Source: Bacteroidales bacterium (GTDB lineage: Bacteria > Bacteroidota > Bacteroidia > Bacteroidales > UBA11471). Taken from it: a DNA stretch of 64,000 nucleotides. The translations under genes and the position numbers were made by a program. The notes below the pieces were generated by a model. That model searched no databases, was not told the DNA's origin, and saw nothing but the letters and a program-made list of their open reading frames with translations. Of the stretch, positions 1 to 64,000 are shown one piece after another. The DNA is taken from contig JAZURX010000022.1 in NCBI GenBank assembly GCA_045606385.1, positions 11,112-75,111 on the forward strand. The letters are read 5' to 3'. Positions within the stretch are counted from its first letter, which is position 1, and each line of letters begins with the position of its first letter.

Positions 1-1837
1 TAGCGTGTTGCCCGATGGTGCAAATCAGATGATGATAAAACTTGCCGATCCGGTGTATAAAGATGAGGTAGATCTTTATTTTATCGCCTATCCGGCAGAA
101 GATGTTATCAAAGCATACACCGTAATTACAAACAAAGAGAAAAAAGCCATCAAGATAGAGAAATATGCTTCGTCTATGTTACATTTCAATTGTGATGAGT
201 ATTATCTCACACAATTCAATGGCGACTGGGCGCGAGAAGTGAACGTTTCGGAACAAAAACTCGAATTCGGCAAGAAGGTGATAGATACAAAACTCGGTTC
301 TCGTGCCGATATGTTTGTTTCTCCATTCTTTCAAGTAGGCCTTAATGCTCCTGCACAAGAAAATCAAGGAACTGTTGTTGTAGGTACTCTTGCGTGGACC
401 GGAAATTTCCGTTTTACCTTCGAGATAGATCAAAAAGGCCAATTGCGTATCATAAGCGGCATCAACCCCTATGCGTCACAGTATACGCTTGCCAAAGGTG
501 AAAGTTTCCGTACGCCCGAGTTTATCTTTACCCTTTCGTCGAATGGTAAAGGTGAAGCCAGTCGAAACTTCCACGATTGGGCTCGTCGCTACCAAGTAAA
601 AGAAGGTATGGGCGATCGTATGACCCTGCTCAATAACTGGGAAGCCACCTATTTCGATTTCAATGAAGAAAAACTGATAGGTCTTATCGGCGAAGCTCGT
701 GAACTTGGCGTAGATATGTTCCTCCTCGATGATGGTTGGTTTGCCAACAAATATCCTCGCAGCAGCGATCATCAAGGACTCGGAGATTGGCTCGAAACAA
801 AAGATAAATTGCCCAATGGTATAGGTCGTCTTACCGAAGAAGCCAAGAAACAGGGTGTGAAATTCGGCCTTTGGATCGAACCGGAAATGGTAAACCCTAA
901 AAGTGAACTTTATGAGAATCATAAAGATTGGGTTATCACATTGCCCAATCGTGATGAATATTATTTCCGTAACCAATTGGTGCTTGACCTCAGCAATCCC
1001 AAAGTGCAAGATTATGTATTTGGTGTCGTTGACGACCTCATGACCAAGTATCCCGATATTGCGTACTTCAAATGGGATTGCAACAGCCCGATTACCAATA
1101 TATATTCAAACTATTTGAAGACCAATCAAACTCATCTTTATGTCGATTTCGTTCGCGGACTTTATAATGTACTCGATCGTATCAAAGCAAAATATCCCGA
1201 CTTACGCATGATGATGTGTTCGGGTGGTGGCGGTCGTACCGACTACGAAGGTTTGAAATATTTTGCAGAATTCTGGGCAAGTGATAATACCGATCCCATC
1301 GAACGACTCTTTATACAATGGGGATATTCGCAAATTTTCCCCTCTAAGACAATCTGCGCACACGTGACTACCTGGAATCACAACGCGCCTATTAAATTCC
1401 GCGTAAATGTAGCCATGATGGGTAAATTTGGTTTTGACATCAAACTTGCAGATATGAGTGCAGGAGAAGTAGATTTTTGTAAACGTTCTATCAAAGATTA
1501 CAATCGTTTGAAACCGATAATTCTCGATGGCGATTTGTATCGTCTTGTGTCTCCCTACTCGGGCAATCATACTTCGTCTATGTACGTAGGTAAAGATAAA
1601 AAACAGGCGGTAGTCTTTACATTCGATGTAAATCCTCGTTATGATGAGCAATTGCGCAATGTATGTATGCAAGGTCTCAATCCCGATGCTCGTTATGAAG
1701 TGAAAGAAATCAACCGTTTCGATGGTGGAGACAGATATGTAGGTGTATATTCGGGCGATTATCTGATGAAAGTCGGTTTGCCTATGTTTACCAATAATAA
1801 ATTGCATAGCCGCATATACGAACTCCAAGTAAAATAA
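1..1837 (+). CDS. GH36 alpha-galactosidase, 5' partial (frame open to window edge)
   Basis: Motifs LNNWEATYF, FLLDDGWF, FGLWIEPEMV, KWDCN, SGGGGR and WASDNTD are typical of GH36. No upstream in-frame stop in the window, so GTG at 5 is probably not the real start. Confidence 0.93.
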   Translation, partial: SVLPDGANQMMIKLADPVYKDEVDLYFIAYPAEDVIKAYTVITNKEKKAIKIEKYASSMLHFNCDEYYLTQFNGDWAREVNVSEQKLEFGKKVIDTKLGSRADMFVSPFFQVGLNAPAQENQGTVVVGTLAWTGNFRFTFEIDQKGQLRIISGINPYASQYTLAKGESFRTPEFIFTLSSNGKGEASRNFHDWARRYQVKEGMGDRMTLLNNWEATYFDFNEEKLIGLIGEARELGVDMFLLDDGWFANKYPRSSDHQGLGDWLETKDKLPNGIGRLTEEAKKQGVKFGLWIEPEMVNPKSELYENHKDWVITLPNRDEYYFRNQLVLDLSNPKVQDYVFGVVDDLMTKYPDIAYFKWDCNSPITNIYSNYLKTNQTHLYVDFVRGLYNVLDRIKAKYPDLRMMMCSGGGGRTDYEGLKYFAEFWASDNTDPIERLFIQWGYSQIFPSKTICAHVTTWNHNAPIKFRVNVAMMGKFGFDIKLADMSAGEVDFCKRSIKDYNRLKPIILDGDLYRLVSPYSGNHTSSMYVGKDKKQAVVFTFDVNPRYDEQLRNVCMQGLNPDARYEVKEINRFDGGDRYVGVYSGDYLMKVGLPMFTNNKLHSRIYELQVK

Positions 1838-1840
1838 ATT

Positions 1841-4021
1841 ATGAAAAGATATATTGTCTCGATAATATATTTGTTTACATCTGTAATGATTGGCGTAGCA
1901 GGTAAATATACCGGCTACGTCAATCATTTTATAGGCACCGGAGCTGTAGAAGGTGGATTATCGGGTAATAACTATCCCGGAGCTACTATGCCTTTTGGTA
2001 TGATACAGTTGTGCCCTGACACTCATGAAGCCCCCGATTGGTATAATGCATCAGGCTATAACTACAACGATAGTATTATATATGGATTCAGCCATACACG
2101 TTTGAGTGGTACTGGTGCGAGTGATTTGATAGACCTGTTGTTGTTTCCTACCATATCCGATGCAAATCGTAGCAGATTCTCTCATGATGAGGAGTCTGCA
2201 TCTCCCGGCTATTATGCAGTTGTACTTAAAGATGAGAATATTAAAGCAGAACTTTCGGCTACTTCTCGGGTCGGAGTTCACCGCTATACATTCCCTACCC
2301 GAGAAAATCCGGTAATAAAAGTTGATTTGGATCATTCTGCATCAAAAGGCAGTTGGGGGCGACGTATTATCAATTCTCAAATACGGCGTGTCGGCGATAA
2401 CGCTTTGTCGGGCTATCGTATCATTACCGGCTGGGCAAAACTGCGTAAGGTCTATTTCTATATCGAATTTTCCGAACCTATTGACAATATCGTGATGAGC
2501 GATGGCTCGCGTCGTCATGAAGGTGCCAATGTGATAAATGGTACGAGCCTCAAAGCCGATGTGTCGTTTGCCGCTACTGCCAAGCCTATCATATGTAAGG
2601 TGGCTCTGTCGCCGGTATCGGCCGACAATGCCCGTGAGAATATGGAGGCGGAGGCAACCCATTGGGATTTTGATAAGTATGTTGCCGATGCTGATGCCGC
2701 ATGGGATAATCAACTTTCAAAAATAGAGGTTACCGGTAATGCCGAGCAGCTCGAAATATTCTATACTGCGTTGTATCACACTATGATACAGCCCAATGTA
2801 TTTAGCGATGTAAATGGAGAGTACATGGCTCCCGATTACACAATTAAGAAAGTCCCCACTGGAGAGAATCAATATACAACCTTCTCGCTATGGGATACAT
2901 ACAGAGCCATACACCCCTTCTATACGATTATTGATCCCAAACGTACTCGCGACTTCATAAACAGTATGTTGCGACATTACGATGTTTATGGATATTTACC
3001 GATATGGCATTTGTGGGGGCAAGACAATTATTGCATGATAGGAAATCATGCCATTCCGGTTATTATCGATGCCGTACTCAAAGGCATTCAGGGTATTGAT
3101 GTCGAACGCGCTTACGAAACTGTGCGTAACAGCTCGTTGGAAGCTCATCCCAATTCTCCGTTTGATGTGTGGGAAAAATATGGCTATATGCCCGAGAATA
3201 TACAGACTCAATCTGTCTCTATATCTCTCGAGATGGCGTATGACGATTGGTGTGTTGCAAAATTGGCACACAAATTGGGTAAGTGGGAAGACTATAATAG
3301 ATTTATTAAGCGGGCCTATTTTTTTAAGAACCTGTATAATCATGATACTCGTTTTTTTCAGCCCAAAGACGATAGAGGTGAGTGGATATTACCATTTGAC
3401 CCGTTAAAACATGGTGCAAATGGCGGTTATCCTTTTACCGAAGGTAATGCTTGGCAATATTATTGGTATGTACCACATGATATTCCATGCCTGATAGAAC
3501 TTACCGGCGGGAAAAAAGCTTTTGAGAAAAAACTCGACGACCTATTTTCTATTACAGAGACAAGTGGTATAAAAAATGATAATATCTCAGGCTCTATTGG
3601 TCAATATGCCCATGGTAATGAGCCAAGCCACCATGTGGCTTACCTCTACAATTATGTAGGTAAACCATATAAAACACAAGCTATGGTACGTCGTATTATG
3701 AACGAAATGTACAATAATACGTCGGCAGGATATTCGGGTAATGACGATTGTGGAGAAATGTCGGTATGGTACATTTTCAGTGCTATGGGATTCTATCCTG
3801 TAAATCCTGCTTGTGGAGTTTACGATTTGGGAACACCCTTGTTCGATTCTTGTGTAATACATCTCGAAAATGGAAAGAAATTTGAAATAAAGGCCAAGCG
3901 CAAAGATGTTTCGTGCTATAAAGTCGATTATGTGCGTCTCAACGGAAAAAAAATGAGTGGGTATACATTGTCACATGAGGCAATTATGGCGGGAGGAACA
4001 CTCGAATTTGTTTTGAAATAG
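1841..4021 (+). CDS. GH92 alpha-mannosidase family protein, signal peptide
   Basis: YVNHFIGTG, PGATMPFGMIQ, FSLWDT, TEGNAWQY, HGNEPSHH and GNDDCGEMS motifs. Starts 3 nt after the GH36 stop. Confidence 0.93.
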   Translation: MKRYIVSIIYLFTSVMIGVAGKYTGYVNHFIGTGAVEGGLSGNNYPGATMPFGMIQLCPDTHEAPDWYNASGYNYNDSIIYGFSHTRLSGTGASDLIDLLLFPTISDANRSRFSHDEESASPGYYAVVLKDENIKAELSATSRVGVHRYTFPTRENPVIKVDLDHSASKGSWGRRIINSQIRRVGDNALSGYRIITGWAKLRKVYFYIEFSEPIDNIVMSDGSRRHEGANVINGTSLKADVSFAATAKPIICKVALSPVSADNARENMEAEATHWDFDKYVADADAAWDNQLSKIEVTGNAEQLEIFYTALYHTMIQPNVFSDVNGEYMAPDYTIKKVPTGENQYTTFSLWDTYRAIHPFYTIIDPKRTRDFINSMLRHYDVYGYLPIWHLWGQDNYCMIGNHAIPVIIDAVLKGIQGIDVERAYETVRNSSLEAHPNSPFDVWEKYGYMPENIQTQSVSISLEMAYDDWCVAKLAHKLGKWEDYNRFIKRAYFFKNLYNHDTRFFQPKDDRGEWILPFDPLKHGANGGYPFTEGNAWQYYWYVPHDIPCLIELTGGKKAFEKKLDDLFSITETSGIKNDNISGSIGQYAHGNEPSHHVAYLYNYVGKPYKTQAMVRRIMNEMYNNTSAGYSGNDDCGEMSVWYIFSAMGFYPVNPACGVYDLGTPLFDSCVIHLENGKKFEIKAKRKDVSCYKVDYVRLNGKKMSGYTLSHEAIMAGGTLEFVLK

Positions 4022-4027
4022 GATATT

Positions 4028-5760
4028 GTGAGAAAAATATTTTTTTTGTATTATCAATAATATATGGCATCGTTTAAGCGGAGCAGGTGATATATATACC
4101 TGCTATCTATGGCGATGCTACATCTATTATACAACATGCCATCGATAGTGCGGCTCGGTATAAAGGTAAAGCTGTAACTATAAAGTTGACTGCGTCCGAT
4201 TATCATATATCTCGGGCTATGTCGTCTCCATATCTTTATTATATATCTAACACAACGTCGGCCGATGAAAATCCCAATCCTGTAAAACATATCGGGTTGT
4301 GGTTGCGTAACATCAAAAATCTTACTATTGATGGTTGTGGAGCAAGGTTCATTACTCATGGGGAGATGACCACTTTTGTGATAGATAGTTGTGACAATGT
4401 GATGTTGAAAAACGTTACCGTTATGGCTGCCGATCCATCTGTGCCCGAGATGGTTGTGATGGAGACTCGCTCTCAAGTGCTTGTCGCTCGTCCCACCGAA
4501 GGCTCACGTTATGAAATCACAGGCGATGGTCGTTTCTATTGGGTTGGTGAGGGGTGGCGTTTCACCGATGGTATAGCCCAGATATACTATCCCGATAAGA
4601 AAGTGACTCATCGTTGTAATAGTCCTCTTACAGAATTGAGCTATGTACAAGAATGCGGAGGTTTGTTGCACTTTTGGTTCCATGATACACCTCCGGAGGC
4701 TATGCCGGGAGATGTGTATCAGATGCGCCATTCGTATCGTACAGAGGTGTGCGGTTTTATACATCGCAGTAAAAATGTTGCGCTCAAGAATTGTACATTT
4801 AATTTTATGGGTAATTTTGGCGTTGTTGGGCAATATTCCGAAAATTTGACCTTCCACCGTTTACTTTGCGCTCCGCCGCCTACTTCTGAACGTACATGTG
4901 CCGGTTTTGCCGATTTTATACAGATGTCGGGTTGTAAAGGTAAAATTGCGATTACGGATTCGCATTTTGAAGGTGCTCAAGATGACCTAATCAATATACA
5001 CGGTACACATCTTAAGGTTATGGATTACCCGGCACCTAATAAAGTGAAAGTACGTTTTATGCATGGGCAAAGTTATGGCTTTGACGCTTTTTCTCCCGAT
5101 GATAATATCGAGTTTGTCGATACACATACCCTCCTTTGTTTGCAGTCAGCAAAAGTAAAAGCTGTGAATCGTATCGATAATTATAACATTTTACTTACGC
5201 TCAATATTCCCGTGTCCGAAGATGTGCGTAATCTCGAAAATGTAGTGGTGGAAAATGTGTCTTGGACACCCGATGTAGAGATTGTCGGGAACTACTTTGC
5301 ATGTACTCCTACGCGAGGTATTCTTGTGACTACGAGAGGTAAGATATTGATTGCCGAAAATACATTTTTTTGTATACCTATGAGTGCGGTGTTCATATCA
5401 GATGATGCCCGTGGGTGGTATGAGTCGGGTCCGGTGCGAGATGTTGTTATTGCTCGGAATTATTTCTATGAGTGTAATTCACCGGTTATTTCCATTTTAC
5501 CTGAAAATGATAAATATGAAGGTGCGGTACATTGTAATATTGCCATTTTAAACAATCGTTTTGTCCTTTCTCAAGATGTAGCTGTACAAGCACGAAGTAC
5601 CGATGGCCTTATGGTAAAAGGGAATCATTTTATTTCTCCCTCATCAACACCTGTCGATGAATGAGCGTTTGTGGTAGTAGATAAGTGCAACGATGTCGTA
5701 GTTTCAGAAAACAGTGTTACTTTACATCGATTTCCTATCTCTTATGCTATAGATAGATAG
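4028..5760 (+). pseudogene. GH110 alpha-1,3-galactosidase-like gene, apparently disrupted (intact core ORF 4087-5664)
   Basis: Core has YYISNT, FADFIQMSGCKG, DDLINIHG, RGILVTTR and WYESGPV. A signal peptide can be rebuilt from GTG 4028 only by adding one T to the T8 run (4040-4047) and reading through TAA 4075-4077. After TGA 5662-5664 the frame continues AFVVVDKCNDVVVSENSV to TAG 5758-5760. Confidence 0.7.
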
Positions 5761-5868
5761 AATGTCAAAGCCGAAAATGCCGGTGCTCTTTTTTATGAAT
5801 TGTAAAGAAAAATAGAACTATTGTCTCATTTTTTATGAGTTTCGTGGTGTCGTTTTCGGAAAATACCC

Positions 5869-5876
5869 TATATTTG
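5869..5876 (+). promoter_or_regulatory. Bacteroidetes sigma-A -7 element for the Lrp/AsnC gene
   Basis: TATATTTG matches TAnnTTTG, 38 nt upstream of ATG 5915. No clean -33 TTTG. Confidence 0.6.
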
Positions 5877-5914
5877 TTGGCAAAATGATACCGATAAACA
5901 CAAAAATAAAGATT

Positions 5915-6382
5915 ATGGAAAAAATAGACAATCTCGATCGTCAGATTCTCGAAATAATTATGCGCAATGCTCGTATACCATCAAAAGATGTAGCTGCCAA
6001 ATGCGGAGTTTCGAGAGCTGCCATTCATCAACGCATTCAGCGTATGATAGATATGAATGTAATTATTGGGTCGGGGTATCGAGTAAATCCTAAAATATTA
6101 GGTTATAGCACCTGTACTTATATAGGTGTGCGTCTCGAAAAAGGCTCTATGTATAAAGATGTCGTTCCCGAGCTCGAAAAAATTCCCGAGGTTGTAGAGT
6201 GCCATTTTACAACAGGTCCGTACACGATGTTGTGTAAGCTTTTCGCTCGTGATAATGAACACTTGATGCATCTTATTAACGACCTTGTGCAACAAATTCC
6301 TGGGGTGGCATCGACAGAGACATTGATTTCTTTGGATCAAAGTCTCAATCGCGAAATCCCTATCAATATACGTCCCGAATAA
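5915..6382 (+). CDS. asnC: Lrp/AsnC family transcriptional regulator
   Basis: N-terminal HTH (IDNLDRQILEIIMRNARIPSKDVAAKCGVSRAAIHQRIQRM) and RAM domain (IPEVVECHFTTGPY). ATG 5915 preferred over 5885 because the family starts at M-x-K-I-D. Confidence 0.9.
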   Translation: MEKIDNLDRQILEIIMRNARIPSKDVAAKCGVSRAAIHQRIQRMIDMNVIIGSGYRVNPKILGYSTCTYIGVRLEKGSMYKDVVPELEKIPEVVECHFTTGPYTMLCKLFARDNEHLMHLINDLVQQIPGVASTETLISLDQSLNREIPINIRPE

Positions 6383-6412
6383 ACCTCATAAGAGAAAGTT
6401 AGTTTATCATAT

Positions 6413-6446
6413 ATAACCGTTTCCTTGATTTATAGGAAACGGTTAT
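6413..6446 (+). terminator. Stem-loop after asnC, probable intrinsic terminator
   Basis: Perfect 13-bp stem ATAACCGTTTCCT / AGGAAACGGTTAT with 8-nt loop. U-tail is weak. Confidence 0.65.
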
Positions 6447-6494
6447 TCATAGATGGCGTATGAAAATGGGAAAAGATGCGCCGGTTGACAATAA

Positions 6495-6502
6495 TATATT
6501 TG
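6495..6502 (+). promoter_or_regulatory. -7 promoter element for murF
   Basis: TATATTTG(CA), 29 nt upstream of ATG 6532. Confidence 0.55.
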
Positions 6503-6531
6503 CATTGTAAGATACCATTGATAATATATGT

Positions 6532-7818
6532 ATGGAAAGCATAGAATCATTGTATGCCAAATTTTGTGAGTGTCGTGGGGTTACAACTGATAGTCGAAAT
6601 TGTCCGTTAGGCTCTATTTTCTTTGCTTTGCGCGGAGATAATTTCGATGGAAATCAATTCGCAGCCAATGCGTTAGAGTCAGGCTGTGCCTATGCGGTTG
6701 TAGATGATGCCGCGGTAGCAATCGACCATCGTTATATTCTTGTCGATAATGTGTTGCTCGCTTTACAGGCTTTGGCGCGTCATCATCGGCGGGTGTTGGC
6801 TTTGCCGGTGATAGGTATTACCGGTACCAATGGAAAGACTACTACGAAAGAATTAACAGCAGCATGTCTTTCGCGCCGTTACAATGTATTGGCAACAGAG
6901 GGGAATCTCAATAATGCCATCGGAGTACCACTTACACTATTACGTCTCAATGGTAATCACGAAATTGCCGTAGTGGAAATGGGGGCAAGCCACCCCGGCG
7001 ATATTACCGAATTGGTGCAAATAGCCGAGCCCGATTATGGTATTATAACCAATGTCGGAAAGGCTCATTTACAGGGGTTCGGCTCGTTCGAGGGGGTTGT
7101 TTCTACCAAATGTGAACTTTATGAATTTTTACGAACTAAAAGCGGAAAAATATTTCTGCACAATGAAAATCCATACCTTGCAGCTCGCGCTGGGAAGTTG
7201 CCTTCGGTAAGGTATGGTACGACGCCGGCACTCTTTCTTTCGGGGGGATTGGCCGATTGTTCACCCTATCTTTCGTTCCGATTTACACACAACGACAATA
7301 CGTTCTCGGTGAATACGCATCTTATAGGTAGTTACAACCTTTACAATGCACTTGCGGCAGCTGCCATTGCATCTTATTTTGAGGTGCCCGATGTGGAGAT
7401 TGCTTCTGCCATAGCCGATTATGAACCTCGTAATCGCCGTTCTCAATTGATGAAAACAGACCGTAATACGCTCATTGTCGATGCATATAATGCTAATCCC
7501 ACCAGTATGGCCGCAGCTCTTGATAATTTTGCTGCAATGGATATGCCCAATAAGGTGGTAATATTAGGAGATATGGGCGAACTTGGCGAAGATAGTCGTG
7601 AAGAACATCATAAGATTGTAAGTAGGTTGCATCTCGATGATTCATTGAAAGTATTCTTGGCCGGAAAAGAGTTTTCGGCTGTTGCCGATGGACTTACAGC
7701 CTATCCCGATACCGATATGCTTGTAGAAGCTTTGCGCAATGAAATTCTGACCGATTGTACGATACTTATAAAGGGGTCACGTAGCGCGCGACTCGAACGT
7801 TGTCTCGATTGTCTGTAA
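6532..7818 (+). CDS. murF: UDP-N-acetylmuramoyl-tripeptide--D-alanyl-D-alanine ligase
   Basis: TTDSR, GITGTNGKTTTKE P-loop, GNLNNAIGVPLTL, EMGASH, DAYNANP, LGDMGELG and IKGSR motifs. Confidence 0.96.
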   Translation: MESIESLYAKFCECRGVTTDSRNCPLGSIFFALRGDNFDGNQFAANALESGCAYAVVDDAAVAIDHRYILVDNVLLALQALARHHRRVLALPVIGITGTNGKTTTKELTAACLSRRYNVLATEGNLNNAIGVPLTLLRLNGNHEIAVVEMGASHPGDITELVQIAEPDYGIITNVGKAHLQGFGSFEGVVSTKCELYEFLRTKSGKIFLHNENPYLAARAGKLPSVRYGTTPALFLSGGLADCSPYLSFRFTHNDNTFSVNTHLIGSYNLYNALAAAAIASYFEVPDVEIASAIADYEPRNRRSQLMKTDRNTLIVDAYNANPTSMAAALDNFAAMDMPNKVVILGDMGELGEDSREEHHKIVSRLHLDDSLKVFLAGKEFSAVADGLTAYPDTDMLVEALRNEILTDCTILIKGSRSARLERCLDCL

Positions 7819-7840
7819 GAAATCATTAAAAAATAGTTAT

Positions 7841-9037
7841 ATGTATGATGAAGTATTTGCTGTTGAGGCGCAAGTAAGACAAAAGAAAATACAGCAGGCT
7901 CTGCGCGAAGCTGGAGTTGACGCATTATTGCTCGCCGATAATGCCAACTTATATTATACTGCAGGACGCGTGTTCAGTGGATACACATATATCCCTATCG
8001 AGGGAGATATGCTCTATTTTGTGCGTCGTCCGGTAGGGCTTGAAGGTGAAAATGTGATATACATTCGTAAACCCGAGCAGATAGTTGAATTTTTACAGAC
8101 ACTTGGCTTGACTATCCCTGCAAAACTTATGCTCGAAGGTGATTCTCTTTCATTCAATGAGTATAATCGTATAGCTAAAGCTTTCGGTAGAGTCGCTACT
8201 GAAGTATCATCTCAAGGTACAGCTTTTATTCGTACTATCCGATCGATAAAGACTTCTTATGAAATAGATCTTATCCGTCGCTCGGCGGTTATTCACGACG
8301 CTATGTATAGTCGTGTGCCTCATCTGTATGTCGAGGGTATGACAGATGTGGAATTTTCTATCGAACTCGAACGAGCCGCACGTCAGCACGGCTCGTTGGG
8401 TATTTTCCGTATATTCGGCCGTTCCATGGAGATATATATGGGCAGTTTGTTGGCCGGAGATAATGCCGATAATCCTTCGCCTTACGACTTTGCTATGGGG
8501 GGCGCCGGTATCGAAGGTTCTTTGCCCGTAGGTTGCAATGGCACGCCTATACGTCCGGGGCAGACGGTAATGGTAGATATGAATGGTAATTTTACAGGGT
8601 ACATGTCCGATCTTTCACGCGTATTCTCTGTCGGAGAAATTTCCCCATTGGCGCATAAAGCACATAATGTATCTATTCGCATTCAGCGGGCTGTAGAGGA
8701 GGCTGCCCGACCTGGAGTGTATGCATCTTCCTTATACAATATAGCATTGGAGATTGCGCAAGAAGAGGGACTTGAAACCTATTTTATGGGTCATCGGCAG
8801 AAGGCCGGATTTGTGGGACATGGCGTAGGTATAGAGGTCAATGAATTGCCGGTATTAGCTCCTCGTTCACGTGATATTCTGCAAGAGGGTATGACGATAG
8901 CATTGGAACCCAAATTTGTAATACCCGGGGTGGGTGCTGTCGGAGTAGAAAATACTTTTGTGGTTATGGCTTCGGGTATGGAACGCCTTACGCTCTGTCC
9001 CGAAGAAATTATACCTCTTGATAATTTTGTGGAATAA
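7841..9037 (+). CDS. M24 family Xaa-Pro aminopeptidase/dipeptidase
   Basis: Creatinase-like N-terminal domain. Metal ligands in VD..GYMSDLSR, GHGVGIEVNE, ALEPK and VGVEN. Confidence 0.9.
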   Translation: MYDEVFAVEAQVRQKKIQQALREAGVDALLLADNANLYYTAGRVFSGYTYIPIEGDMLYFVRRPVGLEGENVIYIRKPEQIVEFLQTLGLTIPAKLMLEGDSLSFNEYNRIAKAFGRVATEVSSQGTAFIRTIRSIKTSYEIDLIRRSAVIHDAMYSRVPHLYVEGMTDVEFSIELERAARQHGSLGIFRIFGRSMEIYMGSLLAGDNADNPSPYDFAMGGAGIEGSLPVGCNGTPIRPGQTVMVDMNGNFTGYMSDLSRVFSVGEISPLAHKAHNVSIRIQRAVEEAARPGVYASSLYNIALEIAQEEGLETYFMGHRQKAGFVGHGVGIEVNELPVLAPRSRDILQEGMTIALEPKFVIPGVGAVGVENTFVVMASGMERLTLCPEEIIPLDNFVE

Positions 9038-9167
9038 AAGATGGGCATTGAGTAATACCTGTCTTGTGGTGTGTAATTGATATATCGGTGGGGTAAAACT
9101 CTCATATAAACCGTACTCGTTGTAAAAAATATAGAAACAAGCTTGATATTTCTCGCTCGTTTATTCC

Positions 9168-9175
9168 TATATTTG
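9168..9175 (+). promoter_or_regulatory. -7 promoter element for the GH2-esterase-GH43-GH51-GH51 operon
   Basis: TATATTTG 27 nt upstream of ATG 9203. CTTG at 9142-9145 may be the -33 element. Confidence 0.6.
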
Positions 9176-9202
9176 TATTTTAGAACCTTATCTTATAGTA
9201 TC

Positions 9203-11623
9203 ATGAAAAAAATACTTTCTTTACTTTTACTTATTGTGCCGGTAGTAATGTCGTCGCAAGTACGAGAGGAAATTTATCTCGAAAAAGGTTGGCGTTTTAT
9301 GCGTGGAGATGTTGCTGATGCTCAATGTGTGAATTTCGATGATAGCGCTTGGCAAGAAGTCTGTGTACCTCATGATTGGGCTATATATGGTCCATTCGAC
9401 AAGAACATCGACATACAAGTGGTGGCTATAGAACAAAATGGAGAAAAAGTGGCTACCGAAAAGACCGGTCGTACCGGTGCATTGCCTTATATCGGAGTCG
9501 GATGGTATCGTACGACATTTGAAGCGCCTCAAGGTAAACATGTAACCCTTATGTTCGATGGCGCTATGAGTCGCCCTCATGTATATGTCAATGGACATAA
9601 AGTGGGAGAGTGGGGGTATGGATATACTCCATTCCATTTCGATATTACCGATTATTTGGTTGAAGGGAAAAACACTCTTGCTGTGCGCCTCGAAAATTTG
9701 GCAGAGAGTTCGCGTTGGTATCCGGGTGCAGGACTTTATCGCCCGGTGTCGCTTGTTGTGACCAACGAGGTGGCTGTAAGTATGTGGGGAACACGTGTCA
9801 CAACTCCCAAAGTAGAGAGCGATAACGCATTGGTGCAAGTCGATGTGGAGATTGATAATCATACCGGTCGTACACTTGGTGTAACGACCGAAATCTTCGA
9901 TAATAAAGGAACGTCTGTGGCTCGAGTTGAGAATCAAGAGGTCCTTTTTGATGGTACTTCACAAGCTCGTCTTACGGTGAAGAACCCGTCTTTGTGGTCG
10001 CCCGAGACTCCGACACTTTATACAGCGGTGGTAAAAGTATATGAGACCGGTAAGTTGAAAGATGAATATAAAACCCGATTCGGTATTAGAACGATTGATA
10101 TAACTCCGGAAAAAGGTTTCGTTCTCAATGGAGTACCTCGCAAATTTAAGGGAGTGTGTCTGCACCACGATTTAGGCCCGTTGGGAGCTGCTATCAATAA
10201 AGCTGCTTTGCGTCGACAATTGCTCATTATGAAAGAAATGGGGTGTGACGCAATACGTACATCGCATAATATGCCGTCGCAGTGGCAGATGGATTTGTGT
10301 GATGAGTTGGGGGTGATGGTCATGGCCGAATCGTTTGATGAATGGGCCATCGCCAAGTGTAAGAATGGTTATAATCTTTTCTTTGATGAATGGGCCGAAA
10401 AAGATTTGGTAAATCTTATACGTTGTCATCGTAATCACCCTTCTATAGTGATGTGGAGTATTGGTAATGAAGTGCCCGAACAAAGTAATTCTCGCGGAGG
10501 CAGAGTTGCCAAATATTTACAAGATATTTGTCATCGTGAAGATCCTACGCGTACTGTCACCGTGGGTATGGATCGCCCCGACCATGCTATTAAAAATCAG
10601 TTTGCAGCCGTACTCGATGTTCCGGGACTTAACTATCGCTTGCATCGCTATGAGGATAGCTATAAGCGTATGCCACAGCAGTATATTTTGGGCTCGGAAA
10701 CTGCTTCGACGATTAGTTCGAGAGGTGTATATAAATTCCCCGTAGAGCATACCAAGGGTGCGCAGTATGACGATACACAATGTTCATCGTATGACTTGGG
10801 TGCTTGCTCATGGTCCAATCTCCCCGATGACGATTGGGCATTTCAAGATGATAAGCCATGGGTTATAGGAGAGTTTGTGTGGACTGGATTTGATTATCTT
10901 GGAGAACCTACACCCTATGACGAAGTATGGCCTTCGCGTAGCTCATATTTCGGTATATGTGACCTTGCCGGTCTGCCCAAAGATCGGTATTATCTTTACC
11001 GCAGTCGTTGGAATACTGTTTCGCCGACGTTGCATCTGCTCCCACATTGGAATTGGACCGGTCGTGAAGGAGAAATAACTCCGGTCTATTGTTATACGTC
11101 ATATCCCGAAGTCGAGTTGTTTGTCAATGGTGTATCGCAAGGTCGTCGTGTCAAGGATAGTAGCAAGCCATACGATCGTTATCGTATGCGTTGGAACGAT
11201 GTAGTGTATCAGCCCGGAGTATTGAAAGCTGTGGCTTATGATATCGATGGAAAGGCTGTTGCCGAGAAAGAGATTCGTACAGCCGGAGCTCCGCACCATT
11301 TAGAACTTACAGCCGATAAAAATCTGCTTCAAGCCGATGGCTACGATATGGCATTTATTTCGGTGCAGGCAGTTGATAAAGACGGCAATCCATGTCCGCT
11401 TGCCGACAATCAATTACGTTTTACCGTGAAGGGGGCGGCGGTGTATCGTGCAGCTTGCAATGGTGATGCGACATCTACCGAAATATTTCACAAACCGACA
11501 ATGAGCCTTTTCAACGGACAATTGGTAATATTGGTGCAATCGGTCGAAAGTCCCGGTGATATAACATTGACAGTAAGTGGAAAAGGATTGAAAACGGCTC
11601 GCATAAATCTTCAAAGCAAATAA
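9203..11623 (+). CDS. GH2 beta-galactosidase-type glycoside hydrolase, signal peptide
   Basis: PHDWAI, KGVCLHHDLG, RTSHN, WSIGNE (acid/base), GSETAS and GEFVWTGFDYLGEP. Start moved to MKKILSLLL because the annotated TTG 9143 lies upstream of the -7 element. Confidence 0.93.
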   Translation: MKKILSLLLLIVPVVMSSQVREEIYLEKGWRFMRGDVADAQCVNFDDSAWQEVCVPHDWAIYGPFDKNIDIQVVAIEQNGEKVATEKTGRTGALPYIGVGWYRTTFEAPQGKHVTLMFDGAMSRPHVYVNGHKVGEWGYGYTPFHFDITDYLVEGKNTLAVRLENLAESSRWYPGAGLYRPVSLVVTNEVAVSMWGTRVTTPKVESDNALVQVDVEIDNHTGRTLGVTTEIFDNKGTSVARVENQEVLFDGTSQARLTVKNPSLWSPETPTLYTAVVKVYETGKLKDEYKTRFGIRTIDITPEKGFVLNGVPRKFKGVCLHHDLGPLGAAINKAALRRQLLIMKEMGCDAIRTSHNMPSQWQMDLCDELGVMVMAESFDEWAIAKCKNGYNLFFDEWAEKDLVNLIRCHRNHPSIVMWSIGNEVPEQSNSRGGRVAKYLQDICHREDPTRTVTVGMDRPDHAIKNQFAAVLDVPGLNYRLHRYEDSYKRMPQQYILGSETASTISSRGVYKFPVEHTKGAQYDDTQCSSYDLGACSWSNLPDDDWAFQDDKPWVIGEFVWTGFDYLGEPTPYDEVWPSRSSYFGICDLAGLPKDRYYLYRSRWNTVSPTLHLLPHWNWTGREGEITPVYCYTSYPEVELFVNGVSQGRRVKDSSKPYDRYRMRWNDVVYQPGVLKAVAYDIDGKAVAEKEIRTAGAPHHLELTADKNLLQADGYDMAFISVQAVDKDGNPCPLADNQLRFTVKGAAVYRAACNGDATSTEIFHKPTMSLFNGQLVILVQSVESPGDITLTVSGKGLKTARINLQSK

Positions 11624-11634
11624 TTAATACAATC

Positions 11635-12399
11635 ATGAAAAAGTATATTGTACTTGTACTATTGTGTGCAATGTTGCCGACTATTGCAGCGCAAGACCTT
11701 AACGTGGTGTTTATAGGTAATAGTATAACTCAAGGAGTGCGATTGTCCGACCCTTCGACCGAGGCACCTCCGGCACAGGCGGCATTATATTTGCAAGAAC
11801 ACATCAAAGGTGATGTCGAATTCCGTAATTGTGGACGAAGCGGAAGAACAACCCTCAATTTTCTGCCTGTGACCAATACGGAGTTTCCAAAAGTTGTGAG
11901 TGCCGCTGATGAATTGGCCGACAAAAAAGGTATATTGCTTTTTTCTATTATGTTGGGTACTAATGATAGCGCGGTGAGAGGCCCATTAGGAGCACCGGTA
12001 CATACATCGGTATATTATACCAATATGCAGGCCATTATTGATGCTCTGTTTGAACGATATCCACAGGCATATGTCGTTTTGCATCGTCCTACGTGGTATA
12101 GTCTTAATACCTATAATTCATCTACATATCTGGAAGAAGGATTGAAACGCCTACAATCTTACTTCCCGATGCTCGATAAACTTGTAGAACATTATGATGA
12201 TCGTCGTGAGGGACAGGTATTTCTCGGCGATACACTTGCTTTTGGGTTCTTCGAGAAGAATTATCTTACTCATCATACACCCGAGCAGGGACAAGCCGGT
12301 ACTTTCTACCTCCACCCCAACAAAGATGGCGCAAAAGAATTGGGACGATATTGGGCACAAGCAATACTCGAATGTGTGTCTCGTAAAATGCGCAAGTGA
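11635..12399 (+). CDS. SGNH/GDSL-family carbohydrate (acetyl) esterase, signal peptide
   Basis: Blocks FIGNSIT, NCGRSG, MLGTND and LHPN. Confidence 0.8.
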   Translation: MKKYIVLVLLCAMLPTIAAQDLNVVFIGNSITQGVRLSDPSTEAPPAQAALYLQEHIKGDVEFRNCGRSGRTTLNFLPVTNTEFPKVVSAADELADKKGILLFSIMLGTNDSAVRGPLGAPVHTSVYYTNMQAIIDALFERYPQAYVVLHRPTWYSLNTYNSSTYLEEGLKRLQSYFPMLDKLVEHYDDRREGQVFLGDTLAFGFFEKNYLTHHTPEQGQAGTFYLHPNKDGAKELGRYWAQAILECVSRKMRK

Positions 12400-12451
12400 T
12401 TGGGTATAAACCTCCTTTTGAACGTATATATGATATAATTGCTTCGAAAAA

Positions 12452-13426
12452 ATGAGATTCTTAATTACTGCTTTTACGGTGTTATGTTGCGGTATGTCGC
12501 TTGGAGCGCAGGAATGTGTGACATCAAGCGATAGCGCGTATATATTTTCGTACTTTACAAACAAAGATTCCAATACGCATGGTATGCATTATGCTTGGAG
12601 TATTGATGGCTATGAATGGAATGTTGTAGGTGCTCCGGCCGGATTCTTGCTTCCCGATGAGCAAAGCGATGCACCTCGGTTGCGTGATCCTTTTGTTTTA
12701 CAGGGTCGTGATAGCTTGTGGCATTGTGTGTGGACTACCGGTTGGGAAACGCCGCACATAGGATATGCGTCGTCGGCCGACCTTATACATTGGTCTGCTC
12801 CTCGTCATATTCGGGTGATGGAGAGTGCCGGATATGAATCACGCAATTGCTGGGCTCCCGAAATTTTGTACGATGAGGAAAATGATAATTACCTTATTTT
12901 CTGGGCAAGTACAATAAAAGTCGACGGACATTGGCGGGTAGAGCCGGGGAAAAAATACGATAACCGCATGTATTATACGGTGACAAGCGATTTCGAAACG
13001 TTTGCACCGGCACGACCTTTTCTCGATTATGGCTATAATGTCATTGATGCAACAGTGCGACGAGTGGGCGATGCTTATTATATGATTTATAAAGACGAAC
13101 GAGAACTGCCCGAGCCTCATAAATATTTGTTGGTAGCTACTTCTCAATCTGCGACAGGTCCGTATGTACCGCTTACCGGTGAGCCTTTTACGCCGGCCTG
13201 GGTCGAGGGACCTTCTTATATACAATTGTCCGATGGTTCATATATTTGTTACATGGACAATTATCGCAAGCACTTTTACAGTGCCATGACGACACATGAT
13301 TTCATTACTTGGACACCATGTGAAAAAAAACTGAAAATGCCTTCGGGAGCAGCACACGGTGCTGTGCAGCGAGTGTCGATGTCGGTCGTGGAAAAGCTTT
13401 TGGAATATGTCAAAACAATACCATAA
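12452..13426 (+). CDS. GH43-like five-bladed beta-propeller glycosidase (arabinosidase/xylosidase type)
   Basis: RDPF, WAPE, VIDA and EGP motifs; signal peptide. Confidence 0.85.
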   Translation: MRFLITAFTVLCCGMSLGAQECVTSSDSAYIFSYFTNKDSNTHGMHYAWSIDGYEWNVVGAPAGFLLPDEQSDAPRLRDPFVLQGRDSLWHCVWTTGWETPHIGYASSADLIHWSAPRHIRVMESAGYESRNCWAPEILYDEENDNYLIFWASTIKVDGHWRVEPGKKYDNRMYYTVTSDFETFAPARPFLDYGYNVIDATVRRVGDAYYMIYKDERELPEPHKYLLVATSQSATGPYVPLTGEPFTPAWVEGPSYIQLSDGSYICYMDNYRKHFYSAMTTHDFITWTPCEKKLKMPSGAAHGAVQRVSMSVVEKLLEYVKTIP

Positions 13427-13436
13427 ATATAATATT

Positions 13437-15386
13437 ATGAAAATCAAATTTTGTTTAGCCACCTTATTTGCGGTGATGTGTATTACAATTTCGGCGCAAC
13501 GGACGCTTACTGTGAATGTAAAACCGGGACAGGATATAAACCCCGATATGTATGGCGTATTTTTCGAAGACATTAACTTTGGTGCAGATGGCGGATTGTA
13601 CGCCGAGATGATAAAGAATCGCTCTTTTGAGTTTGACTATCCCTTGATGGGCTGGCAACCTTTTGGCTATGTGTCGGTCGAAACCGATAATCCTGCTTTC
13701 TCTCGCAACCCGCGCTATGTGCGAGTGACTGATGGTGGAAAATTTAAGCAATCGGGATTACAGAATGATGGTTTTGTCGATGGTATGGCGGTGAAAAAAG
13801 ATGCCGAATATCGTCTCGTCTTCTATGCTCGTGTACAAGAAGGAAAGTCGGCAAAGCTCAAATTTGAAATCATTACGGCAGCCAATAACGCGATGACGAC
13901 AAAAGAAATAAATGTTACATCGCGTGAGTGGACCAAACATACACTGATGTTGAAAGCTGGAAAAACTGATGCTCATGCCCGTTTGCGTATGACATTAATT
14001 TCAAAAAGCATTGTAGATATAGATCATATATCACTCTTCCCTGTTGATACGTGGAAAGGTCGTGAAAACGGTTTGCGAAAAGATTTGGTGCAGGCGTTAT
14101 ATGATTTGCGCCCCGGTGTATTCAGATTCCCGGGAGGTTGTATTGTAGAAGGTACATCGCTTGAGACACGTTATCAGTGGAAACACACGGTAGGTGCTGT
14201 CGAGAATAGACCTTACAATGATAATCGATGGAATTACACTTTCCGACATAGACTTTATCCCGATTATTATCAAAGTTACGGATTAGGTTTCTATGAATAT
14301 TTTATTCTTTGTGAAGACCTTGGAGCAGAACCACTTCCTGTCCTTAATTGCGGGCTTGGCTGTCAATATCAGATAGGCGATGCCGTACCTCTCGATGATT
14401 TGCAACCGTTTATACAAGATGCTATAGACTTGGTGGAGTTTGCCAACGGCGATACCTCTACTACTTGGGGCCGTTTGCGTGCTGAGATGGGACATCCGCA
14501 ACCATTCAACCTCAAATATTTGGCAATCGGAAATGAACAATGGGATACTGTGTTTGTCGAACGTGAGGAGCTCTTTGTAAAGGCTATCCGTAAACATTGT
14601 CCCGATATATTGTTTGTTGGCTCGTCGGGTCCTTCGGCCGATGGCAAGCAATTCGATTATCTCTGGCCTGAGATGAAACGTTTAGATGTAGATTTAGTCG
14701 ATGAGCACTATTACAAGTCTCCCGATTGGTTCTTTGCAAATGCTGCCCGTTACGACCAATACGATCGTAAAGGTCCGAAAGTTTATGCCGGTGAGTATGC
14801 GTCGCATCACAAGTCGCGCGAAAATAATTTCGAAGCGGCTCTTTCAGAGGCTGCTTTTCTTACAGGGGTTGAACGTAATGCCGATGTAGTGCGTCTTGCT
14901 ACCTATGCACCGCTTTTTGCCCATGTCGATGCTTGGCAATGGCGTCCCGACCTTATCTGGTTCGACAATACCCGCGTTTTACTTTCGGCCAACTACTATG
15001 TGCAGCAATTGTATGCGCACAATAAGGGTACACATACATTGAAACTTACCGAGAACGGTAAAAATGTAACCGGAGAGAAAGGCTTATATGCAAGTGCGGT
15101 ATATGACAAAAATGAAGGGTGTGTAATTGTGAAAATTGCAAACACATTGCCTTCGGAGCAAAAGGTCGATGTGCAATTTACCGGTTTAAAACGACGTATG
15201 AAACTAACCGATAATGCTTCGGTCGAAATGTTGCAGTCTGATGATATGACGGCAACCAATACATTCAAAAATCCCTATACCATTGTGCCGCAAAAAGCAA
15301 ATGTACCGGTAAACGAGCGGTCGTGTACACTTACGTTGAAACCGCAGTCGTTTCAAGTTCTCAAATTTTTTATTGAAAATAAATAG
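13437..15386 (+). CDS. GH51 alpha-L-arabinofuranosidase (long form with N-terminal carbohydrate-binding-like module)
   Basis: GVFFEDINFGADGGLYAE, RFPGGC, GNEQW, DEHYY, GEYA and YAPLF. Start moved to MKIKFCL (ATG 13437), which gives a signal peptide and removes the overlap. Confidence 0.92.
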   Translation: MKIKFCLATLFAVMCITISAQRTLTVNVKPGQDINPDMYGVFFEDINFGADGGLYAEMIKNRSFEFDYPLMGWQPFGYVSVETDNPAFSRNPRYVRVTDGGKFKQSGLQNDGFVDGMAVKKDAEYRLVFYARVQEGKSAKLKFEIITAANNAMTTKEINVTSREWTKHTLMLKAGKTDAHARLRMTLISKSIVDIDHISLFPVDTWKGRENGLRKDLVQALYDLRPGVFRFPGGCIVEGTSLETRYQWKHTVGAVENRPYNDNRWNYTFRHRLYPDYYQSYGLGFYEYFILCEDLGAEPLPVLNCGLGCQYQIGDAVPLDDLQPFIQDAIDLVEFANGDTSTTWGRLRAEMGHPQPFNLKYLAIGNEQWDTVFVEREELFVKAIRKHCPDILFVGSSGPSADGKQFDYLWPEMKRLDVDLVDEHYYKSPDWFFANAARYDQYDRKGPKVYAGEYASHHKSRENNFEAALSEAAFLTGVERNADVVRLATYAPLFAHVDAWQWRPDLIWFDNTRVLLSANYYVQQLYAHNKGTHTLKLTENGKNVTGEKGLYASAVYDKNEGCVIVKIANTLPSEQKVDVQFTGLKRRMKLTDNASVEMLQSDDMTATNTFKNPYTIVPQKANVPVNERSCTLTLKPQSFQVLKFFIENK

Positions 15387-15395
15387 TATTAATAT

Positions 15396-16928
15396 ATGAA
15401 ACGAATTACATTATTATCACTTTTCGTCGTTTGCGTGACATCTTTGATGGCGCAGGCAGTAAATATTACCGTACATTCATCGCAGGGTGCACAGAAAATC
15501 AGTAAGCATATCTATGGCCAATTTGCCGAACATCTTGGCACTTGCATTTATGGCGGATTATGGGTAGGAGAGGATTCTCCCATACCCAATACACGAGGGT
15601 ATCGCACCGATGTGCTTGAGGCGTTGAAACGGTTACAGATTCCCAACCTTCGTTGGCCGGGAGGCTGTTTCGCTGATGAATATCATTGGATGGACGGTAT
15701 AGGTCCGCGCGAGAATCGTCCTAAAATGTGTAACAACAATTGGGGCGGTCTTATTGAAGACAATAGTTTCGGTACTCATGAATTTCTCGACTTGTGCGAG
15801 ATACTCGGCTGCGAACCATATGTAAGCATGAATGTAGGTAGCGGTACTGTGGAAGAGATGGCCAAATGGGTGGAATATATGACTTCAGATGGAGATACTC
15901 CTATGGCTAAATTACGTCGTCAAAATGGTCGCGATAAAGCATGGAAGGTCCGTTTTATCGGCGTGGGTAATGAAAGTTGGGGTTGCGGTGGAAATATGCG
16001 CCCCGAGTATTATGCCGACTTATATCGTCGCTATGCCACATATTGTCGCAATTATGATGGCAATCGACTTTACAAAATAGCCAGCGGTGCCAGCGAGTAT
16101 GACTTGAAATGGACCGAAACTCTTATGAAACAGGTGGGCACTCGCATGAATGGTTTATCGTTGCATTACTATACCGTAACCGGTTGGAGTGGTCGTAAAG
16201 GTGATGCAGTGAATTTCGATAATGAAGATTTCTATTGGACCATGGGTAAATGTCTCGATATTGAAAATGCTATTCAGCAGCATATCGCCATCATGGATAA
16301 GTATGATGCCAAGAAACGTATCGGACTTATGGTCGATGAGTGGGGTACATGGTGGGAGCCCGAGCCCGGTACGCAGTTATATCAGCAAAATACCTTGCGT
16401 GATGCATTTGTTGCGGCACTTACGTTCAACGTGTTCCACAAATATACCGACCGTATACGTATGGCCAACATTGCGCAGATTGTCAATGTGTTGCAGTCGA
16501 TGATATTGACGAAAGATGACAAAATGGTACTCACGCCTACCTATTATGTATTTGAAATGTATAAACCACACCAAGATGCAACCTATTTACCTCTCGATAT
16601 CGATACGCCTACCCGTGAAGTGCGTGGCAATCGAGTAGTGCCTATGGTAAGTGCGTCGGCATCGCGCGACGATGCGGGGCTCATGCATATTTCATTGGCC
16701 AATATCGATGTGGATAAAGCTCAGAAGGTACGTATCACACTTGATGATGCAAAGGCTGTATCGGTTTCGGGTGCAATTCTTACCTCTAAGAAGATTACCG
16801 ATCTTAATACGTTTGACAGACCCGACAAAATCAAACCTGAGGTCTTCAAAGGAGCTCGTGTGGCAAAAGATGGAGCTTTGGAGGTTGTTTTGCCCGCACA
16901 TTCTATTGTGATGCTCGAGGTGAAATAA
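15396..16928 (+). CDS. GH51 alpha-L-arabinofuranosidase (short form)
   Basis: [33 protein letters not shown] and [12 protein letters not shown] motifs. Confidence 0.93.
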
Positions 16929-16942
16929 ACCTTTTGGGTCGA

Positions 16943-16974
16943 TTTGCATAATTCTTTCGAAATCCCTACCTTTG
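16943..16974 (+). promoter_or_regulatory. Canonical Bacteroidetes promoter (-33/-7)
   Basis: TTTG (16943-16946), 20-nt spacer, then TACCTTTG (16967-16974); exact consensus. Confidence 0.75.
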
Positions 16975-17006
16975 TCGCAATTATATCGATAGAGGTAGGG
17001 ATTTTT
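16960..17006 (+). terminator. Terminator-like hairpin overlapping the promoter above
   Basis: AAATCCCTACCT / AGGTAGGGATTT perfect 12 bp, extendable to 18 bp with G-U pairs, ending in a T5 run. Confidence 0.65.
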
Positions 17007-17026
17007 CGCCTCTAAAAATTTTTCCT

Positions 17027-18565
17027 ATGAAAACACGCAACCTCTCACTTTTTTTTACTTTTATAGCATGGGCTGCTATTACTGTATCGGTTTGTGCCGA
17101 TGTGAAACTACCCGCTGTTTTTTCCGACAATATGGTGCTACAGCAGAAGGCTCGCGTAAATGTTTGGGGTAAAGCCGATGCCGGTGAAAAAATCATCATC
17201 ACTACATCGTGGAGTCGTAAAAAACAGAAGACTATTGCCGACTCTGACGGTTGTTGGTCTATCACTATATCTACCCCTAAGGCATCTTCTAATGCTGAGA
17301 GTATGGCTATTATTGGCAAGAATAGGTTGGTAATCAACAACATACTTATTGGTGAGGTGTGGGTATGCTCGGGACAATCAAATATGGAGTTCCCTGTCGA
17401 TGTCGATAAGACAAGCCGTTGGAAGACAGCGATGACCACGGTAAAAGAAGAACTTAAAAATGCAGATTATCCATCTATCAGACTTTTTCGGGTAGAGCAT
17501 CAGTTGGCACCCGAAGCTCCATTGTATGATTGTGTCGGACAATGGGAGGTGTGTACACCTGCCACAGCTGCAAAATTTTCTGCGATAGGATTTGTTTTTG
17601 GCCGTAAAATCCATAATGAGACCAAACTGCCTGTCGGTATGATACAATCGACGTGGGGCGGTACTCATGCTGAATCGTGGATAAAAAGTGAGGCTATGCA
17701 AGGTGCATATTATGATGCTCTTCGCATCGAACAGAAGCGTGTGATCAATGCAATGCCAGCGGAGAAAGCCCGCTATAATCGAGAGATGGAGTTGTATAAT
17801 ACTGCCAAAGCCATTAATCCCGATACGGTATTGAAGACTCCGGCCAAAGCCAAAAAACTGAACGATAATCTGCGAATGTCGACCCTATGGAACGGTATGA
17901 TAAATCCTATATTGCCTTATACGATGCGTGGCGTTATTTGGTATCAAGGCGAGAGTAACAACAACCGTTCGGCCGATTATCAAGCCGTATTTACCGATCT
18001 TATACATAGTTGGCGTACCGAGTGGAAGCAAGGTGACTTTCCATTCTATTTTGTGCAGATAGCGCCCTATTATAAGCAACGCCCGCTATTACGCGAAGGA
18101 CAGTTGCGCACCATGCAGACAGTAGATAATACCGGTATGGCTGTCATTACCGATGCCGGCGATTCTACCGATATACATCCCCGTAACAAACTTATCCCGG
18201 GCGAGCGATTGGCTGCTTGGGCTTTGGCGCATGAGTATGATAAAGATGTACCTTACATGGGACCTGTATACAAAGGTATGACCGTCGAAGGGCGCAGTGC
18301 CGTATTGTCGTTCGATTATGTGGGTGGCGGATTATGTGCTCATGGGGCCGTTCTCAACGGTTTTGTGGTTGCAGGAAGTGACGGAGTTTTCTATAAAGCC
18401 AATGCCGACATATGCGGTGATAAGGTATATGTGTCGGCACCCGAGGTGGCTCACCCGGTGGCTGTCCGTTATGGTTGGGGTAAATTCTTCCGAGTGAATC
18501 TCTTCAATAAGGAAGGATTTCCGGCCACGCCTTTCCGTACGGATGATTGGATATTAAATGACTAA
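17027..18565 (+). CDS. Sialate O-acetylesterase-like (SASA) carbohydrate acetylesterase
   Basis: LPAVFSDNMVLQQ, GEVWVCSGQSNM, WGGT, WYQGESN and DIHP. Context suggests a pectin rather than sialate substrate (inference). Confidence 0.87.
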   Translation: MKTRNLSLFFTFIAWAAITVSVCADVKLPAVFSDNMVLQQKARVNVWGKADAGEKIIITTSWSRKKQKTIADSDGCWSITISTPKASSNAESMAIIGKNRLVINNILIGEVWVCSGQSNMEFPVDVDKTSRWKTAMTTVKEELKNADYPSIRLFRVEHQLAPEAPLYDCVGQWEVCTPATAAKFSAIGFVFGRKIHNETKLPVGMIQSTWGGTHAESWIKSEAMQGAYYDALRIEQKRVINAMPAEKARYNREMELYNTAKAINPDTVLKTPAKAKKLNDNLRMSTLWNGMINPILPYTMRGVIWYQGESNNNRSADYQAVFTDLIHSWRTEWKQGDFPFYFVQIAPYYKQRPLLREGQLRTMQTVDNTGMAVITDAGDSTDIHPRNKLIPGERLAAWALAHEYDKDVPYMGPVYKGMTVEGRSAVLSFDYVGGGLCAHGAVLNGFVVAGSDGVFYKANADICGDKVYVSAPEVAHPVAVRYGWGKFFRVNLFNKEGFPATPFRTDDWILND

Positions 18566-18580
18566 AAAATAGGAATCTAC

Positions 18581-19768
18581 ATGAAACGTAAAATTACTTT
18601 GTCTCTCATCTCTATAGTGTGTTTATTGCCACTATACGCTCAAAAAATGTCTGTGGAGTTTGCCGAGTCGGAAATGTCCCGATTCCCTCAAGCTTGGCAA
18701 CTTGACCACGGAAAACGTCTCTTTTTCGGTTATGCGCAAGGGGTGGGTTGTTGTGCCATGCTCGATATGTGGCACTATACCGGCGATGATAAATATTACA
18801 ACTATGTGGCGCAGTGGGCCGATACCCTTATTAATGAAAAAGGAGAAATTCATCTCTATGAGATGGCAGATTATAATCTCGACTTTATCAACTCGGGAAA
18901 GGTGCTGTTTGATATATATGCACAGACCGGTGATGAACGGTACAAAAAGGCAATGGACGTCTTGGCACGACAACTTGCCCGTCAGCCCCGTACGCATGAA
19001 GGCGTGTTTTGGCACAAACTTATATATCCGTATCAAATATGGCTCGACGGCCTCTATATGGCTTCCCCGTTCTTGGCTCGTTATGGAGCAACTTTCGGTA
19101 AACCCGAGTTGATAGACGATGCCGTGAAACAGTTCCTTATCTGTGCCCGTCGCACATACGATAGTCGCACCGGATTGTATTATCATGCCTATGACGAAAG
19201 TCGCAACCAGCGGTGGGCCGACCCTGTGACCGGCCGTTCGCCCAATTTTTGGGGACGCAGTGTCGGTTGGTGGTTTATGGCGTTAGTCGATGTGCTCGAT
19301 TATGTACCAGAAACGCACCCGCGTCGTGCCGACCTTATGACCATGATAAAAGGGCTTGCAGTTTCATTGCCCGAGTATCAAGATAAGGATGGATTATGGT
19401 ATCAGGTGCTTGATCAGATAGAGCGCGAAGGTAATTTCCCCGAGGCCTCTGTAACTTCTATGTTTATGTATGCCATAGCCAAGGCGGTAAACAAAGGTTA
19501 TATCGATGAAAGTTATATAGAGGTGGCACAGGAAGCCTACAATGGATTGCGCAAAGTTCTTCTCAAAAAGAATAAAGATAAAACGTGGTCGCTTACCCGA
19601 TGTTGTGCCGTAGGAGGTCTTGGCGGGTCGGGTAAATATCGCGATGGTTCGTTCAATTATTATGTAAATGAACGCATGCGAGACAATGATGCAAAAGCTA
19701 CCGGACCATTCATTATGGGGTGTATTCAACTCGAGAAATATGCCGAGCGAAAGGCTGCTGAAAAGTAG
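18581..19768 (+). CDS. GH105 unsaturated rhamnogalacturonyl/glucuronyl hydrolase
   Basis: YNLDFIN, WHK..YP.QIWLDGLYM, WGRSVGWW, GLWYQV and EASVTSM motifs. Confidence 0.92.
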   Translation: MKRKITLSLISIVCLLPLYAQKMSVEFAESEMSRFPQAWQLDHGKRLFFGYAQGVGCCAMLDMWHYTGDDKYYNYVAQWADTLINEKGEIHLYEMADYNLDFINSGKVLFDIYAQTGDERYKKAMDVLARQLARQPRTHEGVFWHKLIYPYQIWLDGLYMASPFLARYGATFGKPELIDDAVKQFLICARRTYDSRTGLYYHAYDESRNQRWADPVTGRSPNFWGRSVGWWFMALVDVLDYVPETHPRRADLMTMIKGLAVSLPEYQDKDGLWYQVLDQIEREGNFPEASVTSMFMYAIAKAVNKGYIDESYIEVAQEAYNGLRKVLLKKNKDKTWSLTRCCAVGGLGGSGKYRDGSFNYYVNERMRDNDAKATGPFIMGCIQLEKYAERKAAEK

Positions 19769-19803
19769 TCGACCGGAGTTTTGTGTATAGTAAAATCAAT
19801 CAC

Positions 19804-19888
19804 GGAATAGCTTTTTGGGAAGGTACAATCAAAATTAATAGTTTAATTATCAAAATAGTTATTGTGAACGCGCCTAAAAAGCTATTCC
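19804..19888. repeat. Perfect 13-bp inverted repeat with 59-bp spacer
   Basis: GGAATAGCTTTTT (19804-19816) and AAAAAGCTATTCC (19876-19888). Confidence 0.85.
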
Positions 19889-19892
19889 TTTG
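19828..19892 (+). promoter_or_regulatory. Candidate activator site (21-bp-phased direct repeat) plus degenerate -7 element
   Basis: ATCAAAAT at 19828 and 19849; TTCCTTTG at 19885-19892. Same geometry as the sites at 22296 and 41541. Confidence 0.65.
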
Positions 19893-19964
19893 TATTTGGT
19901 TTTATGATAAGAAAACTGTGAATAAAATAATTGAAAAACACTAACTACAAATAAACAAAGTATT

Positions 19965-22199
19965 ATGAGAAAATTTACTCTTTTAGTTGCAGCCGCGCTT
20001 GTTTCTGCCGGCGTTTCTGCTCAAATTGTTCAAAAATGGGCGGGTTACAACGACCCCGATGCCGCAGGTCTGTTCTTCCCGTGGAATACCACTTTCCCTG
20101 CATTTGTTCTCGAAAATGAAAGTGTTGTTGATGATTTTGCCGACTCTTTCAAAGCCGGTAATATTGCATTGTTCAGTGACGAAGTAGAACCTGCTCTCGG
20201 TGCTGAATTTCTTGATACTCTTGCTACCACTAAACCGACTATCACCGTGTCGGCTGTAGATGTAGCCGGTGTTACCGTAAACAATAGCAAAATTACTTTC
20301 ACATTTGCTCCTGCTGATGATGTAGCCGCATTTACCTCTGCTGCAGAAACTGCCGTTCTTCTAAAAGAGGGTAATGGAACTCTCTATACCGATGTGGCAA
20401 ATAATCTCCCCGGCGGTACCGTTATTAAAGATGGTGTGGTGGCTCGTAAATCAAAAAGCGCTGCTTCTACCCCTGTTTTTGGTAAAAAGGTCGTAGCTCA
20501 AGGTAATGCAACAATCGATCTCGGAAATCTTGGTAGTGACTACGCTTCATTTGCCGCAGATATTGAAATCACCGAAGGTTCTACTCTCAATATGTATGCT
20601 TCTCGTTATACTTATTGGACTGCCGATACCAATACTTACGTAACAGGTTCCGGTACATTCAATCTCTATGCTCGTGGTGAACGTCTATTCTTCGGCGGAT
20701 CAAAAGCTGCCAATCCTGTTTATTTCTCAGGATTCTCGGGTAAACTCAATATTTTGAAAGATCCCGAAGCAACCGGTGCAGGTTTCTATGGTCCTATCTT
20801 CCCGGCTAATACCCCCAAAGGAACCTCTGCATCGAAAGCATTCTATGCAAAACTCGATGGTGACTCACTCCTCTATAATGTATGGAGCACCGACAAAGTG
20901 CTGCTCGACAGCCTCTTCTACGATATGCGCGGTGTTGAAGTATATGTAGGCCCCGGTGCAGCTGTGGCTTGTGAAAGTGCCGGTGGCGCTCCCAACGTGG
21001 CTATGGTTGCTATGAAAAACTTGAACGTAGACAGACAAGGTATTCTTGCCGGTTACTATAAAGACTCTAACCCCCAGTTGGTTATTCTCTATGGTCGTGA
21101 TGACAAAGATAATTATATCGATGGAGCTATTACTGCTTATACCAAAGGTGTATCTCCCTACAAAGAAGACGGTGTGGGCCTTATCAAAGAAGGTAAAGGT
21201 ACCACTTATATCACCGCTCAAGACAACCAAATATACCTGGGTATTGAAGTGTGGGACGGTCGCGTTCTCTTCAATAATGGTAACCAAGAAACTACTACCG
21301 CTACCGGTGCCAACAAAGTATCAAGCAGCAACGTGGTAACCTGTCGTCCTACCGGTACTATCGGCGGTTTTGGTACTATCGGTGGTCACACTGCTGTGTA
21401 TGGTACCTTGCAACCGGGTAGCAATGCTGTAGGTACTCTCCGTATCGACGGTACATACGCTAAGATCGCTTACCAAAACGATGAAAAGAAAGGTATCTAT
21501 TCTGAAGCTACCGGTACCCCCGCCACAAGATCTGCAGGCTCGGCCGCGAACCTTCTTCTCTACAAAGATGCGACTATCGAAATGGAGATTATCAATGCCG
21601 AAAAACATGACCAAATCTTAGTTCAAAACGAAGTTCGTTTGTTCAATGATGATGTTGACGGACAAGTTAATATCAAACTCTCTCCGCGCGACAATTGGTC
21701 GGTAAATGCAGGTGACTCTATCCTCCTTATCCAGTCTAAATCGGCTCGTACTTATATCGACGGCAAAGAACTCGCTGCATGTTTCAATATGACCGCCGAA
21801 GGATTTGGTGCTGCAACCTTTGCACCCGCAGTCGTATTTACTCCTGCTGTTTATGACACTACCTATGTAATGAACGAAGAGACTTTCGAAGAAGAACCGG
21901 TTTATACCCTCGTGTCTGAGTCTGATTTCAAAGTATATGCAGTTGTTACTGCTGCCGGTAATGGTTCTGCCGAACCTGATGCTATCGAAAGTGTTGAGGC
22001 TGAATCTCTCGTTGTTGCCCAAACCGGTAATGTGCTTTCTGTAAGTGGTGTTGAAGCTCCCGCTGTTGAGGTTTACACCATCGCCGGAGTACAAGTTGCG
22101 ACTGTTCCTGTTGTTGCCGGCGAAGCCGTGGTTACACTTCCCGCTCACGGTACTTACGTAGTAAAAGCCGGTAAAGCATCTAAAGTAGTTCTTTACTAG
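19965..22199 (+). CDS. Secreted protein with autotransporter-associated beta-strand repeats and a T9SS-type C-terminal domain; function unknown
   Basis: Signal peptide MRKFTLLVAAALVSAGVSA-Q. Repeats LLKEGNGTL and LIKEGKGTTYIT..N; GTIGGFGTIGG..GTLQPG..VGTLRI segment. C-terminus DAIESVEA..VEVYTIAGVQV..GTYVVK..KVVLY. Confidence 0.75.
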   Translation: MRKFTLLVAAALVSAGVSAQIVQKWAGYNDPDAAGLFFPWNTTFPAFVLENESVVDDFADSFKAGNIALFSDEVEPALGAEFLDTLATTKPTITVSAVDVAGVTVNNSKITFTFAPADDVAAFTSAAETAVLLKEGNGTLYTDVANNLPGGTVIKDGVVARKSKSAASTPVFGKKVVAQGNATIDLGNLGSDYASFAADIEITEGSTLNMYASRYTYWTADTNTYVTGSGTFNLYARGERLFFGGSKAANPVYFSGFSGKLNILKDPEATGAGFYGPIFPANTPKGTSASKAFYAKLDGDSLLYNVWSTDKVLLDSLFYDMRGVEVYVGPGAAVACESAGGAPNVAMVAMKNLNVDRQGILAGYYKDSNPQLVILYGRDDKDNYIDGAITAYTKGVSPYKEDGVGLIKEGKGTTYITAQDNQIYLGIEVWDGRVLFNNGNQETTTATGANKVSSSNVVTCRPTGTIGGFGTIGGHTAVYGTLQPGSNAVGTLRIDGTYAKIAYQNDEKKGIYSEATGTPATRSAGSAANLLLYKDATIEMEIINAEKHDQILVQNEVRLFNDDVDGQVNIKLSPRDNWSVNAGDSILLIQSKSARTYIDGKELAACFNMTAEGFGAATFAPAVVFTPAVYDTTYVMNEETFEEEPVYTLVSESDFKVYAVVTAAGNGSAEPDAIESVEAESLVVAQTGNVLSVSGVEAPAVEVYTIAGVQVATVPVVAGEAVVTLPAHGTYVVKAGKASKVVLY

Positions 22200-22221
22200 G
22201 ATTCTTCATACCATACTATAT

Positions 22222-22256
22222 AGCAAGCGACGCATTATGTGTCGCTTGCTTTTTTT
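22222..22256 (+). terminator. Rho-independent terminator
   Basis: AGCAAGCGACGCA-TTA-TGTGTCGCTTGCT followed by a T run. Confidence 0.9.
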
Positions 22257-22295
22257 ATGAAAATATTTCAGCCGATTGATTTTGTTTTTGAAAAA

Positions 22296-22360
22296 ATCAT
22301 AAAAATAAGTTTTAGTATCATTTTATATAATGGTAAGCTTATTGATAATGTGTTATTTTG
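22296..22360 (+). promoter_or_regulatory. Candidate activator site (21-bp-phased direct repeat) plus degenerate -7 element
   Basis: ATCATAAA at 22296, ATCATTTT at 22317 and TTATTTTG at 22353-22360. Confidence 0.65.
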
Positions 22361-22491
22361 CATCATGAATAGTATGCCTTTTTGAACCGTGAAAAACCTA
22401 TACACTATTTAGTGAGTGGTCTATCGCTTGTTTATAAAGGCTTAAGTAGTTGAATAATATTAATTATAGATAAACCAAAAAAAATATATTC

Positions 22492-25362
22492 ATGAAAAAA
22501 TTTTTATTTGTTGTCGCTTTGGCAATTACGTCGGTAGTTTCAGCATCTGCCGATGGTCTGTTGGCTTTCCCCGGCGCTGAGGGTTATGGGCGTTTTGCTC
22601 GTGGCGCCCGTGCAGGAGCTAATCCTACCGTGTATCATGTTACCAACTTGAAAGACTCGGGTAAGGGTTCGTTGCGCGATGCTGTTAGTCAACCTAACCG
22701 TGTTATCGTATTTGATGTATCCGGTATTATACATCTCGAAAGTCAGTTGGTTTTCTCCAAAAATCTGACAATCGCCGGACAGACAGCCCCAGGTAATGGT
22801 ATCGTTATCTATGGAGAACGGACATCATTCTCAGCGGCCAGTGATGTTATTGTGCGTTATTTGCGTATCCGCATGGGTATCGGAGGTAATGGGCAAAAAG
22901 ATGCTACAGGTGCTTCAAACGGAACCAATATGATATTCGACCATTGCTCGGTAACTTGGGGGCGTGATGAGACTTTCTCTATCAACCCCGATGGTAAAGG
23001 CGATCTTGGAAATATCACCATTCAAAATTCAATTATCGGACAGGGTCTCTCTCCTCACTCTGCCGGTGGTCTTATACAGTGTTGGGACGGTGGTGTGACT
23101 CTCTTCCGTAACCTTTATATCGATAACAAAACCCGTAATCCTAAAACCAAAGGTATCAACCAATATATCAACAACGTGGTATACAACTGGGGTAGCGGCG
23201 GTGCTTACATCGCCGGTGGTGATTCCGAAGGTAAATCTTGGGCCGATGTAGAATATAACCTCTTCATGCGCGGACCTCTTTCGGGTGGTACCGGTATAGG
23301 TGGTGGAAACACACTATTTGCCGCCTACCTCAATGGCAATAAAAATGACTTGAATTGCGATGGTGTTTACAATAGCGTAGATATGACAGATGCAAGCTAT
23401 GGAACCCTTACCATTGCGCGCAGTCTCGAAGAATTGGCACAAGTTGATGGTTATCCTACCGATAATCCTCATCCGGTAATTAAGGCGATGATACCTTCGG
23501 CCGATGATGCTTTTGCGTGGGTGCTCGATAGTGTAGGTGCGATTCTCCCCGGTCGCGATGAAGTAGACGAATATCTTATCAATGAGGTAAAAACTTATGG
23601 TAAAAAAGGTGTTATCATTACCGATGAAAGCGCGTTGGGCTTGGTCAATAAGGTAGGCCATTTCTATGCCGCGCCGAAACCTCTTGATAGTGATAATGAT
23701 GGTATGCCCGATGCATGGGAAACAGCAAATGGTTTGAATCCTAACGATGCTTCGGATAATGTGAAATATGCCGATAACGGCTATCTCAATATCGAGAACT
23801 ATATCAACAGCATCGATACCCCCCTTGATTATGTAAAATATCCTGTCGATGTGGTATTGCAAACCTTGGGTACCGATTCGGCTACTATCAAATTTGGCTG
23901 CTATGAATCCGATCCTACTGCGAAAATCGTTGTGGAAATAACTCCCGATAGTCTCGAAAACTATACCTTGGTTTCGAATTTGGATGTTGTCGCTACCGAA
24001 GCAGTGATAAAAGGTCTTACCCCAAAAACCACATATACCGTTCGTTTGAAAACCGTAACCGATAAAATGACTTCGGAGCCGGTATATTTGCAATTAACTA
24101 CTAAAGGTGAGCCGGGAGCACCTGACCCATCGACGAATCCGTATCCCGCAAATGGAGAGAAGATAACCGATTATACTACGGTTTCTCTTTCGTTTTCGAA
24201 TACAACTGCCGGGCGTCCTCAATTCTTTGTTTATATGGGTACTTCCCCCGAATCGCTCGACTCGATAGGTTCGACACGTGCTAAGTCTTACACTGTTGCC
24301 GTAGAACAGAATACAACTTACTATTGGCGTATCGATGGATCTAATAACTTTGGACGCACTATCGGCGATGTGTGGAGTTTTACTACAGGGACAGAACCCG
24401 TAAGAGTAAAAGTTGCCTATTTTGACTTTAATGAATCGACCGGTTCGACCGCGGTAAATGTGCCTTCTGATGAAGAAATCATCGCCAATGATGCGAACAC
24501 AAATGCCTCCTTCGTCCCCGAGTGGACCGACGGTAAAATCAATGGAGCCATTACATTTACCGGTGCTTCTACAACCGATGCTATGATTGTTCCTTGCTAT
24601 GATGAGATAAACTTTGCCGATGGTGCGTTCTCGTATGAATTGTGGTTCAAATCGACCTCTGCAAGCAGCTCTCAAAGCCGTTACTTGTTGCACAAAGGAA
24701 GCCATGTCGCATCATCGACAGCAAGCGGTAAATGGTTTGGTCTCGAATATAAGAACGGTGAGTTGTATTTTGCCGTCGACGATGACGTGACAAAATCGGT
24801 AATCAATTTCAGTGCTACCTCTTGTTTCGATGGTAAGTGGCATCATGTCGTGGCTGTTCGTGACGTTGAAAATGCAAAATTGTTGATTTATCTCGATGGC
24901 GCATTGAAAACAACGGGTGATGATAAAACAGGCTCGATTGCAGCTGATGAACCCTTGATTATCGGTAATTGTAATGTCAATTTCGATTCACCTTTTGTAG
25001 GCTCTATCGATGAGTTGACTTTGTACAATGAAGCTCTCACCGCTGTAGAGGTTGCCGCTCGTTATCAACAAGGTCTGTCTTCGGCTGTAAAAGATGTGGA
25101 AAATGACATTCTTGGAAGTGAGATGGTTGTATCGCCTTCTTCATTTGACAAGCAATTTACAATATCATTACCTCAAGTCGTGTCGGGCTCTGTAATAGTG
25201 GAATTGTTTAATCTTGCCGGTGCACTTGTTTATTCGACTACTTGTGTTGCCGAACAAGGCGTATTGACTGTTGACGGACTCGAAACTCTTGCCGCAGGTG
25301 CATATACTTGCTCTGTAACAGTAGATGCTACGGTTTATACCGCACGTGTAATTAAATACTAA
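22492..25362 (+). CDS. Modular PL1 pectate lyase-like protein with FN3-like, LamG-like and T9SS C-terminal domains
   Basis: AFPGAEGYG, VYHVTNL.DSG.GSLRDA, FDHCS.TWGRDE, RNPK and DSDNDGMPDAWE. FN3-like IKGLTPKTTYTVRL; LamG-like DGKWHHVVAVRD..FVGSIDELTLYNEAL; CTD VELFNLAGALVY..GAY..RVIKY. Confidence 0.88.
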   Translation: MKKFLFVVALAITSVVSASADGLLAFPGAEGYGRFARGARAGANPTVYHVTNLKDSGKGSLRDAVSQPNRVIVFDVSGIIHLESQLVFSKNLTIAGQTAPGNGIVIYGERTSFSAASDVIVRYLRIRMGIGGNGQKDATGASNGTNMIFDHCSVTWGRDETFSINPDGKGDLGNITIQNSIIGQGLSPHSAGGLIQCWDGGVTLFRNLYIDNKTRNPKTKGINQYINNVVYNWGSGGAYIAGGDSEGKSWADVEYNLFMRGPLSGGTGIGGGNTLFAAYLNGNKNDLNCDGVYNSVDMTDASYGTLTIARSLEELAQVDGYPTDNPHPVIKAMIPSADDAFAWVLDSVGAILPGRDEVDEYLINEVKTYGKKGVIITDESALGLVNKVGHFYAAPKPLDSDNDGMPDAWETANGLNPNDASDNVKYADNGYLNIENYINSIDTPLDYVKYPVDVVLQTLGTDSATIKFGCYESDPTAKIVVEITPDSLENYTLVSNLDVVATEAVIKGLTPKTTYTVRLKTVTDKMTSEPVYLQLTTKGEPGAPDPSTNPYPANGEKITDYTTVSLSFSNTTAGRPQFFVYMGTSPESLDSIGSTRAKSYTVAVEQNTTYYWRIDGSNNFGRTIGDVWSFTTGTEPVRVKVAYFDFNESTGSTAVNVPSDEEIIANDANTNASFVPEWTDGKINGAITFTGASTTDAMIVPCYDEINFADGAFSYELWFKSTSASSSQSRYLLHKGSHVASSTASGKWFGLEYKNGELYFAVDDDVTKSVINFSATSCFDGKWHHVVAVRDVENAKLLIYLDGALKTTGDDKTGSIAADEPLIIGNCNVNFDSPFVGSIDELTLYNEALTAVEVAARYQQGLSSAVKDVENDILGSEMVVSPSSFDKQFTISLPQVVSGSVIVELFNLAGALVYSTTCVAEQGVLTVDGLETLAAGAYTCSVTVDATVYTARVIKY

Positions 25363-25373
25363 AATTGACAGAT

Positions 25374-25413
25374 AAAAGGAGATGCCGACAACATATAGGT
25401 GTCTCCTTTTTTT
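25374..25413 (+). terminator. Rho-independent terminator
   Basis: AAAAGGAGATGCC / GGTGTCTCCTTTT stem (two G-U pairs) with a T7 run. Confidence 0.8.
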
Positions 25414-25423
25414 ATTCTTAAGT

Positions 25424-26218
25424 ATGAAAAAAACTATCATCACATTGTGTGCGATTTTTGCCATGTATGGCATTGGAACGTTCGATGCTTCGGCAAAAAA
25501 GGATAAAAAAGCAAAAACGGCTGTTTTTGTTATCGGTGATTCGACCGTAAAAAACGGCAAAGGTAAGGGCGACCGTGGCCAATGGGGCTGGGGAAGTTTC
25601 ATCCGAGCGTTTTTTGATGAATCAAAGGCCGAAGTGCATAACCATGCCATTGGAGGACGCAGCAGTCGTACCTTTATTACCGAAGGTAGATGGACTCTTG
25701 TGCTCGATTCCTTGAAGAAAGGTGATTATGTGTTGATACAGTTCGGACACAATGATGGAGGTGAGTTATTTACGGGGAATCGTCCTCGTGCATCGCTCAA
25801 AGGTGTCGGTGATGAAGATACCACCGGTATTGTGGAAATGACTGGTAAACAAGAGACCGTAACGACCTATGGCGCATATCTTCGTAAGTATGTACGGGAA
25901 GCGAAGGCCAAAGGTGCACATCCTATTCTTTGTACCCTGATACCCCGCAACCGTTGGAAAGATGGTAAAGTGATGCGCGATGACCGCCATGCTGTATGGG
26001 CGCGTCAAGTGGCCGCCGAAGAAAATGTACCTTGTATCGATCTCAATACACTTATAGCCGATATTTATGATGAGATGGGGCAGGAGACAGTAAAATCATG
26101 TTTTACCGAGGCCGATTGGACACATACATCTGAGCAAGGGGCTCGAATTAATGCCCGAGTTATTGTTGAACAGATAAAATCTATGCCTAAGTGTAAACTC
26201 AAAAAGAGTTTGAAATAA
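25424..26218 (+). CDS. CE12 rhamnogalacturonan acetylesterase
   Basis: IGDSTV, WGWG, HAIGGRSSRTF, IQFGHNDG and DWTHT. Start moved to MKKTII (ATG 25424). Confidence 0.9.
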   Translation: MKKTIITLCAIFAMYGIGTFDASAKKDKKAKTAVFVIGDSTVKNGKGKGDRGQWGWGSFIRAFFDESKAEVHNHAIGGRSSRTFITEGRWTLVLDSLKKGDYVLIQFGHNDGGELFTGNRPRASLKGVGDEDTTGIVEMTGKQETVTTYGAYLRKYVREAKAKGAHPILCTLIPRNRWKDGKVMRDDRHAVWARQVAAEENVPCIDLNTLIADIYDEMGQETVKSCFTEADWTHTSEQGARINARVIVEQIKSMPKCKLKKSLK

Positions 26219-26251
26219 AAATCAACTACTATGGCATAGATGGATATATCG

Positions 26252-26294
26252 ACGAGAGTGTCAGATGTTTTTGAATCATTGACACTCTCGTTTT
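26252..26294 (+). terminator. Terminator-like hairpin
   Basis: Perfect 12-bp ACGAGAGTGTCA / TGACACTCTCGT, then TTT. Confidence 0.75.
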
Positions 26295-26338
26295 GCATTT
26301 ATTTATCATTGGTGGCAAAATATTCTAAAAAAATAGCG

Positions 26339-26346
26339 TATCTTTG
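26339..26346 (+). promoter_or_regulatory. -7 promoter element for GH2-GH106-GH28
   Basis: TATCTTTG 39 nt upstream of ATG 26386. Confidence 0.6.
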
Positions 26347-26385
26347 ACTAATTGTGCTTAGATGTGAAAATTAATATTGAAACCT

Positions 26386-29259
26386 ATGAAAAACAAACGC
26401 TTTATATTCTTTCTCTTTTCATTGCTGCTTGCAATACAAATATTGTCGGCTCAGGAGACTCGTCGTGTATATTTGTCAGGAACGGGTTATGGAAATACCG
26501 TAAAATGGGATTTTTATTGTACCGAAGGCCGAAATAGTGGTAAATGGAGAAAAATAGAGGTCCCGTCTCAATGGGAATTACAAGGATTTGGAGAGTATAC
26601 TTATGGCCGTTGGTATAAGGATAAGGATCGTAACTCGGGTATGGTTCAGCACCTTAAAAAACCAAGCAGCGAACAAGGTATATATAGACACACATTTTCT
26701 GTACCTAAATACCTGCGAGGTAATCGGGTGTCATTGGTTTTTGATGGCGTGATGACCGATGCCGAGGTTATGCTCAATGGTCGTTCGGTCGGAGATGTGC
26801 ACCAAGGTGCATTTTATCGTTTTTCTTACGATGTTACCGATTTGCTCAACTATGGTAAAAAGAATGTACTCGAAGTAACTGTGAGTAAGCATTCGAGCAA
26901 TAAGTCGGTAAATAATGCCGAACGAAAGGCTGATTGGTGGCTCTTTGGTGGTATATATCGACCTGTATATCTCGAAGTGAAACCACAGACTCAAATTGAG
27001 CGTACTGCTATAGATGCTCGTGCCGACGGCTCATTTGTTGCCGATGTGTATGTGTCGGGTGTCGACGACAATACTGTTTTGCGGGCAACTCTCGCTTCGT
27101 TGTCGACAGACGGAACACTTCCCGGAGAAATCTTTGTATCGGTTGCTAAAGGCGATTCATTGGTTCGACTTTCGGGAAAATGGAAAGATATAAAATCTTG
27201 GAATCCAGAATCTCCAAATATGTATGTGATGACTCTCGACTTGCGTTCCGAAGATGGTGTAATATTGCATCGTCATCGCGAACTTGTAGGTTTTCGAACG
27301 GTCGAATTACGTCCGCAAGACGGATTGTATGTCAATGATGTAAAAGTACAGCTCAAAGGTATCAATCGACATTCATTTTGGCCCGATGCCGGTCGTACTA
27401 CCAACAAAAAGATAAGTATCGATGATGTGAAACTCATCAAGGAGATGAATATGAATGCAGTCAGATGTCATTATCCTCCCGATGAGCATTTTCTTGATGT
27501 GTGCGACTCTCTTGGGTTGTTCTTTATTGATGAGTTGGCCGGGTGGCAAAATTCGTACGATACAAAAGTCGGAGCTAAACTCTTGGCCGAAATGGTGACT
27601 CGAGATGTAAATCATCCATGCGTCATTATTTGGAGCAACGGAAATGAGGGAGGGTGGAATAAGAAACTCGATAATCTTTTTGCCAAGTATGATCCCCAAA
27701 AGCGTCATGTAATACATCCTTGGGCCGATTTTAATGACCTCGATACCCATCATTATCCGGCATTCCTTACGGGTGTTGCACGTTTTACCAACGGATATAG
27801 GTTGTTTATGCCTACCGAGTTTATGCATGGAATGTATGATCAGGGTCATGGTGCGGGATTGGAAGATTTCTGGAATAACTATAAATCACACCCGCTTTTT
27901 GTCGGCGGATTTATGTGGGACTTTTGTGATAATGCTGTGCGCCGTACCGATTGGGAAAAGGGGCTCGACTCTGATGGATTTAATGCGCCCGATGGTATTC
28001 TCGGCCCCTATCGTGAGAAAGAAGGAAGTTATTATACTGTAAGAGATATATGGGCACCTATACAGATTGAAAAATTCTTTATTACCCCATCATTCAAGGG
28101 CAAATTTAAAGTCTCAAACGAGTATTTATATACCTCATTGGCCGATTGCCGTATGGTGTATGCAGTATATAAGATTGCTTCTCCGTTGGAAGGTGTTGCC
28201 GGGCAGACTAAAATTGCTGAAGGAGCAGTGGATTTGCCGAGTCTTGAACCTGGAGAGCAAGGATATGCCCGAATGACATTGCCCGATGATTTTTTCGATG
28301 CCGATGTGTTGGAACTTACGGCCTATCACCCCGATGGTACCCCCATGTGTACCCGTACGTGGAACATTGGTTATGCGCAAGATTATTGGAAACGACACCG
28401 TGTTGAAAATATTGGCGACAATGTGGCTCGGTATAGCGAAACGGAGACATCGGTAATGCTTTCTGCTGCTGATGTGAAAGTCGCTTTCGATAAAACTACC
28501 GGATATATTGCGGAAGTGAAAAGTGGGGAAAAACTACTCTCATTTGCCAACGGACCTGTACCTGTAGGAATGGTGGCAACTGTCAAAAGTTGTGCACTTC
28601 GTATGGAAAATTCGGCCGCGGTATTTACAGTCAAGTATAACGGTAATATCGATTCGATTGTGTGGCGTATGTCGCCCGATGGCCTGCTCGATATGGACGT
28701 ATTGATGCTCAATCGCTCTCGTCTCGGTGGCGGTCTCGATGATGCGGCAAGTTACGACAACATCACCAATCTCGGAGTAACATTTTCCTATCCTGAAAAC
28801 GTAGTCACCGGAATGAAATGGATGGGGGCCGGGCCATATCGTGTATGGAAAAATCGTTTGCGCGGGGCGAATGTGGGAATGTGGGAGAAAGCCTATAATA
28901 ATACGATAACAGGAGAAGGTTTTGAATCGCTTGTGTATCCCGAGTTTAAGGGGTATCATGCCAACCTATATTGGGCTACGATACAGAGTGACGAGCAAGA
29001 TTTTACAGTATATGCCGCATCTGACGGAGTATATCTGCGTATGCTTACTCCCGAAGAACCGAAGCACCGACAAGGCTCGTCGCGTACTATGCCGGCATTC
29101 CCTGCAGGAGATATTTCTTTCTTGGTGGAAATTCCCGGTATCAGATGTTTCAAGCCGATATCGCAGCATGGCCCTAAAAGTCAGCCCGGAACTATTCGTA
29201 TAAAATCGGGCGATGAGGGTATACGTATGATTGTCGGTTTCGATTTCAGAAAAAAATAA
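26386..29259 (+). CDS. GH2 glycoside hydrolase (beta-galactosidase type)
   Basis: VPSQWELQGFG, GGIYRPV, KGINRH, NAVRCHYP, WSNGNE and PTEFMHG. Signal peptide from ATG 26386. Confidence 0.9.
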   Translation: MKNKRFIFFLFSLLLAIQILSAQETRRVYLSGTGYGNTVKWDFYCTEGRNSGKWRKIEVPSQWELQGFGEYTYGRWYKDKDRNSGMVQHLKKPSSEQGIYRHTFSVPKYLRGNRVSLVFDGVMTDAEVMLNGRSVGDVHQGAFYRFSYDVTDLLNYGKKNVLEVTVSKHSSNKSVNNAERKADWWLFGGIYRPVYLEVKPQTQIERTAIDARADGSFVADVYVSGVDDNTVLRATLASLSTDGTLPGEIFVSVAKGDSLVRLSGKWKDIKSWNPESPNMYVMTLDLRSEDGVILHRHRELVGFRTVELRPQDGLYVNDVKVQLKGINRHSFWPDAGRTTNKKISIDDVKLIKEMNMNAVRCHYPPDEHFLDVCDSLGLFFIDELAGWQNSYDTKVGAKLLAEMVTRDVNHPCVIIWSNGNEGGWNKKLDNLFAKYDPQKRHVIHPWADFNDLDTHHYPAFLTGVARFTNGYRLFMPTEFMHGMYDQGHGAGLEDFWNNYKSHPLFVGGFMWDFCDNAVRRTDWEKGLDSDGFNAPDGILGPYREKEGSYYTVRDIWAPIQIEKFFITPSFKGKFKVSNEYLYTSLADCRMVYAVYKIASPLEGVAGQTKIAEGAVDLPSLEPGEQGYARMTLPDDFFDADVLELTAYHPDGTPMCTRTWNIGYAQDYWKRHRVENIGDNVARYSETETSVMLSAADVKVAFDKTTGYIAEVKSGEKLLSFANGPVPVGMVATVKSCALRMENSAAVFTVKYNGNIDSIVWRMSPDGLLDMDVLMLNRSRLGGGLDDAASYDNITNLGVTFSYPENVVTGMKWMGAGPYRVWKNRLRGANVGMWEKAYNNTITGEGFESLVYPEFKGYHANLYWATIQSDEQDFTVYAASDGVYLRMLTPEEPKHRQGSSRTMPAFPAGDISFLVEIPGIRCFKPISQHGPKSQPGTIRIKSGDEGIRMIVGFDFRKK

Positions 29260-29280
29260 TATTATAATATCAGTCATACA

Positions 29281-32079
29281 ATGAAAAGTAGAATTATAAA
29301 AATACTTGTTTGTGTAGGTGGTATGCTGGCTGTTTCGGAGATGGTCAATGCGCAGTTTCCCGCGTGGCCCGAAGTAGAAATCGTAGCAAAGCCCGGAGCA
29401 CGTTGGTGGTGGCTTGGCAGTGCTGTCGATAGTGCAAATATTACCTATAATATGACCAAGTATGCTTGTGCGGGAATAGGAACACTCGAAATTACTCCTA
29501 TATATGGTGTAAAAAATAATGAAGCCAATGATATAGAATATTTGTCACCTCGTTGGATGCAAATGTATTCTCATGTCTATAACGAAGGAAAGCGTCTCGG
29601 TATCAATATTGATATGAATGGAGGAACTGGGTGGCCGTTTGGAGGACCGGAAGTGAGTGTTGAAGATGCTGCCTCCAAAGTAATCTTCCAAAAATATCAT
29701 TTATCGAGAGGACAGAAATTGACAGAACCAATAGTTGTCAATGATAAAAAACAAAAAGATGTGGCCTATCTTTCGCGTCTTATGGCTTACACTAAGACGG
29801 GGAAATGCATAGATGTTACTGCACGTGTCGATAAGACCACGGGAAATCTTGAATGGATAGCACCAGCAACCGATGATTGTGAGTTGGTTGCCGTTTTTGT
29901 AGGAAAGACATTCCAAAAAGTAAAACGGGCTGCACCCGGTGGCGAAGGTTATGTAATGAATCATTTCTCCAAAAATACGGTGGCAAAATATTTCAAGCGA
30001 TTTGATCAGGCTTTTGCTAATACCAAGTCGCCATGGCCTATGACATTCTTCAATGATTCGTATGAAGTGTATGGTGCAGATTGGACTCCCGACCTATTTG
30101 AGCAGTTTGCCCGTAGACGTGGCTATAAACTCGAAAATCATTTGTTGACCTTTATAGGGGAAAAATGTGATGAACGTGCCCGCCTTATATCCGATTATAG
30201 AGAGACAATAGCCGAGTTGCTCGAAGAGAATTTTACTCGACAATGGACCGAATGGGCGCACAAGCATGGCGCGTTGACCCGTAATCAAGCTCATGGTTCA
30301 CCCGGCAATCTCATAGACCTATATGCAACGGTCGATATTCCAGAGTGTGAAGGATTCGGTATTACCAACTTTAATATCAAAGGATTGCGTCGCGACTCGG
30401 TGACAAAGGCCAATGATTCGGATTTTTCAATGCTTAAATATGCTTCGTCGGGAGCACATATCGCAGGAAAGCCCTACGTTTCGTCGGAGACATTTACCTG
30501 GCTTACCGAACATTTTCGCACATCGCTCTCGCAATGTAAGCCCGATGTGGATTTGATGTTTGCAGCCGGTGTAAACCATATGTTTTTCCACGGAACTCCA
30601 TACTCTCCTCGTGAAGCAGAATGGCCCGGGTGGCTGTTTTATGCGTCGATTAATATGTCGCCTACAAACACGATATGGCGTGACGCTTCAGAACTGTTTA
30701 CCTATATAACTCGATGTCAGTCGTTTTTGCAAATGGGAACACCCGATAATGATTTTCTGGTATATCTTCCGGTGTATGATATGTGGTATGAACACCAAGG
30801 TCGGGGGTTAGGATTGTCGTTCGACATACACGGTATGGCCAAGCGAGCACCTCATTTTATAGGAGTGGTGAATGAAATCACAAATTCGGGATACGATGTC
30901 GACTATATCTCCGATGATTTCGTCCGAACGACACGTTGCAGTAATGGAAAATTACTTACCTCGGGGGGGGCGGCTTATAAAGCGATAATTTTACCGGCGG
31001 TAAAATTAATGCCGGAAGATGTTTTGAAACATCTCCTTGCATTGGCAAAGCAGGGTGCTACACTCGTTTTTGTCGATAATTATCCGCAAGATGTGCCGGG
31101 ATATACCTCTCTCGAAGAACGTCGCAAATCGTTTGCGAAAATATCTCAACAACTGCCCGTGATTGAGAATTTTGATAATGAGAAAGTGCTGGTTTACGGT
31201 AAGGGGCGTATAATAACAGGCAGTAATTATGCACGTGTACTCCAATTGACCGGCGTTGAAAGTGAGGAAATAAAAACAAAATATGGTGCATACTTTATAC
31301 GTCGCAACAACGACAACGGCCATCATTACTTTATTGCCTCATTGCAAAACAAAGGTATAGAGGGCTGGGTTACACCGGCTGTCGACGGAAATTCGGTTGC
31401 TATATACGATCCTGTATCGGGTCGCTCGGGTATGGCGGCTATACGCCGTATCGATGGAAAATTGCAATATTATTTACAATTGAAATCGGGCGAGTCGGCC
31501 ATCGTAGTTGTGAATGATACCAAAATCGATGCATCTCCATGGAAATATTACGATGCACAGCCTGTGAGCTTGTCGCTTGATAGGGGTTGGACGTTGGAAT
31601 TTGTGGAGAGTACCCCTCATATCGAAGGCGCTTTTGCGATTGATACTTTGGGCTCATGGACAGAACTCATGGTGCCCGAGGCTAAAGTCAATAGTGGTGT
31701 GGCATGTTATAAAAATACGTTTATACTGCCTGATATGGAGGCCGATGAGTGGATTCTCGACCTCGGTGATGTGCGTGAAAGTGCCCGAGTAGCCATCAAT
31801 GGTAATGAGGTGGCAACATTGTGGTCAGTGCCTTTTGCGACCTATGTCAAGGCATATCTTCAAAAAGGTGAAAACACTATTGAAGTAGAGGTTACTAATC
31901 TGCCGGCAAACCGCATTGCCGAATATGACCGTCGAGGAATTGAGTGGCGCCGATTCAAAGATGCCAATATCAACAATCTCGGATACAAAAAAGGAAAATA
32001 CGGACATTGGGCACCTATTCATAGTGGCTTACTTGGTCCGGTGCGTCTTATCCCCGTTTCCCATAAACAATTGAAATAA
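29281..32079 (+). CDS. GH106 alpha-L-rhamnosidase
   Basis: PGARWWWLGSAV, LEITPIYG, GTGWPFGGP, FFNDSYEV, RNQAHGSP and SSETFTWL motifs. Confidence 0.9.
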   Translation: MKSRIIKILVCVGGMLAVSEMVNAQFPAWPEVEIVAKPGARWWWLGSAVDSANITYNMTKYACAGIGTLEITPIYGVKNNEANDIEYLSPRWMQMYSHVYNEGKRLGINIDMNGGTGWPFGGPEVSVEDAASKVIFQKYHLSRGQKLTEPIVVNDKKQKDVAYLSRLMAYTKTGKCIDVTARVDKTTGNLEWIAPATDDCELVAVFVGKTFQKVKRAAPGGEGYVMNHFSKNTVAKYFKRFDQAFANTKSPWPMTFFNDSYEVYGADWTPDLFEQFARRRGYKLENHLLTFIGEKCDERARLISDYRETIAELLEENFTRQWTEWAHKHGALTRNQAHGSPGNLIDLYATVDIPECEGFGITNFNIKGLRRDSVTKANDSDFSMLKYASSGAHIAGKPYVSSETFTWLTEHFRTSLSQCKPDVDLMFAAGVNHMFFHGTPYSPREAEWPGWLFYASINMSPTNTIWRDASELFTYITRCQSFLQMGTPDNDFLVYLPVYDMWYEHQGRGLGLSFDIHGMAKRAPHFIGVVNEITNSGYDVDYISDDFVRTTRCSNGKLLTSGGAAYKAIILPAVKLMPEDVLKHLLALAKQGATLVFVDNYPQDVPGYTSLEERRKSFAKISQQLPVIENFDNEKVLVYGKGRIITGSNYARVLQLTGVESEEIKTKYGAYFIRRNNDNGHHYFIASLQNKGIEGWVTPAVDGNSVAIYDPVSGRSGMAAIRRIDGKLQYYLQLKSGESAIVVVNDTKIDASPWKYYDAQPVSLSLDRGWTLEFVESTPHIEGAFAIDTLGSWTELMVPEAKVNSGVACYKNTFILPDMEADEWILDLGDVRESARVAINGNEVATLWSVPFATYVKAYLQKGENTIEVEVTNLPANRIAEYDRRGIEWRRFKDANINNLGYKKGKYGHWAPIHSGLLGPVRLIPVSHKQLK

Positions 32080-32107
32080 TTATAACATAATATATCAAAT
32101 ATCAAAA

Positions 32108-33637
32108 ATGAAGAGACACAATTATTTGCTTGCAATAGCATGCTTTTGCGTTCTTTGCGCTTGTCAATCTCCTGCCGATAAATATGCGGCATTGTATGAA
32201 AATTTACCTTTTGAAATGCCTGTTGTTAAGGCTCCGACATTCCCCGATTATTCGGTTTGTTTGAAGGATTTCGGCGCTATCGGTAATGGCGAATTTCTGT
32301 GTACTGAGGCGTTTGCCAATGCTATCGATGCTCTCGACCAAAAAGGTGGTGGGCATCTTATAGTACCTGCCGGCGTGTGGTTTACAGGGCCGATTGTGTT
32401 GAAGAGTAATATCGACTTGCACCTCGAAAAAGGGGCTGTGATACTATTCTCTCCCGATGTTGATTTGTATCCACTTGTAGAAACTGTGTTTGAAGGGCTT
32501 GATACCCGCCGTTGTCAGTCGCCTATTTCGGGCCGTAATCTCGAGAATGTGGCAATTACAGGCGAAGGAGCCATAGATGGTAATGGCCATTATTGGCGTC
32601 CGTTGAAAAAAGAAAAAGTGACTGAGAAACAATGGAAAGAGGCAACAGCTCGTGGAGGTGTATACAAGCGTCCTACATACTGGTTCCCATATGCTGAGTC
32701 GTTGAAAGGCGATCAAATTAGTAATATGAATGTGCCTCAAGGGTTGACTACTGATGAAGAGTGGTACAGTGTCCGTCATTTCTTGCGCCCCGTGATGGTA
32801 AGCCTTATCGAGTGTAAGAATGTGTGGTTACAGGGGGTTATATTCCAAAATTCTCCGGCATGGAATATTCACCCTTTGATGTGCGAAAATGTACTTATTG
32901 AGGAGGTACAAGTGCGTAATCCGAGTTATTCTCAGAATGGAGACGGTCTCGATCTCGAATCGTGTAAAAACGCCTTGATTGTAAATTCTACTTTCGATGT
33001 GGGAGATGACGGAATATGTCTCAAGAGCGGTAAAGATGCTGATGGTCGACGTCGTGCCCGCGTGTGTGAAAATGTCGTGGTCGATGGTTGTACAGTATTC
33101 AAAGGCCACGGAGGTTTTGTTGTCGGAAGTGAAATGAGTGGCGGTGTACGCAATGTGTCGGTAAGCAATTGCCAATTCCTCGGTACTGATGTTGGTTTGC
33201 GATTCAAAAGTGCTCGAGGTCGCGGAGGTGTCGTCGAAAATATTTGGATTACAAATATCTCTATGATGGATATTCCCACCGACCCTATTACATTCAATCT
33301 TTACTATGGAGGTAAATCGGCCGTAGAGGTACTCGAGAGTGGCGAAAGCGTTCCGGCAAAAGTAGAGGCTCTCCCCGTAGATGAGACCACGCCTTGTTTC
33401 CGAGATATTCATATCAAAAACATTGTTTGTGCCGGAGCTCGACGTGCCTTGCACTTCAATGGAATTCCCGAGATGCCCATCGATGGCATTACACTCGAGA
33501 ATTTGGATATATCATCAACTCTCGGAGCGGAATTTGCATATAGCAAAAATATAACTTTGAAGAATGTGAATATTCGTAATGCTCAAGGAGAAAAAATGAG
33601 AACAAATTATTGTGAATCGGTGACGATAATAGATTAA
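32108..33637 (+). CDS. GH28 (rhamno)galacturonidase, probable lipoprotein
   Basis: NGDG, GDD, GHGG and RFK catalytic motifs; VLCA-C lipobox-like sequence. Confidence 0.92.
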   Translation: MKRHNYLLAIACFCVLCACQSPADKYAALYENLPFEMPVVKAPTFPDYSVCLKDFGAIGNGEFLCTEAFANAIDALDQKGGGHLIVPAGVWFTGPIVLKSNIDLHLEKGAVILFSPDVDLYPLVETVFEGLDTRRCQSPISGRNLENVAITGEGAIDGNGHYWRPLKKEKVTEKQWKEATARGGVYKRPTYWFPYAESLKGDQISNMNVPQGLTTDEEWYSVRHFLRPVMVSLIECKNVWLQGVIFQNSPAWNIHPLMCENVLIEEVQVRNPSYSQNGDGLDLESCKNALIVNSTFDVGDDGICLKSGKDADGRRRARVCENVVVDGCTVFKGHGGFVVGSEMSGGVRNVSVSNCQFLGTDVGLRFKSARGRGGVVENIWITNISMMDIPTDPITFNLYYGGKSAVEVLESGESVPAKVEALPVDETTPCFRDIHIKNIVCAGARRALHFNGIPEMPIDGITLENLDISSTLGAEFAYSKNITLKNVNIRNAQGEKMRTNYCESVTIID

Positions 33638-33645
33638 ATTTAATA

Positions 33646-33681
33646 CGAAAAGGTGTCTCTGTCAGAAAAGACACCTTTTCG
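33646..33681 (+). terminator. Stem-loop just after the GH28 stop
   Basis: Perfect 13-bp CGAAAAGGTGTCT / AGACACCTTTTCG. No U-tail outside the stem. Confidence 0.6.
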
Positions 33682-33724
33682 GTCAAAAACAATATGCGAT
33701 TTCTCTAAGAAATCGCTATTTTTG
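33661..33724 (+). promoter_or_regulatory. rha operon promoter region: phased direct repeat, palindrome and -7 element
   Basis: GTCAGAAA (33661) and GTCAAAAA (33682) 21 bp apart; GCGATTTCT-CTA-AGAAATCGC (33696-33716); TATTTTTG (33717-33724). Confidence 0.55.
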
Positions 33725-33754
33725 TATCGTCTAATAATGCTAAAAGCTATTACT

Positions 33755-35236
33755 ATGAGTATACACAACTTTTTTGCCGTGGATTTGGGCGCAACCAGTG
33801 GACGTACTATTTTGGGTACCTTGGTCAACGGGAAAATGGAAATGAGAGAAATTTCTCGTTTTGCCAACCCTATAATTGAGACAGGAGGGCATTTCTATTG
33901 GGATATATATGCATTGTATCTCGAAATTATCAAAGGCCTAAAAATTGTGTCTCGCGAAGGTATCTCCATCGAATCGATTGGTATCGATACTTGGGGAGTA
34001 GACTTTGTAATGATAGGTAAAGATGGTGCTATATTGCGTAATCCTTATTGCTATCGTGATCCTCATACAGTAGGCGCAATCGAAGAGTATTTTACACATA
34101 TTCCCGGTGAACGTGTGTATGAGCTGACGGGAATCCAATTCCTCAATTTCAACTCATTATTTCAACTCTCGACATTACATCGCAATCATTGCTCAGCACT
34201 CGAAGCCGCCGATAAAATACTGTTTATGCCCGATGCCCTCAGCTATATGCTGACCGGCAAAATGGTGACAGAGTATACCATCGCATCGACCTCGCAAATA
34301 CTTAATCCCTGGACAAAAGAATTTGAACAAGAATTGCTCGATGTTGCCGGAGTGAAAAAAGGACAATTTGCACCGTTTGTATATCCAGGTGAAAAAATCG
34401 GCGTACTTACACCCGAGGTACAGAAATTGACCGGTCTCGGAGCAATACCTGTAATAGCTGTAGCGGGTCATGATACAGCTTCTGCGGTAGCGGCTGTGCC
34501 TGCTCGCGATGAACATTTTGCATATCTTAGCTCAGGAACATGGTCGTTGATGGGTATCGAAGTAAAAGATGCAATAATCAATCGCGATAGTTTCGAAATG
34601 AATTTTACCAACGAAGGTGGTATAGAGGGAACAACCCGATTCTTGAAAAATATATGTGGAATGTGGTTGCTCGAACAATGCAGACGTGAATGGTCGGCGG
34701 CCGGAAACGATTATTCTTACCCCGAGTTGATAGCTGCTGCCGAGGCTGCACCGGCCTTCCGTAGTATTATTAATCCCGATTCTCCATGTTTTGCAAATCC
34801 TGTGTCGATGACCGAGGCTATATGCATGTATTGTAGAGAGACCGCACAGCCCGAACCTCGTAATTATGGTGAGTTTACTCGTTGTATTTTCGAAAGTTTG
34901 CCTTTGCGTTATCGTCAAGTATTTGGCTATTTATGCAATATGGCTCCTTTTGCAATTAATCGATTGCATGTTATTGGTGGTGGTTCTCGAAATAATCTGC
35001 TGAATCAGAATACCAGCAATGCTCTTGGTGTAGAAGTACTTGCAGGCCCATCAGAAGGAACTGCCATCGGTAATATTATGTTGCAGGCCAAAGCTGTAGG
35101 TGATGTGGCCGATATAAAAGAGATGCGTGACATTATTGCACGGTCGATAGAATCATCAACCTTTATGCCCGAAGACAAAGAAACTTGGGATAAAGCCTAT
35201 GAATCATATCTCGCAGTGTATAGAGAAGATATATAA
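33755..35236 (+). CDS. rhaB: Rhamnulokinase
   Basis: AVDLGATSGR, IGIDTWGVD, GHDTASAV, SSGTWSLMG, FTNEGG and IGGGSRN; lies upstream of rhaA. Start moved to ATG 33755 (33737 is an alternative). Confidence 0.92.
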   Translation: MSIHNFFAVDLGATSGRTILGTLVNGKMEMREISRFANPIIETGGHFYWDIYALYLEIIKGLKIVSREGISIESIGIDTWGVDFVMIGKDGAILRNPYCYRDPHTVGAIEEYFTHIPGERVYELTGIQFLNFNSLFQLSTLHRNHCSALEAADKILFMPDALSYMLTGKMVTEYTIASTSQILNPWTKEFEQELLDVAGVKKGQFAPFVYPGEKIGVLTPEVQKLTGLGAIPVIAVAGHDTASAVAAVPARDEHFAYLSSGTWSLMGIEVKDAIINRDSFEMNFTNEGGIEGTTRFLKNICGMWLLEQCRREWSAAGNDYSYPELIAAAEAAPAFRSIINPDSPCFANPVSMTEAICMYCRETAQPEPRNYGEFTRCIFESLPLRYRQVFGYLCNMAPFAINRLHVIGGGSRNNLLNQNTSNALGVEVLAGPSEGTAIGNIMLQAKAVGDVADIKEMRDIIARSIESSTFMPEDKETWDKAYESYLAVYREDI

Positions 35237-35263
35237 TAATCAAATATAATATAATCTAAAATC

Positions 35264-36517
35264 ATGAAAGAAAATCTTATTCTCCAAGCTTATGAAATAG
35301 CGAAAGAACGCTATGCATCTATCGGTATAGATACCGATAAAGTATTAGAGCAATTGCAAGACTTCCATTTGAGTATGCACTGCTGGCAGGCCGATGATGT
35401 AAAAGGTTTTGAAGTTCAAGCCGGTGCTATGTCGGGTGGTATACAGTCTACCGGTGATTTCCCCGGTGCTGCCCGCAATATCGATGAATTGCGTTCTGAT
35501 GTACTCAAGGCAAAATCGCTTATTCCCGGTACACATCGTCTCAATCTGCATGAAATTTATGGCGATTTCAAAGGTAAGGTTGTAGATCGTGATGAGGTAA
35601 CCGTCGAATATTTCCAATCTTGGATCGACTGGGCCAAAGAAAATAATACTTTGCTCGACTTCAACTCTTCGTCGTTCTCTCACCCCAAGAGTGGTAGTCT
35701 TACACTCTCTAATCCCGATAAAGGTATCCGTGAATTTTGGATCGAACACACTAAACGTTGCCGTGATATTGCCAACGCTATGGGTGAAGCTCAAAATGAT
35801 CCTTGTATCATGAACTTGTGGGTGCATGATGGTTGCAAAGACGTAAGCGTAAATCATGCATTGTATCGTAATCTTTTGAAACAATCGCTCGACGAGATAT
35901 TCGAGAAAGAACAACCCATGATGAAAGATTGTATCGAAGGCAAGGTGTTTGGTATAGGATTGGAAAGCTTTACTGTAGGTTCGCATGATTTCTATACTGC
36001 ATACGCATCTAAGTATGACAAGATTCTTACCATTGATACCGGTCACTATCACCCTACAGAGTCTCCTGCCGACAAAGTAAGTGCTGTATTACCCTTTGTT
36101 AAAGAGCTTATGTTGCACGTTTCGCGTCCTGTTCGTTGGGATTCGGATCATGTGACCATTATGGACGATCCCACACAAGAATTGTTCTTCGAAATCGTAC
36201 GTGCCGGAGCTCTCGATCGTGTGCACTACGGACTCGATTTCTTCGACGGCTCTATCAACCGTATTGGCGCTTACGTTATCGGTTCTCGTTCGGCTCAGAA
36301 ATGTATGCTTCGTGCCTTACTCGAACCTCGCGAACTTATTTCGAGACTCGAGATTGCAGGAGAAGGCTATAAAGTTCTTGCTCTTATTGAAGAACAAAAG
36401 GCAATGCCTTGGAATGCAGTATATGATATGTTCTGCTTGAAAAATAATGTTCCTGTTGGCGACGAGTTTATAGCAGAAATCGAAAAGTACGAACGTGACG
36501 TTACTTCTAAGAGATAA
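35264..36517 (+). CDS. rhaA: L-rhamnose isomerase
   Basis: SMHCWQADDV.GFE, RLNLH, GSHDFY, DTGHYHPTE and LHVSRPVRWDSDHV. Confidence 0.96.
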   Translation: MKENLILQAYEIAKERYASIGIDTDKVLEQLQDFHLSMHCWQADDVKGFEVQAGAMSGGIQSTGDFPGAARNIDELRSDVLKAKSLIPGTHRLNLHEIYGDFKGKVVDRDEVTVEYFQSWIDWAKENNTLLDFNSSSFSHPKSGSLTLSNPDKGIREFWIEHTKRCRDIANAMGEAQNDPCIMNLWVHDGCKDVSVNHALYRNLLKQSLDEIFEKEQPMMKDCIEGKVFGIGLESFTVGSHDFYTAYASKYDKILTIDTGHYHPTESPADKVSAVLPFVKELMLHVSRPVRWDSDHVTIMDDPTQELFFEIVRAGALDRVHYGLDFFDGSINRIGAYVIGSRSAQKCMLRALLEPRELISRLEIAGEGYKVLALIEEQKAMPWNAVYDMFCLKNNVPVGDEFIAEIEKYERDVTSKR

Positions 36518-36539
36518 TTAAACAAAATTATTATCCCAA

Positions 36540-36579
36540 AAAAGGTTTATGGTAGGAGATTTCCTGCCACAAACCTTTT
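36540..36579 (+). terminator. Intra-operon hairpin between rhaA and rhaT
   Basis: AAAAGGTTTaTGGTAGGA / TCCTGCCAcAAACCTTTT long stem with one mismatch. Confidence 0.65.
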
Positions 36580-36596
36580 AACCGTATATAAAGATT

Positions 36597-37631
36597 ATGG
36601 AAATAGTAATAGGACTTTTAATTATTGCCGTAGGTGCATTCTGCCAGTCGAGTAGCTATGTACCTATCAATCGTATCAAGCAATGGAGTTGGGAATCGTA
36701 CTGGATTGTACAAGGCGTTTTTGCTTGGCTTGTCTTCCCGATTTTGGGGGCCTTACTTGCTGTGCCTGCCGGCCACTCATTGTGTGAGTTGTTTACTTCC
36801 GAGAATACTTTTAGCATATTTATGACCATATTATTTGGCGCATTATGGGGTATCGGAGGTCTTACATTCGGACTATCTATGCGTTACCTTGGTGTTGCGC
36901 TTGGTCAAAGTATCGCATTGGGAACGTGCTCGGGGTTGGGTACGGTTTTGGGCCCTGTGATGCTTCATGTTTTCTATCCCGAAGCAAATCATCTGCAAAG
37001 TCTTACCGCTGCTGTAATTATTGGCGTCGTGGTGATGTTGTTAGGTATTGCCATTATAGGTTATGCAGGTTCTTTGAAGGCTGCTTCACTCTCTGAAGAA
37101 GAGAAAAAGGCTGCTGTAAAAGATTTTAATTTTCCAAAAGGTATTGCGATTGCTTTATTGGCCGGTTTTATGAGCGGTTGTTTCAATGTCGGCCTTTCTT
37201 TTGGCGGAGAATTGCATTTTGCCGAGACGGGAGATATGTACAAAACTCTTCCTGCAACAATGTTGGTAACTTTCGGTGGATTCTTTACTAATGCGATTTA
37301 TTGTTTCTATCAAAATGCAAAGAACCATACATGGAGCGATTATAGAAATGGAAGTGTATGGGGGAATAACCTCGTGTTCTGTGCATTGGCAGGACTTTTA
37401 TGGTATAGTCAATTCTTTGGATTGAGTCTCGGTAAAGGATTCCTTACATCGTCTCCGGCTCTTATGACATTTGCTTGGTGTATACTTATGGCATTGAATG
37501 TAACATTCTCTAATGTATGGGGTATTATACTTAAAGAGTGGAAGGGTTGCTCATCTAAGACTATTGCCGTTCTGTTGGTCGGTATTGTAGTTCTTATCAT
37601 TTCGACATTCCTCCCCGAACTGCTTAAATAA
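36597..37631 (+). CDS. rhaT: L-rhamnose/proton symporter
   Basis: About 10 hydrophobic segments; WSWESYW, GALWGIGGLTFGLSMRYLG and WGIILKEW. Confidence 0.95.
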   Translation: MEIVIGLLIIAVGAFCQSSSYVPINRIKQWSWESYWIVQGVFAWLVFPILGALLAVPAGHSLCELFTSENTFSIFMTILFGALWGIGGLTFGLSMRYLGVALGQSIALGTCSGLGTVLGPVMLHVFYPEANHLQSLTAAVIIGVVVMLLGIAIIGYAGSLKAASLSEEEKKAAVKDFNFPKGIAIALLAGFMSGCFNVGLSFGGELHFAETGDMYKTLPATMLVTFGGFFTNAIYCFYQNAKNHTWSDYRNGSVWGNNLVFCALAGLLWYSQFFGLSLGKGFLTSSPALMTFAWCILMALNVTFSNVWGIILKEWKGCSSKTIAVLLVGIVVLIISTFLPELLK

Positions 37632-37660
37632 AATTATATAACCGTAATAATGATATAGTT

Positions 37661-38470
37661 ATGAAATCAATATTAGACGGACGTGCCGCTCTTGCGGCTG
37701 AAGTAAACAAAGTGGCTGAGGTTGCCGGTTATTTGTGGCAAAAAGGTTGGGCCGAACGTAATGGCGGTAATATCACTATTAATATTACCGAGTATGTCGA
37801 CGACGAGATTCGTAGTATGCCCGCTATTGGCCCCGTAACCCCTATCGGTACTACTTTACCTAATATCAAAGGTTGCTATTTCTACTGCAAAGGTACTAAT
37901 AAACGTATGCGAGACTTGGCTCGTTGGCCGATGGAAAACGGCTCTGTAATTCGCATTCTCGATGATTGTGCAAGCTATGAAATTATTGCCGACAATGTTG
38001 TAAAGCCTACTTCAGAGCTCCCGGCGCATCTTTCTATGCACAATTTTCTTATTGGTAAAGGTTCATCTTATAAGGCTTCATTGCATACTCACCCGATCGA
38101 ATTGGTGGCGATGAGTCATAATCCCATATATCTCGAAAAAGATGTTCTCACACGTCTTTTGTGGAGTATGATTCCTGAAACTAAGGCTTTCTGTCCTCGT
38201 GGTTTGGGTATCATTCCTTATAAACTGCCCAGTTCGGTAGAACTGGCCGAGGCAACAATAAAGGAACTTGACGATTACGATGTAGTAATGTGGGAAAAAC
38301 ACGGTGTTTGTGCTGTCGGTGAGGATATTATGGATGCATTTGACCAAGTAGATGTGTTGTGTAAGTCGGCTCAAATCTATATAAATGCACGTTGCATGGG
38401 ATTTGAACCCGAAGGTATGAGCGATGAACAAATGAAAGAGATGACCGTAGCATTCAATCTCCCCAAGTAA
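37661..38470 (+). CDS. rhaD: Rhamnulose-1-phosphate aldolase
   Basis: GWAERNGGNI, PTSELPAH, HTHP and WEKHG class II aldolase motifs. Confidence 0.95.
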   Translation: MKSILDGRAALAAEVNKVAEVAGYLWQKGWAERNGGNITINITEYVDDEIRSMPAIGPVTPIGTTLPNIKGCYFYCKGTNKRMRDLARWPMENGSVIRILDDCASYEIIADNVVKPTSELPAHLSMHNFLIGKGSSYKASLHTHPIELVAMSHNPIYLEKDVLTRLLWSMIPETKAFCPRGLGIIPYKLPSSVELAEATIKELDDYDVVMWEKHGVCAVGEDIMDAFDQVDVLCKSAQIYINARCMGFEPEGMSDEQMKEMTVAFNLPK

Positions 38471-38491
38471 AAAATATTCAATTATAGTAGT

Positions 38492-39802
38492 ATGAAGAAG
38501 TTATCATTATTGGTAATGCTTTTGGCTGTGATATTTTCGGCTTTTGCGGCTGCGCCCAAAAAGCGCACTGCAAAAGATGTTGCAGTGGTTATGGCCGATC
38601 GTATTATCGAAAGCACTACATACCAATTCAAAAATACCGAAACCAATGAGACATTCGGCACTGTAAAAAAACAGAAAGTCGATGATCCTATCAAGGTGGC
38701 ATGTAAGTACAACGACTGGCATTATACCAACGGAGTATTGCATATAGCTATGCTCGAATTGGCTGAAAAACTCGGCGATAAGAAATATGAGGATTATGTG
38801 TTGAAAAACATGAATTTTGTATTCAATGAAGGGAATCTCGACTATTTCAAAAAGAAGTTTGATAAAGCTTTGGAACAAGGTGGCTGGATGGCCGTGCGCA
38901 AAGTGAGTTGGCACATGATTTTCCGTGGAAAACGTCTCGATGATAATGGCCCCATGGGAGCATCGCTTATCGATTTGCAAATGCGCTTACCAAAACCTGA
39001 TAAGGCTTTTCAAGCCTATATCGACGAAACTGCCGATCACCTCAATTATGCAGAGCCTCGTCTTATCGATGGTACTATAGCGCGTCTGTGGCCGCATGAA
39101 AATACCGTATGGGCCGATGACCTCTTTATGGCGGTATCTTTCCTCTGTCGTATGGGCGAAATGACCGGCGACATGAAGTACTTTGATGATGCTGCCAATC
39201 AAGTTCTGCAGTATAATAAATATTTGTGGTGTCCCGAAAAGCAGATTTATTACCATTGCTATCACACCGATACCGATGAGCATGGCGTGGCGCATTGGTC
39301 TCGTGCCAATGGTTGGATGCTTATGGCGCAAGTTGATTTATTGACCCGTCTGCCCGAAAATCACCCGCAACGTGCCGCTTTGTTGCGTAATTTTCAGCAA
39401 CAAGTGAGTGGCGTATGTCGTTATCAGGGTAAAAATGGTTTGTGGCATCAGCTCCTCGACAAAACCGATTCATATGATGAGGTTACAGGTACCGCCATGT
39501 TTACATTTGCTATTGCCCGCGGTGTGAAAAATGGTTGGATTCATAAAGATTTTATCTATGTCGCCGAGCAGGGTCTTAAAGGTATGCTTACCAAGATTTC
39601 TGAAGCGGGAGATCTCGAGGCAATATGTGTTGGTACAGGTATAATGCCTTCATTATCGTATTATTATAATCGTCCTACGCAAAAGAATGACCCGATGGGT
39701 GAAGGTCCGGTTTTGCGTGCGTTGATAGAAATGATGGATGCAAAAAAATACACTGAAATCAAAGCAGAACAACAATACGATCGTATTGTCGTCAAGAAAT
39801 AG
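38492..39802 (+). CDS. GH105 unsaturated rhamnogalacturonyl hydrolase, signal peptide
   Basis: DWHYTNG, LDDNG, WADDLFM, WSRANGW, GLWHQLLD and ICVGT motifs. Confidence 0.9.
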   Translation: MKKLSLLVMLLAVIFSAFAAAPKKRTAKDVAVVMADRIIESTTYQFKNTETNETFGTVKKQKVDDPIKVACKYNDWHYTNGVLHIAMLELAEKLGDKKYEDYVLKNMNFVFNEGNLDYFKKKFDKALEQGGWMAVRKVSWHMIFRGKRLDDNGPMGASLIDLQMRLPKPDKAFQAYIDETADHLNYAEPRLIDGTIARLWPHENTVWADDLFMAVSFLCRMGEMTGDMKYFDDAANQVLQYNKYLWCPEKQIYYHCYHTDTDEHGVAHWSRANGWMLMAQVDLLTRLPENHPQRAALLRNFQQQVSGVCRYQGKNGLWHQLLDKTDSYDEVTGTAMFTFAIARGVKNGWIHKDFIYVAEQGLKGMLTKISEAGDLEAICVGTGIMPSLSYYYNRPTQKNDPMGEGPVLRALIEMMDAKKYTEIKAEQQYDRIVVKK

Positions 39803-39812
39803 TTAACGTTGT

Positions 39813-39853
39813 GGTCACTTCATCCTTAAAGAGTTTGAAGTGACCTATTTTTG
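39813..39853 (+). terminator. Terminator-like hairpin whose tail also matches TAnnTTTG
   Basis: GGTCACTTCA / TGAAGTGACC 10-bp stem followed by TATTTTTG (39846-39853). Confidence 0.65.
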
Positions 39854-39865
39854 CAAAAAAATATC

Positions 39866-41287
39866 ATGAAAAAATTATTTTTATTGTGCGCTATTATGGC
39901 TCCGATATTGCTTTCGGCGCAAATTTCGTCGAAAGAGGTGTGGAAACAAGCTGCCAAAATCGAAAAAAACATAAAAAAGACATCATTCCCTAAAGCTACA
40001 TTTTGTATTACTGATTTTGGCGCTAAACCCAATACTCCCGATGCACCATGTCATGATGCCATCAATTTGGCTATAGTGACTTGTAATCAGTCCGGCGGTG
40101 GTACAGTTATTGTGCCTCAAGGTACGTTCTATACAGGACCTATTACACTCAAAAGTAATGTAAATTTTCATCTCCAAGAGGGTGCAGTGCTTAAATTTGA
40201 TACCAATCCCAAACTTTATGAACCGGCGGTGCTTACCCGCTGGGAAGGTCTCGATTGCTATAATCTGCATCCTTTGATTTATGCTTTTGGCGAGACCAAT
40301 ATCGCTATTACCGGTAAAGGAATCATCGATGGACAAGGTTCGCGTGAAACATGGTGGCCTATGTGTGGAGCCGCCCGCTATGGTTGGAAAGATGGTATGG
40401 TGGGACAAAATTGTGGAGGCCGTGCACGCTTATTGGCTTGGGGTGAATCGGGAGAACCTATCTACAAGCGTGTGTTTTCAGCTGAAGACGGTATGCGTCC
40501 GCAATTGGTAAATTTATATCGTTGTGATCGCGTGTTGGTCGAAGGTGTTACCATGCAAAACTCTCCTTTCTGGACTCTGCACCCCCTCTTCTGCAATAAT
40601 CTTATTGTTCGTGGTGTACACTTTGTAAATCAAGGCCCTAATGGTGACGGTTGCGATCCTGAGTCTTGTGATGGAGTGATTATTGAAGATTGTATTTTTG
40701 ATACCGGTGATGACTGTATAGCCATCAAAAGCGGACGCAATCGCGATGGACGTACTTGGGGCGTTCCCAGCCAGAAGATCATTGTGCGTAATTGCAAAAT
40801 GTATGATGGCCATGGTGGAGTTGTTGTAGGGAGCGAAATCTCAGGAGGTTACAAAAATCTCTTTGTCGAAAATTGTGAAATGGATAGCCCAAATCTCGAT
40901 CGTGTGATACGTATCAAAACAAGTAATTGCCGTGGAGGTATTGTCGAAAATATATTTGTACGTAATGTAAAAGTGGGTGTATGTCGAGAAGCTGTTCTCC
41001 GTATCAACTTGCAATACGAAAACAGAGAGATTTGCGACCGTAGTTATCCACCTGTTGTACGCAATGTTTTGTGCGAAAATATTGTTTGCAACGGTAGTAA
41101 GTTGGGTGTCTATTTTGTAGGTCTTGAGGGTAGCGATAATATTTACAATATCCAAGTTGATAATTGTGAATTTAATAACGTACAGAAAGGTCCGAAAGAT
41201 GGCCTTTATATCAAAGGGGGCATCAAAGATGTTCGTTTCAACAATCTTAAAATCAATGGTGAGGCGGTAGCATCACCCACGAAATAA
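39866..41287 (+). CDS. GH28 exo-polygalacturonase-like enzyme
   Basis: NGDG, GDD, GHGG and RIK motifs. Start moved to MKKLFLL (ATG 39866). Confidence 0.92.
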   Translation: MKKLFLLCAIMAPILLSAQISSKEVWKQAAKIEKNIKKTSFPKATFCITDFGAKPNTPDAPCHDAINLAIVTCNQSGGGTVIVPQGTFYTGPITLKSNVNFHLQEGAVLKFDTNPKLYEPAVLTRWEGLDCYNLHPLIYAFGETNIAITGKGIIDGQGSRETWWPMCGAARYGWKDGMVGQNCGGRARLLAWGESGEPIYKRVFSAEDGMRPQLVNLYRCDRVLVEGVTMQNSPFWTLHPLFCNNLIVRGVHFVNQGPNGDGCDPESCDGVIIEDCIFDTGDDCIAIKSGRNRDGRTWGVPSQKIIVRNCKMYDGHGGVVVGSEISGGYKNLFVENCEMDSPNLDRVIRIKTSNCRGGIVENIFVRNVKVGVCREAVLRINLQYENREICDRSYPPVVRNVLCENIVCNGSKLGVYFVGLEGSDNIYNIQVDNCEFNNVQKGPKDGLYIKGGIKDVRFNNLKINGEAVASPTK

Positions 41288-41293
41288 TACTTC

Positions 41294-41340
41294 AGAGATC
41301 CGCTTCGACTCAATATAGTTGGAGCGGATTTCTCTCTATT
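41294..41340 (+). terminator. Terminator-like hairpin after GH28
   Basis: AGAGATCCGCTTCGACT / AGTTGGAGCGGATTTCT stem with G-U pairs and a pyrimidine-rich tail. Confidence 0.7.
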
Positions 41341-41540
41341 TGCCAATAGCAAAATTTATACTTGTTTATATATCACAATTTTTCTTGAGCACCTCTTTTT
41401 TATTATTTGAAAAGAAACTACCCTCTTTTGCATTTGCTGAAAAATGCAGAAATAGCTCATTTATAAGTCGCATATTCTTATATCTCTTATTTTTTTAGCT
41501 GCTCCAAGTTCCTCAATAGTGTTAAATAAAATCGTTAAGC

Positions 41541-41605
41541 GTCAAAAAGTGTAGTATTAATGTCATTTCGCGCACGATTGTCGTAAGTGTTTACATTTAT
41601 CTTTG
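41541..41605 (+). promoter_or_regulatory. Candidate activator site (21-bp-phased direct repeat) plus -7 element for the SusC/D operon
   Basis: GTCAAAAA at 41541, GTCATTTC at 41562 and TATCTTTG at 41598-41605. Confidence 0.7.
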
Positions 41606-41646
41606 TACGAATTAAATTTATCGATATACTACGTAGTAAAATAACC

Positions 41647-43791
41647 ATGAAAAAATCTCTAATTTACTGTTTCTCGGTAACTTTAGCGATAGCTGTGTTC
41701 TCTTGTCAATCGCAAGGAGATGAGCCAATTAATAGAGAGCAAGTTGTCTCGAGAAATAATCCTGTCAATACCTCGTTCGACCCATTAGCCTCTTTGTCGG
41801 TCGGTAATGGAGAATTTGCTTTTACTGTCGATGCCACGGGGTTACAAACCTATCCCGAGTTGTATAGTGCCGGAGTCCCTCTGGGTACACAGTCGCAATG
41901 GGGGTGGCACTCCTTCGCAAATCCCGAGAATTATCGGTTTGAAGAGACTTTGAAACCTTATGATTTCAGAGGAAAAAAAGAATTGTATGCTGTACAGTTC
42001 AATGAAGATGGTCGCAATAAAGAAGCGGCCAACTGGTATCGTGTCAACCCGCATCGTCTTCATTTAGGAATTGTGGGTCTTGAAATGACTCATGCCGATG
42101 GTACGTCGGTAAAATCCGAAGAACTTGCGTCTGTAAACCAAACTCTTGATATGTGGAATGGTAATGTATGCAGCAGTTTTTCCCTCGATGGCGAAAATGT
42201 TGCTGTGCAGACAGCTTGTCATGGCACTTCCGATATTGTAGGAGCATCTGTTTCATCACCTCTTATTGCTTCGGGTAGAGTAGGGGTAAAACTCTGTTTT
42301 CCTTATCCTACCGGAAAACATTCCGATGATGCATGCGATTGGAATTCGCCAGCAAAACACAAAACTCAGATTGTAGAGCAAAATGATACATCGGCTCTCT
42401 TCTGTCGCTCACTCGATGCTACAACATATTATGTACGTCTCGCATGGATCGGTGATGCTCGTCTTTCGAAAAAAGACAATCATTACTATGTGCTTACTTC
42501 GACCTCGGGCGATAATCTCTCGTTTACATGCGAATTTTTACCTGCAAAACCGGTCGTTCAGCCTTTTGATTTCTCGACCGTATTGGCAAGTGCCAAGGAG
42601 CGTTGGAATACGCATTGGAGCAATGGCGGTATCATAGATTTCTCACACTGCAAAGACCCGCGTGCGAAAGAACTTGAGCGTCGTGTTGTGCTTTCACAAT
42701 ACCTTATGACCATACAATGTTCCGGTTCAGTGCCTCCGCAAGAAACCGGTCTTACATATAATAGCTGGTTTGGTAAATTCCATCTCGAAATGCACTGGTG
42801 GCATACTGTACATTTTGCATTGTGGGGTCGTCCAGAATTGATGGAAAAAAGTCTTGGATGGTATAAGGATTCTGCATTCGAGAATGCCCGTAGCATTGCT
42901 CAACGCCAGGGGTTTGATGGCGTGCGTTGGATGAAAATGACCGATCCTTCATCGACCGAAGCTCCATCAAAAGTGGGCTCATTCCTTATTTGGCAGCAAC
43001 CTCACTTTATATATATGGCCGAATTGGCTTATCGTGCCAATCCTACCGATGAAACTCTTAATAAGTACAAAGATTTGGTCGCTGCAACTGCCGACTTTAT
43101 GTTCTCATTTGCCGACTATGAGCAACTCGAAGGTCGCTATGTGCTCAAAGGCGCTATCCCGGCACAAGAGACTTTGCGCGCTGCCGAAACTGTAAATCCT
43201 CCTTTCGAACTTTCGTATTGGCACTATGCTATAAGTGTGGCACAAAAGTGGCGTGAACGTCAAGGTTTGCGTCGTAACCTCGAGTGGGACGAGATGCTCG
43301 ATAAACTTTCTCCTCTTGCTCATCAAGATGGCCTCTATCTTGCAGCAGAGACCGCTACCGATACCTACAAAGATATTCGTTACACATCGGATCATATGGC
43401 TGTGCTTGGCGCCTATGGTATATTACCCAAATGTCCGCTCGTGCGTGAAGATATTATGCAAAATACCCTCGATTGGGTGTGGAATAATTGGAACTGGGGT
43501 AAAACTTGGGGTTGGGACTTTGCTATGACAGCCATGAACGCTGCCCGTCTTGGCGATACTGAAAAGGCTGTCGGTGCATTACTTATGGAAAAACGTACTA
43601 ATACGTATCTGCCCAATGGTCACAACTATCAAGATACCCGTCTGCGTGTATATCTCCCCGGCAATGGAGGTCTCCTTACTACGGTGGCAATGATGTGCGC
43701 CGGTTGGGACGGTAGTAAAGGTGTCAATCCTGGATTCCCGAAAGATGGTAATTGGGACGTTCGTTGGGAAGGACTTAAACCTATGCCATAA
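41647..43791 (+). CDS. Uncharacterised six-hairpin glycosidase-like lipoprotein (GH65/GH95-like fold)
   Basis: Lipobox VFS-C; LSVGNGEFAFT, ELERRVVLSQY, WFGKFHLEM, IPAQE, WGWD and YLPGNGGLL. Start moved to ATG 41647. Confidence 0.7.
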   Translation: MKKSLIYCFSVTLAIAVFSCQSQGDEPINREQVVSRNNPVNTSFDPLASLSVGNGEFAFTVDATGLQTYPELYSAGVPLGTQSQWGWHSFANPENYRFEETLKPYDFRGKKELYAVQFNEDGRNKEAANWYRVNPHRLHLGIVGLEMTHADGTSVKSEELASVNQTLDMWNGNVCSSFSLDGENVAVQTACHGTSDIVGASVSSPLIASGRVGVKLCFPYPTGKHSDDACDWNSPAKHKTQIVEQNDTSALFCRSLDATTYYVRLAWIGDARLSKKDNHYYVLTSTSGDNLSFTCEFLPAKPVVQPFDFSTVLASAKERWNTHWSNGGIIDFSHCKDPRAKELERRVVLSQYLMTIQCSGSVPPQETGLTYNSWFGKFHLEMHWWHTVHFALWGRPELMEKSLGWYKDSAFENARSIAQRQGFDGVRWMKMTDPSSTEAPSKVGSFLIWQQPHFIYMAELAYRANPTDETLNKYKDLVAATADFMFSFADYEQLEGRYVLKGAIPAQETLRAAETVNPPFELSYWHYAISVAQKWRERQGLRRNLEWDEMLDKLSPLAHQDGLYLAAETATDTYKDIRYTSDHMAVLGAYGILPKCPLVREDIMQNTLDWVWNNWNWGKTWGWDFAMTAMNAARLGDTEKAVGALLMEKRTNTYLPNGHNYQDTRLRVYLPGNGGLLTTVAMMCAGWDGSKGVNPGFPKDGNWDVRWEGLKPMP

Positions 43792-43837
43792 AATCGAAAA
43801 TATAATAAACAATATATATATAAAACTGCGAAGTATT

Positions 43838-46222
43838 ATGAAAAAATGGACTAATCTGTTAGCCTCCGCATTTCTACTAATCTTCGTTTCCTGCAACGAA
43901 ATGGATAAATATTATGAGAATGATCGCCATTCTACATCTGTTTCGGTGGGGAATGCTTGGGATTATCTTGCGGAGCAAGGCAATTTCACCAACTTCTTGG
44001 CCGCTGTCGAAAAGACCGGATACAAATCGTTGGTAAGTGGAACAGGTCTTGCGACAATCTTTGCTCCAGATGATGCAGCGTTTGCCAAATGGCTCACCAA
44101 GCATGGGTATGGCTCTATTGATGCAGTTCCTGCCGACACTCTCGACAATGTGATTACCTATCACTTGCTCTATTATGCATTCAATCCCGACCGATTTATG
44201 GCATACAGCCCTGATGGTGTCGATTCTGACGATGCATATATCGGACTATATCACAAGTATCGTACCAAAAGTCGCGATGCTTTCGATGTGATATATGACC
44301 CGTCGGCAGGTAAAGATCGTAAAATTTATCGTTACGAAAAGTTCGTTCCGGTGTTAACTCCTAACCTATATCAACATTATTTCTATACAGGTTCCACCGG
44401 TAAGGCCAACTACGATTATTTCTTCGGAGAAGGCTTGTGGCAAGGCGATGATTGGGTGCTTGGAAACGAACCTTATTTCCGCATTGCCAATGCCGGCGTA
44501 AAAGAATACGGTATCATTACCGATAACGGTTACGTATATATTCTCGACGAGGTGGTAGAACCGCTCAAAACAATTTATCAGGCAATGAGCGAAAACGACA
44601 ACTATTCACTCTTTACTGCTGCATACGACCGTTTTATCGACTTACTTTACGACGAGAACTATTCGCAAAATTACAATAATAGTGACTCTATCTTTATTTA
44701 TAACCATGTAGGTTTGCCCTCTATCGCTCGCGAATGGATGGTAACAGAACCTTCATGGCTCGATTACCTCTCTCGTCAGTCGCATACAATATTTGCCCCC
44801 TCAAACGAGGCATTGCAGGCATTCTTCAATACCTATTGGGCTGCTTACTATGAGAGCATCGAAGATGTGAAATATACACCTCTTATGGCTCTTATGGGTG
44901 AGCAGGTAGGTTTCCATCGTCTGTATGGCGAAAATTCTTTGGCTCTTCCTACCGAGCTCGATAAGGGCAATGTTGTAACCGGTATCAGTCGCACTCCCGT
45001 TGAAATCAATTCACAAAGCGATGTGATTACAAGTGACTTCTGCTCCAACGGTATTCTTTATGGTGTAAATGAACTGGTAGCTGTGCCAAAATACTTCTCG
45101 TATGTTACAGCTCCGGCTTTTATGAATCCGGCCTATAACATGTTCCTGCTATTGATGACCAAGGCCGGCCTACTCGACCTTTATACTGCCGAGAATCGTG
45201 AGTTCCATGTATTCTATCCGTCGGACGAAATGATGAAAAATACCACCATCGATGGTGAAAATCTCATTTATGAAAATCCCCGTCCTTATACTTATGGCTA
45301 TGAAGATGTAACATTCTCCGATGGTGAAGGTACTGTGTCTGTAAATCGCTCGCATGCCGCTCGCATTGTGCGTAGTAACATTAGCGACAAGGTGATAGAG
45401 GTACAAGGTAGCGACGAAAAGATTTTCAAAACCACTTATGAGTCGTTCAACTATCTCTATATGAAAGGCGACAGCCTCTTCTCTACGGCTACCTATAATC
45501 AGCATTTCGGCCGTCGCGACGACGATTATTTCGATATGGTGACTGTTACCGAAATAACCAATACGGTTCCCGAAGTGAAAAACGGTCACGTTTACGCAAT
45601 GGAAGGTCAGCGTATGGCCGATGGTCGTACGATGGCTTCGGCTATGGCTCCGGAAACCTATCAGTTCTCGGCTATCGATGTCAATCAGTCTCTATTGCCT
45701 TGGGAATTACTCGATATCACAAATGGCGCTCGTAATTTCTACAATACAGGTATCAATACATCGCTCAATGACTCTACCGGTCACCTCGACGTGTTTGAAA
45801 CCATCAAGAAAATCGACGGTGTCTCATCAAATGGTAAATTGCCCCGTTACATCGTATTTGCGCTTGACAATGCGGCTACTACTGCCGGATATACTGATAA
45901 AATATTTGTGCAAGGTCGTAACCCGGTGTTCAAACGTTATATGCCCAACCTCTTTGTGTCGGTAAATCGCAGCCGTCTCTTTGAATATCCGTTCCCCGGT
46001 GATGGTCTCGGTACTCGTATTCTGCAAACCTACAAGCAAAATGCAGAGGGTGAATTCTCGACCATACAACTCGACGATATGGGTACACACCTGCAACTCA
46101 CCGATAGTAAGGGTCGTACCGCCAAAGTGGTGAACTCGTTCCCCTATATATATAGTGATTGCGCAATATATATTATCGACAATTATCTCGATTTCGGTGA
46201 TGAGTTCAACAAAGTTCAATAA
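43838..46222 (+). CDS. Multi-fasciclin (FAS1) domain lipoprotein
   Basis: Lipobox FVS-C with acidic residues after Cys. H1/H2-like pairs TIFAPDDAAF/NGYVYILDEV, TIFAPSNEAL/NGILYGVNEL, VFYPSDE/NGHVY and IVFALDN/IYIIDNYL. Start ATG 43838. Confidence 0.8.
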   Translation: MKKWTNLLASAFLLIFVSCNEMDKYYENDRHSTSVSVGNAWDYLAEQGNFTNFLAAVEKTGYKSLVSGTGLATIFAPDDAAFAKWLTKHGYGSIDAVPADTLDNVITYHLLYYAFNPDRFMAYSPDGVDSDDAYIGLYHKYRTKSRDAFDVIYDPSAGKDRKIYRYEKFVPVLTPNLYQHYFYTGSTGKANYDYFFGEGLWQGDDWVLGNEPYFRIANAGVKEYGIITDNGYVYILDEVVEPLKTIYQAMSENDNYSLFTAAYDRFIDLLYDENYSQNYNNSDSIFIYNHVGLPSIAREWMVTEPSWLDYLSRQSHTIFAPSNEALQAFFNTYWAAYYESIEDVKYTPLMALMGEQVGFHRLYGENSLALPTELDKGNVVTGISRTPVEINSQSDVITSDFCSNGILYGVNELVAVPKYFSYVTAPAFMNPAYNMFLLLMTKAGLLDLYTAENREFHVFYPSDEMMKNTTIDGENLIYENPRPYTYGYEDVTFSDGEGTVSVNRSHAARIVRSNISDKVIEVQGSDEKIFKTTYESFNYLYMKGDSLFSTATYNQHFGRRDDDYFDMVTVTEITNTVPEVKNGHVYAMEGQRMADGRTMASAMAPETYQFSAIDVNQSLLPWELLDITNGARNFYNTGINTSLNDSTGHLDVFETIKKIDGVSSNGKLPRYIVFALDNAATTAGYTDKIFVQGRNPVFKRYMPNLFVSVNRSRLFEYPFPGDGLGTRILQTYKQNAEGEFSTIQLDDMGTHLQLTDSKGRTAKVVNSFPYIYSDCAIYIIDNYLDFGDEFNKVQ

Positions 46223-46246
46223 GAATAATACAACAATATATACGCT

Positions 46247-49200
46247 ATGAAAATAACACGGAAAATATACCTGCTATTAGTCGCATTTGTTGTCTCTCAG
46301 GCAATGGCGGCGCAGTCGGTACTGACCGGTAAGGTATTGGAAAGAGCATCGGGCGAGCCTCTTGCCGGTGCCAGCGTTTTTGTGCAGAACAAAGACGACC
46401 GTACTTTGGCGAGTGTACTTGTCGATGCAAATGGTGAGTACCGTATAAAAGTACCTAATGAACAGAATCTCGTGATTAATTTCTCGTTTATCGGCTGCAA
46501 AACCGAAATCGTGAAATACACTGGACAAAAAGTAATTAATATTTCTCTCTCGGAAGACAGCCATGAGCTTGAGGCTGTTGAAGTATCGGCCAAGCGTGTA
46601 GAGAAAAATGCCATGGGTCTCACTCCGCGTGAAGAACTTGGTGCCGTACAACGTATGAGCATGGAGGGTCTCGAAACAGCGCCGGTTACCTCTGTAGCCG
46701 AGGCTCTGCAAGGTGCCCTATCCAATGTTGATATTGTGACCGGTGCCGACCCGGGTTCCAACTCGACTATCCGTATTCGTGGTACTCAGTCACTCAATGC
46801 GAGTGCCGACCCGCTTATCGTTGTCGACGGCGTGCCTTTCCCTGTCAATACCGACGACTTTGATTTTGCTTCGGCTTCGACCGACGACTATTCCCAACTC
46901 CTCGATATTTCGCCTGCAGACATTGAATCTATCGAAGTATTGAAAGATGCTCAAGCTACCATTCTTTGGGGTTCGAAGGGTGCCAACGGTGTTTTGGAAA
47001 TCAAAACCAAAAAAGGTGCAAAAGGTAAAATATCATTTACTTTCAATACCAATGCCGAAGTGAAGAAAGAGTCGAGTACATATCCTTTGCTCAAATCTTC
47101 TCAATATGTGTCGTTGTTGCAAGACGCTCTTTGGAACTCTATCAACGACCTCGGTGCGAATGATGCCAAGGTTATCGGTAATACCGGTTATATGGCGCTC
47201 CTCGAAAGCGATGAAATCAATTTCAATCCCGGCTCTTTGCTCTTCAATGAGTATAATGTCGATACCGATTGGCTCGATGAGGTTTCTCGCATCGGTTATG
47301 TAATAGATAACAACTTCTCGATGTCGGGTGGTGGTGACAAAGCAACCTATCGTCTCTCACTCGGTTACCTCAATGAAAAAGGTACAACCATCGGTACAGA
47401 TATTCAACGTTTCTCAACCCGCTTCAATATGAAGTATAACTTCTCGAAGAAACTTGATATTACCACCGACTTCTCGTTTACCTACAACATTCGTAACCTC
47501 AATTATGACGGTAACAAAATCTCTACTCCGCGTGGTATGGCAATGAACAAGATGCCACAAGAGAGTCCATACGTAATGACTGCTGATGGCAGTGCGCGTA
47601 CCGACACATATTTCACTCCCTACGATGATTTCGGTATGACCTTTGTGGATAACAAAAACTACAATCCTGTGGCTCTTGTGAATGAGGCTGAGAATCGTCT
47701 CGACTCTTATTCTACACGTCTTACGTTTACATTGCATTATCAAATATTGCCTTCGTTGAACTATTTCGGTACTGTAGCTCTTACCGCCGACAACAAACGT
47801 ACTGCCACTTACCTCCCCAATGAGGTTACCGGTGTGCCTTGGGTCGATGCTTCAGGTCTTACAAATGCCAACTCCTGGTACAATCGCAGCACCGATGATG
47901 CTTCGGACCAACTCTATCTCTATACCGAAAATAGATTGGTTTTCAATCAAACATTCAACGAAATACACCGATTGGTGGCATCGGGTATCCTTCAAATAGA
48001 GAATACCTCTAAGACTTCATACAGTACTGCCACAGCGGGTAATGCGTCGTACTATCTTTCCGACCCCTCTACAGGCGGCTATATCGTGTCATTCGGTAGT
48101 GGCGAGTCGACCTATCGCGAAATGTCGGCCAACTTCTCGGCTCAGTATATTTTGATGGATCGTTACATGTTCAATGCAGCGTTCCGCGCTGAGGCCAACT
48201 CCAACCTGCCTGTACAAAATCGTTGGGGTAAGTTCCCCACCGTTGGTTTCGGTTGGTTGTGGGGCGATGAAGAGTTTATGAGAAATCAGAACCTCATCTC
48301 TCTCGGTAAATTGCGTTTCAGTTGGGGACAAACAGGTAAAGGTCCCGGTTCATATATCGGTCAATTCAAAGCCGATGCAAGCGGATATATGGATATGGGT
48401 TCGATTTATCCCTCTACTATACAGCTCGATAACGTAACTTACGAGGTAGTTGACAAATGGAATCTCGGTCTTGACCTCGGTATGTGGAATGACCGTGTGG
48501 CATTTACTGTCGATCTCTACAAAAACGTTACTAACAATCTGTTGCAAAAGAATATGAAATTACCGACATCTACCGGTTTCTCCAAAATTTCATATTTCAA
48601 TTCGGGTCAGATGACCAACCGTGGTTGGGAGTTCCGTGTAGACCTCAATAATATCGTAAAAACCAAAAATTGGTCATTCAATTTCTCTTTCAACATCTCG
48701 CAAAACGAGAATAAAGTAAATTCACTTCCTGCCAACCTCGATATGGAGAACTATACCTTCGGTAATGGTAATTATGCCTATCTTGTAATGGCCGGCAACC
48801 CGCTCGGTTCTTTCTATGGTTATCGTTACAAAGGTGTATACCAAAATGTAAACGATACATACGCTCGTGATACCAAAGGTAACATCATCTATGATATTGA
48901 TGGCAAACCTGTGATTACCAAAAACGGAAGTTATGTATGTCGTCCCGGTGATGCTAAATATGAAGATATCAACGGTGACGGTGTTATCAACGTAAACGAT
49001 GTAGTTTATCTTGGTAACTACAACCCCAAAATTATCGGTGGTTTCAATTTCCGCTTGGCTTATAAAACATGGCAACTCTCGGCCAACTTCCAAGGTCGTG
49101 TAGGTCAGAAAGTTTATAACCAGACTCGTTATAATTCGGAAACCATGCGCGGTAAAAACAACCAAAGTACTGCTACCTTGCGTCGTTGGCGCAACGAGGG

Positions 49201-49531
49201 TGACGTGACCGATATACCTCGCGCTCTCTACAACGAAGGATACAACTCACTTGGTTCGGACCGATATATCGAAGATGCATCGTTCTTGCGTATGAAGACT
49301 TTGACCTTGAAATATGGTCTTCCCAAAAATATTGTGAAGAAAATGCACATGACAGCATTCGACCTTTACATTACCGCATACGATCTCCTTACATTCACCA
49401 ACTATTCGGGTCAGGACCCTGAGGTGAGCGAGAAGAAAATGGACGATAGCGGACTTGTACGTCTTGCTGTCGATGGAGCTTCTACACCGAAGCCTATCCG
49501 TGTGAAATTTGGTATTAACCTCAGATTCTAA
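46247..49531 (+). CDS. SusC/RagA family TonB-dependent transporter
   Basis: N-terminal extension (GKVLERASGEPLAGASV), plug DIESIEVLKDA..WGSKGANGVLEIKTKKG, SDRYIEDASFLR and C-terminal Phe. Confidence 0.96.
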   Translation: MKITRKIYLLLVAFVVSQAMAAQSVLTGKVLERASGEPLAGASVFVQNKDDRTLASVLVDANGEYRIKVPNEQNLVINFSFIGCKTEIVKYTGQKVINISLSEDSHELEAVEVSAKRVEKNAMGLTPREELGAVQRMSMEGLETAPVTSVAEALQGALSNVDIVTGADPGSNSTIRIRGTQSLNASADPLIVVDGVPFPVNTDDFDFASASTDDYSQLLDISPADIESIEVLKDAQATILWGSKGANGVLEIKTKKGAKGKISFTFNTNAEVKKESSTYPLLKSSQYVSLLQDALWNSINDLGANDAKVIGNTGYMALLESDEINFNPGSLLFNEYNVDTDWLDEVSRIGYVIDNNFSMSGGGDKATYRLSLGYLNEKGTTIGTDIQRFSTRFNMKYNFSKKLDITTDFSFTYNIRNLNYDGNKISTPRGMAMNKMPQESPYVMTADGSARTDTYFTPYDDFGMTFVDNKNYNPVALVNEAENRLDSYSTRLTFTLHYQILPSLNYFGTVALTADNKRTATYLPNEVTGVPWVDASGLTNANSWYNRSTDDASDQLYLYTENRLVFNQTFNEIHRLVASGILQIENTSKTSYSTATAGNASYYLSDPSTGGYIVSFGSGESTYREMSANFSAQYILMDRYMFNAAFRAEANSNLPVQNRWGKFPTVGFGWLWGDEEFMRNQNLISLGKLRFSWGQTGKGPGSYIGQFKADASGYMDMGSIYPSTIQLDNVTYEVVDKWNLGLDLGMWNDRVAFTVDLYKNVTNNLLQKNMKLPTSTGFSKISYFNSGQMTNRGWEFRVDLNNIVKTKNWSFNFSFNISQNENKVNSLPANLDMENYTFGNGNYAYLVMAGNPLGSFYGYRYKGVYQNVNDTYARDTKGNIIYDIDGKPVITKNGSYVCRPGDAKYEDINGDGVINVNDVVYLGNYNPKIIGGFNFRLAYKTWQLSANFQGRVGQKVYNQTRYNSETMRGKNNQSTATLRRWRNEGDVTDIPRALYNEGYNSLGSDRYIEDASFLRMKTLTLKYGLPKNIVKKMHMTAFDLYITAYDLLTFTNYSGQDPEVSEKKMDDSGLVRLAVDGASTPKPIRVKFGINLRF

Positions 49532-49542
49532 TTACTGCCGAT

Positions 49543-51051
49543 ATGAAAAAGTTACATATATATATACTTACGATTCTCCTCTCTTTCTCGGCTTTCTCAT
49601 GCCAAGATTGGATGAATGTCGATCCTGCCGGCGTGCAGACTACCACCACTTATTGGCAGACCAAGGGTGAGGTAGAGGCTGTGCTCGGTAAAGGATATTT
49701 GAATTTGCGCGGTGCTATCGAACAGATTATTTATTGGGGCGAAACCCGCGGCAATGAACTGATGATAGCTGACGGCTCTGCGCTCTCTATCCGCAACGGA
49801 GATATACTCCCTACCAATACATGGAACAATTGGGAAAAAATGTACGCCGTAATCGGTATGGCCAACTCGGTTATAAAATATGCTCCCGAGGTATCGGAAA
49901 AAGACGCATCGTTCAATGATGGAGAGATGCGTTCGACCGTGGCCGAGGCTCATTTCTTGCGTGGACTTTGCTACTTGTATCTCGTACGTACATTCAAAGA
50001 TGTGCCTTACATCACCGAACCCTATGTAACCGACGATGCCGAGTTCCAATTGCCCGTAACCGATGGCTATCAAATCTTACGTAGTGAGATTGCTGCCATA
50101 TCTCCTTATATCGACTACGCCAAGGAATTTTTCCCCGATGTAGTCGATACCAAGGGTCGTGCGACACGTTGGGCTCTTTATGCTCTCATAGCCGATATGA
50201 ACCTCTGGATAGGTGACTACGAAGCTTGTGTTACTGCTTGTAATAATGTTATAGAGTCAAATCGTGTAGGTCTTATCTCGGGCGGAAGTTGGTTTACCAA
50301 TTTTTATCCCGGAAACAGCAATGAGAGTATTTTCGAAATACAATACTCTAATGCTCTTTCGCAGACCAATTCTTTCAAATCTTGGTTTGGAGCTTCGCAA
50401 TCGGGTGCAGCGATTACATTTAGTCGTTATGCGACCAATTTCAATGTGCCTTTCAGAATATTTACCTCATGGATAGATGATGCGGATGTCCGTGGCGAAG
50501 GTGCTTCGTATGGTAGTTCTGCCACGAAAGTATCCAATTATACCGTGTGGAAATATTATGGAATGGATTGCCAAAATACCGAGCGTGGAGACTTGGACAA
50601 TGATCAAAATTGGATTATTTATCGATTGGCCGAGATATATCTCATGAAAGCCGATGCGCTTGCTATGCAGGGCGACTATGCCGGTGCTATTGACGCTCTC
50701 AATATGGTACGTACCCGTGGTGGTAGTACTGCTCTCGATGCATTACAATATACCGATGAGTACAATACCGTAATGGCTGTATATAATGAAAGTTGTGTAG
50801 AATTGTTTGCTGAAGGTAAGCAGTGGTTCAATATGTTGCGTATCGGGTTACGTTACGAGAAAGATACCCGTTACAAAGATTTCCTTATCAATGAGGCTAC
50901 AACACAACTCTCGGCAATCTCTGCGGCTCTTGTTCGTTCAAAAATGAATCGTTATATACCCTATTCTTGGTACCTGCCGATCTATAATGCCGAGCTTGAA
51001 GCAAATACGAAATTGGTACAAAATCCGGCATATGCCAACTTTGGAAATTAA
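49543..51051 (+). CDS. SusD/RagB family glycan-binding lipoprotein
   Basis: AFS-C lipobox, AEAHFLRGLCYLYLVRTFKDVP, YRLAEIYLMKADA, ELFAEGKQWF and LVQNPAY. Confidence 0.94.
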   Translation: MKKLHIYILTILLSFSAFSCQDWMNVDPAGVQTTTTYWQTKGEVEAVLGKGYLNLRGAIEQIIYWGETRGNELMIADGSALSIRNGDILPTNTWNNWEKMYAVIGMANSVIKYAPEVSEKDASFNDGEMRSTVAEAHFLRGLCYLYLVRTFKDVPYITEPYVTDDAEFQLPVTDGYQILRSEIAAISPYIDYAKEFFPDVVDTKGRATRWALYALIADMNLWIGDYEACVTACNNVIESNRVGLISGGSWFTNFYPGNSNESIFEIQYSNALSQTNSFKSWFGASQSGAAITFSRYATNFNVPFRIFTSWIDDADVRGEGASYGSSATKVSNYTVWKYYGMDCQNTERGDLDNDQNWIIYRLAEIYLMKADALAMQGDYAGAIDALNMVRTRGGSTALDALQYTDEYNTVMAVYNESCVELFAEGKQWFNMLRIGLRYEKDTRYKDFLINEATTQLSAISAALVRSKMNRYIPYSWYLPIYNAELEANTKLVQNPAYANFGN

Positions 51052-51071
51052 TCTCGAAAAAGTAATATTCT

Positions 51072-52670
51072 ATGAAACATAAAATTTTATATCTGTTCGT
51101 AGCCGTGGCAATGCTTTCAGCATGTGGCGATGACTTGGAAAATCAGAATTTTACGATTTCCGAGGAACTGCCGGTTTCCACTTGGCTCAGCGAGAATGGC
51201 TATACCTCCTGGGCGAGCATTCTCGAATATACCGGTCTATATAGTACTATCAATCTCGATGCCGGTAACTATACTGTTTTTGCTCCCGACAATGATGCTG
51301 TGAGCAAATTCCTTGCCGATAATCAGTATAATTCTATACAAGACATCGACAAAGATTACGCCACTTTGTTGGTAAAATATCATACCATTGCAGGTAAACA
51401 ATATTCGCAAGTCGATTTTGCCAATGACGTGTTGCCCGATACTACTGCTACCGGCGACCGCCTTACCGTTACTTTCGACGATATGGGTGAATATTATGTA
51501 AATGCATCTGCCCGCATTTCGCATTTCGATATTCAAGCCACCAATGGTATGCTCTTCATTATCGATGAAGTACTCGTTCCTATTACCGAGTATATCTACG
51601 ACAATGTGTCGGCCAATACCGAATGGTCTCTCTTCAACGAATTGCTTGCCGTAACCGGTACCGATTCTCTTATTATGAAACCCAAATTCGGTCGTGCTGC
51701 CAACTATACGCTCTTCGTTGTGCCCAACAGTGTATATGCGGCAAATGGAATCGACAATATTACGGCCTTGGCCGATAGTCTCGATGCCGGTAACGATCGT
51801 ACTGCTTGGAAAACGGTTGCGAATCCTATGTATCGTTACGCTGCCTATCACTTTGTATCTACTGTCTATTCTACTGCCGATATGGCTGTCGAAGATGTGA
51901 AAACCGTGGAGACAAAGGCCGAGGCATCGTTTATAGAGTTCCAAGAAGTTGATGGCGTTTCTTATGTCAATTATGACAAGTCATCAGCAGTCGGAGCCGA
52001 AATATCTGAAGGTAATATTACAGCCAAAAATGGCGTAATACATGTTATAACTACACCTCTTTACATCAAGGCTCCTTCGAAAGCTCCATCTATTACATGG
52101 GATCTTTGCGACTATGATGTATTGGCTCGTAATATCGATGATTATCGTCTTACATCACTCTCTTATACCAAGTATATCGGTCTGAGTGGCTATAAAGAAC
52201 AATATGGAGATAATTTCTGCTATAATTGGGAAAGCGTTATGGGTGGTAGTGTATATTACGAAGTTGCCGCTTCGACCGACTCTATCCGCAAAAATTTCCG
52301 TTACAACGATGCTTTGAATATAGACCTTGGACAATATGGTTGGGTAGAGATGGAAACTCCTACCATTATGGCCGATAGTACTCTCTACTATGTAGGTATT
52401 GCTCACTACAACTCTTATGCCAATGAACCGGGCAATTACATTACCGTATACATAGATGGAGAAATGATAGGACAGATGCCGACATGTGGTAATAGTACTA
52501 CTGTATCGACCGTGGAAAAACCGTCGGTCAACACGTCGAAACCTGCCGAAAATAAACATGTCGTTGGTTCGGTTACTTTTGCAACTACCGGCAAGCACAT
52601 TGTTCGCATAGAAGATAACAACGGTGCCAACCTCGAAATCGATTATATATTGTTCACTCCTAAAAACTAA
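51072..52670 (+). CDS. Fasciclin-domain lipoprotein with C-terminal beta-sandwich domain
   Basis: LSA-C-GDD; YTVFAPDNDA/NGMLFIIDEVL and YTLFVVPN/NGVIHVITTPL; C-terminal GKHIVRI..LEIDYILFTP. Confidence 0.82.
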   Translation: MKHKILYLFVAVAMLSACGDDLENQNFTISEELPVSTWLSENGYTSWASILEYTGLYSTINLDAGNYTVFAPDNDAVSKFLADNQYNSIQDIDKDYATLLVKYHTIAGKQYSQVDFANDVLPDTTATGDRLTVTFDDMGEYYVNASARISHFDIQATNGMLFIIDEVLVPITEYIYDNVSANTEWSLFNELLAVTGTDSLIMKPKFGRAANYTLFVVPNSVYAANGIDNITALADSLDAGNDRTAWKTVANPMYRYAAYHFVSTVYSTADMAVEDVKTVETKAEASFIEFQEVDGVSYVNYDKSSAVGAEISEGNITAKNGVIHVITTPLYIKAPSKAPSITWDLCDYDVLARNIDDYRLTSLSYTKYIGLSGYKEQYGDNFCYNWESVMGGSVYYEVAASTDSIRKNFRYNDALNIDLGQYGWVEMETPTIMADSTLYYVGIAHYNSYANEPGNYITVYIDGEMIGQMPTCGNSTTVSTVEKPSVNTSKPAENKHVVGSVTFATTGKHIVRIEDNNGANLEIDYILFTPKN

Positions 52671-52676
52671 TGTACG

Positions 52677-54506
52677 ATGAAGAAAACAGCATTTTTCCTT
52701 ATACTCGCCGTTTGCTGCTTTGTGGCTTGCAACGACAATTGGGACGATTACTATGAAGCTTCGTCTCAGTCAGGGAGTGTCGATTCGACAACCGCTACGA
52801 CCGTGCTCGATATGTCGATAGCGCAATTCTTCGAAGAATATGAGGAATACTCCGATTTTTATACCCAACTCAATGAAGTGGGAACGACTGAGTCGCTCAA
52901 TGCCGATCAAGAGTTGACTCTTTGGGTAGTGAATGATAGCGTGTTGAAGGTTGCTAAAGAAGCGTATGCCAGCGATAGCTTATTTGCAACCGATACAGCC
53001 CGATTCAAATATCATGTAAACTATCTCTCTATAAATCGTAATCAACTCAAAAACGGCGCCCGTCTCAAAACTTTGAATGGAATCTATATTCAGATTACCA
53101 TTGCTGAAGATGGTACGGTATATGCCAACGATTCTAAGCTTATAGAGACTTTCCGTCTCAACGATGGTGTGGTGCATGTAATCGATGCCATGATGGTTCC
53201 CCGACTCAATCTATACACCTATATTGAGCAATTGAGCGATGACTACTCTATGTTCCGCGACTCGATTATGGCCTATAGCGAGAAGGTGTTTGATGCATCT
53301 AAGTCGACACCTCTTGGAGTGGATAAGACCGGTAATACCATTTACGACTCGGTATTCATTATCTACAATCCTATGTTTGATACTGTTCAATTCGACTCGG
53401 AATTCCAACAATTTACATGTTTTGTGCCCAGCGACTCGGTGATGATAGATTGTTTCGATAAACTCAATGAGACCTATCGGGCTATCGGTCGCCCTTATCT
53501 TGGTGTTAAAGAATCTGTAAATAAATTTAGTGAAAACGATACATTCCCATATCTTGGGCAGAAAGATATCGAATTGGCTGTGAACTGGGTAAAACGTGCT
53601 GCATTCTATAGCGGTACTTTGTCTGCGGCTGATGCTACTGCTGCCGATGTATATTCGGCGTATGCTCACCAATGGAAAAACTATGATCAAGCCGGAAATG
53701 AGGTACAAGTAATTGATGCCGAAAATCCCGAAGAATTGTCGAATGGCCGTGTATATTTTGTTAAAGACCTTAAAATTCCGACCAATGTGGTGATTACTCG
53801 TTTGAAACAATATCTCTTCCACTACGAAAAGATTTCGGCTCCCGAGATGTTGGCAAAATATTTCTGTATCAAGGGGGCTACCCGTACCACTATTTCAGAT
53901 GATGCCACCATACCTGCACCTGCAGTAAATGCGGGCGATTGGACATCACCGGCATGGGCTGAGTATTCATACACCTATTTCCATACCAACGAAGATAATG
54001 AACCGGTATATACCTATTTGCGCTCGATAAGCGATGATACCCAAGAAGGAGATTTCTCTGTGTCGTTCTCGCCCATTACTCCCGACTCGTGGAACAGCGT
54101 AGTAGAGTATAAAATCCCTGCCGGTGAGTATACTTTATATATGGGATTCCGTGCAAAAGGTATGTGTACCGGTAACATTTGGTTTGCTACTGCCGATACA
54201 CAAAGCGGAGACCTTGAATTGCAAGAAGATGGAGATGTAAAACTCGTTTCGGGTTATAAGCTTATTGCAACAAATATCGACTTTACAGCGGCTACTCCTT
54301 GGAACTTTGACCGTGCCGAGGGTGGTGAAATGACGCAATATTCAAGTGGTAAAAACCGTTGGAACTCCAATGGCGGTAAAGTAGGTACTGTACTTGTTGA
54401 AGGTGAAGGAATGCAATCGGTACGTATCAAAGTACAATATGTATCGGGTGAAAAAGCTCTCTATCCCTATCACTGGTGTCTCATTCCTACTGAGAATAAT
54501 TATTGA
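52677..54506 (+). CDS. Fasciclin-like domain lipoprotein
   Basis: FVA-C-NDNWDD; LTLWVVND/DGVVHVIDAMM and FTCFVPSD/NGRVYFV; beta-rich C-terminal domain (IPAGEYTLYMGF). Confidence 0.78.
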   Translation: MKKTAFFLILAVCCFVACNDNWDDYYEASSQSGSVDSTTATTVLDMSIAQFFEEYEEYSDFYTQLNEVGTTESLNADQELTLWVVNDSVLKVAKEAYASDSLFATDTARFKYHVNYLSINRNQLKNGARLKTLNGIYIQITIAEDGTVYANDSKLIETFRLNDGVVHVIDAMMVPRLNLYTYIEQLSDDYSMFRDSIMAYSEKVFDASKSTPLGVDKTGNTIYDSVFIIYNPMFDTVQFDSEFQQFTCFVPSDSVMIDCFDKLNETYRAIGRPYLGVKESVNKFSENDTFPYLGQKDIELAVNWVKRAAFYSGTLSAADATAADVYSAYAHQWKNYDQAGNEVQVIDAENPEELSNGRVYFVKDLKIPTNVVITRLKQYLFHYEKISAPEMLAKYFCIKGATRTTISDDATIPAPAVNAGDWTSPAWAEYSYTYFHTNEDNEPVYTYLRSISDDTQEGDFSVSFSPITPDSWNSVVEYKIPAGEYTLYMGFRAKGMCTGNIWFATADTQSGDLELQEDGDVKLVSGYKLIATNIDFTAATPWNFDRAEGGEMTQYSSGKNRWNSNGGKVGTVLVEGEGMQSVRIKVQYVSGEKALYPYHWCLIPTENNY

Positions 54507-54526
54507 TATCAAACACACAATACGAT

Positions 54527-57500
54527 ATGAAAAAACTTAGAAACATATTTCTGCTCCTGCTGATTGCTTTGATGTCCATGCCCGTAATGGCTCAAGGTTC
54601 ATATAAGATCACAGGTAGGGTGGTAGACCCCTATAATGGTGCTCCCATCGAAGGTGCGGTCGTATCGGCTACCGGCTTGAAACAATCGGTCGAAACCGAT
54701 GCAAACGGTATCTTTACTGCCGAACTCCAAAACCTGAAAGGCGAACTTAAAGTTTGGTATCCCGGTTTCTACACCAAAGTAGTGCCTGTTACCGGTCGTA
54801 CCGACTTCCACATTATCCTTATCCCCGAAGATAAGTACGGATATATCGATGTCGTTACAACTCCGGTGGTATCTACACCTTCTCAAGATAAGGCTACAAA
54901 CACATATACCCGTCAAAATAAAGATTTTACGCTATCTACAGTCGATGTGGAAAAAACGTTTACCAACATTCCCGGTCTCTATGTTGCCGAGAAGAGCGGT
55001 ATGCCCGGTGAAGGTGCTTATTTCCAATTACGTGGTAATCGCACTTTTGCTTCGGCTTCCACTCCGCTTATTATCGTCAATGGACAACCTTTCTTTGGCG
55101 ATGTGAACACCTCGGGTGTTATTAACGGATATTCTACAGGAATGTTCAGCGGTCTCAGCGCTCAAGACATAGCCAGTGTATCGGTGTTGAAAGGTGCCGA
55201 TGCTGCCATGTATGGCACACTTGCCGGTAATGGTGTTATAGCGATTGAAACCGAACGTGCCATCGACCTCGATACCAAAGTAGAGTTTATCGGACAATAT
55301 GGCGTTGATCTCAATCAATCGACACTCCCCGTGTTGAATGTTACCGACTATAAAAAATATGTATCGGCTATAGGTCTTACCGATGGCGCTTATGAAGATA
55401 TGGACGATCTGCTTACTGCTTTCCCCTATCTCTCACAAGATCCTTCGTCGTATGTTAATCCGTATCTTTACAACAATAATACCGATTGGCAAGACGAAAT
55501 CTATGCTCCCGGTTTTGTGACCGATAATACCTTAAAAATAAAAGGTGGTGATGCTATCGCCAAATATGACCTCTCGATAGGTTATAAGCGCAAAGGCGGA
55601 CAAGTGGAGAATACCAATTTCAATCGCTACTATGCTCGTTTGAATTCCGACATCAACCTTACACGTAATTTGGTATTTACCTCGGCTCTCTCTATGGCAT
55701 ATACCAATAGTAATTTGCAAGAGCAAGGTATGTCGGCCGAAACCAACCCGTTATTGGCTGCTATTAAAAAAGCTCCGCTTTATTCTCCTTTCGAGAAGGA
55801 TGCCAACAACAATCTCTTGCCCGACTATGCGGCTATACGCGATGCCAATGGCGATGTATTGGTGAACAACGCCGTTTCAAATCCCAAAGCCATCGTAAAT
55901 ACAGTAAAAGGTAAAAACACCATTTATGATATACAAGCTCTTTTCGGACTCAATGGCAAAATAGGTAGTCATTGGACTTTGGGCGCGAATGCAGGTCTCT
56001 ACTATTACAAAAGACACGAACAATTGTTCGTTCCCGGTGCTACCAACAAGACAATTATGCCATTGCAAAACGGATTGGCTGAAAATACGTCGCGTACAGG
56101 AGAAACCGAGTTGTTCAACCTCTATTTCTCTGCTCGTTCCACATTCGATTATATGATTGATGGCGTGCATAATATTAATGGTTCTATTGGTGCACAAACC
56201 ACTATCAACCAATCGGAGTATGACCAAGCACAAGGTATCAATGCAGAAAGTGACTATTATTACTTGCTCGGTTCTACCAATAGCAATATAGGTCGTGTTA
56301 TTAATGGTTATGCCGACTCTTACACATGGGCCAATATCAATGCTAACGTGAACTACGTTTACAACCACTTGGTAGGTGTGGGTCTTACCATGGCTGCCGA
56401 CTACGCCTCGTCATTCGGTAACGATGCTCCTTCTATGGCTGTATTCCCCTCGGTGAATGCTGCACTCTATATGAAAAATCTTCCCGGAGTGAACGATGTT
56501 GATTTCCTCAACCAACTCACGCTCCGTGCCGAATATGTTACTACCGGTAACAGCCGATTCTCTTCAAGTCTTAGTAAATATGCATATGCACAATCAAACT
56601 TCCGTACACTTTCGGGTCTTGTGCGTGCCGGCGTTGCCAACACCAAACTGAAATGGGAAACCGATCGAACATTTGATGTAGGTCTCGATATTTCGATGTG
56701 GAACAACCGTATTGATGCAGGTATCGACTATTACAATGGCACCACAAGCGATGTAATTATGTTACGTAACATCTCATCTCTCTTTGGTACCAGCACTATG
56801 TACGATAATATCGGAACATTGAAGAATCAAGGTGTAGAGCTATCGTTCCAAATTGCTCCGGTGTATACCAAGGATTTCAAATGGTATGTAGGCGCTACCT
56901 TTGCTCATAACCGCAATCGTCTCCATTCGCTCGACGGTAACAGTAACATTATTACCGAATTTGCTGATGGCTCGGCTATTATTTCCGAGGTGGGACAGCC
57001 TCTCTATAGCTTCTATGGATATGAGACTGCAGGTGTATTCTCTACAGATGAAGAGGCTGCTGCTGCCGGACTTACTACTCCCGGTGGTGTGGCTTTCGGC
57101 GCAGGAGATGTGCATTTTGTCGATCAAGATAATAACAAAATCATTGATGAGAAAGACCGTGTAAATCTTGGTAATGCCGACCCGAAATTCTTTGGTAACT
57201 TCTATACTACATTACGTTACAAAGGGTTTGAACTTTCGCTTACTTTCGGATATAGTAAAGGCAATAGCGCATACAATGCTACCCGTCGTTTTGGTGAAAG
57301 CATGAGCGACTATGGTAATCAACTCGCTTCGACCAACCGCCGTTGGCAAAGCAATGGCGATGTGACAACCATGCCTAAAGCTGTATATGGCGACCCGATG
57401 AACAATAATCGTTTCTCCGATCGTTGGATCGAAGATGCTTCATTCCTCAAACTTAAAGAAATTTACGTAAGTTACAAGTTTAATTTCTTGCGTGGAACAA

Positions 57501-57658
57501 CCATCTTTGCCTCGGCCGAGAATGTATTTACTGCTACCAAATATTTGGGTCTCGATCCCGAATCAACTTATTCTTACGACTCATCGTTGCGCGGATTCGA
57601 CTATGCAAAAGTCGCTCTTCCTCGTTCGTTCAAAGTCGGTGTTAAGCTCGAATTCTAA
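54527..57658 (+). CDS. Second SusC/RagA family TonB-dependent transporter
   Basis: GRVVDPYNGAPIEGA, plug DIASVSVLKGADAAMYG..GNGVIAIET, LKWET, SDRWIEDASFLK and C-terminal Phe. Start moved to ATG 54527. Confidence 0.95.
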   Translation: MKKLRNIFLLLLIALMSMPVMAQGSYKITGRVVDPYNGAPIEGAVVSATGLKQSVETDANGIFTAELQNLKGELKVWYPGFYTKVVPVTGRTDFHIILIPEDKYGYIDVVTTPVVSTPSQDKATNTYTRQNKDFTLSTVDVEKTFTNIPGLYVAEKSGMPGEGAYFQLRGNRTFASASTPLIIVNGQPFFGDVNTSGVINGYSTGMFSGLSAQDIASVSVLKGADAAMYGTLAGNGVIAIETERAIDLDTKVEFIGQYGVDLNQSTLPVLNVTDYKKYVSAIGLTDGAYEDMDDLLTAFPYLSQDPSSYVNPYLYNNNTDWQDEIYAPGFVTDNTLKIKGGDAIAKYDLSIGYKRKGGQVENTNFNRYYARLNSDINLTRNLVFTSALSMAYTNSNLQEQGMSAETNPLLAAIKKAPLYSPFEKDANNNLLPDYAAIRDANGDVLVNNAVSNPKAIVNTVKGKNTIYDIQALFGLNGKIGSHWTLGANAGLYYYKRHEQLFVPGATNKTIMPLQNGLAENTSRTGETELFNLYFSARSTFDYMIDGVHNINGSIGAQTTINQSEYDQAQGINAESDYYYLLGSTNSNIGRVINGYADSYTWANINANVNYVYNHLVGVGLTMAADYASSFGNDAPSMAVFPSVNAALYMKNLPGVNDVDFLNQLTLRAEYVTTGNSRFSSSLSKYAYAQSNFRTLSGLVRAGVANTKLKWETDRTFDVGLDISMWNNRIDAGIDYYNGTTSDVIMLRNISSLFGTSTMYDNIGTLKNQGVELSFQIAPVYTKDFKWYVGATFAHNRNRLHSLDGNSNIITEFADGSAIISEVGQPLYSFYGYETAGVFSTDEEAAAAGLTTPGGVAFGAGDVHFVDQDNNKIIDEKDRVNLGNADPKFFGNFYTTLRYKGFELSLTFGYSKGNSAYNATRRFGESMSDYGNQLASTNRRWQSNGDVTTMPKAVYGDPMNNNRFSDRWIEDASFLKLKEIYVSYKFNFLRGTTIFASAENVFTATKYLGLDPESTYSYDSSLRGFDYAKVALPRSFKVGVKLEF

Positions 57659-57677
57659 TCCAAAGGAGATATAGATT

Positions 57678-59405
57678 ATGAAAAATATATTTGAAAAATT
57701 TGCTGCCCTTTTTGTCGCTACCGCATTGTTGGTTTCGTGTTCAGACGATACCGTCGATGTTCTCGATGAAGGCGATTATGTAGGTGTCAATGCCGAACTT
57801 TATTCAGGCCTTTGGGGTATAGCCTCGTTGGTCGCAGATGTGGCCGATCAAGCTCCTATTCTCGAAGGTTTGCGCGGAGACCTTCTCGAACCTACCGAAA
57901 ATGCTCCCACCGATTTGTGGAACATATGGAAATATGGTGACTTAAATGGTAACGCTGTAGCCGACCCCGCAGGTTATTATCGTATCATTATGAACGTCAA
58001 TGACTATCTGAAACATGTCAATGACTATCGTAAGGACAATCCCACTTCGCTCGTATTTGAAGAAAAATATGGTGTGACTTTCGAACTTTATATGTCGACA
58101 GCTATTCGTTATAAAGTGTGGGCATATATGATGTTGGCTAAGATATATGGTGAGGCCGTTTATTTCGACGACCCGTTGGCAGAATATCAGGATATCAAAA
58201 ATTTCCCGGTTCTCGATTTCGACCAAACTTTAGACAAGTGTCTCGAACTTATGACTGTCGGTATGTATGGTGTCGATGGGCAGCAAGTTACGCGTTGGGC
58301 CAAATTCCTATTCCCCAGTATGACCGGTGAGAATGCTAATATTCAGCAGTTTGACCGTTATCAATTTACACCATGGATACTTTTATCGGAATTGTATCTT
58401 TGGAAAGGTAATTACCAACTTGCATACAACAATATTGTACAAGAGATAGCCAATAGTGGTTTCGTTTCGGGTGGAGAATGTTATATTTGCTGTTTGCGCG
58501 GTGCGTATAGTAGTGGTTGGAAGAGTGCCTTGCATACCTACTACCGCTGGGAAGACATCGTAATGGCGTCATATACTCCCCGTCAAGGACAAACCAACCG
58601 CCTCGAAGATTTTGCTTCAGATGTTCACCCCTATAGCTATTTCATACGTCCTACACAAGTTGCTATGGCTCGTTTCGATACAACAAGTGTGGCTTGTACC
58701 GAAAATGCAGTAAAAGCTGAACGCTATCGCGGACGTGGCGCGACATTTAAGGAATCCGAAGCCGGAAATCTTGTGCTCAACAAGTGGATTACCGGTATAG
58801 AGTTAGATGCTGCCACTGAACGTATTATAGCGTTGTATCGTGCTGGAGGTTTGCACCTTATGCTTTGTGAAGCTCTTGCCGGGCTTGCTCGTGAAACTTC
58901 CGATGAAGCAATGAGTAATGCTTATATCGAAGCCGCTTTGGTGATAATGAATCAAGGTATCGGTACCTATTGGAACACCGAAATCGGTGCATATCGTGTG
59001 GGCTCTTGTTTCGACATGATTTCCAATTTCCCAGTAAATCTTTATTGTGGAACAGATCATACCATGTCGAGTTCGCAATACATCAACAAAGGTGTGCGTG
59101 GTCGTGTAGCTATGGGTAATGTCGGTACCGATATTCTCTCAACTACCATGAATGCCGATTCTGTATTTGTTCCCGTTTACACTAAGGAAGAACAAATATG
59201 GAAACTCGACTCTCTCATTGCCGAAGAAAACTTCTTTGAACTTTCGGGTGAAGGACATGTTATGTTTAATATGTATCGTATGATGCGCCGTAACCCCGAA
59301 AATCGCAATTTCTTCGTAAAATGGGTTGCTGCCGGTCGTCCCGATGTTGAAGCCACACTGGCCGATGACAAAGGTTGGTTTATTGATTATGAACTTGGTA
59401 AGTAA
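57678..59405 (+). CDS. Second, divergent SusD/RagB family lipoprotein
   Basis: LVS-C-SDD; WAYMMLAKIYGEAVY, LYRAGGLHLMLCEAL and EENFFELSGEG; directly follows SusC. Confidence 0.82.
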   Translation: MKNIFEKFAALFVATALLVSCSDDTVDVLDEGDYVGVNAELYSGLWGIASLVADVADQAPILEGLRGDLLEPTENAPTDLWNIWKYGDLNGNAVADPAGYYRIIMNVNDYLKHVNDYRKDNPTSLVFEEKYGVTFELYMSTAIRYKVWAYMMLAKIYGEAVYFDDPLAEYQDIKNFPVLDFDQTLDKCLELMTVGMYGVDGQQVTRWAKFLFPSMTGENANIQQFDRYQFTPWILLSELYLWKGNYQLAYNNIVQEIANSGFVSGGECYICCLRGAYSSGWKSALHTYYRWEDIVMASYTPRQGQTNRLEDFASDVHPYSYFIRPTQVAMARFDTTSVACTENAVKAERYRGRGATFKESEAGNLVLNKWITGIELDAATERIIALYRAGGLHLMLCEALAGLARETSDEAMSNAYIEAALVIMNQGIGTYWNTEIGAYRVGSCFDMISNFPVNLYCGTDHTMSSSQYINKGVRGRVAMGNVGTDILSTTMNADSVFVPVYTKEEQIWKLDSLIAEENFFELSGEGHVMFNMYRMMRRNPENRNFFVKWVAAGRPDVEATLADDKGWFIDYELGK

Positions 59406-59428
59406 TATCGATAACCCATAAATATTTC

Positions 59429-59462
59429 AAGTGTCCGAAGTGGGCTTCCGCTTCGGACACTT
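59429..59462 (+). terminator. Strong stem-loop between susD2 and the DUF4450 gene
   Basis: AAGTGTCCGAAGTGG-GCTT-CCGCTTCGGACACTT, 15-bp stem with one G-U pair; weak U-tail. Confidence 0.7.
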
Positions 59463-59492
59463 ATGCTTTAGTACTATAATAAATATCGAACT

Positions 59493-62400
59493 ATGCATTT
59501 ATCAAAGCTCTTATTTATATTATCGTTCCTTACAATGATTTATACTCCTGTCAAAGCGCAGTTGTATACCTCTTCGTCTTCCTCTCGTACATTACCCGGG
59601 CAAGAACGCGAACTTCGTTATTACCCCGAGGGTGAAGATTTTGTTATACAGAATGGTAATCGCAAATTCACGCGCGCTCTTTATGGTACAAATACAGGAT
59701 TTCGTCTCGAAACAAGCGATGTTCCCGAGTTTGCGCTATATATGCCACGCTTGGGTGGAAACCTATCGTTGGGTATTATATCGGGAGAAAAAAGTCTTTG
59801 GCTCAATGATGCCGAAAGCATTGAAGCCCGTTATCGCGCCGGCAGTCGTATATATACCGTAGCAGACCCGATATTGGGCGATGGTAAGCTTTTTATCACG
59901 GCATTGGCACTCTACGAAGCCGACGGTATGATATTGCGTTTTGAGGGTTCTAAACTTCCTAAAGATGTACGACTTGTATGGCTCTATGGCGGACCTACTA
60001 ATAAACGATTCAGCCGTGAAGGCGATATGGGAGTAGACCCTATCGATTGTTTCGATTTGAAACCCGAATATTGTACCAACAATTTGTATCAATTAAGTAG
60101 CAACGGTTTTGATGTGTGGTATGGTACGACACTCGAAATCATTCGTAAATCTCGCGCCGGTCTTAATCCCGAAACAGGTAAAAATCCCATATGCCAACTG
60201 ACTGCAGTGACGCCCGAGGCTGAAACGGTACAAGTCGGAGATGTTATGGCTCGTGCCACTCCTTTCGAGTTGCGTGCGGCAGCCCCGTCTGATAAGTATC
60301 CCGTTGTGTCGGGGACATTTGCCTTGGGTAAATCTCCTCAGTATCTCGCGATATACAACCCTGCTACGCTCGAAAACGAGTGGCAGTATAAAGACTTGTC
60401 CGCTGCTTTTGAGCGTGCCGAGAACAGTCGTGCCGAAGTCGCATCGACGGTGCGTATTGAAACCCCTGACCCCTATTTCAATACCCTCGGTTCAGCACTC
60501 AGTATGGCTGCTGATGCAGTATGGGATTCGACATCGGGTGTGTGGATGCATGGAGCGATAGGTTGGCGTATGCCTCTCAATGGTTGGCGTGCTGCATATA
60601 CTGGTGACGCAATAGGCCGTCACGATAGGGCACGTACTCATTTCGATGGTTACGCCGCCTCACAAGTTACCGAGGTAGAGCCTATATATCCGCATCCTAT
60701 GCAGGATAGTACACTTAATTTGGCTCGTGCCATGAAAAAATGGGGTACGCAGATGTATAGCAACGGCTATATTACTCGTAATCCTCGTAGAACCAATCAA
60801 ATGCATCACTATGATATGAATCTCTGTTACATCGATGAGCTGCTTTGGCATTTCAATTGGACAGGCGATATGGATTATGTCCGTAAGATGTGGCCTGTAT
60901 TGGTGCGTCATCTCGCATGGGAAAAGCGAAATTACGACCCCAACGACGACGGATTGTATGATGCCTACTGTTGTATCTGGGCGAGTGATGCGTTGCAATA
61001 CAACAGCGGAGGGGTAACCCACTCATCGGCGTACAATTATCGCGCCAACAAGATGGCGGCAGAGATAGCCGAGAAGATAGGCGAGAACCCCGATCCATAC
61101 CGAAAAGAGGCGGAAAAAATATTGAATGCCATAAACAAAAATCTGTGGTTGTCCGACAAAGGTTGCTGGGCCGAATATAAAGATTATATGGGATTGCAAC
61201 GAGTGCACCCCGATGCCGGATTGTGGACCGTGTATCATGCCATCGATTCCGATATTCACGACGACTTTCAAGCGTGGCAGGCCACTCGTTATGTCGATAC
61301 CGAAATTCCTCATATCCCTGTTGTTGCCAAAGGTCTCGATCGAGATGATTATGCAACAATATCCACAACCTCATGGTTGCCTTATGTATGGAGTATAAAC
61401 AATGTGGCATTTGCCGAGGTAATGCACACCGCGTTGGCTTATTGGCAGACCGGTCGCCACGATGCCGCCTGCCATCTGTTCAAAAGTTCCATTCTCGATG
61501 GTATGTATATGGGTGGAAGTCCCGGAAATTTCGGACAAGTAAGTACCTATGATGCTGCACGCGGAGAGTGTTACCGTGACTTTTCCGACCCCGTAGGCGT
61601 CGCTTCTCGTGCCTTGGTTCAAGGATTGTTCGGAATACTTCCCGATGCCATGAATGGCCGTTTGGTCATACGTCCGGGTTTCCCCACGGATTGGGATCAT
61701 GCATTGTTCGAAACCTCCGATATCAAATACACGTTCGAACGAAAAGGTATGAAGGATAAGTATACCTTCGATCTGCGCTTTGCAAAACCTCTTTCATTGA
61801 CATTGGATGTGAAGGCCGGTTACGAAAAGATAAAGTCGGTAAAGGTTAATGGGAAAAAAACTGCTTGGCAATTACGGGCAAACAGTGTAGGCGCCCCTCG
61901 TATAGAGGTGAAAGTTCCGGCCGGAAAAGTTAAGAAAATCGAAATCGAATGGGCCGGCCGTCCATTGGTATCACCTCAGTATAAAACAACCGCAGTAGTC
62001 GGCGAATCCTGGACTCTGACCGTTCCCGAGGGAGTACAAATCCTCTCTGTCCGAGATGAACAACGATTGTTATCGTCGGTCGACCAAGGGACGCACAAAT
62101 TGTCGGCCGTAATCACCAACAATACCGGAGAGCGCACAATGTTTGTGCAGCTCACGCAAGGCGAAATGGAATGGTGGCAACCGGTGTGTTTGTCGGTAAA
62201 ATCGGCAGTGGAACCGGTATCGATATCGACCGAGTCAAAAAATCTCTCGTTCTCGATGTATAATCATTCCGAAAAAGAGGTCACGCTTCGTTGTGTGGTA
62301 AATCCCGGTCGAAATGAGTATGAACAAACGGTTATCATACCCGGAAATTCGAATTCAAGACCAATTTATCTACCCAAGAGAAGTGTTGTACCCGGAAGCA

Positions 62401-63203
62401 ATAAAGTAGAAGTATATTCCGGCAAGGAAATTTTAGCGACCTTTGATTGTATCAATTGGAATTTACAATCGGCACCCGATGCGCAATATGAGATGGTGAA
62501 TATGGATAAGGATTTCAATGCCTCTGTCACCGATATATTCCGTAATAAATATATGTCACCCCGCTCACCGTATACCACGTTGCAAGTGCCTATACAGGGA
62601 ATTGGTGAGTGGTGTCACCCCAAGGCTTATGCCGAAATCGATGACAGCGGCTTGTTGCGAGTGGCGACCAACGACTGCCTCGAAACCCCTATAGGAGTGC
62701 CGTTCCGTATTCGTCAAGAAGAAGCGTTGCAAAATATCGTCTATACGACACTATGGGACAATTATCCCGACAGTGTATCGATACCGTTATCGGGGAAATC
62801 GTCTCATGCCTATTTGTTGATGGCCGGTTCAACCAATCATATGCAGTGTCATATGGAAAACGGCACGGTGACCGTCACCTACACCGATGGTACGACATCA
62901 GAGCTTCCGCTAATCAATCCGGAGACGTGGTGTCCGATCGATCAAGACTATTATATCGACGGACAGGCATTCCGCTCCAAATCCCCGCGTCCCTATCGGG
63001 TTTTATTGCGAGAAGGAGTCGTCACCCGCGACATACAGAGTATCTACAAATATAAGGGCGCCGACAATCGGAATATCCCCGGAGGAGCGGCGGTGATACT
63101 CGACCTGCCCCTCGATGACAGTAGAGAATTACAAAGTCTCACATTGTCGGTACAATCGACCGAGGTAGTAATCGGTATCATGGCTGTTACACTTCAACGG
63201 TAA
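59493..63203 (+). CDS. DUF4450-type protein with central six-hairpin glycosidase-like domain
   Basis: N-terminal RYYPEGEDFVI.NGNRKFTRALYG recognised as DUF4450-like. Central HHYDMNL.YIDELLWHFNWTGD..HLAWEKRNYDPNDDGLYDAY; signal peptide. Confidence 0.72.
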   Translation: MHLSKLLFILSFLTMIYTPVKAQLYTSSSSSRTLPGQERELRYYPEGEDFVIQNGNRKFTRALYGTNTGFRLETSDVPEFALYMPRLGGNLSLGIISGEKSLWLNDAESIEARYRAGSRIYTVADPILGDGKLFITALALYEADGMILRFEGSKLPKDVRLVWLYGGPTNKRFSREGDMGVDPIDCFDLKPEYCTNNLYQLSSNGFDVWYGTTLEIIRKSRAGLNPETGKNPICQLTAVTPEAETVQVGDVMARATPFELRAAAPSDKYPVVSGTFALGKSPQYLAIYNPATLENEWQYKDLSAAFERAENSRAEVASTVRIETPDPYFNTLGSALSMAADAVWDSTSGVWMHGAIGWRMPLNGWRAAYTGDAIGRHDRARTHFDGYAASQVTEVEPIYPHPMQDSTLNLARAMKKWGTQMYSNGYITRNPRRTNQMHHYDMNLCYIDELLWHFNWTGDMDYVRKMWPVLVRHLAWEKRNYDPNDDGLYDAYCCIWASDALQYNSGGVTHSSAYNYRANKMAAEIAEKIGENPDPYRKEAEKILNAINKNLWLSDKGCWAEYKDYMGLQRVHPDAGLWTVYHAIDSDIHDDFQAWQATRYVDTEIPHIPVVAKGLDRDDYATISTTSWLPYVWSINNVAFAEVMHTALAYWQTGRHDAACHLFKSSILDGMYMGGSPGNFGQVSTYDAARGECYRDFSDPVGVASRALVQGLFGILPDAMNGRLVIRPGFPTDWDHALFETSDIKYTFERKGMKDKYTFDLRFAKPLSLTLDVKAGYEKIKSVKVNGKKTAWQLRANSVGAPRIEVKVPAGKVKKIEIEWAGRPLVSPQYKTTAVVGESWTLTVPEGVQILSVRDEQRLLSSVDQGTHKLSAVITNNTGERTMFVQLTQGEMEWWQPVCLSVKSAVEPVSISTESKNLSFSMYNHSEKEVTLRCVVNPGRNEYEQTVIIPGNSNSRPIYLPKRSVVPGSNKVEVYSGKEILATFDCINWNLQSAPDAQYEMVNMDKDFNASVTDIFRNKYMSPRSPYTTLQVPIQGIGEWCHPKAYAEIDDSGLLRVATNDCLETPIGVPFRIRQEEALQNIVYTTLWDNYPDSVSIPLSGKSSHAYLLMAGSTNHMQCHMENGTVTVTYTDGTTSELPLINPETWCPIDQDYYIDGQAFRSKSPRPYRVLLREGVVTRDIQSIYKYKGADNRNIPGGAAVILDLPLDDSRELQSLTLSVQSTEVVIGIMAVTLQR

Positions 63204-63227
63204 TTGTGATTATTTCCGTAAATTATT

Positions 63228-63250
63228 ATAATGAATTTGAAATTCATTAT
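63228..63250. repeat. Perfect AT-rich palindrome (11-1-11)
   Basis: ATAATGAATTT-G-AAATTCATTAT. Confidence 0.8.
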
Positions 63251-63329
63251 GAAATGTAATGATTTTAACATCTTTTATTCTCGATAAAGAGTAAATACGT
63301 AATAAATAATAGTAACTTTATCCCGACAT

Positions 63330-63374
63330 GAGAGGAATACGAGACTTGTCTCTCATATTCCTCTCTTTTATTTG
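63330..63374 (+). terminator. Terminator-like hairpin upstream of the M16 protease gene
   Basis: GAGAGGAATAcGAGA / TCTCaTATTCCTCTC followed by TTTTATTTG. Confidence 0.65.
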
Positions 63375-63410
63375 TCTTTCTATGAAACAAGAATATTAAA
63401 TAAAGAAACT

Positions 63411-64000
63411 ATGATTAGAAATTTCATCAAATGTCTGTTTGCAGTGTCCCTTTTGTCTGTGTCGATGGTATCTATGGCGCAACAACCGCTGCCCGAAACA
63501 CTTGACCCGGCTATTCGTATGGGTAAGCTCGATAACGGACTTACCTATTACATTTGTCACAATGAACTTCCTGCCAATCGTGTCGAATTTTATATTGCGC
63601 AACGTGTAGGTTCTATTCTCGAAGAGGAACATCAACGTGGATTGGCTCACTTCCTCGAACATATGGCTTTTAATGGTACTGCCAACTTCCCGGGGAAATC
63701 CATGATTAATTATCTTGAAGAAAACGGGGTAAAGTTTGGTGCCAACCTCAATGCTTATACATCTATTGATGAGACTGTTTACAATATCTCTGATGTGCCT
63801 GCACGTGAAGGACTTATTGATTCGTGCTTGTTGATTCTTCATGATTGGGCATCGGCTATATCTCTCGAAGAAGCCGAAATTGATGCCGAACGCAAAGTCA
63901 TACACGAAGAGTGGCGTACCCGCAATTCTGCAAGTATGCGTATGACCGAGACGATTCTGCCTATTCTTTACCCCAATGGAAATCGTTATGGACATCGTAT
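63411..64000 (+). CDS. M16 family (PqqL/pitrilysin-like) zinc protease, 3' partial; absent from the ORF track
   Basis: Manual translation from ATG 63411: [68 protein letters not shown], containing the inverted zinc motif HxxEH. Confidence 0.93.

Follow-up and report, generated by a model that had tools for sequence, protein, structure and literature searches.

In the class II binding sites of AraC/XylS regulators, such as AraC I1-I2 and XylS at Pm, direct half-sites come in pairs with a 21-bp period; each is composed of two sub-sites one turn apart, and the proximal one touches the -35 region. RhaR (BT3768), an AraC-family protein, is the positive regulator of the rhamnose operon of Bacteroides thetaiotaomicron, and the reconstructed Bacteroides RhaR regulon is a single catabolic operon (PMC3878776). 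The predicted HTCS_Rgu-1 and HTCS_Rgu-2 operators, which precede operons for rhamnogalacturonan utilization, are direct repeats of 12-14 bp sites with 6-9 bp spacers, ~21 bp apart (PMC3878776). RhaS of Dickeya (Erwinia chrysanthemi), a rhamnose-responsive AraC-family activator, controls rhiT, rhiN, and rhiE (PMC3870299).

At the pectin-degrading rhamnogalacturonan locus in the window (the whole 64,000-nucleotide stretch of DNA analysed, on contig C22 of an uncultured Bacteroidota bacterium), three promoters carry tandem boxes, S1-S3, which are likely operators of a regulon under a RhaR-type AraC activator encoded on a second contig, C33. Their geometry is identical to that of AraC/XylS class II sites, but the half-site sequence is different and the promoter partner would be of the Bacteroidota -33/-7 type (TAnnTTTG-like) rather than sigma-70 -35/-10. 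As in the BT3768 system, an AraC-family regulator is linked to rhaK/rhaA(I)/rhaT/rhaD-type genes, with the box preceding rhaK in relatives and other genera and the regulator family here combining AraC_binding and HTH_18. In contrast to Bacteroides, the box-bearing promoters are those of a SusC/D import operon and of two genes for secreted enzymes in a rhamnogalacturonan locus; the regulator gene is unlinked to them, and the site at rhaK itself is degenerate in this genome. Direct repeats ~21 bp apart are shared with the HTCS_Rgu-1/HTCS_Rgu-2 operators of Bacteroides pectin loci, whereas no HTCS co-occurs with the boxes across the genus; the regulators adjacent to boxes elsewhere are 300-aa cytoplasmic AraC proteins, which would place the sensor in the cytoplasm rather than the periplasm. 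Like that of Dickeya RhaS (PMC3870299), the regulon would cover rhamnose catabolism as well as the uptake and degradation of rhamnogalacturonan; RhaS, however, belongs to an unrelated AraC subfamily in a proteobacterium without SusC/D or T9SS components, and its sites are inverted repeats, as stated for E. coli RhaS in PMC3870299. If our reading is true, one rhamnose-type regulator spans secreted enzymes, SusC/D import and, in relatives, rhamnose catabolism.

Tandem boxes at three promoters

The sites and the octamers that follow them are:

19828..19863, + strand: site S1, tandem half-sites, distal 19828-19842 (ATCAAAATTAATAGT) and proximal 19849-19863, 21-bp period; matrix score 33.0
19885..19892, + strand: S1 promoter -7-like octamer TTCCTTTG, 36 bp from the proximal box start
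22296..22331, + strand: site S2, half-sites 22296-22310 and 22317-22331; matrix score 33.4
22353..22360, + strand: S2 promoter -7-like octamer TTATTTTG, at a 36-bp offset
41541..41576, + strand: site S3, half-sites 41541-41555 and 41562-41576; matrix score 32.1
41598..41605, + strand: S3 promoter putative -7 octamer TATCTTTG, which fits TAnnTTTG; 42 nt to the ATG at 41647

The sequences at 19828, 22296, and 41541, with their 21-bp and 36-bp spacings, are exactly as an earlier note on this DNA quoted them: in all three, the starts of the two boxes are 21 bp apart, the octamer begins exactly 36 bp beyond the start of the second box, and 14 of 29 columns are invariant across S1, S2, and S3. The octamers TTCCTTTG, TTATTTTG, and TATCTTTG are putative -7 elements, the first lying 73 nt from the ATG at 19965. 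Genes and transcription units of the locus are:

19965..22199, + strand: gene of a 744-aa protein, monocistronic, with no Pfam or NCBIfam family; the product models as a beta-helix
22222..22250, + strand: terminator-like hairpin of 13 pairs with a T run, 3' of the beta-helix gene, dividing the S1 and S2 transcription units
22492..26218, + strand: S2 transcription unit, PL1-like pectate lyase (22492-25362) and GDSL esterase (25382-26218) by Pfam
Within 26219-26376: hairpin and T run after the S2 unit
33755..38470, + strand: rhamnose catabolic genes rhaK, rhaA/I, rhaT, and rhaD inside the locus, by Pfam
41647..63203, + strand: S3 operon, from ORFs and Pfam

The S3 operon starts with an unknown 714-aa protein, a fasciclin protein, SusC (46247-49531), SusD (49543-51051), and two further fasciclin proteins, and continues with a second SusC-like gene (54503-57658), a 575-aa protein, and a DUF4450 protein (59493-63203). 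The AlphaFold model of the 744-aa protein (pLDDT 66, pTM 0.63) has the beta-helix domain of 7jvi_A as its top Foldseek match (E 2.4e-15, TM(target) 0.72), favouring the predicted beta-helix fold that the earlier note had assigned to it; the comparative evidence also agrees with the suggested tie of this protein to pectin use. The note had further called the beta-helix and PL1 genes T9SS cargo. This holds for the PL1 protein, which has Laminin_G_3 and T9SS sorting domains (NCBIfam PelZ, E 7.9e-30; TIGR04183, 23.4 bits at a cut-off of 23); with HMM support for the PL1 protein only, T9SS sorting of the 744-aa protein is presumptive.

Cross-species conservation and chance expectation

As a bare three-way alignment within the genome, the basis of the earlier note, the similarity is not significant: an unanchored gapless 29-column search of the three intergenic regions gave at best 15 invariant columns, and first-order-Markov simulation of those regions reached at least 14 in 47 of 120 runs and at least 15 in 5. 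When TTTG was anchored at a common fixed offset, 14 invariant columns were observed against a simulated maximum of 10 in 3000 runs, the 36-bp offset having been picked post hoc, after the data were seen. Against AT-matched simulated DNA, the motif therefore stands when anchored on the TTTG distance (0/3000) and falls as an alignment alone.

Orthologous promoters were compared after collecting 27 octamer-anchored candidates and excluding three that were off-register (L001 at 4038, L007 at 4027, and L008 at 4139), which left 24 from the 11 same-genus genomes G000-G010: eight beta-helix, six PL1, and ten SusC/D operon promoters. Both spacings and the boxes are present in all 24, with diverged flanks. 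Columns C3, A4, A13, C24, A25, and A34 are invariant throughout, T15 and T23 are kept in 23, and G14 and T36 in 21; mean top-base fractions are 0.86-0.96 in the boxes, versus 0.58-0.75 for the 5' flank and 0.64-0.68 across the 29-bp spacer. S1 is retained in 8/8 orthologous promoters, with TTTCTTTG or CACCTTTG at equal offset in place of TTCCTTTG, and S2 in all six readable ones, with TTTATTTG or TTAATTTG at the 36-bp offset in place of TTATTTTG. S3 is retained in 10/10, five of which have a weaker distal box (GACAAAAT), and TATCTTTG is unchanged in nine, the remaining one reading TACCTTTG. At the level of sequence, this conservation is the decisive evidence that the shared box is real.

It is extremely improbable that the similarity is chance or a generic promoter feature of the lineage (an AT-rich UP-like element with a -7 box) rather than a specific operator. 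The unanchored alignment, lying within the range of simulated AT-rich DNA, points that way, as do the 24 genome matches of the loose core TCA-N8-AGT-N7-TCA, three of which are S1-S3 and whose number is about that expected by chance from a rough base-composition estimate, and the strict pattern, with 23 matches in other genomes of the order versus 8 for a backwards control. Against it, the 36-column genus matrix scores S1-S3 at 32-33 bits, in keeping with the earlier claim of a shared motif, and the next best among 4.38 million genome positions at 22.0 and then 17.9, so that no other position exceeds 22 bits; the anchored simulation and the six columns invariant in 24/24 while adjacent ones vary also count against it. 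Other promoters of the same locus also lack the box: the intergenic regions before the operons starting at 9143 and 26377 (9038-9142 and 26219-26376) read as box-free, the latter despite a consensus TATCTTTG.

The repeat unit is a 15-bp half-site, RTCAWWW-N5-AGT, in tandem with a 21-bp period, the last copy ending 21 bp before the octamer. Within each half-site the sub-sites TCA and AGT are 11 bp apart, and C3/A4 with A13 of the first recur as C24/A25 with A34 of the second in 24/24 sites.

The box beside RhaR-family genes and rhaK

The same box occurs in five other genera, either next to AraC genes of the RhaR family or in front of rhaK; in six loci its immediate neighbour is an AraC-family gene or rhaK. 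Strict-pattern matches in genus g31 (L076, L077, and L078) are directly upstream of rhamnulokinase (TIGR02627, E 3.6e-150), and in L076 and L078 the box is opposite a divergent ~300-aa AraC-family gene. The top match of the genus matrix fell in the rhaK upstream region in L098 (19.5), L099 (12.2), L100 (10.8), and L101 (19.5), followed at 36 bp by a TTTG-ending octamer in L098, L100, and L101 and by ACATTTAC in L099 (read by eye). Among the 21 other-genus rhaK loci scanned, four were positive and 17 had no genus-matrix site upstream of rhaK. RhaR-family paralogues on G027:C20 and G040:C53 are divergent from box-bearing promoters (19.5 and 16.2), that of G027 leading into a GH78 rhamnosidase.

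In G141, the cluster order is GH106-rhaK-rhaA-rhaT-rhaD-GH105-AraC gene, followed by box (17.2)-SusC-SusD-box (13.5)-702-aa protein-DUF4450. The 702-aa protein shares 66% identity with the 714-aa protein of the window, and the two DUF4450 proteins share 58%. The AraC gene lies inside this syntenic cluster, immediately upstream of the box-bearing SusC promoter, and the G141 regulator therefore occupies the position of S3 here. A matrix built from nine outside-genus sites only ranked S1 first and S2 third genome-wide, with S3 absent from its top 12 matches; the sites had originally been found by the genus pattern or matrix, making this test partly circular.

The 9-bp direct repeats recognised by LytTR regulators lie immediately upstream of the promoter, with 12-13 bp between them. 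Binding by another direct-repeat regulator with a 21-22 bp period (LytTR- or OmpR-type), with the RhaR co-location incidental, is very unlikely. The TCAWWW core is loosely like LytTR boxes, but the second sub-site (A13, G14, and T15), one turn past TCA, suits a two-HTH AraC-type domain over a 9-bp LytTR box, and the AraC-family gene or rhaK adjoining the box in six loci of five other genera weakens this rival by parsimony. The TCA/AGT half-sites, the 21-bp repeat, and the neighbouring genes instead argue for an AraC-type activator on phased direct repeats beside activator-dependent promoters, as had been supposed.

Candidate regulator on contig C33

The only RhaR-family AraC gene found in this genome (G000) is on contig C33 (~38114-39100, minus strand) beside an ispH-like gene, unlinked to the window, in line with the earlier placement of the activator outside it. 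Its product, with AraC_binding (cupin) and HTH_18 domains, shares 58% identity with the G141 regulator, rising to 78% across the HTH region, where the recognition helices are nearly the same; by sequence comparison this makes it the orthologue. Its HTH is only 42-47% identical to those of regulators divergent from rhaK in other genera. When G000 was searched with the G040 regulator, the next best match after the C33 protein was 25% identical. G006 (99% complete) yielded no RhaR orthologue, despite all three site types there. An assembly gap is the likeliest cause: in the sister genome G001 the gene is flanked by a dispersed repeat that is multicopy in G006 (its copies make up most of 146 matches), and G006 contig C30 begins within this repeat, beside the conserved flank.

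The earlier note had included HTCS among the AraC-type candidates. The AraC-type assignment is supported, the HTCS part is unlikely, and the regulator of the three boxes is probably a classical ~300-330 aa RhaR-type AraC protein. HTCS are the usual regulators of Bacteroides polysaccharide loci, and their predicted operators are likewise direct repeats ~21 bp apart (PMC3878776). One HTCS, complete with Reg_prop, Y_Y_Y, HisKA, HATPase_c, Response_reg, and HTH_18, is encoded on the same contig just upstream of the window (G000:C22:4709-8719), 11.5 kb ahead of the first gene of the locus, and in G002 and G005 the locus shares its replicon or contig with an HTCS. Nevertheless, binding of the boxes by the AraC-type output domain of this or another HTCS is unlikely. 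The C22 HTCS showed no orthologue among the four HTCS compared from G002 and G005 (at most 26% identity), and a similar 1342-aa frame was seen in G004 only, yet the boxes are present in all genus genomes. G005 (99% complete) has only two HTCS-sized HTH_18 genes, each heading its own paralogous SusC/D cluster, whose promoters share another conserved element but lack a canonical site (one 20.5-bit match has the wrong spacing). The nearest HTCS in G002 is ~50 kb past the locus end, and in five other genera the boxes instead adjoin small AraC genes and rhaK.

For the RhaR-type activator, we infer binding, activation rather than repression, and the effector as follows. TCA and AGT, one helical turn apart, would offer one AraC/XylS-type domain the geometry for its two helix-turn-helix motifs, and each of the three promoters would carry two such 15-bp half-sites as a tandem operator of direct repeats. 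The proximal half-site, ending 21 bp before the -7-like octamer, would fill the place of the -33 element, giving class-II-like activation of promoters without a good -33, two of them also without a good -7. The most likely binder is the single RhaR-family regulator on C33, and its effector, by analogy with Bacteroides RhaR, may be cytoplasmic L-rhamnose or a breakdown product that contains rhamnose. Once activated, the regulator would induce the beta-helix protein and the PL1 lyase, both secreted, together with the esterase encoded after the lyase and the operon for SusC/D import. In relatives, a RhaR-type regulator would likewise activate the rhaK-rhaD catabolic operon.

A fourth site before rhaK

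One further, degenerate site lies in the window:

33661..33724, + strand: fourth site, upstream of rhaK, with boxes GTCAGAAA and GTCAAAAA at a 21-bp period and no AGT

It scores 10.7 bits with the genus matrix and is followed by a hairpin (33696-33716) and then, 35 bp from the proximal box, by the octamer TATTTTTG (33717-33724); judging by alignment and translation, the true rhaK start is probably the ATG at ~33755 rather than the GTG at 33653. The earlier proposal of a three-promoter regulon is supported for S1-S3 but appears incomplete, as the regulon of relatives would include the promoter before rhaK. The orthologous rhaK promoters of G002 and G005, both outside the matrix training set, score 20.0 and 16.3 with the canonical 36 bp, and in G002 the octamer at that distance from the proximal box is again TATTTTTG.

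Locus organization and boxed promoters

The source genome assembly (2.19 Mb in 79 contigs, 42% G+C, 79% complete) carries a rhamnogalacturonan-type utilization locus at 9143-63203, identified from ORFs and Pfam matches and oriented almost throughout on the + strand. Its features are:

9143 up to 19768, + strand: GH2, GDSL esterases, GH51 arabinofuranosidases, SASA esterase and GH105 (Pfam GH88)
19965-22199: 744-aa protein without a family
22222-22250: strong terminator-like hairpin between the first two transcription units (S1, S2)
22492-25362: PL1-like lyase with Laminin_G_3, then a GDSL esterase, the unit running to 26218
26377-41287: GH2, GH106, GH28, rhaK/rhaA/rhaT/rhaD, GH105 and GH28
41647-63203: operon with a 714-aa unknown protein first, fasciclin proteins, two SusC/SusD-like pairs and a DUF4450 protein last

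Three boxed promoters, S1 (19828, before the 744-aa gene), S2 (22296, before the PL1 gene) and S3 (41541, before the SusC/D operon), occupy the three largest intergenic regions of the locus. The three 29-nt strings that the earlier note aligned at these positions are present as quoted, and its spacings are exact: at each site the second box lies 21 bp past the first and 36 bp ahead of a -7-like octamer, which reads TTCCTTTG at S1, TTATTTTG at S2 and TATCTTTG at S3. As it also claimed, two of the octamers depart from TAnnTTTG, those of S1 and S2 lacking the TA, with that of S3 conforming. The site is absent from the intergenic regions 9038-9142 and 26219-26376.

The latter region holds a hairpin, CGAGAGTGTCA...TGACACTCTCG followed by TTTTG, and then a consensus TATCTTTG promoter that lacks the box; the segment with GH2, GH106 and GH28 thus seems to be under a separate, differently controlled promoter.

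When all gapless 29-column alignments across the three intergenic regions are enumerated, the best unanchored one has 15 invariant columns. Simulated regions of the same length and dinucleotide statistics reach at least 14 invariant columns in 47 of 120 trials and at least 15 in 5 of 120, and the bare three-way alignment of the earlier note is thus not significant against AT-matched DNA unless it is anchored. The case for the motif accordingly rests on an anchored test, with TTTG at a common offset in all three regions, and on conservation. The anchored test, whose TTTG offset was taken from the data themselves, yields 14 invariant columns against a simulated maximum of 10 in 3000. The loose core TCA-N8-AGT-N7-TCA has 24 matches genome-wide, approximately the number expected by chance from a rough base-composition estimate made without a shuffle control. 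A single RNA run, available as contigs only, places short, low-depth contigs across the locus and none on the S1 or S2 intergenic bins, and carries no start information.

Conservation and architecture of the proposed operator

Orthologues of the 744-aa and 714-aa genes are present in ten other species of the genus, with protein identities of 39-87%. Anchoring the upstream regions on the octamer gave 27 candidates; three off-register duplicates were dropped, leaving 24 promoters (8 S1-, 6 S2- and 10 S3-type). Both boxes, the 21-bp period and the 36-bp octamer distance are kept in all 24, with the surrounding sequence varying freely. In the pooled set, C3, A4, A13, C24, A25 and A34 are invariant, T15 and T23 occur in 23 of 24 and G14 and T36 in 21 of 24. 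The TCA at positions 2-4 and the AGT at 13-15 are 11 bp apart, a spacing echoed in the second half-site as C24/A25 and A34/T36. Because A34/T36 is A13/T15 shifted by 21, the unit is a tandemly repeated 15-bp half-site, RTCAWWW-N5-AGT. Weaker sites exist: the S3 distal box reads GACAAAAT in five species, and TCA is replaced by CCA or CTC in one S1 and two S2 sites. Each of the 24 sites has 21 bp between the end of its proximal half-site and the conserved octamer ending in TTTG, and the octamer columns are 0.94-0.99 conserved, second only to the boxes.

A genome scan with the 24-site matrix singles out the three promoters that the earlier note had placed in one regulon, S1, S2 and S3 scoring 32-33 bits and the next best matches 22.0 and 17.9. 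The geometry is of the AraC/XylS type, with direct half-sites 21 bp apart in the 24 genus sites and in nine sites of other genera, and with each half-site made up of two sub-sites, one for each HTH motif, at a distance of approximately one helical turn.

Between the proximal box and the octamer, S1-type promoters of five species (L003, L004, L006, L007 and L008, at about position 1395-1425) contain a 9-11 bp inverted repeat, AGAGTTATTTC...GAAATAACTCT and then TTTCTTTG, in which species differ by a compensating A/G-T/C change. The same repeat is found in the rhaK promoter of the source genome (window 33696-33716). It could be a terminator insulating the promoter from read-through, or a second operator.

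Putative operators at rhamnose genes within and beyond the genus

A matrix scan of the syntenic locus in the complete genome G002, from the same genus, recovers S1, S2 and S3 together with a fourth site of 20.0 bits in the 209-bp gap ahead of rhaK, with TATTTTTG at 36 bp. Another congener, G005, has a matching rhaK site (16.3 bits); both sites lie outside the matrix training set. The rhaK promoter of the source genome, upstream of which a GH28 gene is inserted, retains two RTCA boxes with the AGT missing and a 35-bp distance, scoring 10.7 bits. The mechanical rhaK ORF there begins at GTG 33653; homology and promoter layout put the real start at ATG 33755, leaving a 117-bp intergenic region that holds the hairpin and this degenerate site.

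A strict pattern including the TTTG anchor, run over 401 genomes of the order, has 29 matches, compared with eight for the backwards control; six fall in the genus and 23 outside it, six of the latter being inspected. In three loci of one other genus (L076, L077 and L078), the match lies directly upstream of rhamnulokinase (TIGR02627, E 3.6e-150), with a divergent ~300-aa AraC-family gene on the far side of the box in two of them. In L056, from genome G141, the match is flanked by a 303-aa AraC gene on one side and a SusC gene on the other. The matches in L075 and L059, within or beside unrelated ORFs, look like chance.

Loci with rhaK were taken from 90 further genomes, and 21 loci outside the genus were scanned with the genus matrix. 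The best match falls in the rhaK upstream region in four (19.5, 12.2, 10.8 and 19.5), three of which have, by eye, a TTTG-ending octamer at 36 bp. The other 17 show no site upstream of rhaK with this matrix; rhaK is often not first in its operon. The box precedes rhaK in L098, L077, L078, L099, L100 and L101 of other genera, and the canonical target of a rhamnose regulator is rhaK. When 4.38 million positions are scanned with a matrix built from the nine outside-genus sites alone, S1 comes first and S2 third, with S3 outside the top 12; this test is only partly independent because the nine sites were located with the genus pattern or matrix.

Some rhamnulokinase matches in other families (L107, L114, L116 and L121) contain in-frame stops: three TGA in G016 (L107, G016:C10:24338-25780), one TGA in G037 and one TAG in G012. 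G030 has one TAG in one of its two copies. These copies may reflect pseudogenes, sequencing errors or recoding.

The G141 cluster, ordered GH106-rhaK-rhaA-rhaT-rhaD-GH105-AraC gene-box (17.2 bits)-SusC-SusD-box (13.5)-702-aa protein-DUF4450, is syntenic with window 29281-63203, its 702-aa and DUF4450 proteins being 66% and 58% identical to those of the window. The regulator gene in G141 thus stands where the window has site S3 alone. Also outside the genus, members of this regulator family at G027:C20 and G040:C53 diverge from boxed promoters (19.5 and 16.2 bits), the one in G027 leading to a GH78 rhamnosidase. By BLAST, the first genes (~700-790 aa) after the boxes in G040:C53, G027:C20 and contig C3 of the source genome show no similarity to the 714-aa protein of the window; only the G141 gene matched.

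Candidate regulator

The candidate regulator lies on a separate contig, C33, of the source genome:

C33, ~38114-39100, minus strand: RhaR-family AraC gene, downstream of an ispH-like gene

Its product combines a cupin-type AraC_binding domain (PF02311) with HTH_18 (PF12833) and is orthologous to regulators in rhamnose catabolic clusters. It is 58% identical overall to the G141 regulator between rhaD/GH105 and SusC, and 78% over the HTH region, where the recognition helices are almost the same; identity to the rhaK-divergent regulators is 39-43%. A search with the G040 regulator finds clear orthologues (E 1e-73 to 1e-81) in 10 of the 11 genus genomes, and the next best match in the source genome is 25% identical. 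The earlier note had proposed an unlinked activator encoded outside the window. The candidate gene is indeed on C33 and not on the locus contig, C22, and in the complete genome G002 a distance of 1.1 Mb separates it from the locus, so that the proposal of an unlinked regulator holds. Upstream of the C33 gene no canonical site is seen by eye or among the matrix matches listed, and autoregulation was set aside.

The one genus genome in which no orthologue was found is G006. In its sister G001, the regulator gene has a dispersed repeat on both sides:

L091 (G001:C51), ~1040-1300 and 2684-3560: dispersed repeat, recurring at many G006 contig ends

Copies of this repeat make up most of 146 matches in G006, often at contig ends, and G006 contig C30 starts inside the repeat, right by the conserved flank. 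An assembly gap is the likeliest reason for the missing gene. The repeat itself, perhaps a MITE- or REP-like element, may be what breaks up these assemblies.

A hybrid two-component system (HTCS) would be another candidate for binding the boxes. HTCS motifs are likewise direct repeats about 21 bp apart, according to PMC3878776, and one HTCS gene (C22:4709-8719, 1336 aa) lies 11.5 kb ahead of the locus and 2.4 kb ahead of the window start. The source genome has nine HTH_18 genes, three of them full HTCS-sized, with a fourth frame of 912-935 aa on C69. The C22 HTCS is at most 26% identical to four HTCS taken from G002 and G005, and a similar 1342-aa frame, a possible orthologue, was seen in G004 only. 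G005 (99% complete) has all three site types but no more than two HTCS, and each of these stands at the head of a paralogous SusC/D cluster of its own. The promoters of one cluster carry the conserved element AAAAATACACYTNTTTG and those of the other TTTGAATAA...TACAAGCAATAAACCAATT, and neither cluster has the canonical site. The mismatch in G005, the poor likeness of the C22 HTCS and the differing promoter elements therefore make an HTCS unlikely as regulator of the boxes, a candidate rejected on co-occurrence across genomes and on promoter content, as HTCS presence does not track the operator. Comparative sequence evidence points to a RhaR-type AraC protein as the most likely regulator. The AraC-type activator of the earlier note gains support from the co-location of boxes with AraC genes in other genera and is refined to RhaR-type.

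In its region (C22:16-8719, L048), the C22 HTCS is preceded by paralogues of 691 and 801 aa without known family, 73% identical to each other, and followed by a SASA esterase. A paralogous cluster at C3:6008-31700 of the source genome comprises an HTCS, 705-aa and 798-aa proteins, two SusC/SusD pairs and a 799-aa protein that shares a C-terminal domain with the beta-helix protein of the window. Its promoters carry the other conserved element, AAAAATACACYTNTTTG, with two more copies in the divergent region that precedes the C3:31703 gene; this element is probably the C3 HTCS's own operator.

Proposed mechanism and significance

With 11 bp from TCA to AGT and 21 bp from one half-site to the next, the four sub-sites fall on one face of the helix, an arrangement that would suit a dimer of double-HTH AraC domains. 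The Bacteroides promoter consensus is -33 TTTG / -7 TAnnTTTG. The proximal half-site, ending 21 bp before the octamer, would sit where the -33 element should be, and the missing TA of the -7 consensus at S1 and S2 would fit activator dependence. We infer that the boxes are bound and in which sense they regulate, as well as the effector and the points where transcription starts. The boxes and their spacings are confirmed, and the interpretation placed on them in the earlier note is supported.

An AraC-family activator with 21-bp tandem half-sites and a rhamnose regulon are both of a known kind. According to PMC3878776, RhaR in Bacteroides controls a single catabolic operon, whereas the predicted target set here comprises the SusC/D operon and secreted pectin-locus enzymes. 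What appears to be new is this target set, together with a regulator that has been relocated and two uncharacterised families that have been recruited. A search of titles and abstracts found no paper on RhaR control of a polysaccharide utilization locus in Bacteroidota, which is not proof of absence. We consider it an even call that, in this genus, a cytoplasmic monosaccharide-sensing RhaR-type AraC protein, rather than an HTCS, SusR or ECF sigma factor, acts as master switch for both an outer-membrane SusC/D import operon and the T9SS-secreted enzymes of a rhamnogalacturonan locus, its gene having once lain in the cluster, as in G141, and later moved while the operators stayed, and its regulon recruiting the 744-aa beta-helix and 714-aa families.

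For a 54-kb rhamnogalacturonan locus from a lineage known through metagenome assemblies alone, these results provide a regulon that can be tested and a candidate regulator on a separate contig. They also link the putatively secreted beta-helix protein and the 714-aa protein at the head of the operon, both of unknown family, to the breakdown of rhamnose-containing pectin. They suggest that whole SusC/D loci can answer to a cytoplasmic sugar-sensing AraC protein, whereas periplasmic sensors are the supposed rule in Bacteroides. The box and its fixed 36-bp spacing might serve as a ready-made rhamnose-type inducible promoter architecture for Bacteroidota.

Proteins encoded downstream of S1 and S2

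The PL1 protein is a predicted T9SS cargo, in line with the earlier note, with a type A sorting domain (TIGR04183, Por_Secre_tail) at residues 887-955, scoring 23.4 bits against a cut-off of 23. The 744-aa protein has no Pfam or NCBIfam match, the T9SS domain included, even when the last 100 residues are searched alone. Over its last ~85 residues it is similar to the C-termini of other large (~800-aa) proteins in these genomes, and for the sorting domain there is an Atlas lead with a score of 0.84. Atlas leads for the protein also include PATR repeats and, weakly, an RG-lyase C-terminal domain. The structural model, built from eight sequences, is all-beta (pLDDT 66, pTM 0.63), and its best structural match is 7jvi_A, 'a beta-helix domain retrieved from capybara gut metagenome' (E 2.4e-15, TM(target) 0.72, 21% identity). 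The description 'unknown beta-helix protein' is therefore right. Through its own promoter, the 744-aa protein is tied to the predicted rhamnose/pectin regulon, and the modelled match to 7jvi_A suggests that gut Bacteroidota have a family of secreted beta-helix proteins that bind carbohydrates or are carbohydrate-active.
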